A stretch of DNA of 32,000 bases, taken from positions 1,680,001-1,712,000 of the forward strand of contig NZ_CP034549.1 of assembly GCF_003966335.1 (NCBI RefSeq), read 5' to 3'. Source of the stretch: Nonlabens ponticola (GTDB taxonomy: Bacteria; Bacteroidota; Bacteroidia; Flavobacteriales; Flavobacteriaceae). How positions within the stretch are numbered: position 1 is the first letter of the stretch; every line of letters begins with the position of its first letter. This document shows positions 1 to 32,000 of this stretch, in pieces. The notes beneath the pieces were generated by a model, which worked only from the letters and a program-made list of their open reading frames with translations, made no database searches and was not told the origin of the DNA. The translations under genes and the position numbers were made by a program.

Positions 1-405
1 TCCTTGTTTGCTTGACTTATTAATATTTGAAACATAATCTCCGTAAAATGGAAAGTAACATTTGCGCCATAGTCTATCTTCCTCACCACTATATAATGCA
101 ATTACTTTTTTTGGCAAATACTGGCTTATATTTATTGTGCTAACATCATTAACAAAAGCAGTAGTTTTAGATTTCTTCTTTTCTATTTTGATGGTTTGCT
201 GAGCTAAGTTGGTATATTCTATAAAATAGTCAAACGAGACCGTTTCTGTTTCACGATATAGACTTCTAAAAATATAACTAAGAGCTTCTAACAAATTACT
301 TTTTCCACTCCCGTTATTACCAATTAAGGCAATGATATCTGAGCTGTGTACTAATTTGATTTCTAAATTTTTATAGCCATCAATTGCTAATTTTGTTATC
401 TTCAT
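1..405 (-). CDS. ABC/AAA-type ATPase (SMC/RecF/OLD-like N-terminus). Only the first 135 codons are present; the gene continues beyond the left edge.
   Basis: My own minus-strand translation from the ATG at 405-403 gives MKITKLAIDGYKNLEIKLVHSSDIIALIGNNGSGKSNLLEALSYIFRSLYRETET..., with Walker A GNNGSGKS. The frame stays open to nt 1 (405 nt = 135 codons). The ATG overlaps the TGA of the upstream S-subunit gene (ATGA at 402-405). It is absent from the supplied ORF track because there is no stop codon in the window. Confidence 0.7.
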   Translation of the reverse strand, partial: MKITKLAIDGYKNLEIKLVHSSDIIALIGNNGSGKSNLLEALSYIFRSLYRETETVSFDYFIEYTNLAQQTIKIEKKKSKTTAFVNDVSTINISQYLPKKVIALYSGEEDRLWRKCYFPFYGDYVSNINKSSKQG

Positions 406-1763
406 TTCTGGCTAAATATTTCTTGTTCAAATTTCACTAATGCATCTTTCCTATTGTTTAATGCATTCACTTTTAAAATTTCAATACGTTGGTATATGCT
501 TTGTAGCTTGTTAGCTATTGTATTTTGCAGTTGGATGGATGGTAGAGGAAAAATGATCTTTTTTAGATTGGTAATCCCTAACTCAGTTTGCTTAGTTGAT
601 TGTGCGGATTTAATGCTTTCTACTTGATATTGACCATACTTGCTATTAAATAAATAAGTAAAGAATAAGGGATTTACTTTTGTTTTATCTAATCTCAATA
701 ATAACAAATGACTATCGTACAAAAGATCTTCATTTTCAAAAGTAATTATTGATGCACGACCGATAGTTCCATCACCGGTAGAGTTAATTAATACATCTCC
801 TTCTCTTGTAAAGAACTTTTTGTCAATTTTGTTATACCATTTGTCATTTACTGTTTTTACGTAGCTAAGATCTAATGCATTCCATCTATTACATTTTTGA
901 TTGAGAATAGTGCTATTACCTTCACTATCATATTTTGGACTTTTACCTCTAAATGCATCGTTGAATAATTCTGGTGAAATTGATAAAGAAGTTGTTTTAT
1001 AAATATTAGACTGAAATCTTGAATTATCAATATTATATCCCCATTCGGCTATCTCTGTGTAAGACACAAAGGACAAACCTACCTTTGAAACTTTATTATC
1101 AATTTTATCTAATCCTAAATCTTTAAATAGTATTTTTTCTATTTCATTTTCTAATTGCGTTATTTCATTTTCCTGATTTTCAGCAATATCAAAATGATAA
1201 TTATAATTGTCAATTATTCTCTTTTGCTCATTTATAGATGGTAAGGGTATTTTTATTTCATTGAGTAGTTGATCAGGTTTAATATATTTTCTATTTGTAG
1301 AGCCTGTTACAAATCCGTCCATATATTGATTTACCATTGGACTTTTGAATAGAAGTTGAACATAATCTATTAATACTTTAGATTTGTCTATGGTTGCAAA
1401 AGTCATATTAGAAGATGCTATACCCTTTTCAAAACGATCATCGATTATTCCAAAAGCACCATTTTTAGTGTCCACTTTACACCAAAATAAATGATCTTTA
1501 GGGGCAATTTGATAGGTTCGCATTTTTAAAGTATTGCCTTTTACAGTTCTATTGATAAATGTCCCCTTGCCATATGATCGAACACCTAAAATTCTGTATT
1601 CTTTGTGGTCAATAATTTTGGTTTTTTCAATAATTGGTTTACTCAAAAACTCACCAAATAAAACTAATGGCAATTTTTCTTTGAAAATATTTTGTAGTCT
1701 GAAATGATTTTTCACATCCCAAATTGCAAGTTCTGTATATTCTATAATTGTCAATTCTGCCAT
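402..1763 (-). CDS. hsdS: Restriction-modification specificity (S) subunit, HsdS-like, with two target recognition domains
   Basis: 453 aa. Two variable halves are separated by the conserved central helix region (IKIPLPSINEQKRIIDNYN...ENEITQLENEIEKIL). A matching C-terminal conserved region follows (IFPLPSIQLQNTIANKLQSIYQRIEILKVNA). The start lies 2 nt after the methyltransferase stop. Confidence 0.85.
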   Translation of the reverse strand: MAELTIIEYTELAIWDVKNHFRLQNIFKEKLPLVLFGEFLSKPIIEKTKIIDHKEYRILGVRSYGKGTFINRTVKGNTLKMRTYQIAPKDHLFWCKVDTKNGAFGIIDDRFEKGIASSNMTFATIDKSKVLIDYVQLLFKSPMVNQYMDGFVTGSTNRKYIKPDQLLNEIKIPLPSINEQKRIIDNYNYHFDIAENQENEITQLENEIEKILFKDLGLDKIDNKVSKVGLSFVSYTEIAEWGYNIDNSRFQSNIYKTTSLSISPELFNDAFRGKSPKYDSEGNSTILNQKCNRWNALDLSYVKTVNDKWYNKIDKKFFTREGDVLINSTGDGTIGRASIITFENEDLLYDSHLLLLRLDKTKVNPLFFTYLFNSKYGQYQVESIKSAQSTKQTELGITNLKKIIFPLPSIQLQNTIANKLQSIYQRIEILKVNALNNRKDALVKFEQEIFSQK

Positions 1764-1765
1764 AA

Positions 1766-4042
1766 TTATTTATAAAACAATTCTGGTTCTCTTGCTTCAC
1801 TATTTTCAGATATAGGAATACGATACATTTTATTGTCTTCTACAATTTCATATTCCACCTTATTAATTATATTCCTCCAGAGCTTGTTTGAAATGCGATA
1901 CTCTGTAAAGTCTTTGGCCAGTGGTACTAACTCATTTTCAATTTTTGCACCTGTTGTGCTTATTCCTGCTTTTTCTACTTCAGCTATTGGAATCTCATAA
2001 TTAAAGTCTTCTTTAATTCGAGCTTTAATTTCTAAAGCTATTTGTTGCGTTAGCGTTTTTAGTTCTTGTCGCAATAGTTTCTTTTCATCTGCAGGAAGTG
2101 ATTCCTTTCCTCTCAATGCTAATTTAGATTTGATAGGCGCAACTTGTGGTTGGTACTTAGCTTCAATATCTTTCTTAGCCTTCATCGCAATCTTTTTATA
2201 TGATTTTGATTCTTCCTCTGTAAATTTCTTTAAGAATAGTAAGCTTGTAGTAACCGTAGCACCAGATGCAATAAACACATCTTGAGGAATAGAGGTTATG
2301 AGTAAAATTTTTGCTTTACTTTCAACAAAATCTCTGATTTTTTGAAGGTTAGAGTTGTTTAAGACGCCTTCTGGCAATACAACACCTATTCTACCTCCTG
2401 GTTTAAGTAAGTTCAAGCAACGTTCTAAAAAGAGTACTTCAGTAAGCGTAGTCATTGCACCTGTTTTGTACAAACTCAATAATGGTTTTCCTATGTTATC
2501 ATTAATTTGCTTTAAAGCATTTTCATATTCCTTACCATATCGTTCTTTATACTTTGCGATTCTGCTTGTATCTCTATATTTATCAGCTTCAGTTATCTTT
2601 AAATTCTTTTCAACTCTTGCCCCAAAAGGTGGATTGGTAAGAATTACATCAAAGCGATTATCAAATATTCCATTTACATTTAATAACCCATCGTTATGAT
2701 GCACACCACCGTGACCATCACCGTGCATAATCATATTCATTTTTGCTGTACGACTCATACGAGGATTAGCATCTGTACCAAAAATGCAATCGTAGCTTAA
2801 TACAGTTAATCTACTCTTTGGATTAGTTATATCTAATTCTTGATTGAGTTTATTGAATAATTCATTTACAATTTCATCTACGCCTGCTTTTTTCTTTTCA
2901 GATAGCTTTTCATATTCATCCGTGTAATACAGTTTTTTTATTCTCTCTTTTTCTTGATGAATATCTTCTTCAATTTTAGCTCTTACATACTCAAAAGCTT
3001 TAATTAAAAAACCGCCAGAACCACAACAAGGATCACATATAATCTCACCTTCTTGAGGATCTAATACATCTACCATAAAATCAACTATAGTACGAGGTGT
3101 AAAGAATTGTCCTAATTCACCTCTAAATGTTCTACCTAAGAATTGCTCAAAGGCGATACCCTTAACATCATCAGATGTAGTTGAGAGATTGTACGTTTCC
3201 AGTTCTTTTACTATAGCTTCAAAGCTATTTTCACGTATTCTTATAGTTTCGTTACTATCAAATAGATCATCGTCTTTAAAATCTTCTTTTGTCCTATTGA
3301 ATAATTGTTGATAAAATGGTAGTGCGTTTTTGACTCCCATTTCTTTATTTAATAATTCCTGTCTCTTTCTATTTTCTTCAAATCTTTCTTTTGAAAATAT
3401 CTGCCCTTCATTATTATCTCTTTCGTATCTGATTTTAATAAATAGTATTTTACTTATTTCATCAAATGCAGCTTCTGGTGAGAGTTTGTCATTATTTCTA
3501 ATGATGTTATGACATTTAAAAAGTAGTTTAGAAAATTCATCTCTGGTAAATGCTTTAGTTTGTTTTAATAAAGCTTCTACCTTCTTAGTATTGTTAATAA
3601 TACTGGCATTTGGTATATCTACAACTTCGTCAAGTTCTTTAGGTAGTTTTCCTTTATTAACTCTAAATATTCTTGTCTCTTTGAGATTAGTAGTTACAAA
3701 GAAATCTGCACCTGCCCACGAAGCATAATTATAACCTTGAAAGTAATCTTCCTCACGTATGGTTATCATTTCTGCCTTACATTCAATTACAATTGCTGCG
3801 CTATTATTTTTAAGTTTATCCTCTTTAGATTTCCAGATAACTATATCTGCCATCGCTCTACCTTGACCACGTTGAGAGTTATTGACTTTAACTTCTTGAG
3901 CCATTTGCTCTGTTGAATAACCGTAATTTTCAATCAATCGCTGTATATAGAGCTGTCTTACCTTTTCTTCAGGCTTTAATACCAGCCACTTGCCTAATAG
4001 TGGTGCGTATATTTTATTGTCTTTAATTTCTATTTCTGCCAT
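1766..4042 (-). CDS. N6-adenine DNA methyltransferase (gamma class, HsdM-like) fused to an N-terminal HsdR_N / PD-(D/E)xK-like domain
   Basis: 758 aa. AdoMet motif I is ICDPCCGSGGFL and catalytic motif IV is ILTNPPFG. The N-terminal ~130 aa resemble the type I R-subunit N-terminal nuclease fold, with D66 (MADIVIW) and E87-x-K89 (AIVIECKA). The C-terminal ~150 aa are a coiled-coil-like extension. Confidence 0.85.
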   Translation of the reverse strand: MAEIEIKDNKIYAPLLGKWLVLKPEEKVRQLYIQRLIENYGYSTEQMAQEVKVNNSQRGQGRAMADIVIWKSKEDKLKNNSAAIVIECKAEMITIREEDYFQGYNYASWAGADFFVTTNLKETRIFRVNKGKLPKELDEVVDIPNASIINNTKKVEALLKQTKAFTRDEFSKLLFKCHNIIRNNDKLSPEAAFDEISKILFIKIRYERDNNEGQIFSKERFEENRKRQELLNKEMGVKNALPFYQQLFNRTKEDFKDDDLFDSNETIRIRENSFEAIVKELETYNLSTTSDDVKGIAFEQFLGRTFRGELGQFFTPRTIVDFMVDVLDPQEGEIICDPCCGSGGFLIKAFEYVRAKIEEDIHQEKERIKKLYYTDEYEKLSEKKKAGVDEIVNELFNKLNQELDITNPKSRLTVLSYDCIFGTDANPRMSRTAKMNMIMHGDGHGGVHHNDGLLNVNGIFDNRFDVILTNPPFGARVEKNLKITEADKYRDTSRIAKYKERYGKEYENALKQINDNIGKPLLSLYKTGAMTTLTEVLFLERCLNLLKPGGRIGVVLPEGVLNNSNLQKIRDFVESKAKILLITSIPQDVFIASGATVTTSLLFLKKFTEEESKSYKKIAMKAKKDIEAKYQPQVAPIKSKLALRGKESLPADEKKLLRQELKTLTQQIALEIKARIKEDFNYEIPIAEVEKAGISTTGAKIENELVPLAKDFTEYRISNKLWRNIINKVEYEIVEDNKMYRIPISENSEAREPELFYK

Positions 4043-4103
4043 CTAATTCTTAAGTAAAATTCAATTTATAAAGTTAAAAAACATACTGACTTCTTTAACA
4101 CTT

Positions 4104-4388
4104 TTAGTTGCTTTTCTTGAAAGGTCTATAGTGTAGATCAAGTAAGGTCTCAATATCACTCACTTTGTAGTAGATTTTATTTTCTATTTGTGAGTATGCA
4201 ATGATACCTTTATTACGCCAGTTTTGTGCTGTGCTGGAACTTATATTCATTAGCTGTAAAAAGTCTGCGTTATCTATAAGTTGTGCCTGTAATGTAGTCT
4301 TTTTAATAATAGCTAATTCTGCTGTTAGCTTTTCTAAGCGTTGCTCTATTGCGTTGAGTCTTTCTTTATGTGGGTGCTGTAATTCCAT
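4104..4388 (-). CDS. Small helix-turn-helix DNA-binding protein (excisionase/MerR-like HTH_17) with an N-terminal coiled coil
   Basis: 94 aa. The segment FLQLMNISSSTAQNWRNKGIIAYSQIENKIYYKVSDIETLL matches the HTH_17 pattern typical of Bacteroidota integrative elements. Confidence 0.6.
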   Translation of the reverse strand: MELQHPHKERLNAIEQRLEKLTAELAIIKKTTLQAQLIDNADFLQLMNISSSTAQNWRNKGIIAYSQIENKIYYKVSDIETLLDLHYRPFKKSN

Positions 4389-4443
4389 AGCTTATATTTT
4401 TACCCTTGTTTTAGGGTATATTACAAGTTGTAAAACTTAGTGA

Positions 4444-5337
4444 TTATAGATGGGCTTGTATTTTCGTTTTTAGTTTCTTTATGACCTGTTGATTAAAGGG
4501 ATTTTCTTCAATCGTTTTCAATAGCTTAGAATAGTTTTTACGGTCTAATACATAACTGTGTTTATGATACTTTTTCAAGCCGTTTACGACTTCTTTATCA
4601 TTCATTGCAGCCATTAGTTTTATTTCCTTAGGCTGCAAAGCAGCGTAGGGAATAATAGGTTTCTTTTTAAGCGTTGTATAGATTTCTAATAGGTTCATTA
4701 ACAAATTTGTGTAATTCTCCTTGTTCACTAAATCACGTACTGTATAGATGGGTATGGCGTCCTTCTTTCGAGCATAATAATATTTTGCTTTAGCTTCTAC
4801 CTCAAATCTGAAGTACGGCGCGTTTAATTGCTTTCTGTCATTATTCTTTACCTCATAGGTTTTGTCATAGCCCTTAATATTATAATTTGTTGCTTTATAG
4901 TGTGCTCCATATATTTTTGTGCCGTTGCGCATTACCTGAGGAAACTTACCCTTATAATCTGCCCAGCTTTCAAAAATTGGTTGCGCTACTTCTTGTATTA
5001 CGATGCCGCAGGCAACGTATTTTACAATAGCATCGTAGATGCTGAAAGGGAAGTGGTTATCTAATATTTCTATGGCGTGCTGCGCTTTCGCGAAAGCGAA
5101 CTCCTCATAGTTATTATCCATATAAAACTTATGTAATGAGTTTTTAATAATCAACTTATCGTCTTTGAGTTGCAACCAAAGATTCTTAATAACTGATTTG
5201 TAATACACGATATAACCACGATTGCTGTAATGTGGTGACCACTGTAATCCACACCATTCAAAAGGCTCTGTAGATCTTTGCACAGCCTTATGAGGCAGTT
5301 GTTGTAACTGCTTTTCTATGTGGATGGTGTCGTACAA
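4444..5337 (-). CDS. Hypothetical protein, possibly a rolling-circle replication initiator (Rep_trans / gene II-X like)
   Basis: 297 aa. The motifs NSLHKFYMDNNYEEF and IKGYDKTYEV...YFRFEVEAK recall the xSLxKxxxGxN and YDK...R-x-E patterns of Rep_trans/gpII-like initiators, from memory only. It starts 4 nt after the upstream HTH gene's stop. It contains one copy of the 14-bp palindrome. Confidence 0.4.
   Translation of the reverse strand: MYDTIHIEKQLQQLPHKAVQRSTEPFEWCGLQWSPHYSNRGYIVYYKSVIKNLWLQLKDDKLIIKNSLHKFYMDNNYEEFAFAKAQHAIEILDNHFPFSIYDAIVKYVACGIVIQEVAQPIFESWADYKGKFPQVMRNGTKIYGAHYKATNYNIKGYDKTYEVKNNDRKQLNAPYFRFEVEAKAKYYYARKKDAIPIYTVRDLVNKENYTNLLMNLLEIYTTLKKKPIIPYAALQPKEIKLMAAMNDKEVVNGLKKYHKHSYVLDRKNYSKLLKTIEENPFNQQVIKKLKTKIQAHL
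5083..5098. repeat. Copy of the GCTTTCGCGAAAGC palindrome (16-bp perfect palindrome CGCTTTCGCGAAAGCG) inside the Rep-like island gene
   Basis: Read directly. Encodes EEFAFAKAQH on the minus strand. Confidence 0.95.
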
Positions 5338-5341
5338 CTCA

Positions 5342-5635
5342 CTAACTATTTCTAATGAGGTACTCTGTAGCTTGTGCGTCTATCTCGTCCTTTGTGATCT
5401 GGCGGTTGCGCTGTAGCCACTGGTCTAATTCTGTACGGTTGAAATACAACTTCTTGCCCTGTGGGCAGAAATGTGGTATTTGCTTTTGACTGGTTAATTT
5501 GTACAGGTGTGATGCGCTTATATCTAAATAGGCGGCAGCCTCATTTAGATTTAATACGTCTTTTTTGAGCAGGTTTTGCTCTTGCAACATCGTTTCGATG
5601 TTTGCGAGTTTTTGAAGAATGATTTCTTGTTCCAT
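5342..5635 (-). CDS. Excisionase-family helix-turn-helix (HTH_17) DNA-binding protein
   Basis: 97 aa. LNLNEAAAYLDISASHLYKLTSQKQIPHFCPQGKKLYFNRTELDQWL is a classic HTH_17/AlpA-type motif. Confidence 0.75.
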   Translation of the reverse strand: MEQEIILQKLANIETMLQEQNLLKKDVLNLNEAAAYLDISASHLYKLTSQKQIPHFCPQGKKLYFNRTELDQWLQRNRQITKDEIDAQATEYLIRNS

Positions 5636-5690
5636 CGTAATGTATTTTTATGATTACGTGAACAAAGAAATTGAGATGCTTGAGCGTAGC

Positions 5691-5736
5691 AAAAACATCA
5701 ATGACCGTGTACTGACATAAGTCAGTATAGTCATTG
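5691..5736 (-). terminator. Compound hairpin immediately downstream of the 444-aa gene
   Basis: CAATGAC (5699-5705) pairs with GTCATTG (5730-5736). The inner stem is TACTGAC (5710-5716) with GTCAGTA (5721-5727). A T-run follows on the minus strand (revcomp of aaaaacatc at 5691-5699). Confidence 0.45.
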
Positions 5737-5740
5737 TTTT

Positions 5741-7075
5741 TTATTGCATTTCCTTAAATATTTTGTCTATGATTTCTTTTTCTTTTGGGTTACCAGTGTT
5801 TGCAGTACTCAAATTTGAACTGTTTAATACGGTAGTATTACTACTTAAAAATAACTTTGAATCTGACACATCAACAGATCTAAAACGAGTAAAGTAATCT
5901 TGCATTTTACTAATTATATATCTGAACTGGATATTTTCGCAATTCAAATGAACTTTTATATTTAAAATTGTAATGTCTTTAGCAAGTAATAGTTTATGAA
6001 ATTGCTCGATACTGGTATGATCTGTTTTTAATAGATTTATCCTTAATTGTAAAGATTTAAGTACTGATAATAATTTTATATCATCACCTTTAAAACCAAA
6101 GGTTTTAATAGGTTCTTTGGGCTTGCGAGCTGCTTTAGCAGGTGCAGTCTTTAATTGTGGTGCAATCTCGTTGAAATAGGCTTTCTCGTTTTCCAACCAT
6201 TTTTTGATGGTTTTTATGTATCGCTTTTCTCCTTTGGTATATTCTACGGTTAAGTCTTTTTGCTTAATTCTGTGTGACTCATTGATAAAATCAATTTTGG
6301 TCTTCTCTGCATCTGTAATGTGTCTATCTTTTACTAATTGTACCGTATCAACCGCTGATAGTAAATTATTAGTAAGATTATTTAAGTTGAGTACCAATTC
6401 TGTAGGTGTAACGATTTTAGCCTTAGTTAAGCCTAAGTATCTGTTGGTTCTCGTAGCATTCTTAATAATAGGAAACTGATTAGCGAAGTGCTTCTTAAGC
6501 TGTTCGTAAAATGGCAATTCAAATGGGAATGCTTTCAACCATTTGCTATATATACCAAAGAGTAAATTGAGATTTGTTTTCTCTTTAGCAGGTTCAGCAT
6601 TCTGTAATTCCTTAAAGTAGTTTAATAATGCTTTGCGCTTGTGGTTGGGAATATCAACATCCTTGTTTTTTAAAAACAGCTCTACTAATTCTATGTAGAT
6701 ATGTGAACCAATAGCAGGTGTTCCCATACTCCAAGCACAAAATTCAAAATACTCTGTAATGTCCTCATACCAATCGTCATTATTAATGACCTCTAAAACT
6801 TTAAAATCAGTATACTGTACCGCACTTAAAATCCATATTGGAATATTACCATAGATAGCTTCTTTATTAAAATTAAACTTTTTAAAAAATTCTCTATGAT
6901 TATCGCAGCAATTAGGAAAGCGATCTAAATAATCAGTTAATAATTTATAATTGTGTTTGTGGTTATCGCAACAATTGGGAAAATCTTCTGGTAATTCATA
7001 ACCGTCAGGTTTAGGAATTTCAAAAGGATATTGAATAAAGTCCTTAGATTCTATTTCTATAAAAGGTTTTTCCAT
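5741..7075 (-). CDS. Hypothetical protein with no recognisable family. It has a duplicated FPNCCDNH motif near the N-terminus.
   Basis: 444-aa ORF starting 4 nt after the integrase stop. FPNCCDNH is encoded twice (nt 6959-6982 and 6896-6919), 21 codons apart. Confidence 0.6.
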   Translation of the reverse strand: MEKPFIEIESKDFIQYPFEIPKPDGYELPEDFPNCCDNHKHNYKLLTDYLDRFPNCCDNHREFFKKFNFNKEAIYGNIPIWILSAVQYTDFKVLEVINNDDWYEDITEYFEFCAWSMGTPAIGSHIYIELVELFLKNKDVDIPNHKRKALLNYFKELQNAEPAKEKTNLNLLFGIYSKWLKAFPFELPFYEQLKKHFANQFPIIKNATRTNRYLGLTKAKIVTPTELVLNLNNLTNNLLSAVDTVQLVKDRHITDAEKTKIDFINESHRIKQKDLTVEYTKGEKRYIKTIKKWLENEKAYFNEIAPQLKTAPAKAARKPKEPIKTFGFKGDDIKLLSVLKSLQLRINLLKTDHTSIEQFHKLLLAKDITILNIKVHLNCENIQFRYIISKMQDYFTRFRSVDVSDSKLFLSSNTTVLNSSNLSTANTGNPKEKEIIDKIFKEMQ

Positions 7076-7079
7076 AACT

Positions 7080-8186
7080 CTATAAGTCTAATTGAATACG
7101 GTTAGCGGCTTCCATTTTCTTTTGGTCTATAACTTTTGCATAAATCTGCGTTGTCTTCAATTCTTTATGACCTAAAAGCTTTGATACCGTGTAAATATCT
7201 GTACCTAACGTTAATTGTAAGGTCGCATAGGTATGGCGAGCACAGTGAAACGTTATCGTTTTACTGATACCAGCTTTCATCATCCATTGTTGTAATTTGA
7301 GATTTGTCCAGGCACTATAATGTAACCCTTTAAACACGGTTTCATCATTTTCACCTTCTTCACCTAATAAATTTCTTGATTGCTCTGATATGTTTAGTGT
7401 TTCAGAACCTTTAGTTTTCTTCTGTCTGAATCTAATGTAGTGACCATTTTCTTTAGAATATTGCATTTCTGACCATACTAATTTTTCAATATCGCTCCAT
7501 CTTAAACCAGTAAGACAACTAAAAATGAATGCTTTTTTAAGTTCTGGAAGTTCACATTCTACCTTGACGATTGCTTGCAATTCGTCATAGGTTAGAAACT
7601 CTCTTTGCGGATCACCTTGTTTGAATCCTTTTACTTGTTCTGCTGGATTAAGTCTTAAAATACCATCCTTTACGGCTTGTTTAAGCGCAGCATTAAACTT
7701 GCCGAAGTATGAATACTTTGTATTCAAGGAAAGTTCTTTATTTGCTCTTCCTATTGCTTTTTTGTCTAAGTACTCTTTAAACTCTTCAACAAACTTTTTA
7801 TTGATTTGCTTAAAAGAAATACCCATCGGTTGGAAAGCTTTCATATGCTTAATAAGACTTAGCCAATTACCATAATTTCCCTTACTACTGCTACGTTTTT
7901 CTGCAAGTACTTCTAAATAACTTATAAAGCTACCTTTCATTTTTTCCTTATCCTGAAAGTCATATAAACCGCTCTGAATGGCAACGTGTTTTTTTGCTCT
8001 AATACTTTCTGCAAGTTCTAATGATGCTTTATTTTCATCTCGCTGAGCTTTTGTGAGCTTTCCTTGTTCTGGTTCAGGATGTAAATACAGTTTCAAATAC
8101 TCGTAACTGCGATTTCCATTTTCATAGTAATCGAGGTAAAGGCTTATCTTATTTCCTTTCTTGCGTTGTCTTAAGGTAACTTTCAT
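7080..8186 (-). CDS. int: Tyrosine site-specific recombinase / integrase (Bacteroidota type with an N-terminal arm-binding domain)
   Basis: 368 aa. Catalytic signature: LTGLRWSDI (Arg), HCARHTYAT (His-x-x-Arg) and LLGHKELKTTQIYAKV (His ... Tyr nucleophile). Confidence 0.9.
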   Translation of the reverse strand: MKVTLRQRKKGNKISLYLDYYENGNRSYEYLKLYLHPEPEQGKLTKAQRDENKASLELAESIRAKKHVAIQSGLYDFQDKEKMKGSFISYLEVLAEKRSSSKGNYGNWLSLIKHMKAFQPMGISFKQINKKFVEEFKEYLDKKAIGRANKELSLNTKYSYFGKFNAALKQAVKDGILRLNPAEQVKGFKQGDPQREFLTYDELQAIVKVECELPELKKAFIFSCLTGLRWSDIEKLVWSEMQYSKENGHYIRFRQKKTKGSETLNISEQSRNLLGEEGENDETVFKGLHYSAWTNLKLQQWMMKAGISKTITFHCARHTYATLQLTLGTDIYTVSKLLGHKELKTTQIYAKVIDQKKMEAANRIQLDL

Positions 8187-8197
8187 CTGGTACGGCT

Positions 8198-8557
8198 TTA
8201 GTTAAATAAGGATTCTATTTGGTATCGGGCAACAATATGTTTTCTGCCAAACGGGACAGCTTTAAGCTGGCCTCGCTTTATCATTCTTTGAATGGTCCAT
8301 CTACTTACTCCAATGAGTTGTGAAGCTTCCGTAATGCTTAAAAAGTCTTTTTGATTTATTGCGGTTGTGCTTGAAGGAATAGCAACCTCTGGTTGCATTT
8401 CTTCTTTTAGAGTTGCTTGAACTTTTTCAGCACGCTTGCGTGCCTTGTAAGCGTACTTAGCGCATTTGCATCCACAGTACTTGGTTACTGTAGTTCGGGC
8501 AACAAAAGCGTTACCACAATACTGGCATTTTTTAGGAATATGTAAGTTGCTGCTCAT
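8198..8557 (-). CDS. Zn-ribbon plus HTH_17 excisionase-like DNA-binding protein. The start is moved to the internal Met37 of the track ORF.
   Basis: CQYCGNAF...YCGCKC is a Cys cluster, followed by LSITEASQLIGVSRWTIQRMIKRGQLKAVPFGRKHIV (HTH_17). The 36 codons upstream (8558-8665) coincide with a phased non-coding-looking repeat array and have odd composition. The stop lies 11 nt before the integrase start. Confidence 0.6.
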   Translation of the reverse strand: MSSNLHIPKKCQYCGNAFVARTTVTKYCGCKCAKYAYKARKRAEKVQATLKEEMQPEVAIPSSTTAINQKDFLSITEASQLIGVSRWTIQRMIKRGQLKAVPFGRKHIVARYQIESLFN

Positions 8558-8560
8558 AAA

Positions 8561-8710
8561 TGGTGCGTTATGTAGCGAAATGGTGCAACGTGGGGCAATA
8601 TGGTGCATCATTTCTCCCTTGATTGTTGCCATTGGATTTGGGCAACAAATCACAATAGTGGGCAACAGATAGGAAACAAATTTATCTTATAAACAACAAA
8701 AGGGCAACAA
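8561..8710. repeat. Iteron-like array of short direct repeats, TGG(T/G)GCA / GGGCAACA, with 20-bp phasing
   Basis: TGGTGC occurs at 8561, 8581 and 8601. TGGGGCAAT is at 8591. GGGCAACA occurs at 8640, 8660 and 8702. An inverted GGCAACAATC is at 8621-8630. Two further GGGCAACA copies lie inside the adjacent CDS at 8227 and 8497. Confidence 0.6.
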
Positions 8711-8775
8711 AAAAGAGAAGTAGATATTAAATAATATCAACAATAACAAGCAGTTACGATAAAAGAGAAAGAGGA

Positions 8776-10212
8776 TTACTTCCCGATACAAAACTGCGAG
8801 AAAATATTACTCAGTAATTCATCATTAGTAATCTCGCCGGTAATCATTCCTATATGCTCCGCAGTAGCTTTAATGTCAATGGCAAGGAATTCACTTGAGA
8901 TTTCATTGGCAATACCTTGCTGGACTTCCATGAGCGACGCGTACGCTTTTTGTAGTGCGTCGTAGTGTCTTGCATTGCTCACGATACTATCATCACCACT
9001 TAAGGCGCCACTTTGAAAGCTGGCGACAAGTGCGTCTTTTAATTCCTCAACACCAGTTCCTGATTTTGCACTTAGCGAAATGACAATTGTCTCTGGAGAT
9101 CGCTTTTTTAGTTGTTTGGTAATCTCTGCATGCTCAAGGCCTGTGATTTCGTCTAGCTTATTCAAGACAACTACAACAGGTTTATCAGGAAATTTCTCTT
9201 TCATGATCTGGATGCGCATTAAACAATGCACAATCCGCGGATTGGTATTTAGTTGCGTTGCGTCAAGCAGGTAAAGCACTAGTCTTGATTGTTCTGCTTT
9301 TGCATAGCTGCGCTGGATTCCCATCGATTCAATAGTATCTGTGGTCTCACGAATTCCTGCGGTATCGATAAATCTAAAGCGTATGCCGTCAATATTAATC
9401 TCGTCCTCGATACTATCGCGCGTGGTTCCAGCAATGTCGCTTACGATGGCCTTTTCCTCATTTAGTAGGGCATTGAGTAAGGTGGATTTACCCACATTAG
9501 GCTCGCCCACAATGGCAATAGGAATTCCTGATTTGAGCACATTTCCCAGTGCAAAAGAATCTATAAGCTTACGCAGTGTTTGTTGGCTTTCAGCTAGTAA
9601 TCTTTTTAAGTCATCACGATTGGCAAACTCTACATCTTCCTCGCTAAAATCTAGTTCCAGCTCAATCATACTGGAAAAATTGAGTAGCTGTGCGCGCAAT
9701 TCCTGCAACTCGCTGGAAAAGCCGCCACGCATTTGTTGCAGGGCAATCTGGTGCGCGGTCTCACTTTCACTGGCGATGAGGTCTGCAACGGCTTCGGCTT
9801 GTGAGAGATCCATCTTGGCATTTAAGAATGCCTGCAGCGTGAATTCACCAGCTTTTGCTGCGCGAGAACCATTTTGCAGGCACAGTGCAATTATTTCTTG
9901 TTGTATGTAAATGGAACCGTGACATGAAATTTCCACGACGTGTTCGCCCGTATAGGACCGTGGCGCATCAAACCTTGTCAGTAGTACCTGATCTACGATT
10001 CTGTTGCCATCGTACACGCGTCCCAAAGTCACTGTATTGGGATGTAGTCTTTCAAATAGCTTTAATGATGGTCGTGAGTTAGCTTTCGCGAAAGCGGGAA
10101 CAAAAACAGCCGCTGCAATCTCATGGGCATCTGGTCCAGACAAACGTATCACTGCAATGGCGCCTGAACCAGCTGGTGTGGCGAGTGCGACTATGGTATC
10201 ATTTTTAAACAT
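8776..10212 (-). CDS. mnmE: tRNA modification GTPase MnmE (TrmE)
   Basis: N-terminal MFKNDTIVALATPAGSGAIAVIRLSG. G-domain motifs GEPNVGKSTLLN, DTAG and NKLD. C-terminal CIGK motif. The start is set at Met18 of the track ORF (ATG at 10212). Confidence 0.9.
   Translation of the reverse strand: MFKNDTIVALATPAGSGAIAVIRLSGPDAHEIAAAVFVPAFAKANSRPSLKLFERLHPNTVTLGRVYDGNRIVDQVLLTRFDAPRSYTGEHVVEISCHGSIYIQQEIIALCLQNGSRAAKAGEFTLQAFLNAKMDLSQAEAVADLIASESETAHQIALQQMRGGFSSELQELRAQLLNFSSMIELELDFSEEDVEFANRDDLKRLLAESQQTLRKLIDSFALGNVLKSGIPIAIVGEPNVGKSTLLNALLNEEKAIVSDIAGTTRDSIEDEINIDGIRFRFIDTAGIRETTDTIESMGIQRSYAKAEQSRLVLYLLDATQLNTNPRIVHCLMRIQIMKEKFPDKPVVVVLNKLDEITGLEHAEITKQLKKRSPETIVISLSAKSGTGVEELKDALVASFQSGALSGDDSIVSNARHYDALQKAYASLMEVQQGIANEISSEFLAIDIKATAEHIGMITGEITNDELLSNIFSQFCIGK
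10082..10095. repeat. Copy of the GCTTTCGCGAAAGC palindrome inside mnmE
   Basis: Read directly. Encodes VPAFAKANS on the minus strand. The 22 nt at 10074-10095 are identical to 25052-25073. Confidence 0.95.
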
Positions 10213-10353
10213 ACCCAAAGGTACAAATGATGACGCGCACCACATAATGGCGTGCCTCGACAATTGGATTTTAATACAATGAGATTAAGGTCAGCTTTTG
10301 AGACTATTGGTGATATTTTCTTACCTTATCGATGTAATAAAAACCTATCCATC

Positions 10354-12825
10354 ATGAAGATTTTGAATCGTGTACTATTACTTTTTATGATTTTTGCTTT
10401 CGCGAAAGCATACTCTCAAGAAAAGCTAAACTACCAACAACCATCAGAAGAAATAATGAAACTCGTGGACTATGATCGCCCGCCATGGACGCTCATCGAC
10501 GATGATACAGAAAATATGGTACTGCTATACAGAGACACCTATAAATCCATCGCATCGCTGTCTGAAGAAGAGATGCGGCTAGGTGGATTGCGTATCAATC
10601 CAAAAACCAATATTGGTAGTCGCACGACTTTCTATGATAAAGTTGCCCTGCAAAAAGTAGGTTCCAAAACCTCAAAACCCGTAGCTGGATTACCAGAAAA
10701 TGCCAAGCTCGCGTACATCAATTGGTCTCCTGATCAATCCATGATTGCTATGACTAATACCAATGAGACAGGAACGGCGGTCTGGATTCTTGATATAGAG
10801 AAAGGTAGTGCTCGACAGGCAACTGGATATAGTGTCAATGCAAACATGGGTAATCCCATCGACTGGTTTGAAGATGGTAGTGCGCTGTTGGTCAAGATGC
10901 TGGCAGATGATCGCAAACCACTCATTGATACCGACGTCGCCATACCAACTGGACCAACCATATCTACAAGCGACGGTTCCAAAGCGCAAAATAGAACCTA
11001 TCAAGATTTATTGAAGAACCCAGCAGATGAGCACAACTTTGAACAATTGGCATTGAGTAAATTAGTCAAGGTGTCCATGGATGGAAAAGCGACTGATTTC
11101 TTGCCAGCAGCCATGTATAGAGGTGTGTCATTCTCTCCAGATGGATCTCACGTGATGGTTTCAAAGCTTCAAAAGCCATTTTCATACATCGTCACCTATG
11201 GTAGGTTCCCACAACAATCGACTGTCTATGATAATAAGGGAACGCTTGTACAGGTAGTGAATAATGTACCACTTATTGAAGAGATGCCACAAGGTTTCAT
11301 GGCAGAGCGTACCGGCAAACGTGACGTGAGCTGGCGTGCTGACAAGCCACACACACTTATGTATGCAGAGGCACTTGACAACGGTGATCCAGCGATGGAT
11401 GTTCCCTATCGCGATGCGGTCTATAGCTGGGAAGCACCATTTACTGATGCAACTAGCACCCTTATGTTGAAGACCAAAGATCGATTCTCTGGAATACAAT
11501 TTGGCAACAAGAATACCGCAGTTGCCTATGATTACTGGTGGAATACGAGAAATACAAGAACCTACGTTTTTGATCCGTCCAATAATAAGGTGGAACCTAA
11601 AGTAATTTCAGACCGCAGCTATCAAGATGTTTATTCTGATCCAGGTGATTTTGTAACGACTAAAAATGAGTACGGCAACAATGTCCTAAAGCTAGATGGG
11701 ACGACTGCTTATTTGATGGGTGATGGATACTCTGATGATGGACAGTTCCCATTTGTAAGTCAAATGAATCTCAAAACTGGAAATTCAAAAATGATGTACA
11801 AGTCGGCTTATACCGATAAGAAAGAAACACTTGTTGAAGCGCTGGACATGGATAAAGGAACGGTCCTAGTAAGAATTGAAGGACCTACGGAGTATCCTAA
11901 TTACTATATACGCAATATCAAGAAAAAGAATAGTGTTGACCAGATCAGCTATTTTGAGAACCCTTTCTCAGGATTGCAAGATGTACATAAAGAATTAATT
12001 ACCTACAAACGTGATGATGGTGTGGACTTGAGTGCAACGCTTTATTTGCCGCCTAATTATGATAAGTCGAGTAAGGAAAAATTGCCTATGCTGGTTTGGG
12101 CTTATCCGCGTGAATATAAGGATGCCAGCAGCGCAGGTCAAAACACTCAAAATCCTAATGAATTCATCTATCCCAGCTACGGTAGCTTTGTTTATTGGGT
12201 CATGAAAGGATATGCGGTAGTAGATGATGCTTCATTCCCTATCATAGGTGAAGGTGAAGAAGAGCCTAATGATACTTTCATACCACAATTGGTAGCCAAT
12301 GGTAAAGCAGCTATTGATGCCGTTGATGAAATGGGTTATGTAGATAGAAATCGAGTAGGTGTAGGCGGTCATAGTTATGGTGCGTTTATGACGGCAAACT
12401 TGCTTGCGCATTCTGATTTATTTGCCGCTGGTATCGCACGATCTGGTGCTTATAATAGAACATTAACGCCGTTTGGTTTCCAGAGTGAGGAGCGCAACTA
12501 TTGGGAAGCTCCAGATATCTACAATACGATGTCACCATTTATGAATGCAGAAAAAGTAGATGAACCTATTTTGTTAATTCATGGTCAGGCAGACAATAAC
12601 AGTGGTACTTATCCTTTACAAAGTGAGCGTTATTTCAACGCTTTGAAAGGGCTAGGCGCAACAGCTAGATTAGTAATGTTACCTAAAGAAAGTCATGGTT
12701 ATGCGGCCAAAGAATCTATCCTGCACGTACTTTGGGAACAAGATCAGTGGTTGGAGAAATATGTAAAGAACAAATCATCGCAGGCTGAAATTGATTCAGA
12801 TGATAAAATCAAAGGAAAGCCATAG
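10354..12825 (+). CDS. Secreted S9-family serine peptidase (prolyl oligopeptidase / dipeptidyl-peptidase-like, with a beta-propeller N-domain)
   Basis: Signal peptide MKILNRVLLLFMIFAFAKA/YSQ from the ATG at 10354. Catalytic triad context: GGHSYGAF (Ser), HGQADNN (Asp), ESHGY (His). Confidence 0.85.
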   Translation: MKILNRVLLLFMIFAFAKAYSQEKLNYQQPSEEIMKLVDYDRPPWTLIDDDTENMVLLYRDTYKSIASLSEEEMRLGGLRINPKTNIGSRTTFYDKVALQKVGSKTSKPVAGLPENAKLAYINWSPDQSMIAMTNTNETGTAVWILDIEKGSARQATGYSVNANMGNPIDWFEDGSALLVKMLADDRKPLIDTDVAIPTGPTISTSDGSKAQNRTYQDLLKNPADEHNFEQLALSKLVKVSMDGKATDFLPAAMYRGVSFSPDGSHVMVSKLQKPFSYIVTYGRFPQQSTVYDNKGTLVQVVNNVPLIEEMPQGFMAERTGKRDVSWRADKPHTLMYAEALDNGDPAMDVPYRDAVYSWEAPFTDATSTLMLKTKDRFSGIQFGNKNTAVAYDYWWNTRNTRTYVFDPSNNKVEPKVISDRSYQDVYSDPGDFVTTKNEYGNNVLKLDGTTAYLMGDGYSDDGQFPFVSQMNLKTGNSKMMYKSAYTDKKETLVEALDMDKGTVLVRIEGPTEYPNYYIRNIKKKNSVDQISYFENPFSGLQDVHKELITYKRDDGVDLSATLYLPPNYDKSSKEKLPMLVWAYPREYKDASSAGQNTQNPNEFIYPSYGSFVYWVMKGYAVVDDASFPIIGEGEEEPNDTFIPQLVANGKAAIDAVDEMGYVDRNRVGVGGHSYGAFMTANLLAHSDLFAAGIARSGAYNRTLTPFGFQSEERNYWEAPDIYNTMSPFMNAEKVDEPILLIHGQADNNSGTYPLQSERYFNALKGLGATARLVMLPKESHGYAAKESILHVLWEQDQWLEKYVKNKSSQAEIDSDDKIKGKP
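10395..10410. repeat. Copy of the palindrome (TGCTTTCGCGAAAGCA) in the signal peptide of the S9 peptidase
   Basis: Read directly. Encodes MIFAFAKA/YSQ. Confidence 0.95.
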
Positions 12826-12854
12826 ATAGACGTTGAGCATACTTAATAATTGAT

Positions 12855-12887
12855 AAAATGCGATCCTGCTGTAGGATCGCATTTTTT
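12855..12887 (+). terminator. Rho-independent terminator of the S9 peptidase gene
   Basis: AAAATGCGATCCT (12855-12867), loop GCTGT, AGGATCGCATTTT (12873-12885), followed by a T-run. Confidence 0.75.
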
Positions 12888-13052
12888 GTTCAAAGATCCC
12901 AGCAAAAATGATTGAACTTAATGAAACACTGATTCATTATAACGCGAGAACCCTATTGAATACGCTCAAACCTGATAAATTGATGTTCTTGCTTACCGTC
13001 AAAACAACACAAAGACTTTGAAGTGCGATTCATATCCAATAACGAACGCAAA

Positions 13053-13080
13053 TAAAAAGCCCATCGTGAGATGGGCTTTG
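13053..13080 (-). terminator. Rho-independent terminator of the T9SS cargo gene
   Basis: AAAGCCCATC (13056-13065), loop GTGA, GATGGGCTTT (13070-13079). The minus strand reads stem-loop then TTTTTATT. Confidence 0.7.
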
Positions 13081-13103
13081 AATCAACTTAGTGTATTATC
13101 AGT

Positions 13104-15473
13104 TTACTTTACCAGCAATCTTAGGCTTGCTGTAGCTTGATCGCTGTTTACAGTGACAAGGTAGATTCCTGTACTCAGTGAAGATACATCTAGCGTCGCT
13201 ATGCCAGAGTTATCAAAAGATACCGCATTAGCTACGATAGTTTGACCCAAGGTATTTGAAACTGTAACTAGACTTTCAATACCTGACAACGAGTTTGCTT
13301 TTATAGTAACGATATCAGTACTTGCTGGATTAGGATAGATACTGAGGTTTGCTGCTAGCTCTACATCGTCATTTGAGGCAGTGCTTGACTCAAATTCAAG
13401 CGAGAATCTATCTGCTGCATCAGCATTTGTATCGGTGACCTCAAATGATACTGTGTTTTCACCATTCTCAAGTATTGTTCTAGTATTAGCAAATCGATCA
13501 TTTAAGATAGCGACCATTCCACCAGGTAAGTTGCTTACATCTATTGAAAATACATAGGAGTCATTATCATAACCTCTTAGGTCTAGATCTAGAACCTCAT
13601 TATTTTCTGGTAATGCTCTGTGTTCAACGCTAACAAGCTGACCATCAATAGAACGCGATAGATTTTCATCTGGATTGAAGATTTTTAATCCGTCGCGTAG
13701 ATTCAAAACATTAGTATCATCAAATACGATAGATAGCTCATCATAAGTGATGACATCACTATTACCGCTGGTCAATTTCATGATAATCGATGTGGTCTGG
13801 TCATCACTAAACGTTGTGAGATTGGTGTTATTAGTACTGACATCGCCATAATCAAAACCTAAGGAAGCGGCACCATCTGCAGCTGTTGTTACAAAAAACG
13901 ATTGTCCTGGTTGAATGAATTGTAATGGATTTACTACACCAGAAACATCTACGGTTTCATAGGCACCTCTAGTAGATGCGTTGGCGTTCCATACGTAGAT
14001 AAAGTTAGGATTGACATTGCTTTTAGTCAACAATTCATAATCAACAACAGCCTGATAAGGATTACCTACAAGACTGAAGTTTCCTGCCGTTTCATTCAGA
14101 TTATCAGCTGTAAAAGCATCGAGTTCAGGAGTTCCAGTTACTGGTAAAGTCACATTACTGTTAGGTGCTGGCGCATCAGTATCGCTCAAATCATAATTGC
14201 GATCGCCACGTACAAATATTCTAAACGGCTCACCTACGGCAAGTCCACGTACATCAGTATTGTCAACAGCATTCCATGCTTCACTTTGATTACTAGCTGT
14301 ATTGTCAAATGTAAATAGAGAAGGTGCACCGCTTATCGTTGCATCAAATCCATTAGATCCATCAGTCGAACCAGTAATTTGAGTACCTATTCCAGCATCG
14401 CTGTTGCCATTGTCTTGCCAGTTTTGGTAAATGCTACCTTGACTAGCAACTGGTGACGATACAAATCTGAAAGCCCTACGGTTATTATCTGCCGCTGGAA
14501 TAAATCGCTCTACCGTTATATTTCCAGTGACGGCAGCGCTTGATGTAGCAACCAATTGTGCTGTTCCAGCTGCATCGCTATCAAAAATGACCGTACCGTT
14601 ATTATTCAATGCGCCGTTTAAGTTTAATACCTGTTCTCCAGCTATTGAGAGTGATCCATTTGATTCTACGGTAATTGAATTGTCAACGGTAATGTCAACA
14701 TCGCCAGTAACATTATTTTTAATGATTATTTTCTCACTCGATATGGGAATTATACCATTTGTCCAGGTAGCTGTCGAGCTCCAATTACCATCGGCAATAG
14801 TTCTAGACGCTCCCGTAAAATTCAAGTTAGAAGTAAAGGTCACATCATCTGTACCTGGATTATTTGCAGGTAATCCATTACCATAACCTTCATTGCTTCT
14901 AAAAACGCCATTACCGCCAAAACCGTCCATGTAGGTAATCAAGAAATCAAAGCTGTTGGAATTAGGAATGCCTAAATCTTCCCATTTGAAAGAGAATGTG
15001 AAAGAAGCATCAGTATTGCTTGAAGGATTTCCAACCCCAACGACAAATGGGAATTCTGCATTTTCAACAAGTGTCCATAATCCACCAAAGCTCGTATTAA
15101 TCGCAATAGCATAATCTGCTTCAAATCCAGCGGGAAAATTTACTACAGAGCGAGAAGCACCGTCAAATCCACCGAAACCAGCAATAGAACGCCTTAATTT
15201 ATCACCCGAGCTTGGATCATTAAAATTTGCGGTAGAAGTAAAACCACCTGTTTTAGAATCAATGTAAATGACAAGCTCGTTATTAAAGTTATCGTTGGTT
15301 CCTCTGGTGAAAGTTCCAGTAACCGTCGTTCCATCATCAGTCAATTGCAGGCTACTTTGGCCAACTGGACCACCAAAACCACTATTACCATTACCAGAAT
15401 AAGAACTTTGAGCACCGCTCAAGAATCCAACTGCAATGGCGATGAATAAAGTCAAAAAGTAATGTTTCTTCAT
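13104..15473 (-). CDS. Large secreted protein with a T9SS (Por) C-terminal sorting domain; function unknown
   Basis: 789 aa. Signal peptide MKKHYFLTLFIAIAVGFLSGAQS. The C-terminus LSIYPNPASTDIVTIKAN...GIYLVTVNSDQATASLRLLVK matches the type A T9SS sorting domain pattern. Composition is Thr/Ser/Asn/Gly-rich and beta-rich. Confidence 0.8.
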   Translation of the reverse strand: MKKHYFLTLFIAIAVGFLSGAQSSYSGNGNSGFGGPVGQSSLQLTDDGTTVTGTFTRGTNDNFNNELVIYIDSKTGGFTSTANFNDPSSGDKLRRSIAGFGGFDGASRSVVNFPAGFEADYAIAINTSFGGLWTLVENAEFPFVVGVGNPSSNTDASFTFSFKWEDLGIPNSNSFDFLITYMDGFGGNGVFRSNEGYGNGLPANNPGTDDVTFTSNLNFTGASRTIADGNWSSTATWTNGIIPISSEKIIIKNNVTGDVDITVDNSITVESNGSLSIAGEQVLNLNGALNNNGTVIFDSDAAGTAQLVATSSAAVTGNITVERFIPAADNNRRAFRFVSSPVASQGSIYQNWQDNGNSDAGIGTQITGSTDGSNGFDATISGAPSLFTFDNTASNQSEAWNAVDNTDVRGLAVGEPFRIFVRGDRNYDLSDTDAPAPNSNVTLPVTGTPELDAFTADNLNETAGNFSLVGNPYQAVVDYELLTKSNVNPNFIYVWNANASTRGAYETVDVSGVVNPLQFIQPGQSFFVTTAADGAASLGFDYGDVSTNNTNLTTFSDDQTTSIIMKLTSGNSDVITYDELSIVFDDTNVLNLRDGLKIFNPDENLSRSIDGQLVSVEHRALPENNEVLDLDLRGYDNDSYVFSIDVSNLPGGMVAILNDRFANTRTILENGENTVSFEVTDTNADAADRFSLEFESSTASNDDVELAANLSIYPNPASTDIVTIKANSLSGIESLVTVSNTLGQTIVANAVSFDNSGIATLDVSSLSTGIYLVTVNSDQATASLRLLVK

Positions 15474-15489
15474 GTCTTGAAATTTTAAT

Positions 15490-15497
15490 CAAATATA
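15490..15497 (-). promoter_or_regulatory. Bacteroidota -7 box (TAnnTTTG) for the T9SS cargo gene
   Basis: The minus strand reads TATATTTG, 16 nt upstream of the ATG at 15473. Confidence 0.45.
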
Positions 15498-15632
15498 TCT
15501 TAATAAACGTAAAGTTATTCGATTGGATATGCGCTTAGACCTTAATTTTAAAGTCTTTATCGATTTTTCACCACCTTACACAGTATCTCTTTACGATCAA
15601 AGACTTCCTGACTTGAATTGTTGCTTTAAATG

Positions 15633-15654
15633 ATTCCGCTTTCGCGAAAGCGGA
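15633..15654. repeat. Copy of the palindrome extended to 22 bp (TTCCGCTTTCGCGAAAGCGGAA), intergenic
   Basis: Read directly. Lies about 35 nt upstream of the -7 box at 15690. Confidence 0.95.
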
Positions 15655-15689
15655 ACCCTAAATCATCTTTACGCTACTTAACAGCATCC

Positions 15690-15697
15690 TATATTTG
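15690..15697 (+). promoter_or_regulatory. Bacteroidota -7 box (TAnnTTTG), 4 nt before the ATG at 15702
   Basis: TATATTTG followed by AATT then ATG. Confidence 0.45.
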
Positions 15698-15701
15698 AAT
15701 T

Positions 15702-16130
15702 ATGTATTCTAAGGAAGAAGCAAAGCAAGTGCGTCAGGATTTCTGGACGTTTTTTGGGAAGCGATATGATCGCAAGTGGTTGCTGTACAATACTGGCATT
15801 AAAGACCTAGTGCTCAAGTTTGAGTTTGAGGATAACCGTGCGATTGTAGGCATTGATTTAATGCACGACGATCAATTTTATAGAGAATACTATTTTGATA
15901 AATTACTGTCCTTAAAGGCCTTAATGTTTGAGGAAGTAAGTCAGGAATTAATCTTTGATCCAGATTATAGGACCGAGTCTGGTAAGATCATATCACGTAT
16001 TTATGTATACTTAGACAATGTAAAAATCCAACGTAAAACAGACTGGCCGGCAGTATACAATTTCTACTATAAATACATGGATAGATTGGAACAATTCTAT
16101 CTAGAGTATCGCGATTTTGTCAAGAATTGA
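15702..16130 (+). CDS. Conserved hypothetical cytoplasmic protein (reminiscent of DUF4268-type small Flavobacterial proteins)
   Basis: 142-aa ORF with a promoter box directly upstream. The family assignment is from memory only (QDFWTFFGKRY... N-terminus). Confidence 0.55.
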   Translation: MYSKEEAKQVRQDFWTFFGKRYDRKWLLYNTGIKDLVLKFEFEDNRAIVGIDLMHDDQFYREYYFDKLLSLKALMFEEVSQELIFDPDYRTESGKIISRIYVYLDNVKIQRKTDWPAVYNFYYKYMDRLEQFYLEYRDFVKN

Positions 16131-16497
16131 TACGCTCTTGCAAATGTTTAATGGTACGCATTACTTGTTTTAATCCTTCAGGATAAAGTGTTTCAAATTG
16201 CTCAAAAAGTGCAGGTATTTTTTCTACCTCGTCAGTTTCTTTAGCTCGGGTTTCTATTTCTTGTAGTAAAGTAGTTTCTTCCTGCATCCCTAGCATGCGG
16301 TAGCTAGATTTAACTTTATGGGCCAGCAATCCACTGGCATGATAATCCTGTTGAGCCATGTGCTGTTTGAGGTCATCGTAATCTTGAGGTACCTCTTGCA
16401 TGAACATTTCTAGCACAGCTACAAATGTCTCTGGATCATCACCAAAGGAATCGTGTAATTGCTCTAATTCTAAAATTTCTTTTTTACTCATACTCAT
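16120..16497 (-). CDS. Stand-alone histidine phosphotransfer (Hpt) domain protein
   Basis: 125 aa. LLAHKVKSSYRMLGM fits the Hpt H-x-x-K-(G/S)-S phosphorylation motif, within a four-helix-bundle-like sequence. The start lies 6 nt after the comM stop. Confidence 0.7.
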   Translation of the reverse strand: MSMSKKEILELEQLHDSFGDDPETFVAVLEMFMQEVPQDYDDLKQHMAQQDYHASGLLAHKVKSSYRMLGMQEETTLLQEIETRAKETDEVEKIPALFEQFETLYPEGLKQVMRTIKHLQERINS

Positions 16498-16503
16498 TAC
16501 TAT

Positions 16504-18042
16504 TTATCCTAGCCAGCCATCACGGTCTAGACTTCTATATTGTATGGCCTCTGCGATATGTGTTCCTGTCACTGCGTCAGATTCTTCTAGATCTGCGATG
16601 GTTCTTGCAACTTTAAGTATTCGATCATAAGCTCTAGCGCTTAAATTTAAGCGTTCCATGGCATTTTTAAGCATGTCTTTACTAGCATCATCAAGTTTAC
16701 AGTGCTTACGTATTTCTTTGGTGCCCATTTGTGCATTGTAATGGGTCTTGTCGCTTTCTTTAAATCGTGCCGTTTGAATGTCTCTTGCAGCAGTCACGCG
16801 TTTTCGAATGACTGTCGATTTTTCTGCTGGTCGTTCCTCAGTGAGTTTTTCAAACGGTACTGGTGTTACCTCGATGTGAATGTCGATTCTATCCAATAGC
16901 GGCCCAGAAATTTTGCTCAGGTACCGCTGCATTTCGGCAGGGCTGCTTTGTACAGGTGCGTTCGGATCATTAAAATAGCCGCCTGGACTCGGGTTCATAC
17001 TGGCAACTAACATAAAACTTGATGGATAGGTGATCGTGAACTTAGCTCGTGAGATGGTTACTTCACGATCTTCTAGCGGTTGTCGCATGACTTCAAGCAC
17101 CGTACGTTTAAATTCAGGAAGTTCATCTAGAAACAAAACACCATTGTGACTTAACGATATCTCGCCAGGTTGCGGATAGGCGCCGCCGCCGACAAGTGCG
17201 ACGTCAGAAATTGTGTGGTGCGGACTTCTAAAGGGACGCTGTGCCATCAATCCAGACTTTTCCAGCGTTCTGCCAGCGACGCTATGGATTTTGGTGGTTT
17301 CTAGCGCTTCTTGCAAGGTCATTGGCGGTAGGATAGACGGCAAGCGCTTTGCCAGCATAGTTTTTCCTGCGCCTGGTGGCCCGATCAAGATGATGTTGTG
17401 GCCGCCTGCGGCGGCAATCTCCATACATCGTTTGATGGACTCTTGACCTTTCACATCAGCAAAATCAAATTCTGGATGTTCCAGTGCTTGAAAAAATTCA
17501 TCTCTAGTATCTACAATGGTTTCTTCTAGTGGCGCATCCTTATCAAAGAAGTTAATGACTTCAGAAATATTTTCGACACCGTACACAGCCAGATCATTGA
17601 CAATCGCTGCCTCGCGGGCATTTTGTTTAGGTAGAATAAATCCCTTAAATCCTTCTTCTCTCGCTTTTATGGCGATGGGCAATGCTCCTTTTATAGGTTG
17701 TAGTGTGCCATCCAGCGAGACCTCGCCCATGATGATGTACTTATCTAGATCACCAGCTTGTATCAATCCAGCCGAAACCATAATACCGATAGCAATAGGT
17801 AAGTCATAAGCGCTGCCTTCCTTGCGCAAATCTGCTGGTGATAGGTTTATTATGAGCTTCTTGCCAGGCATTTTATAGCCCACGTTTGACAATGCGGCAG
17901 CAATACGATAAGAACTCTCACTAATAGCTTTATCGGGTAATCCAACAAGGTGATAACCTATACCAGTCGCAGCATTAACCTCGACGGTGATTGTTTGCGC
18001 CTCAACGCCAAAAACAGCACTACCATAAACTTTAGTCAGCAT
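16504..18042 (-). CDS. comM: YifB/ComM family Mg-chelatase-like AAA+ ATPase
   Basis: 512 aa. N-terminal Lon-protease-like domain, Walker [18 protein letters not shown] (Walker B) and the C-terminal ChlI/Mg-chelatase subunit domain. Confidence 0.9.
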
Positions 18043-18156
18043 TGAAATACTTTAGATTCTGCAAAATATAATAATAGTACCCATATGAACAAACTTTAAT
18101 GGTAGCACGACTACTTCAATTTGTAGGTTTTAGCTTACGCAGTTGATGTTTTTTTC

Positions 18157-18164
18157 TATATTTG
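18157..18164 (+). promoter_or_regulatory. Bacteroidota -7 box (TAnnTTTG)
   Basis: TATATTTG, 63 nt upstream of the ATG at 18228. Confidence 0.35.
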
Positions 18165-18227
18165 TTTAGATAATTTGTTAAAACCGCCAATATTCTTAAA
18201 CGCCTACTACTCATACCACTATTTAAT

Positions 18228-18476
18228 ATGTTCCTATTTGCCATCTTCCAAGGGATCGTATTTTATTTGTGTGAATATGTGTTAGACCTACATGGTTTGG
18301 CATTAATTGTAGTTGCAGGGATTACGGGATTTCTACAATTTGTCTTGTGCATTATCATGACCGTGGTGGCAAATTACCGCGACATGTGGGCACAAATGAG
18401 ATTAGGTTGGTGTATATCCGGCTTTTTACTCCTCGCCGTTGGCTTTTCCTACTATAATTTCTTACTGGAATATTAA
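18228..18476 (+). CDS. Small hydrophobic membrane protein (three predicted TM segments), hypothetical
   Basis: 82-aa ORF dominated by hydrophobic stretches. There is no competing ORF on the other strand. Confidence 0.45.
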   Translation: MFLFAIFQGIVFYLCEYVLDLHGLALIVVAGITGFLQFVLCIIMTVVANYRDMWAQMRLGWCISGFLLLAVGFSYYNFLLEY

Positions 18477-18516
18477 ATCGTTTTTTGACTGGATGTTGAT
18501 GGGTTGGTAACTATTT

Positions 18517-18532
18517 TGCTTTCGCGAAAGCA
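18517..18532. repeat. Copy of the palindrome (TGCTTTCGCGAAAGCA), intergenic
   Basis: Read directly. Lies between the small membrane ORF and the nitroreductase gene, 22 nt before the ATG at 18555. Confidence 0.95.
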
Positions 18533-18554
18533 TAATCACGACTATCTTTAAAAC

Positions 18555-19127
18555 ATGAAAACACTACTGGACAGCATCAAGCAGCGTCGATCGATTTTTC
18601 CTGCATCATATACAGGAGAGCCCATCGCCATACGAGATCTCAATCAAATCCTAGAAGCAGGCCGCTGGGCACCTAATCATAAAAAGACAGAGCCATGGAG
18701 ATATGTTGTAATTACTGGTGATGCGAGAGTGCGATTGAGTGAATTTATGACCTCGCAAAAGGCGATATCAAAGGGTAAACCAAAAAGCTTCAAAATTAAA
18801 AGGCTCAAGGAAAAATTTAAAAAATCTACGGCTATCATTTTAATTTTTATGCATCGCGATCCCAAAGAGCGAATCCCTGAATGGGAAGAAATTGCTGCGG
18901 TATCGATGAGCGTGCAAAATATGTGGCTCACCGCTCATGATCTAGGTCACGGCTGTTATTGGAGCTCACCTAAAAAAGGTGTGGACATGTCTCAATTTGA
19001 TGGTGTACCAGCTACCCAGCATGATTCATTTCTAGGATTTTTATATCTAGGTAAGGTTGACGAGCAACCTAGCGATTTGCCAGACCGCAAGTCACTTGAT
19101 GAAGTAGTCACATTTCTAGAGTCCTAA
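18555..19127 (+). CDS. Nitroreductase family (FMN-dependent) protein
   Basis: 190 aa. RRSIFPASY...AGRWAPNHKKTEPWRY is the typical nitroreductase N-terminal signature. Confidence 0.8.
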   Translation: MKTLLDSIKQRRSIFPASYTGEPIAIRDLNQILEAGRWAPNHKKTEPWRYVVITGDARVRLSEFMTSQKAISKGKPKSFKIKRLKEKFKKSTAIILIFMHRDPKERIPEWEEIAAVSMSVQNMWLTAHDLGHGCYWSSPKKGVDMSQFDGVPATQHDSFLGFLYLGKVDEQPSDLPDRKSLDEVVTFLES

Positions 19128-19211
19128 GACTCATTTATTGGGCCTGATTTATAGTTTTAAAGGCTGATTTTCAAAACGTTAATTATTGACCGTCAATCGA
19201 TTGAATAATCG

Positions 19212-19219
19212 TATTTTTG
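19212..19219 (+). promoter_or_regulatory. Bacteroidota -7 box within TATTTTTGCAAAA
   Basis: TATTTTTG, 22 nt upstream of the TTG start at 19242. A TTG at 19187-19189 could serve as the -33 element. The palindrome TCAATCGATTGA (19193-19204) lies between them. Confidence 0.45.
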
Positions 19220-19241
19220 CAAAATAATTAAATGAAGTTAT

Positions 19242-21119
19242 TTGAAAAATTTTGAAGCCTTAGGGCTCTCACAACCGTTACTTGACGGTCTCGCTGAAAT
19301 GGGATTTGAAACCCCAACTGAGATTCAGCAACAGTCCATTCCCATTTTATTGCAACATGATGGAGACTTTATAGGTCTCGCGCAAACCGGTACGGGAAAA
19401 ACTGCTGCTTTTGGTTTACCCTTATTGGATCTTATAGATATTAATTCTCGTGATACGCAGGCATTAATCCTAGCGCCCACGAGAGAACTTGCTCAACAAA
19501 TTTGTGGGCAAATGGAGCAAATGTCCCAGAAGATGGGCAAGCTTAATGTGGTACCAGTTTTTGGTGGTGCTAGTATCATGAACCAGATACGTGACATACG
19601 TCGTGGCGCACAAATTGTGGTTGCCACGCCTGGTCGTCTCATGGATCTTATGAAGCGTAAGGAAGTCAAACTGGATTCCCTTAAATACATGGTCCTAGAT
19701 GAGGCCGACGAGATGCTCAACATGGGCTTCAAGGAAGATATTGACTTTATCCTTTCAAAAAGTGATACCGGTAGAAATATCTGGCTCTTTAGTGCTACCA
19801 TGGCACGTGAGATCAAGCGTATTGTTGATACTTACATGGTGCAGCCAGAAGAGGTGCGCATCAATAGAGAAAATATTGTAAACACAAATATTGAGCACCA
19901 GTCAGTACAGCTCAAGGCGTCTGATAAAATTGAAGCCTTGAGACGTTACCTTGACTATAATCAAGACATGTTCGGTGTGGTTTTTTGTCGCACAAAACGT
20001 GATACACAAAAAGTAGCAGACGAGCTTAATAATAATGGTTATGCAACTGAAGCCTTGCACGGCGACATGTCACAAGCGCAGCGTGATGCTGCGATGAAGA
20101 GATTCCGTAATAAGAATTTGAAGTTGCTTATTGCGACTGATGTTGCTGCTCGTGGTATCGATGTAGATGATATCACACACGTGATTCACTTTGCCTTGCC
20201 CGACGACCCAGAATTCTATACGCACCGCTCTGGTCGTACCGCACGTGCTGGTAAGAAAGGAGTATCACTTGCATTGATTACCAAAGGTGATAACCGAAAA
20301 CTCAAATACATCGCTAGCAAGCTAGGTATTGAATTTGCTAAAGGTGAGGTGCCTGCTCTAGATGCGATTACTGAAAAGCGCATCGCACGCTGGTCAGAAA
20401 ATTTAAAGAAGCAAGAAATCAATCCTAAGATTAGCGATGAGTTGATGAATGATGTGGTTGCTCAATTTGAGGAATTATCTAAGGAAGATCTCATTGCTAG
20501 ATTGCTTACTAAGGAATACAACAGTATTTACAAGCGCAATTCCATCAAGGATGTAAACGACAGGAGTAAAGCTCGTGACGACGATCGCGGTGGTCGCAGA
20601 GAGCGCGGCCGCAAGAATGATAGAGGTAAGGAAGAAGGAATGAAGACTTTCTTCGTCAATCTAGGTCGCAAGGACAACATCAATAAAGGAGCCTTGCTAG
20701 GTTATATTTGTGATGTTACTGGTATTTCAGGTAATGATGTAGGTCGTATCGTGCTTGACGGTGCTCATTCTTTTATGGATGTAAAAGAAGAGGTTGCTGG
20801 CCAGATGCTCAAACTCAATGGTACCAATAGAGATGGTCGTGAATTAAGAGTTGACGAACACCACGGTAAAGTAGTAGAGACTAGAGATAGAGGTGGCCGC
20901 AGTGGTGGTGGTTATAAAGGCAAGAGAGATTCTGGAGGTGGCTTTAAAGGTCGCAGATCAGACCGCGACGATTCATCATCAAGATCGGGTGGTTTTAAGG
21001 GCCGTAGTAGAAGTAATGATGATCGATCTTCTAGATCCTCATCTGATGGTGGATCTAAACCAAAAGGCGGCAAGAAGGGCTCAGGACGATCAAAGTTCTT
21101 CGGTAAGAAATGGGATTAG
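19242..21119 (+). CDS. deaD: DEAD-box ATP-dependent RNA helicase (DeaD/CsdA-like) with a DbpA-type RNA-binding domain and an Arg/Gly/Ser-rich tail
   Basis: Q-motif region FEALGL...PTEIQ, then AQTGTGKT, VLDEADEM, SAT and HRSGRTARAG. The C-terminus contains GGYKGKR/GGFKGRR/GGFKGRS repeats. The TTG start is the only in-frame start close to the conserved N-terminus. Confidence 0.9.
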   Translation: MKNFEALGLSQPLLDGLAEMGFETPTEIQQQSIPILLQHDGDFIGLAQTGTGKTAAFGLPLLDLIDINSRDTQALILAPTRELAQQICGQMEQMSQKMGKLNVVPVFGGASIMNQIRDIRRGAQIVVATPGRLMDLMKRKEVKLDSLKYMVLDEADEMLNMGFKEDIDFILSKSDTGRNIWLFSATMAREIKRIVDTYMVQPEEVRINRENIVNTNIEHQSVQLKASDKIEALRRYLDYNQDMFGVVFCRTKRDTQKVADELNNNGYATEALHGDMSQAQRDAAMKRFRNKNLKLLIATDVAARGIDVDDITHVIHFALPDDPEFYTHRSGRTARAGKKGVSLALITKGDNRKLKYIASKLGIEFAKGEVPALDAITEKRIARWSENLKKQEINPKISDELMNDVVAQFEELSKEDLIARLLTKEYNSIYKRNSIKDVNDRSKARDDDRGGRRERGRKNDRGKEEGMKTFFVNLGRKDNINKGALLGYICDVTGISGNDVGRIVLDGAHSFMDVKEEVAGQMLKLNGTNRDGRELRVDEHHGKVVETRDRGGRSGGGYKGKRDSGGGFKGRRSDRDDSSSRSGGFKGRSRSNDDRSSRSSSDGGSKPKGGKKGSGRSKFFGKKWD

Positions 21120-21137
21120 ACCTCATTGTTACTTGAA

Positions 21138-21169
21138 CAAAAAATCCTGCTCAATGAGCAGGATTTTTT
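21138..21169. terminator. Bidirectional rho-independent terminator between convergent genes
   Basis: AAAAAATCCTGCTCA-A-TGAGCAGGATTTTTT is a near-perfect palindrome with an A-run and a T-run. Confidence 0.8.
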
Positions 21170-21179
21170 GTTTGCTTAT

Positions 21180-22112
21180 TTACTTATCATAAACTAAGTA
21201 AACACCATAAAATCCTGATTTATCATCAAGGGCGCTGCCAGCTTCCTCTTCGAAATAGTAATAATATTTATTGGACATATCAAACTTCTTGCTTTTACCA
21301 TCTAGGGCTTTGTCAAACGTCTTGTATTTAATTTTCTTGCCTTTGTAATAAACGCTTGGATCAGGTGCATTTGCATAATACCCGATGCCACCTAAATAAT
21401 GCACCACTTTATTTGCTTTGAAAGTATGACCTTCATAAATCTCTTTATTCGTCAAAACATAATCTTCAGATTCAAAGCCATAACTTGTTTCTTCATGATT
21501 TACTGCATCTGAATATATTATTCTGAAAACGTTGTTTCCTTTGATCAGATCCTTAGGTATTTTAAGCTCAAAACTGCCATTTTTCGACGAATAGGTAGCG
21601 ATTATTTTCGCTTTAGTAGCTAGTAATATTTTTGCATTTTCAATAGGTTTACCAGTGTCGTTAGCTACGACAAGCCCTTTAAAATTAAAAACGCTAGCAT
21701 TAATAGGAATTGTAACTGTAGTTTCAATTACACCGAAGTTTGTTTTTCCTATGACCTCATTCTCCTCGTGAATACACATCTCGAGAGGTAAATTAGACTT
21801 TTTAGCTTCTATTGCGTGTGCGTTTGTTAAGGTCGATATTATTACAAGACCAGCAGCTACCTTTGAGTAATTGAACCATGGAGATTCGCCTTTTGGAAAA
21901 TCAATAAGGGTTGTCTTTAATTCATTTTGAGATAGTCGACCACAAAAGTTATTTTCTTGAGCTAATCGTTTTCTAAGTTCTGCATTACTAAGATGTGTTA
22001 GGTCGACTACGCTCTTAGAGCATTTAATACAAAATTTACCTTCTTGAGAAAAAGACATTGAATTCCAATCCTCGCTGCATTGATTTTCGAAATTTAAAAG
22101 ATGATCTCTCAT
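21180..22112 (-). CDS. Membrane-anchored protein with an N-terminal Cys-rich (zinc-finger-like) cytoplasmic segment and a carboxypeptidase-regulatory-like beta domain
   Basis: 310 aa. CSEDW...FCIKCSKSVVDLT...FCGRL Cys pattern, one TM segment (VAAGLVIISTL), then FKGLVVANDTGKPIENAKILL, typical of CarboxypepD_reg-like folds. Confidence 0.55.
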   Translation of the reverse strand: MRDHLLNFENQCSEDWNSMSFSQEGKFCIKCSKSVVDLTHLSNAELRKRLAQENNFCGRLSQNELKTTLIDFPKGESPWFNYSKVAAGLVIISTLTNAHAIEAKKSNLPLEMCIHEENEVIGKTNFGVIETTVTIPINASVFNFKGLVVANDTGKPIENAKILLATKAKIIATYSSKNGSFELKIPKDLIKGNNVFRIIYSDAVNHEETSYGFESEDYVLTNKEIYEGHTFKANKVVHYLGGIGYYANAPDPSVYYKGKKIKYKTFDKALDGKSKKFDMSNKYYYYFEEEAGSALDDKSGFYGVYLVYDK

Positions 22113-22164
22113 TTGAAATAGAATTTAAATGAAGATATGATAATTTTATTTTTCCATTGATGTG

Positions 22165-22197
22165 AAAAAAAATCCTGCTCAATCAGCAGGATTTTTT
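22165..22197 (-). terminator. Rho-independent terminator of the lipoprotein gene; near-copy of the 21138-21169 element
   Basis: AAAAAAAATCCTGCTCAATCAGCAGGATTTTTT. It differs from the 21138 element by one base in the loop/stem junction. Confidence 0.7.
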
Positions 22198-22218
22198 GTT
22201 GGTATCAAGTCGTATAAA

Positions 22219-23103
22219 TTAATCCTTGATGGTAAGCGTGGTGGCAACCTCAAGTGTCTTAGAAGATTTTGTATCCTTAACGCGTACACCTAGTCTCACT
22301 GGATTAGCAATCTCACCTTCAGATATGCTTAGTGTTACAGGAATAATACCATCTGATAGTTGACTTTCAGCAACCTCATTATCACCCATCTCGCTCAACA
22401 CGTTAGGATTAGCAATCATGATATTACCATTGGCATCAGTCATTTTCACGCTAATAGCTGGTAGTACGTTGCCATTATTTGCTGTGAAACCTTGAAGTCC
22501 ATTAAATAATAAAACGAGATTGCGACCATCCACAATTTGATCGCTTGTTACGGTTTGTTGCTTTCCTTGATTCCATAGATAAATGTGGTTGTAGCTCAAA
22601 CCATCTGTAGATATATTCAAGAATTCACTTTCCTTCACTTGAAACGGATATTCATAGGTAAACGTACCGTCACTTTTTTGATCCTTGATTTCTACAACAG
22701 CGGTCAGATCTTCTTCCATTGGATAAACTACATTGAATCTAGCTGATAATTCTAGCGGCTCAATATCAGTACCTTGCTCACCAGTTTCCAATAGATTATC
22801 GAAGAAATCTAACGTGTCCAATTTTTCATCTAGGATGGCAACGGACATTTCGGGAAATGCTTTTCCATTAGTCATTTCAAACCCTTTAATATCCTTGAAT
22901 TTAAAAACTGTTTTTTGACCGAATAGGAATTCTCCTTTATCAACGTTTTCTTGGTCAACACTTACCTCTATTTCTTCAACACTCAAGCCATTACCAGTCG
23001 CTACTGCACCAGAGTTGAGGTCCTTACTTATGGAGTTATTAAAATCACAAGATGTGATAAGTAAACAAACAACACTAATTATTAAAAACGAAGTCTTTTT
23101 CAT
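22219..23103 (-). CDS. Lipoprotein, hypothetical
   Basis: 294 aa. Lipobox-like signal MKKTSFLIISVVCLLITSC. No recognisable catalytic motifs. Confidence 0.6.
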   Translation of the reverse strand: MKKTSFLIISVVCLLITSCDFNNSISKDLNSGAVATGNGLSVEEIEVSVDQENVDKGEFLFGQKTVFKFKDIKGFEMTNGKAFPEMSVAILDEKLDTLDFFDNLLETGEQGTDIEPLELSARFNVVYPMEEDLTAVVEIKDQKSDGTFTYEYPFQVKESEFLNISTDGLSYNHIYLWNQGKQQTVTSDQIVDGRNLVLLFNGLQGFTANNGNVLPAISVKMTDANGNIMIANPNVLSEMGDNEVAESQLSDGIIPVTLSISEGEIANPVRLGVRVKDTKSSKTLEVATTLTIKD

Positions 23104-23135
23104 ACAAAAATTTAAGAAAGCGAATATAAGATCAA

Positions 23136-25112
23136 TTACTCGATGATCAATTTCAATGTGCGAACCATCTCACCTTGATTCAATCTCACCAAGTAGATAC
23201 CACTTGCAAGATTGGTGTTTATTTTAGCGTCACGATCAATTTGCGTGTAATAAGTCATTCTTCCCATAGCGTCATAAATGACTACCTCCATCGGCTGTTC
23301 TACATTAGAAATGAAAAATGAGCCTGGTGATGGATTAGGGTATATCGTGAGTTTTGTTAATTGATTACTCTCATTAGAAAGAGTAAAAGTCTCACCAGCT
23401 TGCTCACCCCAAATGAAATCTGCCAGCTCTGGATTGTCAATAAATGGATTGCGGTTGCGCTGCCATTCATAAATGACGTTGTTCCTGTTCATTTCAAAAT
23501 CATCTGGTGGATCCTGCTCATTCCATTCCAATAATACATCAAGATCACCCATGGCGCCCACGGTGCTGTTATCTGGATTGCCTCTTACCAGATCCACATT
23601 GTTATAGCGCAATGCCATATAAAACATCGCGCGAGCAACATCACCATGCCAGCTTCCTTGACTTCTTTCAGGGCCGTTGTATTCTGGGTAATCTTGATTA
23701 CCTCGGGAAGAATTTTCTGGACCATCTGTTGCTCTTAAGTGATGTGCATCGCTATTACCGTGACGCGTGCTATCTACACTGGTCTCGATCCACTCGTCAA
23801 TACCATCAGCTGTCTCATCAAAGTCTTCTAGACTAAAGAAATTACCACGAGATCTGCTATAAATGTGTTCTCGATTCCAGGTTCCTTGATTATTGCTGCC
23901 GGTTTGAAAATCAATATCACGTCGATCCTGCTCTGTGTACATCAACCACACCTTATTTGAATTTTCTGGGCTGGCGTCTGCATCCTTAAGGATGGTAGTT
24001 ACATCATCATAAGAGTGTATGCGTACTACACCAGTTTCTGCAATGAGATTAGTGATAGCCTGAGCGAGTTCATCACCAGACTTGCCTTCTAGATTGTCAT
24101 AATATCCATCTGGTTGTGTGCTTGACACTACACCATAGGTAGGATTGAGTGGTGTACCATAAGCGGCTACTACAAAGTCATTATCGATGACAGCTGTTTC
24201 CTCATTGTCTTTTAATCGCTTGTAACCTATAGGTAAAGAATTACCTAAGTTTACTCTCAAGAATTCATCGCCTTCATCTAGATCGTCGTCGATTAAGGAA
24301 TACGATAGAGTTTTGGTAGTTTCTCCTTCTTGAAAACTTACGCTGTTCGCGCCTGTATAATCTTGCGTATTAAATCCTCTATTGCTTAAAGAAAAACTAA
24401 TGGTAAAGTCCTGATCAGCCGGCTTTGTAAGATTAAAGATGATGTCAAAATCCTGTCCTTCATCAAGGCGACCTTCAGGATCGAGAGTAAAATCAATACC
24501 TATGTATGATGGCTCGTCGGTATCATTGAAAGAGTGCGGCGTCGGCGCCTTCGTCTCATAAGTGCCGTCTGCCTTGCGCTGTATGGACTCTGTCGTCTGG
24601 CGGCCATTTTCATCCTCGTCATATTGTACCTGTTCTCCTAATAGTGTTAATAATGCTTGACTGTCAGTATCATCAGTATCATAAACAAGTGCGCTGATTA
24701 AATTCTCTTGAGTGGCAAACGTTCTATCTGGAAAATCTGCCGTACTACCTCTATAAACAGCTACGGCATCAGCACCCAGTTGAATGTTAGATTCTGCTAG
24801 TCTGCGGTCTGGTGCTGGAACCACTTTTGAACTTCCTAGAACGACCAGGCCATTAAAATCTGTCACAAGGCCATCTAGATCTACCGCATAATAACTGCGA
24901 CCGTTTCCTGTGGTTGAGCTATTTGGATTTCCATTGAAGAATACCAGTACATAGTCGTCTAATTCCGTGAAGGGTTGTGGCGTCAACAACTCGACAAATT
25001 GCTTATCGTTGGTACTAGGTGTATCAGCATCTAGCTCGTTAATGACAACTTGTGAGTTAGCTTTCGCGAAAGCTAAAACACCAACAATTAATAACACATA
25101 AAAATTTCTCAT
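23136..25112 (-). CDS. Secreted endonuclease I family nuclease with an N-terminal lamin-tail-like domain and a T9SS C-terminal sorting domain
   Basis: Signal peptide MRNFYVLLIVGVLAFAKA/NSQ from the ATG at 25112. VVINELDAD...QFVELL is LTD-like. The endonuclease I core is NREHIYSRSRG, DAHHLRATDGPENSSRGN, GDVARAMFYMALRY and NRNPFIDNPE. The T9SS tail is LTIYPNPSPGSFF...GIYLVRLNQGEMVRTLKLIIE. Confidence 0.8.
   Translation of the reverse strand: MRNFYVLLIVGVLAFAKANSQVVINELDADTPSTNDKQFVELLTPQPFTELDDYVLVFFNGNPNSSTTGNGRSYYAVDLDGLVTDFNGLVVLGSSKVVPAPDRRLAESNIQLGADAVAVYRGSTADFPDRTFATQENLISALVYDTDDTDSQALLTLLGEQVQYDEDENGRQTTESIQRKADGTYETKAPTPHSFNDTDEPSYIGIDFTLDPEGRLDEGQDFDIIFNLTKPADQDFTISFSLSNRGFNTQDYTGANSVSFQEGETTKTLSYSLIDDDLDEGDEFLRVNLGNSLPIGYKRLKDNEETAVIDNDFVVAAYGTPLNPTYGVVSSTQPDGYYDNLEGKSGDELAQAITNLIAETGVVRIHSYDDVTTILKDADASPENSNKVWLMYTEQDRRDIDFQTGSNNQGTWNREHIYSRSRGNFFSLEDFDETADGIDEWIETSVDSTRHGNSDAHHLRATDGPENSSRGNQDYPEYNGPERSQGSWHGDVARAMFYMALRYNNVDLVRGNPDNSTVGAMGDLDVLLEWNEQDPPDDFEMNRNNVIYEWQRNRNPFIDNPELADFIWGEQAGETFTLSNESNQLTKLTIYPNPSPGSFFISNVEQPMEVVIYDAMGRMTYYTQIDRDAKINTNLASGIYLVRLNQGEMVRTLKLIIE
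25057..25076. repeat. Copy of the palindrome extended to 20 bp (TTAGCTTTCGCGAAAGCTAA) in the signal peptide of the secreted nuclease
   Basis: Read directly. Encodes VLAFAKA/NSQ on the minus strand. Confidence 0.95.
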
Positions 25113-25130
25113 GTAAGCCTTAATTTTTTG

Positions 25131-25138
25131 CAAAAATA
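25131..25138 (-). promoter_or_regulatory. Bacteroidota -7 box within TATTTTTGCAAAA (minus strand) for the nuclease gene
   Basis: The minus strand reads GGTATTTTTGCAAAAAATT. The G of the box lies 18 nt upstream of the ATG at 25112. Confidence 0.45.
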
Positions 25139-25225
25139 CCGCATTCCAGGGGCACTTCACAATATTAAATTGTTAAGTCTGCACCTGCTGCGTTCGTGCA
25201 TACAACGATAATGCCACAGGATGCG

Positions 25226-25233
25226 TAAGTTTG
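25226..25233 (+). promoter_or_regulatory. Bacteroidota -7 box (TAAGTTTG), 3 nt before the ATG at 25237
   Basis: TAAGTTTG followed by AGT then ATG. This favours ATG 25237 over the TTG at 25231 used in the track. Confidence 0.4.
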
Positions 25234-25236
25234 AGT

Positions 25237-26397
25237 ATGGCAAATAGATCGGTGCAATTTTACGGTGACCTGAATGTGTATGAGGGCAATCTACCTCAGA
25301 TTTATGGCAAGAAATCAAATTTTGCGCGCTTTGATTCATCTTGGCATATTATTGTCACTGATGTGGAAAATAGTACCGCCGTGGTTGCCAGAGGTGACCA
25401 TCAAGCAGTCAATCTTGCAGCTACAGGAAGTATTATTGCCTGCCTTAATATTGCACGTGACCACGGCGTGGATATACCATTTTTCTTTGGCGGTGATGGT
25501 GCGACGATCTTGATACCAGATAGTTTATTATCTGCTTGTTTACATGCACTGACGTTGCATCAAGAACGATGCACAACGGCCTTTGGGTTCTACCTGCGCG
25601 TGGGTCATAGAAGTGTGCAAGAGATGCTGGATCAAGAAGCTACTTTATTCATTTCAAAATACAAGCGCAATGCTTATCATATCATGCCACTGGTTTATGG
25701 TGATGCATTGCATCTCGCCGAAAAACAGATAAAAGGAGCAGAACCTCAAGACCTTAAACTACAACAGCTGCAATCCAGCATGCTCAATCTGGCAGGCATG
25801 GAATGTAAATGGGATGCCGTCTCGCCGCCGCAGGAAGAAGGTGAGGTGATTTCTTTTATTATCAATGCGGTACAAGTCGATTCCCAAAATGCCGTCTATG
25901 CAGATATTCTCGCTGCACTGGATGAAATATATGGTGACGACGCCACTCGCAATCCATTGACCTTGGAACGATTAAAATTGGTCAATAGTTTCAGCAAACT
26001 TAAAACCGAGGTAAAAATGAAATATGCTACCTCCAGTCTGCGTCACAAGCTATCAACGGCCTTGCGGGCAACCTTTGGTAAATATTATTTAAAGCATACA
26101 CGCAAGGGTCGCAATTATCTTAATCAAATGATTCAATTGACAGAGGTGCTGCTTATAGATGGTGCCATAAACACTACCATCAGTGGTACTAGAGCACAAC
26201 GTGAGAAACTGTTATCTATCCTTGACACCATGGAAGATGCTGGTAAGATCCAATATGGATATTATGTGAGCGACAGCAGTATTTTATCCTGTTATGTTAC
26301 GGCACTCGACGACTATCACATCCATTTTCTAGATGGTGGTAATGGTGGATATACTCAAGCAAGCAAGGTTCTTAAAAAGAAGATGGTCGTCGTGTAA
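25237..26397 (+). CDS. DUF3095-like protein with a nucleotidyl-cyclase-like N-terminal domain
   Basis: HIIVTDVENSTAVVARGDH...IPFFFGGDGATILIP resembles the metal-binding (F)TD(I/V)xxST ... GDG arrangement of class III cyclase/GGDEF-fold domains. The family name is recalled from memory. Confidence 0.55.
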   Translation: MANRSVQFYGDLNVYEGNLPQIYGKKSNFARFDSSWHIIVTDVENSTAVVARGDHQAVNLAATGSIIACLNIARDHGVDIPFFFGGDGATILIPDSLLSACLHALTLHQERCTTAFGFYLRVGHRSVQEMLDQEATLFISKYKRNAYHIMPLVYGDALHLAEKQIKGAEPQDLKLQQLQSSMLNLAGMECKWDAVSPPQEEGEVISFIINAVQVDSQNAVYADILAALDEIYGDDATRNPLTLERLKLVNSFSKLKTEVKMKYATSSLRHKLSTALRATFGKYYLKHTRKGRNYLNQMIQLTEVLLIDGAINTTISGTRAQREKLLSILDTMEDAGKIQYGYYVSDSSILSCYVTALDDYHIHFLDGGNGGYTQASKVLKKKMVVV

Positions 26398-26431
26398 TCT
26401 CACTTTTCCCTTAATAGTTTTGAGAAATACA

Positions 26432-26459
26432 AACGGCCGCGATTAATATCGCGGCCGTT
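26432..26459. terminator. GC-rich hairpin between convergent genes (bidirectional terminator candidate)
   Basis: AACGGCCGCGAT (26432-26443), loop TAAT, ATCGCGGCCGTT (26448-26459). Only a weak T-run follows. Confidence 0.6.
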
Positions 26460-26482
26460 AAGTTTTAAATGACATTCTAATT

Positions 26483-27931
26483 CTAATAGTAAGTGTAGCG
26501 ACGCACTTTGGCAATATATTTTGCCAGGCGTATTACTTGATGGCTGTAGCCATACTCATTGTCGTACCATACATAGAGTACGACCTTTTTACCATCTGCA
26601 TTGACGATCGTCGCATTGCTGTCATAAATGGAAGGCGCGTTAGATCCTACTATATCTGTAGAAACAAGTTCATTATCAATACTGTACTTTATTTGCTCAA
26701 CAAGATCGCCTTCTAGTGCATACTTTTTCATTGTGGCGTTGAGCCAATCTTTGCTGGTTGCCGTTTCAAGTTCTAGATTCAATATAGCCAGTGATCCATT
26801 AGGAACAGGAACACGTATGGCATTTGAGGTAAGCTTACCTTCAAAGGATGGTAAGGCCTTACTTACTGCTTTTCCTGCGCCAGTCTCGGTAATGACCATA
26901 TTAAGGGCAGCAGCACGACCACGACGGTACTTGCTGTGCATGTTGTCCACAAGATTCTGATCATTTGTATAAGCATGAATTGTTTCTAGATGACCGTTTA
27001 TCACGCCATAGCTATCCTCAATTGCCTTAAGTACTGGCGTGATAGCATTTGTGGTACAACTTGCGGCACTAAATATATCTACCTTATCTGGATGATGCTC
27101 TGTATGATTGACGCCGTGAACGATGTTGGGAATGTTTTTTCCAGGCGCAGTAAGTAATACTTTATGAGCGCCCTTGGCTTTTAAGTGTCTTTTGAGAGCT
27201 TGATCATCTCTAAAAGCTCCCGTATTATCAATAATCAAAGCATCGTTAATACCGTATGCGGTGTAATCCACATCTTCAGGTGCGTTTGCACTTATCAATC
27301 TTACCGTCGTACCATTAATAATCAACGATTCTTGATCTACACTATAGGAGACCGTACCAGAAAAATCACCGTGAACCGAATCCTGTGCTAGGAGCGAGGC
27401 GCGTTTTTCAAGCACACTCTCGGTTATGATACCTCTGGTAACGATGGCTCGCAATCTCAACTGACTGCCTTTTCCTGCCTTACTCATCAATTCACGAGCC
27501 AGCAATCTACCTATGCGGCCAAAACCGTATAACACCACATCCTTTGGGACTACTTCATCAGACTGTTTTGCATCGCTCAACTTGGCAGATACAAATGCTC
27601 TAGCGTCCTGTAATTCGTTTTCTTCCAGATGATATTCATAGGTCAGTTTCCCTATATCTAGTTTAGCAGGCGGTAGATCCAATGATAGAATTGCCTGTGC
27701 AATTTCTACACTATCAAATATCGAGATAGGCTTTTGCACAAACTCGCCTGCGTACTCATGCAGATTGATAATCTCACTAACATTGCGATCGATCAATTGA
27801 TTGCGGAATAGCACTAACTCAATAGATTTATCATACCATAGATCGCTCACCGCTTTGATAAAAGCAACGGCAGCGCGACGTCTATCGGTTTGAAAGGCTA
27901 ACTCTTTTTCATAGGTATCTACCTGACTCAT
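26483..27931 (-). CDS. gap: Glyceraldehyde-3-phosphate dehydrogenase, long (~480 aa) form
   Basis: NAD-binding VVLYGFGRIGR, active site SAASCTTNAITP, C-terminal WYDNEYGYS. An N-terminal extension of about 125 aa precedes the Rossmann fold. Confidence 0.9.
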   Translation of the reverse strand: MSQVDTYEKELAFQTDRRRAAVAFIKAVSDLWYDKSIELVLFRNQLIDRNVSEIINLHEYAGEFVQKPISIFDSVEIAQAILSLDLPPAKLDIGKLTYEYHLEENELQDARAFVSAKLSDAKQSDEVVPKDVVLYGFGRIGRLLARELMSKAGKGSQLRLRAIVTRGIITESVLEKRASLLAQDSVHGDFSGTVSYSVDQESLIINGTTVRLISANAPEDVDYTAYGINDALIIDNTGAFRDDQALKRHLKAKGAHKVLLTAPGKNIPNIVHGVNHTEHHPDKVDIFSAASCTTNAITPVLKAIEDSYGVINGHLETIHAYTNDQNLVDNMHSKYRRGRAAALNMVITETGAGKAVSKALPSFEGKLTSNAIRVPVPNGSLAILNLELETATSKDWLNATMKKYALEGDLVEQIKYSIDNELVSTDIVGSNAPSIYDSNATIVNADGKKVVLYVWYDNEYGYSHQVIRLAKYIAKVRRYTYY

Positions 27932-27953
27932 GGAAATGGGTTTTTATTTTTTG

Positions 27954-27961
27954 CAAAAATA
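27954..27961 (-). promoter_or_regulatory. Bacteroidota -7 box within TATTTTTGCAAAA (minus strand) for gap
   Basis: The minus strand reads TTTATTTTTGCAAAAAATAAAAACC. The G of the box lies 22 nt upstream of the ATG at 27931. Confidence 0.45.
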
Positions 27962-28044
27962 AATGTTCTACAACGTTTTCGTGATTGTTGTAGAAGATTT
28001 TTAGTTGATAAATTACTATTTAGAGAATTACCATGTTGGTTGTG

Positions 28045-28068
28045 ATTTTGCTTTCGCGAAAGCAAAAT
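28045..28068. repeat. Copy of the palindrome extended to 24 bp (ATTTTGCTTTCGCGAAAGCAAAAT), intergenic
   Basis: Read directly. Lies between the htrA terminator and the gap promoter. Confidence 0.95.
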
Positions 28069-28088
28069 AGCCAGCCACATACCGACAT

Positions 28089-28120
28089 AAAAAAAGCCTG
28101 ATCGATGGATCAGGCTTCTT
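28089..28120 (-). terminator. Rho-independent terminator of htrA
   Basis: AGCCTGATC (28095-28103), loop GATG, GATCAGGCT (28108-28116). A T-run follows on the minus strand (revcomp of aaaaaaa at 28089-28095). Confidence 0.75.
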
Positions 28121-28138
28121 AACAATATTTCATTTCTA

Positions 28139-29551
28139 CTAGTTTGCCGGTAGTCGCAGACGCTCGATTTCTCCATTAGGGCTTTTCATCTCAATATAAA
28201 GCATATCATTTCTCTCTACGCCATTTAATATCTGGCGCACTTCACTCACGCTATTGACGGCGACATTATTTATTTTGGTAATGACAAACTGTGATAACTG
28301 GCTGCTGTATGGCTTCAAATCGCCACGAGCATCCACAATGCGCACACCATTATCTACCTTAAATAGTCTTTTCTCGTCGCTATTGAGGTCTCTCAAATCC
28401 ATCTCCAGACTAGGTATGGTCATGGTGGTATTCTCTGTAATAACAATGTCAAAATCTCTCATGCGATCACCTCGTACGGCCTTGACGCGCACCACATCAC
28501 CTGGATTTTTACTACCTATATAACCTGTGAGATCTGCAAAAGTTCTAGTGCGCACGCCATCGATATTGATGATGATATCGCCTTCTCTCAAACCAGCTTC
28601 CTGTGCGCCACTATCTTCTACCACGCTGCCCACATAGATTCCTTCACTGCGATCCACGCCTAATTCTCTAGCTCGTGCGGTATTGAGATTACTACCTGAA
28701 ATACCTAACATGCCCTTTTGCACAAAACCATACTCCATCAAATCTTCTATAATCTTGCGAGCATTATTTGATGGCACCGCAAAGGAGTAACCAGCATAGG
28801 AACCCGTAGGAGATTGTATCGCCGTATTGATACCTATCAACTCACCACGCGTGTTGACTAGCGCACCACCAGAATTTCCTGGATTCACCGCGGCATCTGT
28901 CTGTATAAAACTTTGTTGCGTGTTATCTCTAGTGTTTAGGTCACGACCCTTGGCACTTACAATACCAGCGGTCACGGTACTTGTCAAATTAAATGGATTA
29001 CCTACTGCAAGTACCCATTCACCAATTTTTGCCTGGTCTGAGTCGCCAAAGGTCACATAAGGCAAATCCTCATCGGTCTCAATTTTTATAAGCGCAATGT
29101 CTGATGATGGCTCAGTTCCTACAACAGTGGCATTATAGGTTCTATTATTATTAAGTGTCACCTGCAACTCGTTGCTGTTGTCAATCACGTGATTGTTAGT
29201 CACGATATAACCATCTGGCGTGATGATCACGCCGCTACCAGTACCTATAGCATATTGAGGCTGGGCAGATCTTCCTTGATAAAAATCACGCAAGGTGATT
29301 TTACTCTTGGACATGGTTAGGTTCTTCACGTGAACCACTGCGTGTACGGTACGCTCTGCAGCTTGAGCAAAATCGTTGTTCATGGGTATGGAGCTACCCG
29401 TATAATTGACTGTGGTTATAGGCAAAGCATTATCACTTTCTACCACTAGTGGCAGTTGAGGTTCATCTTGTTCAACAAAAGTTATGTAGGAGCCCAAAAC
29501 AATGGCGCCACCTAACATGGCTGCTCCGATAGTTTTAAGTGTAGATTTCAT
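28139..29551 (-). CDS. htrA: HtrA/DegP/DegQ-family periplasmic serine endoprotease with two PDZ domains
   Basis: Signal/TM MKSTLKTIGAAMLGGAIVLG. Catalytic triad context: TNNHVI (His), SDIALIK (Asp), GNSGGAL (Ser). PDZ-like segments GIYVGSV...GDIII and VRIVDA... Confidence 0.9.
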   Translation of the reverse strand: MKSTLKTIGAAMLGGAIVLGSYITFVEQDEPQLPLVVESDNALPITTVNYTGSSIPMNNDFAQAAERTVHAVVHVKNLTMSKSKITLRDFYQGRSAQPQYAIGTGSGVIITPDGYIVTNNHVIDNSNELQVTLNNNRTYNATVVGTEPSSDIALIKIETDEDLPYVTFGDSDQAKIGEWVLAVGNPFNLTSTVTAGIVSAKGRDLNTRDNTQQSFIQTDAAVNPGNSGGALVNTRGELIGINTAIQSPTGSYAGYSFAVPSNNARKIIEDLMEYGFVQKGMLGISGSNLNTARARELGVDRSEGIYVGSVVEDSGAQEAGLREGDIIINIDGVRTRTFADLTGYIGSKNPGDVVRVKAVRGDRMRDFDIVITENTTMTIPSLEMDLRDLNSDEKRLFKVDNGVRIVDARGDLKPYSSQLSQFVITKINNVAVNSVSEVRQILNGVERNDMLYIEMKSPNGEIERLRLPAN

Positions 29552-29651
29552 AAATGTTTTAATTTAATTCTCTGTTCAATTTATATAGGAAAAGCAAAAA
29601 TTCCTGTAGGATTTTGACATCATTAACAGGTATAGGTTTAATCTCACGATG

Positions 29652-29659
29652 TACCTTTG
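29652..29659 (+). promoter_or_regulatory. Bacteroidota -7 box (TACCTTTG), 4 nt before the dapF ATG
   Basis: TACCTTTG followed by TGTC then ATG (29664). Confidence 0.4.
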
Positions 29660-29663
29660 TGTC

Positions 29664-30449
29664 ATGTCCAGCATCGTTTTTTTCAAATACCAGGGAACAG
29701 GAAATGACTTTATTCTTGTTGATGATCGTCAAGGTCAATTCTCCAAAAAAGATACCAAACTCATTGCTCGTTTATGCGACCGTAAATTTGGCATAGGTGC
29801 CGATGGACTCATTTGTTTACAGGATCATGACCAGCATGATTTTACCATGCTATACTATAACGCAGATGGTCGCGAGAGTAGTATGTGCGGCAATGGTGGT
29901 AGATGTATCGTGAGCTTTGCGCAGCATTTAGGACTAGTTGAGGATACTGCAATTTTTGAAGCAGTTGATGGAATACACCACGCTCGTTTGTTTGACAACG
30001 GCCAAGTGAGTTTACAAATGAAGGACGTAGATCATGTTAATAAGGTAGGTAACCATTTATTTACTGATACAGGATCACCGCATCACGTGCAGCTTACCGA
30101 TAATGTAGAACATACCGACGTTGTAGCCATGGGTCGAGCACTGCGTCATGATCTATATGGTGAGGCTGGTGCCAATATCAATTTTGTACAGCCGGTAACG
30201 GCGGCGACCTTTAAAGTGCGCACCTATGAGCGTGGAGTAGAGGACGAGACCTTGAGTTGTGGCACTGGTGTTACAGCCGTGGCACTTGCCATGCATGCCA
30301 GCCAGCAAACCACAGCGCATGAAGTCACCTTGCAAACGCCAGGTGGTGAGCTCAGGGTAGAATTTGACATAAATCCTAGTGGCGGTTATCACAACATCTG
30401 GCTCACAGGAGCAGCCACTCAAGTTTTTACAGGAAGTATTGACGTATGA
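29664..30449 (+). CDS. dapF: Diaminopimelate epimerase
   Basis: MSSIVFFKYQGTGNDFILVDD N-terminus. Both catalytic Cys motifs are present: SMCGNGGRC and LSCGTGVTA. The start is set at Met6 of the track ORF. Confidence 0.9.
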   Translation: MSSIVFFKYQGTGNDFILVDDRQGQFSKKDTKLIARLCDRKFGIGADGLICLQDHDQHDFTMLYYNADGRESSMCGNGGRCIVSFAQHLGLVEDTAIFEAVDGIHHARLFDNGQVSLQMKDVDHVNKVGNHLFTDTGSPHHVQLTDNVEHTDVVAMGRALRHDLYGEAGANINFVQPVTAATFKVRTYERGVEDETLSCGTGVTAVALAMHASQQTTAHEVTLQTPGGELRVEFDINPSGGYHNIWLTGAATQVFTGSIDV

Positions 30450-30970
30450 ACGTATTGACGACAGACATATGCAAACTTAGAGCCGTCGATCCAGAAGATC
30501 TTGACTTTATTTATGCCCTTGAAAACAATCCTGATCTTTGGGATGTAGGTCACACGTTGACACCCTATTCAAAATATACTATACGAGAGTATCTAGAGAA
30601 CGCGCATCGTGATATTTATGAAGTAAAACAATTGCGTCTCGCCATTTGCAGGCAAGATGATTCTATTATAGGAGTGGTAGATTTATATGATTTTGATCCC
30701 TATCACAAGCGCGCTGGTGTAGGTATCGTGATTTCTAGCACCATCGACCGATCTAAAGGTTATGCCACGGCAGCGATGCAGCTCATGATCAATTATGCCT
30801 TCAGGCACTTGAGATTACACCAGTTGTATGCTGGTGTCTCAGAGGATAATCTGGCTAGTAGAAAATTATTTGAAAAGTTACGCTTTCGCGAAAGCGGAAT
30901 AAAAAAAGACTGGATTGCTACCGAAACTGGATTCAAGGACGAGATCCACTATCAATTGATCAATGAATAA
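30446..30970 (+). CDS. GNAT-family N-acetyltransferase (RimJ/RimL-like)
   Basis: 174 aa. Acetyl-CoA-binding region RSKGYATAAMQLMINYAF and LFEKLRFRESG. The ATGA start overlaps the dapF stop. Confidence 0.8.
   Translation: MNVLTTDICKLRAVDPEDLDFIYALENNPDLWDVGHTLTPYSKYTIREYLENAHRDIYEVKQLRLAICRQDDSIIGVVDLYDFDPYHKRAGVGIVISSTIDRSKGYATAAMQLMINYAFRHLRLHQLYAGVSEDNLASRKLFEKLRFRESGIKKDWIATETGFKDEIHYQLINE
30881..30896. repeat. Copy of the palindrome (CGCTTTCGCGAAAGCG) inside the GNAT gene, in a different frame
   Basis: Read directly. Encodes KLRFRESGI. The 19 nt at 30881-30899 are identical to 15636-15654. Confidence 0.95.
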
Positions 30971-32000
30971 TTACAAAAAAATCATATTAGGCGTTGTGTT
31001 GTTAGGTCTAGTAGGCATGGCCGTTTTTGCTTACAATGTGTATCAAACATTCTTTGGACCCAATACAAATTTTACCAGCGAGAATTATGAAGTCCTTATA
31101 CCTACTGGTGCCGATTACAATGAGGCATTCCACATTATAGCCGATGCAGTCGAGGATCGTGACGCTTTTCACAATACCGCAGTACGTAAGGGCTATCATA
31201 AAAATGTGAAACCTGGACGTTATTTATTACGGCCTGGAATGAATAATAATGAGATAATCAATACCGTACGCAGTGTAAACGTTCCTGTCAAGTTGCGGTT
31301 CAATAATCAGGAGCGACTTGAGGATCTAGCTGGTAGAATTGCCATGCAGATCGAGCCTGATAGTTTGTCACTGCTCATGGCCATGCAGGACCCGACTTTT
31401 CTCAAGGCTCATGGTTTTACTCGCGAGAATGCGCTTGCCATGTATTTACCCAACCAATATGACACTTATTGGAATAGCAGCGCGACAGAATTTAGAGATA
31501 AAATGCTGCGTCAATATCAAGCTTACTGGAATAGTAACAGATTGCAAAAAGCCGCGCGGCTAGAAATGACACCACAAGAAGTGGTGACTCTGGCTTCTAT
31601 CGTTCATAAGGAAACTGCCAAAGTTGACGAACGGCCGCGCGTCGCTGGTGTTTATATCAATAGGCTAGAAAGTGGTATCAAGCTAGATGCAGATCCAACG
31701 GTAATCTATGCTAAAAAAATGGCTGATAACGATTTTAATCAGGTTATCAAGCGCGTTCTATATAAGGATCTGGTCATAGATCAGCCGTACAATACATACC
31801 GTAATGCTGGATTACCACCAGGCCCTATCGTTACTCCAGATTTAAGCGCTATCGATGCGGTGCTCAATCATGAGGATCATGGGTACTATTTCTTCGTCGC
31901 AGACGTGGAAAACTTTGGTTATCACAAGTTTGCACGCACATTGAGCCAGCATAATGCAAATGCTGCGGCATATCGACGATGGGCAAATGAGCGCAAAATC
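30963..32000 (+). CDS. mltG: Endolytic murein transglycosylase MltG (YceG-like); 346 codons, 3' end beyond the window
   Basis: My own translation from the ATG at 30963: MNNYKKIILGVVLLGLVGMAVFAY (TM anchor) ... ASIVHKETA ... VYINRLESGIKLDADPTVIYA ... YNTYRNAGLPPGPIVTPD ... YYFFVAD ... HKFARTLSQHN. The frame stays open to nt 32000. It overlaps the GNAT stop by 8 nt. It is not in the ORF track because there is no stop codon in the window. Confidence 0.85.
   Translation, partial: MNNYKKIILGVVLLGLVGMAVFAYNVYQTFFGPNTNFTSENYEVLIPTGADYNEAFHIIADAVEDRDAFHNTAVRKGYHKNVKPGRYLLRPGMNNNEIINTVRSVNVPVKLRFNNQERLEDLAGRIAMQIEPDSLSLLMAMQDPTFLKAHGFTRENALAMYLPNQYDTYWNSSATEFRDKMLRQYQAYWNSNRLQKAARLEMTPQEVVTLASIVHKETAKVDERPRVAGVYINRLESGIKLDADPTVIYAKKMADNDFNQVIKRVLYKDLVIDQPYNTYRNAGLPPGPIVTPDLSAIDAVLNHEDHGYYFFVADVENFGYHKFARTLSQHNANAAAYRRWANERKI

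Follow-up and report, generated by a model that had tools for sequence, protein, structure and literature searches.

Among characterised type IIB restriction–modification (RM) operons we know of none with an ATPase partner. The catalytic tetrad of the type IIB enzyme BsaXI (E73/D90/E105/K107) was established by mutation (PMC11997821). By definition, class 1 OLD genes stand alone, in variable neighbourhoods (PMC10568477, PMC12796447), and none of the OLD classes 1–5 is defined by a neighbourhood of RM and specificity (S) genes. In the MADS system of Pseudomonas aeruginosa, deletion of mad3 leaves methylation in place while defence is lost, and deletion of the S gene mad5 is lethal, except in strains that lack mad2 or mad3 as well; methyltransferase and ATPase therefore act together. 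Guard modules tied to restriction include PrrC, which accompanies EcoprrI, and RloA/RloB in Campylobacter type I loci. Such modules have been interpreted as a second line of defence that anti-restriction factors set off, PARIS sensing the anti-restriction protein Ocr, and OLD-ABC modules beside methylation-based systems as back-up effectors (PMC12839542).

Here, we compare with these systems an operon of the marine bacterium Nonlabens ponticola, located at one end of a 32,000-nt window (the whole stretch of DNA that was analysed).

Gene organisation of the operon and its island

The operon consists of three close-set minus-strand genes, encoding a nuclease–methyltransferase (M), an S subunit and an ABC ATPase (Table 1). 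Their order, strand and coordinates agree with the preliminary description of this DNA, as do the 2-nt spacer between M and S (1764–1765) and the ATGA at 402–405, in which the ATPase start codon overlaps the S stop codon, all read directly from the sequence. The ORFs are long and match their families strongly over the full length, in DNA of 30% G+C, so they are not due to chance. In relatives, an HTH_3/HTH_31 gene lies directly upstream of the RM gene, whereas such an Xre-type controller, common among them, is absent upstream of the N. ponticola gene (4043–4103).

The G+C content of the window is 29–34% in positions 1–8000 and ~39–45% beyond. Backbone genes of the island recur in a related island (L081), and the mnmE insertion site is common to L087 and L093.

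Table 1 Features of the operon and the adjoining island (window positions)
Feature	Position	Strand	Basis
OLD-family ABC ATPase/TOPRIM/DUF5655, first 135 codons of 722 aa	1–405	-	Translation; Pfam
S subunit, 453 aa, two TRDs	402–1763	-	ORF; Methylase_S; PADLOC Specificity_I
RM subunit (M), 758 aa	1766–4042	-	ORF; Pfam HSDR_N_2 + N6_Mtase; PADLOC MTase_I
Methyltransferase catalytic core	2624–3034	-	Motifs; N6_Mtase match
RM nuclease domain, residues 1–165	3548–4042	-	HSDR_N_2
Presumed promoter region, 61-nt intergenic, upstream of RM gene	4043–4103	-	Sequence
Island backbone, integrative	4104–8665	-	Pfam
HTH_17	4104–4388	-	Pfam
297-aa ORF of unknown kind	4444–5337	-	ORF
HTH_17/excisionase-like	5342–5635	-	Pfam
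DUF6617	5741–7075	-	Pfam
Tyrosine integrase	7080–8186	-	Pfam
HTH_17	8198–8665	-	Pfam
mnmE, adjoined by the island insertion	8776–10263		

Nuclease–methyltransferase and S subunit

M, which is 100% identical to P0137 ('N-6 DNA methylase [Nonlabens ponticola]'), begins with a PD-(D/E)xK nuclease, joined through a helical connector to an N6-adenine methyltransferase, and ends in a helical region at the C-terminus. It is matched over its full length by the PADLOC model MTase_I (PDLC03018, 1333.6 bits), and Pfam places HSDR_N_2 at residues 24–144 (2.8e-24), where the usual HsdM N-terminus is missing, in addition to N6_Mtase (3.5e-38). Motif I (DPCCGSGGF, residue 337, nt 3008–3034) precedes motif IV (NPPF, residue 470, nt 2624–2635), the gamma-class order described previously; the motif residues are kept in all 80 aligned sequences, except one at 88%. 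The PD-(D/E)xK domain suspected from the translation was likewise borne out by HSDR_N_2 and a putative catalytic tetrad, E50 (3893–3895), D66 (3845–3847), E87 (3782–3784) and K89 (3776–3778), the spacing of which agrees with that in BsaXI. Across 42 homologues, ATPase-less loci included, D66, E87, C88 and K89 never vary and E50 reaches at least 90% conservation; in a 40-sequence alignment (A5) E50 is invariant too.

When a structural model of M was searched with Foldseek, RM.BsaXI ranked first (5e-19 over 896 columns), ahead of HsdM proteins (5.6e-12 over ~460 columns). Because the model is mediocre (mean pLDDT 68.7, TM 0.34), it is chiefly the ranking and the length of the alignment that support this match. 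A PDB sequence search aligned residues 166–621 to residues 209–636 of RM.BsaXI and also matched HsdM proteins, while the profile search found no PDB relatives of the nuclease domain by sequence. Overall, the best reading of M is as an RM subunit in a type IIB-like enzyme resembling BsaXI and BcgI; homology predicts that it restricts DNA, and its cleavage may be double-sided.

In S, Methylase_S is matched in two stretches, consistent with the two-TRD HsdS-like protein proposed earlier, and PADLOC Specificity_I (PDLC03148) covers the full length (1.7e-82). Relative to L093, with which the DNA at 395–1229 is 90% identical, TRD1 (~1230–1752) has been replaced.

The OLD-family ATPase–nuclease

The ATPase fragment in the window matches AAA_15, SMC_N and AAA_21 (Pfam), has the Walker A motif GNNGSGKS (298–321), and finds its best match for the N-terminal part in the PADLOC model PtuA1 (PDLC00293, 1.1e-23). 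It is 100% identical over 135 aa to a 722-aa N. ponticola protein (P0022), which is the full-length ATPase and contains an ABC ATPase, a TOPRIM and a C-terminal DUF5655 domain. Walker A/B, the signature motif and TOPRIM residues E383, D441 and D443 are invariant, and in this clade the extra C-terminal domain is DUF5655, DUF4357 or DUF4268. The top fold match of the AF2 model of P0022 (pLDDT 86) was TsOLD (6p74), a class 1 OLD nuclease from Thermus, with GajA, PtuA and AriA complexes coming after it among the ten best. The TOPRIM domain and TsOLD-like fold of the full-length protein confirm the earlier assignment of the ATPase to the OLD/Septu/PARIS kind. Of the companions that the preliminary description proposed to look for, a TOPRIM nuclease was present within P0022 itself, and no RloB-like partner was found.

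Linkage and module exchange behind S

The link between RM+S and the ATPase holds in both directions. An ABC ATPase lies within two genes of S in 51 of the 65 related M–S loci with enough downstream sequence (PtuA+PtuB in 30, fused ABC-TOPRIM in 14, other modules in 7), and the nuclease tetrad is still kept in the 14 loci without one. The gap between S and the ATPase gene ranges from −26 to +26 nt, start/stop overlap being the rule. Approached from the OLD-type ATPase side, all eight contexts, which span 30–79% identity and three phyla and include Psychrobacter and a Flammeovirga megaplasmid, have an HSDR_N_2-MTase and S upstream, immediately so except in one with two small ORFs between. The gene order is conserved across phyla, a point the preliminary description had raised. 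Such dependence on RM+S would equally be expected of an integrated effector, and to that extent speaks against a separate back-up role for the OLD protein. This pairing of RM+S with an OLD-type protein is widespread, yet unnamed in current phage-defence catalogues.

At the same time, the modules themselves are exchanged. Two loci with M proteins 95% identical differ in module (OLD in one of L001 and L002, PtuAB in the other), and L093, with M 98% identical, nevertheless carries PtuAB and an Mrr-like nuclease after S. DNA homology between N. ponticola and L093 extends only 10 nt into the ATPase gene and at its other end reaches 4047, and P0022 shares 28% identity with the L093 PtuA. Divergence of M correlates weakly with that of the ATPase (Spearman 0.21; median identity 0.69 vs 0.38). 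Two different modules stand in tandem in L020, L035, L087 and L088, and other occupants of the slot after S are Fic, DUF488, RhuM, Schlafen, GIY-YIG and FokI-like genes. Rather than a subunit evolving together with M, the ATPase is a cassette that can be exchanged.

Interpretation of the operon

With roughly even confidence, we read the operon as a defence cassette of two layers, carried by an integrative island, in which a self-sufficient RM+S pair is joined to a back-up or guard nuclease obligately linked to it. In the first layer, M and S would assemble into a type IIB-like enzyme, (RM)2S, built like BsaXI and BcgI, in which S would recognise a bipartite target, the methyltransferase domain would put m6A on host sites, and the N-terminal PD-(D/E)xK domain would cleave unmethylated DNA, an HsdR translocase being unnecessary. 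The second layer would be the OLD-family protein, translationally coupled, exchangeable and encoded almost only behind RM+S; by analogy with PrrC/EcoprrI or PARIS, its most likely role is that of a guard or back-up nuclease, set off once the RM layer has been inhibited or overrun. Since the ATPase is exchangeable, two layers of defence are favoured over a single new machine. As suggested previously, the locus is a composite, non-textbook module without HsdR; it joins RM+S to an OLD-type ATPase–nuclease.

A minimal MADS-like machine, in which RM+S methylates self and recognises unmethylated sites while the OLD ATPase–TOPRIM, recruited or licensed by the RM–S complex, serves as restriction effector or required part, appears unlikely to us, even though the OLD-type ATPase is translationally coupled to S and was found only behind RM+S in all eight contexts. 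In its favour, and against the two-layer reading, MADS needs its ATPase for defence, and MAD2, MAD3 and MAD5 have architectures in common with the proteins here. M matches NCBIfam MAD2 at residues 7–374, S matches MAD5, and ATPase residues 2–343, the whole ABC domain, match PADLOC mad3 (91 bits), but the scores fall far below curated cut-offs (306 vs 720 bits for M, 51 vs 400 for S; for the ATPase, 19 for the window fragment and 33–43 for full-length relatives vs 420). MAD6–8, mandatory according to the MADS authors, are absent from related loci. One machine also fits poorly with ATPase types that swap behind nearly identical M at a breakpoint on the gene boundary, with loci that keep the tetrad and have no ATPase, and with PtuAB, which fills the slot most often and reportedly works alone elsewhere.

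The opposite extreme, an autonomous class 1-like single-gene OLD nuclease that has no more than a promoter in common with an unrelated RM+S pair at a defence-cargo hotspot, would account for the many unrelated genes in the slot, the exchange and tandem stacking of modules, the weak correlation of divergences, and an architecture and fold like those of class 1 proteins. We regard it as improbable, as an autonomous gene should also occur elsewhere, whereas this particular RM+S family precedes it in every ATPase-side context and overlap with S is the rule, in contrast to the solitary class 1 genes. Hardly credible is an ordinary type I locus, with hsdR just past the left window edge and an RloA-like ATPase hitch-hiking on it. 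The left flank in N. ponticola is unseen because the window stops within the ATPase gene, and relatives are labelled 'type I M protein' by JGI and PADLOC; yet ResIII was found in only 3 of 54 large neighbouring proteins from 80 related loci, where no HsdR was found and where the hsdR directly downstream that the preliminary description had weighed against its own proposal is thus missing. The closest islands (L001, L081) run on to a 107-aa ORF, a pAgo gene and then host genes, and in Psychrobacter the three genes stand by themselves, directly preceded by polA and followed by no recognisable defence gene. The nuclease domain in place of the HsdM N-terminus tells against it as well, as does the failure to find an RloB-like partner. 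Within the window, as described before, no HsdR-like gene was found among the adjacent island genes (4104–8665) or other scanned ORFs, the sole ResIII match being a DEAD/DbpA RNA helicase (19242–21119). The absence of HsdR is explained if, as it appears, the RM+S pair is a self-sufficient type IIB-like enzyme (PMC11997821).

Comparison with known systems

Like PrrC/EcoprrI, PARIS AriA/AriB and RloA/RloB, the operon joins an ABC-type ATPase to a nuclease in or beside a methylation-based restriction locus. Unlike these guard modules, it has no HsdR-containing host system; the protein bears a TOPRIM rather than the anticodon-nuclease domain of PrrC, is fused where PARIS is split, and no RloB, as in RloA/RloB, was found. 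Septu is approached in the PtuA1-like N-terminal part of the ATPase and in the genuine PtuA and PtuB-HNH that fill the slot in many relatives, but in N. ponticola a TOPRIM fused to the ATPase takes the place of the separate HNH protein. With MADS it shares the combination, in one operon, of an HTH gene with a MAD3-like OLD-type ABC ATPase, a MAD5-like S and a methyltransferase that is MAD2-like and has the N-terminal region of MAD2; it differs in its low scores, the absence of MAD6–8, its gene order and the ATPase's own TOPRIM nuclease.

The class 1 OLD proteins P2 Old and Thermus scotoductus OLD likewise have an ABC ATPase followed by TOPRIM in one chain, with conserved catalytic motifs and TsOLD as best fold match, but the N. 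ponticola clade keeps a fixed place after an RM+S pair and has an extra C-terminal domain. To BsaXI/BcgI the likeness lies in the domain order of the RM polypeptide, with motif I before NPPF, the separate two-TRD S, the lack of HsdR, the conserved E...D...ExK tetrad and the top fold match to RM.BsaXI. The N. ponticola RM protein is only 18% identical to that of BsaXI and, in contrast to known type IIB operons, its family has an ABC ATPase–nuclease behind S in ~78% of loci.

A predicted type IIB-like restriction-modification pair without HsdR

Open reading frames on the minus strand bore out the three-gene layout of the preliminary description, down to the gap between the first two genes and the start/stop overlap between the last two (see table). 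The first product, a nuclease–methyltransferase fusion (M), is identical (100%) to the database protein P0137, "N-6 DNA methylase [Nonlabens ponticola]", and matched the Pfam families HSDR_N_2 (residues 24–144, 2.8e-24) and N6_Mtase (3.5e-38). Motif I (DPCCGSGGF, at 337) precedes NPPF (at 470), in agreement with the gamma-class label originally given to it. A PDB sequence search aligned residues 166–621 of M with residues 209–636 of RM.BsaXI, the longest stretch among the matches, which also included HsdM proteins. When a structure model of moderate quality (mean pLDDT 68.7) was searched with Foldseek, three RM.BsaXI entries ranked at the top (5e-19 to 3e-17, ~860–900 aligned columns; best match 5e-19 over 896 columns), followed by HsdM proteins (5.6e-12, ~460 columns).

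BsaXI is a type IIB enzyme of composition (RM)2S, with N-terminal nuclease residues E73, D90, E105, and K107 (PMC11997821). The M residues E50, D66, E87, and K89 follow the same order with similar spacing; in homologues, including those from loci devoid of an ATPase, E50 is nearly invariant and the other three are fully so. A profile of the nuclease domain gave no real match among PDB sequences, making the fold comparison necessary, and a HMMER search of this domain against 1.8 billion representatives returned no clear HsdR relatives; its matches comprised fusions of ~670–990 aa, many short entries, and several proteins with the domain at the C-terminus. The PDB alignment, the Foldseek ranking, the composition and catalytic residues of BsaXI, and their conserved counterparts in M all suggest that M is an RM subunit of the type IIB-like kind. 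At two metagenomic loci whose OLD gene bears DUF4268, RM was predicted as two separate ORFs (the first with the nuclease and the N-terminal methyltransferase part, the second with the C-terminal part), which could represent a frameshift, a pseudogene, or a real split.

The specificity subunit (S) contains two Methylase_S stretches (Pfam) and matched the PADLOC Specificity_I model over its full length (1.7e-82). Together, the two subunits (RM+S) plausibly form a complete restriction-modification enzyme, judging from homology and the modelled fold, which would explain the absence of HsdR. The part of the island inside the window has no HsdR, as the preliminary description had observed, and among 80 related loci (M identity 65–85%, mostly Bacteroidota) just 3 of the 54 proteins of 690–1250 aa encoded nearby bear a ResIII domain. 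The ordinary type I locus envisaged there as an alternative, with hsdR directly downstream, is thus not what the relatives show: in Psychrobacter the three genes stand by themselves, preceded immediately by polA and followed by nothing recognisable as a defence gene. An hsdR hidden beyond the left edge of the window is accordingly very improbable.

Comparison with L093, a related locus at the same mnmE site whose M is 98% identical to that of the window, revealed DNA homology across M and S that stops 10 nt inside the ATPase gene and is interrupted at the first target-recognition domain (TRD1). As S differs in TRD1 alone and M is nearly identical, this clean swap implies, at the sequence level, a recent change of half-site specificity. 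The downstream genes of L093 encode a PtuA-type ATPase (493 aa), a partner of 211 aa, and a nuclease resembling Mrr.

Coordinates of operon, island, and protein features; unprefixed positions are those of the window, and L numbers denote related loci in other genomes or metagenome contigs
Feature	Location	Strand	Remarks
M gene	1766-4042	minus	758 aa, ORF reading
S gene	402-1763	minus	453 aa; start 2 nt past M stop codon
ABC ATPase gene	ATG 405-403, overlapping S stop 404-402	minus	leaves window after 135 codons
Whole M gene versus L093	4047-1753		DNA 95% identical
TRD1 versus L093	1752-1230; L093:11813-12329		DNA unalignable
Remaining S versus L093	1229-395		DNA 90% identical
P0022, ABC ATPase	residues ~1-345		AAA_21, SMC_N, AAA_15
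P0022, TOPRIM	residues ~375-500		long helical region after TOPRIM
P0022, DUF5655	residues 614-721		C-terminal half of PADLOC candidate PDC-S18
RM called as two ORFs	L085:3342-5615; L086:671-2944		metagenome
Tandem ABC modules	L020:14343-19290; L035:13614-17990; L087:7001-11300; L088:7001-11293		fused OLD type and PtuA/PtuB, either order
FokI-cleavage/Mrr-like nuclease	L018:15731-17077; L032, L033, L040:8045-9397; L093:15274-16248		after PtuAB (L018, L033, L093), fused ABC-TOPRIM (L032), or directly after S (L040)
Integrase-bearing islands at mnmE (trmE) 3' end	8666-10263; L087:1-3011; L093:122-2791
pAgo regions	L001:15742-19253; L081:10169-12674; L026:17141-19219
297-aa island ORF	4444-5337		no Pfam/NCBIfam match
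Host proteins with type IX secretion C-terminal sorting domains	13104-15473; 23136-25160		unrelated to operon

An OLD-type ATPase-nuclease follows the specificity gene

The ATPase fragment within the window matched AAA_15, SMC_N, and AAA_21 (Pfam), with the PtuA1 model PDLC00293 as its best PADLOC match (1.1e-23); used as a query, the 135-aa fragment returned short fragments only. A 722-aa "AAA family ATPase [Nonlabens ponticola]" (P0022) is 100% identical to it over all 135 residues, so that it very probably represents the complete protein encoded by this gene. The preliminary description had suggested looking for a TOPRIM/OLD nuclease in the missing part, and P0022 combines an ABC ATPase with a TOPRIM domain. 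Across 46 aligned relatives, the ABC residues G29..K35-S36 (Walker A), S267-E268-G269 (signature), D293-E294 (Walker B), and H325 (H-loop) are invariant, as are E383-G384, D387, and D441 of TOPRIM, with D443 conserved in at least 90%. The Pfam OLD-like_TOPRIM match lies below its cut-off (17.2 vs 23.2), and NCBIfam holds no model that the ATPase passes. A confident AlphaFold model (mean pLDDT 86) found its best PDB fold match in the class 1 OLD nuclease of Thermus scotoductus (TsOLD, 6p74; 1.4e-11, 531 columns), with GajA, PtuA, and AriA complexes following among the first ten. The OLD-type ATPase family is large (>1,471 clusters at E < 1e-20), and its members end in different C-terminal domains (DUF5655, DUF4357, or DUF4268).

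Effector modules are exchanged behind a conserved RM+S pair

Conservation of gene order, which the preliminary description had left to be checked, was evident from the ATPase side: an HSDR_N_2-methyltransferase and S lie upstream in all eight contexts examined (Mariniflexile, Mucilaginibacter, Psychrobacter, two JGI metagenome contigs, Chryseobacterium, a Sphingobacterium-type metagenome-assembled genome, and a Flammeovirga megaplasmid), in most together with a small HTH gene. RM+S directly adjoins the ATPase in seven of them, and two small ORFs intervene in the second JGI contig. The Flammeovirga ATPase is only 30% identical, and RefSeq names at that locus are generic only.

From the M side, 65 loci with at least 1.5 kb after S were surveyed. 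The downstream module was PtuA with PtuB-HNH in 30 (genuine Septu; PtuB models 124–224 bits), a fused ABC-TOPRIM protein in 14, another ABC ATPase arrangement in 7, and devoid of an ABC ATPase in 14. Gaps between S and ATPase ranged from -26 to +26 nt, with overlaps in most. Two loci with 95% identical M (L001 and L002) differ in this module, one carrying the fused OLD type but the other PtuA/PtuB, and four loci carry a tandem pair of different ABC modules behind one RM+S. Over 20 loci, median identity was 0.69 for M and 0.38 for the ATPase, with weak correlation (Spearman 0.21). Genes found after S where an ABC ATPase is lacking, or beyond one, belong to types that accompany restriction systems: DUF488, Fic/DOC, HATPase_c-DUF4325, FokI/Mrr-like nuclease, RhuM, Schlafen, and GIY-YIG-DUF4357. 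Given the module swaps, the TRD1 swap, the tandem modules, and the varied accessory genes, RM+S behaves as a conserved platform in which both specificity and the downstream effector cassette are variable. The FokI-cleavage/Mrr-like nuclease recurs at five loci and is a possible further effector.

Genomic island and integration site

The operon is carried as cargo by an island of low G+C content (29–34% vs ~39–45% beyond), which adjoins mnmE and also encodes a tyrosine integrase, a DUF6617 protein, and HTH_17 proteins; no tRNA genes were found within the window. Its backbone genes also occur in L081, and L087 and L093 share the mnmE insertion site. The presence of different integrase-bearing RM+S islands at the 3' end of this gene points to a common integration hotspot in Flavobacteriia.

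Downstream of the OLD gene, the two closest islands (L001 and L081) share a conserved 107-aa ORF without family matches and, after it, a ~700-aa Piwi-domain prokaryotic Argonaute (pAgo); in L001 a RhuM gene separates the two. This ORF and the pAgo may also be present immediately beyond the left edge of the window. A related pAgo in L026 is preceded by a 601-aa ORF instead. At the position of the 297-aa island ORF, L081 has a BT4734-like_N gene and then a primase-type gene (PriCT_2/DUF3987) missing from the window island. One of the two large type IX-sorted host proteins has an Endonuclease I domain, making it a secreted nuclease.

Proposed mechanism and alternative explanations

Beyond what was observed here (gene anatomy, conserved motifs, linkage, and module swapping), we infer cleavage by the RM subunit, as well as a role and a trigger for the OLD protein. 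We favour, at roughly even chances, a two-layer model in which an (RM)2S complex would methylate host sites and cut unmethylated DNA with its own nuclease, and the OLD-family protein would be a second-line nuclease dependent on the RM+S platform, most likely serving as a guard or back-up that is set free once the RM layer has been blocked or overrun. PrrC with EcoprrI is a precedent for such a guard. In addition, PARIS senses Ocr, and OLD-ABC modules were recently catalogued beside BREX (PMC12839542). The main rival is a minimal machine resembling the methylation-associated defence system (MADS) of Pseudomonas aeruginosa. The architectures of the methyltransferase MAD2, the ATPase MAD3, and the S-like MAD5 are common to both, and in MADS the ATPase is needed for defence and, together with the methyltransferase, is toxic when S is missing. 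We nevertheless consider this reading rather unlikely, as scores fall far under the curated family cut-offs (MAD2, 306 vs 720 bits; MAD5, 51 vs 400; MAD3, 19 for the window fragment and 33–43 for full-length relatives vs 420), ATPase modules are freely swapped, and nothing comparable to MAD6-8, mandatory in the MADS authors' detection model, was recognised on inspection of the downstream neighbour genes in related loci. Plain co-location of an OLD gene with RM+S is more doubtful still, being hard to square with the reverse association in all eight ATPase-side contexts.

More tentatively, the RM+S-linked OLD proteins might constitute a distinct, unnamed OLD class whose activity would be wired to a type IIB-like methyltransferase-nuclease complex. 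They would either be guards that sense when the RM layer is inhibited or supply the ATP-dependent effector to a minimal restriction system of three genes, similar to MADS. The ABC head would then be a shared adaptor to which TOPRIM or HNH is fitted as an exchangeable warhead.

If this reading is correct, thousands of genes with generic labels ("N-6 DNA methylase", "restriction endonuclease subunit S", "AAA family ATPase") in Bacteroidota, Campylobacterota, and Proteobacteria would belong to one recurrent defence cassette, in which a restriction enzyme that needs no HsdR is joined by an exchangeable nuclease of the ABC-ATPase kind, either OLD-TOPRIM or Septu. Such a cassette would offer a compact natural system for studying how OLD and Septu are triggered, and for asking whether they guard restriction against phage anti-restriction proteins. 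It would also represent a simpler MADS relative, add a context-defined clade to the OLD classification, and make programmable RM+S enzymes with TRD-swapped specificity minable as type IIB-like reagents.

Comparison with known systems

With type IIB enzymes (BsaXI, BcgI), which cleave on both sides of a bipartite site without ATP, the pair shares a single RM polypeptide joining an N-terminal PD-(D/E)xK nuclease to an N6-adenine methyltransferase, and a separate type-I-like S (TRD1-CR1-TRD2-CR2). Classical type I systems likewise have an HsdM-type N6-adenine methyltransferase and an HsdS-like S with two target-recognition domains; their HsdR, an SF2 helicase/translocase with a nuclease, is the component not found in the window part of the island. 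An RloA/RloB hitch-hiker between hsdS and hsdR was rejected, the partner proteins being PtuB-HNH with no RloB Pfam match and large ResIII neighbours being rare at related loci.

The OLD family shares the N-terminal ABC ATPase with its four motifs and the C-terminal TOPRIM with a conserved Glu and DxD. Class 1 OLD is a solitary gene in variable neighbourhoods, whereas here the same RM+S pair precedes the gene in all eight contexts; none of classes 1–4 or the archaeal class 5 is defined by an RM+S neighbourhood, and ten clades of the OLD tree are still uncharacterised (PMC10568477, PMC12796447). Related loci contained no GajB helicase (Gabija, class 2), reverse transcriptase/ncRNA neighbour (retron-OLD, class 3), or split AriA/AriB neighbours (PARIS, class 4), the ATPase and TOPRIM being fused here. 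Unlike Septu, P0022 matches PtuA1 over residues 1–197 only and carries TOPRIM; PtuB was not found in the closest loci (L001, L081), and an adjacent PtuB-HNH is present in the Septu-type sister loci. Searches of the literature on PtuA/HsdS, HSDR_N/TOPRIM, the DUFs, and OLD classes yielded no account of the cassette; Krishnan et al. 2020, on ABC ATPases, may discuss such neighbourhoods. Based on the OLD classes, NCBIfam, and this literature, we rate the cassette as a combination of known kinds, a type IIB-like RM with an OLD or Septu module, rather than a categorically new system.

Follow-up and report, generated by a model that had tools for sequence, protein, structure and literature searches.

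A long, exact palindrome is hyper-abundant in Nonlabens and Dokdonia and may be a lineage-specific DNA recognition site

The window analyzed here, a 32-kb stretch of DNA from Nonlabens ponticola, begins with a low-GC integrated island and continues through genes that include mnmE, an S9 peptidase gene, comM, a nitroreductase gene, htrA, and a GNAT acetyltransferase gene. Scattered within and between its genes is a 14-bp palindrome, GCTTTCGCGAAAGC, for which an exact-match count returned exactly eight copies (Table 1). The initial annotation had reported eight copies against a chance expectation of about 1e-4, and our recount and dinucleotide shuffles, which gave an expectation of 0.00 copies, bear this out. 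It was also right that five copies lie in genes and three are intergenic, and that the palindromes span 14 to 24 bp. Its start coordinates hold for all copies but one, which begins at 15634 rather than 15633. Of the strings that define sub-families of flanks, GTGAGTTAGCTTTCGCGAAAGC was placed correctly at both sites, TTTTGCTTTCGCGAAAGCA was correct at 28046 and one base off at the other two sites (given as 10391 and 18513), and CGCTTTCGCGAAAGCGGAA was correct at 30881 and misplaced at 15636. No further copies with one or two mismatches and no other k-mers with similar behavior were found in the window. Copy 1 is the sole copy inside the island.

Table 1. Motif copies and related features in the window
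Feature	Position	Core start	Form	Location	Reading
Low-GC integrated island	1-8700				
Copy 1, CGCTTTCGCGAAAGCG	5083..5098	5084	16-bp perfect palindrome	In unknown 297-aa gene (4444-5337, minus strand), codon 81	A-F-A-K-A
Copy 2	10082..10095	10082	14-bp core	Inside mnmE (8776-10212, minus strand), codons 40-44	A-F-A-K-A
Copy 3	10395..10410	10396	16-bp palindrome	Signal-peptide end, S9 peptidase (ATG at 10354, plus strand)	...MIFAFAKA/YSQ
Copy 4, TTCCGCTTTCGCGAAAGCGGAA	15634..15655	15638	22-bp perfect palindrome	Intergenic, divergent promoter region, 50 nt upstream of DUF4268 gene	
Copy 5	18517..18532	18518	16-bp palindrome	Intergenic, 23 nt upstream of nitroreductase ATG	
Copy 6	25057..25076	25060	20-bp palindrome	Signal-peptide end, T9SS-sorted endonuclease I protein (ATG at 25112, minus strand)	...GVLAFAKA/NSQ
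Copy 7, ATTTTGCTTTCGCGAAAGCAAAAT	28045..28068	28050	24-bp perfect palindrome	Intergenic, htrA stop codon 75 nt away, GAPDH-like gene start 118 nt away	
Copy 8	30881..30896	30882	16-bp palindrome	In GNAT acetyltransferase gene (30446-30970, plus strand), codon 146	R-F-R-E-S-G (frame differs)
Decayed relic, CGATTTAAAGAAAGCG	16752..16767			In comM, minus strand	R-F-K-E-S
Sub-family string TTTTGCTTTCGCGAAAGCA	10392, 18514, 28046				
Sub-family string CGCTTTCGCGAAAGCGGAA	15637, 30881				
Sub-family string GTGAGTTAGCTTTCGCGAAAGC	10074, 25052				

Several of these sites can be followed in relatives. Copy 2 falls in a Nonlabens-specific surface loop of MnmE, and its exact DNA is kept in 5 Nonlabens genomes. 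Copy 3 is conserved in three relatives (L121, L122, and L123). Three relatives lack the motif at the site of copy 4, and N. marinus carries a copy at an equal distance from the nitroreductase ATG as copy 5 despite diverged flanks. The relic in comM differs from the clade consensus of the motif, CGCTTTCGCGAAAGCG, by four substitutions and no indel; the same site holds exact CGCTTTCGCGAAAGCG, read as R-F-R-E-S, in four Nonlabens-lineage genomes and in Dokdonia.

The abundance of the motif is not accounted for by base composition. In 96 kb, an order-3 Markov model built from masked sequence, a comparison that the initial annotation had proposed, predicted ~1e-4 copies, and 22 were observed. The excess over chance is ~1e5-fold. 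The weight previously placed on the TCGCGA core was not warranted: outside the motif, this NruI-type hexamer occurs at expectation (11 observed, 10.2 expected), and we rejected it as the relevant unit. An assembly or adapter artifact was likewise rejected, as the same in-frame sites recur in independent isolate genomes and MAGs.

The motif is restricted to a narrow clade. Among 120 sampled tiles containing the 14-mer, ~85 were from Dokdonia, Nonlabens, or unnamed Flavobacteriaceae, with 1 to 3 copies per 8 kb. For an unbiased estimate of density, loci were chosen by MnmE or ComM rather than by the motif, and these contained 33 copies in 161 kb. The frequency in Nonlabens and Dokdonia is ~1 per 3 to 5 kb; there were no copies in 878 kb (79 loci) of other Flavobacteriaceae and none in 21.5 kb of Croceibacter. 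Near-variants in the other Flavobacteriaceae are scattered singletons, and a search of 12-mer palindromes in the same 878 kb revealed no "dialects" of the motif. The ComM and MnmE proteins of Nonlabens and Dokdonia are no more similar to each other than to those of several motif-free genera. Copies are dispersed along the chromosome; in the 3.37-Mb genome of Dokdonia R86516, motif tiles came from positions 0.88, 1.38, 2.15, and 2.82 Mb. Spacing is also more even than random, with a mean pair distance of 3.8 kb compared with 2.67 kb expected (P=0.0007), and this over-dispersion is significant at the 1- to 8-kb scale. Recently integrated islands contain 1 copy in 28.4 kb where 8.8 were expected (P=0.0015), and the lytic Nonlabens phages P12024S and P12024L have none in 35.7 kb each where ~8 to 11 were expected. 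In two prophage regions, the density of the motif is similar to that of the host.

The motif is constrained at the level of DNA. Of 155 copies, 70% lie within ORFs and 30% in non-ORF DNA, itself 10% of the DNA; the intergenic enrichment is 3- to 5-fold. Copies in coding sequence use all three frames (AFAKA, 63; FRES, 25; LSRK, 21). Between genomes, third codon positions are 38 to 55% identical, and only 12 to 14% of the codons for conserved residues are identical in all genomes. The codons of the motif, in contrast, are all identical (P ~2.5e-5 for ComM and ~5e-5 for MnmE), so that synonymous sites are frozen inside the motif and saturated in its neighborhood, and the base directly outside the 14-mer is variable. 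A protein motif, such as an A-F-A-K-A signal-peptidase site, was therefore rejected, because all frames are used, intergenic copies are common, and synonymous sites are frozen. Exact copies far outnumber decayed ones: in 832 kb, we found 180 exact copies, 16 with one mismatch, and 19 with two. None of the 21 possible double variants that would preserve the palindrome was found. An oriented extension, "..A[AC]TCAC," suspected in the window failed over 154 copies.

Alignment with motif-free orthologs, which the initial annotation had recommended as an insertion check, indicates that copies originate by substitution. All five informative comparisons (involving ComM, LamB/YcsF, aldehyde dehydrogenase, and PepX) showed substitutions and no indel, and in the four Dokdonia-Croceibacter comparisons the motif stands in the place of a differing sequence of equal length. 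Only the MnmE copy lies within a lineage-specific loop insertion (~8 residues, Nonlabens-specific), which leaves it ambiguous as to added residues. Intergenic alignments aimed at insertions involved sequences that had diverged too far. Copies at orthologous sites are old and stable. Flanks past +/-4 are all unique, which excludes a fragment of a longer repeat or MITE; in the window, 8 additional flanking bases are common to two of the copies. Closer to the core, positions +/-2 co-vary (0.44 compared with 0.29; p=0.0003), and extension of the palindrome at +/-1 and +/-2 is copy specific. Motif sites are prone to indels, a new palindrome also arises at such sites, and the ComM site displays multi-base codon differences (e.g., AAA/CGC). 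Close motif pairs are separated by housekeeping genes only, with no driver gene or transposase between them.

We have high confidence in this description: the motif is clade restricted, in ~1e5-fold excess, constrained as DNA, derived by substitution, depleted from foreign DNA, evenly spaced, and dependent on sequence rather than on mere folding. The best reading of these properties is that it is a lineage-specific recognition site of a putative DNA-binding protein that is sequence specific and probably dimeric. One of the explanations first offered, a signal for protein binding or of the uptake type that acts genome-wide, gains support from the clade-wide occurrence, maintenance as DNA, substitution origin, absence from foreign DNA, and even spacing of the copies. 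A perfect palindrome of 14 to 16 bp would fit a dimeric DNA-binding protein whatever its function.

Hyper-abundant genomic words are, to our knowledge, rare and confined to a few lineages (Neisseriaceae, Pasteurellaceae, and cyanobacteria). They include the uptake sequences of Neisseria (DUS, GCCGTCTGAA) and the Pasteurellaceae (USS, AAGTGCGGT) and the highly iterated palindrome of cyanobacteria (HIP1, GCGATCGC). We know of no uptake sequence in the Bacteroidota, the phylum to which the hosts of the motif belong. Like the motif, DUS and USS are each a single word, specific to its lineage, that recurs exactly hundreds of times. Many of the copies (35 to 65%) lie in ORFs, where they favor certain frames and residues of low conservation. 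They have accumulated through point substitutions in resident genes and are enriched in intergenic DNA, and genes that were acquired laterally or have no homologs in relatives lack them (PMC2817400). They differ in being asymmetric and 9 to 12 bp long rather than perfect palindromes of 14 to 16 bp, in being three to four times denser (~1 per 1.1 to 1.2 kb compared with ~1 per 3 to 5 kb), and in often forming inverted pairs that act as terminators, a use for which the motif has neither the features nor the placement. HIP1, like the motif, is palindromic and hyper-abundant, keeps its copies across genomes both inside ORFs and in the DNA between them, is distributed nonrandomly along the chromosome (for the motif, at the 1- to 8-kb scale), and has no explanation at the level of peptide, RNA, or regulation (PMC5861425). 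HIP1 reportedly also raises the efficiency of natural transformation (bioRxiv 10.1101/2024.09.10.611283; 10.64898/2026.06.24.733823). The two differ in sequence and phylum. The excess of the motif is ~1e5-fold, compared with 15- to 300-fold for HIP1, because the motif is almost twice as long; its absolute density is below that of HIP1. Further, the motif is restricted to two genera and has no known methyltransferase, whereas HIP1 is spread across a phylum and has cognate orphan methyltransferases.

By analogy with these systems, the motif may function as a self-DNA tag favoring uptake and/or recombination, a role that we consider quite possible, though somewhat short of an even chance. The motif would then be a genomic "word," bound by a sequence-specific protein that is most simply a homodimer. 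Ordinary point substitutions would add copies at any place where the chromosome can bear them, such as in intergenic DNA, at A-x-A signal-peptide ends, in variable loops, and at sites already coding for RF(K/R)ES-like peptides, and a copy, once formed, would be actively held exact. The tag would bias uptake and/or recombination toward DNA of the same lineage, and this bias, as molecular drive or weak selection, would spread and preserve copies in long-resident DNA, leaving newly arrived islands and lytic phages to escape. The recombination or repair hotspot suggested in the initial annotation is folded into this proposal as a possible mode of action, and the co-variation at +/-2 and the indel-prone sites hint that hairpin or cruciform extrusion also has a part. 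Natural competence with a preference for self-DNA is known in some members of the Flavobacteriaceae sensu lato (Riemerella, a distant relative; PMC7965970). The literature searched contained no report of competence, uptake bias, or a receptor in Dokdonia or Nonlabens, and the loci that we read contained no candidate for a dedicated receptor such as a ComP minor pilin. The host-like motif density of the two prophage regions counts against an uptake role, since it is not obviously predicted by pure uptake drive. A more specific version, which we regard as rather unlikely, is that the motif is the first uptake or self-recognition sequence of the Bacteroidota, with a dimeric receptor that would account for the perfect palindrome and a specificity determinant shared horizontally between Nonlabens and Dokdonia.

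Alternatively, the motif might be the site of a chromosome-organizing protein of the nucleoid-associated, SMC-loading, or Noc/SlmA/RacA type, whose dimer would bind hundreds of regularly spaced sites, with weak selection in very large populations maintaining each one. The even spacing and the conservation of orthologous sites fit such a role equally well, as do the dispersal of copies over whole chromosomes, the dependence on sequence rather than fold, and a perfect palindrome of a length typical for dimeric site-specific binders. The parS site (16 bp) and the Noc and RacA sites (14 bp) are comparable in length. With SlmA-binding sites and RacA ram, they are perfect or near-perfect palindromes of 12 to 16 bp scattered on the chromosome and bound by dimers, as the motif presumably is; the spacing of the TTTC/GAAA half-sites of the motif differs from that in parS and the Noc site. 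HIP1 has itself been interpreted as a chromosome organizer (PMC5861425). The known site-specific organizers, however, have tens of sites per genome, with degeneracy and regional bias, while the motif is dispersed at an estimated at least 600 exact sites with almost no weak variants. Nor does this role explain why two genera would need the motif while equally close genera do without it, and a lack of the motif in phages and islands is to be expected whatever the hypothesis. We judge a chromosome-organizing role to be unlikely.

Less probable again is that the motif is a functionless by-product of biased repair or gene conversion, in which a sequence-specific nuclease or mismatch enzyme (VSP-like or methyltransferase linked) would convert near-cognate sites and template switching at quasi-palindromes would perfect the arms. 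A process of this kind was proposed for HIP1 by Elhai (PMC4390886). It would suit the scarcity of one- and two-mismatch forms, which look as if corrected, as well as the copy-specific extension of the palindrome, the indels and new palindromes at motif sites, and the multi-base codon differences in comM. However, template switching alone cannot account for the choice of a single 14-mer at hundreds of unrelated places, and even spacing is not predicted. Fast in-cell conversion would be expected to leave its mark on islands and replicating phage DNA as well, yet these lack the motif. Further, since TCGCGA is at expectation outside the motif, an ordinary 4- to 6-bp methylase/VSP pair is not the cause.

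Action at the RNA level, as a transcribed hairpin serving as terminator, processing site, or mRNA stabilizer, is very improbable. The palindrome would fold in either transcript orientation, its intergenic enrichment is in keeping with such a role, and the extended 22- to 24-nt versions fold at -7.5 to -8.4 kcal/mol (z ~-2.8). The core hairpin, however, is weak (-2 to -4 kcal/mol) and no better than shuffles, and together with the missing compensatory variants this led us to reject a structure-only hairpin. The TT...AA flanks lengthen the stem but supply neither a T-run nor the A-tract/T-tract of a terminator, placement shows no bias toward convergent gene gaps, and the genuine terminators in the window look different. 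Most copies are in ORFs, in all frames, and the window had no Rfam 15 match at the gathering score. The initial annotation had correctly set aside both a terminator and a classical REP/MITE. REP/REPIN elements, which RAYT transposases mobilize, are, like the motif, short, lineage-specific palindromic repeats in hundreds of copies, but they are extragenic, imperfect, 20 to 40 bp long, often paired, and spread by insertion, whereas the motif is mostly intragenic, exact, and substitution derived; no RAYT gene was seen in the loci examined, including between close motif pairs. Rickettsia palindromic elements (RPE) likewise sit inside protein-coding genes without destroying them, but they are insertions of 100 to 150 bp that add a peptide segment, compared with a unit of 14 to 24 bp. 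A miniature mobile element of either kind (the initial annotation had suggested the Rickettsia kind), inserting into genes and intergenic DNA and sometimes in frame, is favored by the MnmE loop, the shared 8-base flanks, the palindromic form, and the high copy number but is already largely refuted by the indel-free and equal-length ortholog comparisons, the unique flanks, the predominance of copies in ORFs, the lack of a transposase, and the age and stability of orthologous copies.

A recognition site for a DNA-binding protein remains our preferred reading. Neither the 14-mer nor its 12-mer sub-strings were found in the literature searched, which also held nothing on palindromes, methylomes, or competence in Dokdonia or Nonlabens, and the motif seems to be previously undescribed. 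Every hyper-abundant word found earlier has led to the machinery of DNA uptake, recombination, or chromosome organization; this one is longer and more exact and occurs in a phylum without a known counterpart. Because its hosts are cultivable marine model bacteria, its function is directly testable. Including the 16- to 22-bp word in constructs might ease genetic manipulation of Dokdonia and Nonlabens strains, as HIP1 does in cyanobacteria. The presence or absence of the motif marks native versus recently acquired DNA and aids in binning metagenomic contigs from the two genera.

The overrepresentation of the palindromic 14-mer GCTTTCGCGAAAGC reported in the initial annotation was borne out by our counts. 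The window contains eight exact copies, and dinucleotide-preserving shuffles gave an expectation of 0.00. The window contains no further copy at one or two mismatches, and no other k-mer is repeated there to a comparable degree. A perfect palindrome of 14 to 24 bp surrounds each core, as had been described, and the division into five genic and three intergenic copies also held; the coordinates first assigned were correct except for occasional errors of one base. The peptide A-F-A-K-A is encoded by four of the genic copies, in an unknown island protein, in MnmE, and at the signal-peptide ends of an S9 peptidase and an endonuclease. The copy in the GNAT gene is in another frame, R-F-R-E-S-G.

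The consensus drawn from 154 copies is wider, CGCTTTCGCGAAAGCG; 79% of half-sites carry G at +1, and a weaker extension, TTnC...GnAA, lies outside it. Beyond this extension the flanks all differ, so no longer repeat contains the motif, and membership of all copies in one longer repeat family can be set aside. In unbiased loci, TTCGCGAA always lies within the full 14-mer, and TCGCGA outside the motif is found at expectation (11 observed, 10.2 expected); the functional unit is therefore the entire 14-16-mer.

Between the copies in mnmE and the endonuclease I gene, which are unrelated genes, the match continues for 8 further bases of the flank, so that 22 nt are identical, GTGAGTTAGCTTTCGCGAAAGC (chance, ~0.002). 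The flanks of the mnmE copy differ in MnmE orthologs of relatives. A short ectopic conversion between the two copies is possible.

Features and exact motif copies in the window and in loci (L numbers) chosen by MnmE or ComM protein
Sequence	Position	Feature
Window	5084, 10082, 10396, 15638, 18518, 25060, 28050, 30882	Core starts of the exact copies (8 in 32 kb)
Window	1-8700	Low-GC (about 30-33%) integrated island downstream of mnmE: HsdS-like gene, N6-methylase/type IIG gene, DUF6617 gene, Bacteroidetes-type integrase
Window	beyond 8700	Core genome, about 40-43% GC: mnmE, S9 peptidase, T9SS-sorted proteins, comM, nitroreductase, DEAD-box helicase, htrA, dapF, GNAT acetyltransferase
Window	10074-10095; 25052-25073	Copies with shared flanks in mnmE; endonuclease I gene
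Window	18228-18476	82-codon ORF
Window	21139-21169; 22167-22197	Near-identical bidirectional intrinsic terminators
Window	21180-22112, minus strand	Gene flanked by these terminators
L121 (Nonlabens sp. Hel1_33_55)		4 copies in 21.4 kb
L121	11609-21437	Integrase island downstream of mnmE
L122 (N. marinus)		4 copies in 21.4 kb
L122	11541-21437	Integrase island downstream of mnmE
L122	17100, 17939, 20640	One-mismatch variants: GCTTTCGCGGAAGC twice, GCTTTCGCTAAAGC once
L123 (uncultured Nonlabens)		6 copies in 21.4 kb
L243 (Nonlabens, metagenome)		3 copies in 21.4 kb
L323 (Dokdonia sp. Asnod2-E02)		5 copies in 21.5 kb
L323	8695-9958	HNH endonuclease gene and 110-residue Mg-chelatase (ComM-like) fragment
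L325 (N. spongiae)		3 copies in 21.5 kb
L325	about 11270-11320	comM site with CCGCCGCGGCGG

A 14-mer scan of one genome per species (596 Gb) returned at least 120 tiles of 8 kb. Among the matches listed, about 85 tiles come from Dokdonia, Nonlabens, or further low-GC Flavobacteriaceae, with 1 to 3 copies each; the remaining listed tiles are single matches in unrelated high-GC phyla, at chance level for 596 Gb. In loci selected by protein and not by motif, the density is ~1 per 3 to 5 kb, equivalent to several hundred copies per 3-Mb genome. The Markov comparison proposed in the initial annotation gave the same picture, with about 1e-4 copies expected under an order-3 model and 22 seen. No copy occurs in 79 loci (878 kb) of other Flavobacteriaceae, where MnmE is 51 to 60% identical, nor is any other 12-mer palindrome hyperabundant in them. 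A 21.5-kb Croceibacter locus contains nothing within two mismatches of the motif.

Several observations place the constraint at the level of DNA. Non-ORF DNA, which makes up roughly 10% of the total, holds 30% of 155 copies, and the ORF copies use all three frames (AFAKA, 63; FRES, 25; LSRK, 21). At the genic sites in ComM and MnmE, third-codon positions are 38 to 55% identical between compared genomes, and only 12% (ComM, four genomes) and 14% (MnmE, five genomes) of conserved-residue codons are identical in all genomes. The motif codons are all identical in all genomes (chance, ~2.5e-5 for ComM and ~5e-5 for MnmE), and in MnmE the base that adjoins the 14-mer is variable. A protein motif is ruled out by the three frames, the intergenic copies, and the constraint at ComM and MnmE. 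An intergenic copy that precedes the nitroreductase start codon by 23 nt is retained in both the window and N. marinus, even though its flanks can no longer be aligned. If decay were unprotected, one-mismatch copies should be about as numerous as exact ones; clade DNA (832 kb) has 180 exact copies against 16 with one mismatch and 19 with two, and exact copies are therefore actively maintained.

Codons 426 to 430 of comM read CGCTTTCGCGAAAGCG (R-F-R-E-S) in four Nonlabens-lineage genomes and Dokdonia, CGATTTAAAGAAAGCG (R-F-K-E-S) in the window, and CGTTTTAAAGACTTAG (R-F-K-D-L) in Croceibacter, with no indel among them. Among 120 ComM proteins, the string RFRES is characteristic of Nonlabens and Dokdonia, and RFKDS, RFKDL, or RFEDS is present in Croceibacter, Seonamhaeicola, Yeosuana, and Gangjinia. 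Three Dokdonia genes likewise align with Croceibacter without an indel: LamB/YcsF (AFAKA; Croceibacter, VLAKQ), aldehyde dehydrogenase (RFRES; KLRKE), and the PepX signal peptide (FAFAKA; ACFQIS). The ortholog alignment suggested earlier thus shows that copies are gained and lost by substitution at peptide-tolerant sites, which include A-x-A signal-peptide ends, variable loops, and preexisting RF(K)ES-like strings. A possible exception is the MnmE copy, the only one located within a loop insertion (some eight residues, specific to the lineage).

By Pfam annotation, the window is a Bacteroidota chromosome segment; its MnmE shares 90 to 92% identity with the proteins from Nonlabens sp. Hel1_33_55 and N. 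marinus, which assigns the window to a Nonlabens species. Directly downstream of mnmE lies an integration hotspot with a different integrase island in each of three Nonlabens genomes. Each island carries an MmeI/Eco57I-like type IIG restriction-modification gene, joined in N. marinus by a Piwi-domain (pAgo) gene. No island is present there in a fourth genome (L123), and the window contains no tRNA gene. The fifth motif copy is closely preceded by an ORF without Pfam annotation, located between the comM and nitroreductase genes, that encodes a very hydrophobic peptide, which may be a small membrane protein. In Dokdonia, the HNH gene and ComM-like fragment immediately upstream of intact comM look like the trace of a mobile-endonuclease insertion.

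The core DNA of four syntenic Nonlabens loci has 21 copies in 67.9 kb, and the three islands have 1 exact copy in 28.4 kb versus 8.8 expected (P = 0.0015). No copy at two or fewer mismatches is present in P12024S or P12024L, two mutually related lytic phages of Nonlabens with 35.7 kb each, versus 8 to 11 expected (P of ~2e-5 to 3e-4). The word therefore marks DNA long resident in the lineage. Prophage regions on two IMG/VR contigs (L176 and L212), with portal, major head, and protease genes, show host-like density, 3 copies in 11 to 12 kb. The N. marinus island lacks an exact copy; its three one-mismatch variants, far above chance, may have come from a donor with the motif and be in decay, or may be sites driven toward the motif.

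For one and the same 14-16-mer to arise at hundreds of unrelated loci, a sequence-specific reader protein would be needed, and the perfect dyad symmetry suggests a homodimer. We infer both the reader protein and the function of the motif. We tentatively favor action as a self-DNA tag in uptake and/or recombination because the set of properties matches that of DNA uptake sequences (DUS) and HIP1, because HIP1 is reported to enhance natural transformation (bioRxiv 10.1101/2024.09.10.611283; 10.64898/2026.06.24.733823), and because Riemerella is naturally competent with a preference for its own DNA (PMC7965970). Like DUS and HIP1 (PMC2817400, PMC5861425), the motif arises by substitution, sits at residues that tolerate it, is enriched between genes and missing from foreign DNA, is exact, and is conserved across genomes; its even spacing within 8-kb tiles also fits them. 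The motif is a DUS/HIP-like genomic word that stands apart by its greater length, its perfect palindromy, a phylum new to such words, and a patchy distribution over two genera. The 8 million full texts searched, which exclude subscription-only papers, contain neither the 14-mer nor its 12-mer substrings, and none of them describes a palindromic repeat, an uptake sequence, a methylome, or natural competence in Nonlabens/Dokdonia.

A binding site that organizes the chromosome is a less probable alternative. Copies lie 3.8 kb apart on average in the 31 tiles that contain exactly two, versus 2.67 kb expected (P = 0.0007), and one pair is <1 kb apart versus 7.3 expected; such even spacing would fit this alternative equally well. 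A functionless bias of repair or conversion seems improbable. The 14- and 16-mers form weak hairpins in single-stranded DNA (-2.1 and -4.3 kcal/mol, respectively) that are not more stable than those of shuffled sequences, and 0 of 21 possible palindrome-preserving double variants occur; it is the sequence, and not merely a hairpin, that is recognized. Positions ±2, which lack a consensus, are complementary in 44% of copies versus 29% expected (P = 0.0003). Motif sites are also indel prone: four Nonlabens MnmE lineages (P0007, P0012, P0025, and P0044) have 7- to 8-residue indels exactly at A-F-A-K-A, and in N. spongiae comM another palindrome, of 12 bp (CCGCCGCGGCGG), takes the place of the motif together with 15 additional nt. 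This complementarity and the indels are hints of intrastrand pairing.

Roles at the RNA level are very unlikely. Rfam gave no matches in the window, and a terminator is ruled out, in agreement with the initial annotation: the flanks have no T-run and instead lengthen the stem, the intergenic copies are not concentrated in convergent gaps (0.57 per kb, versus 0.77 in tandem and 1.0 in divergent gaps), and genuine bidirectional terminators of this genome are quite unlike the motif. Two such terminators in the window have the form AAAAAATCCTGCTCAAT(G/C)AGCAGGATTTTTT, and their 13-mer arm occurs 4 times versus 0.08 by chance. Least credible of all is a mobile mini-element; the in-frame palindromic element proposed earlier is contradicted by motif-free orthologs of ComM, LamB/YcsF, aldehyde dehydrogenase, and PepX that align without an indel, the MnmE loop insertion apart.

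ComM identity between Nonlabens and Dokdonia (0.828) equals that between Nonlabens and Croceibacter (0.828) and is exceeded by those of Dokdonia with Croceibacter (0.855) and Seonamhaeicola (0.857). Among MnmE matches, Aureisphaera, Marixanthomonas, and Christiangramia rank next after Nonlabens itself, ahead of Dokdonia. These single-gene similarity ranks, which are not a phylogeny, lend no support to a sister relationship of Nonlabens and Dokdonia. The patchy two-genus pattern may reflect loss of the motif in several genera or horizontal spread of its reader protein.
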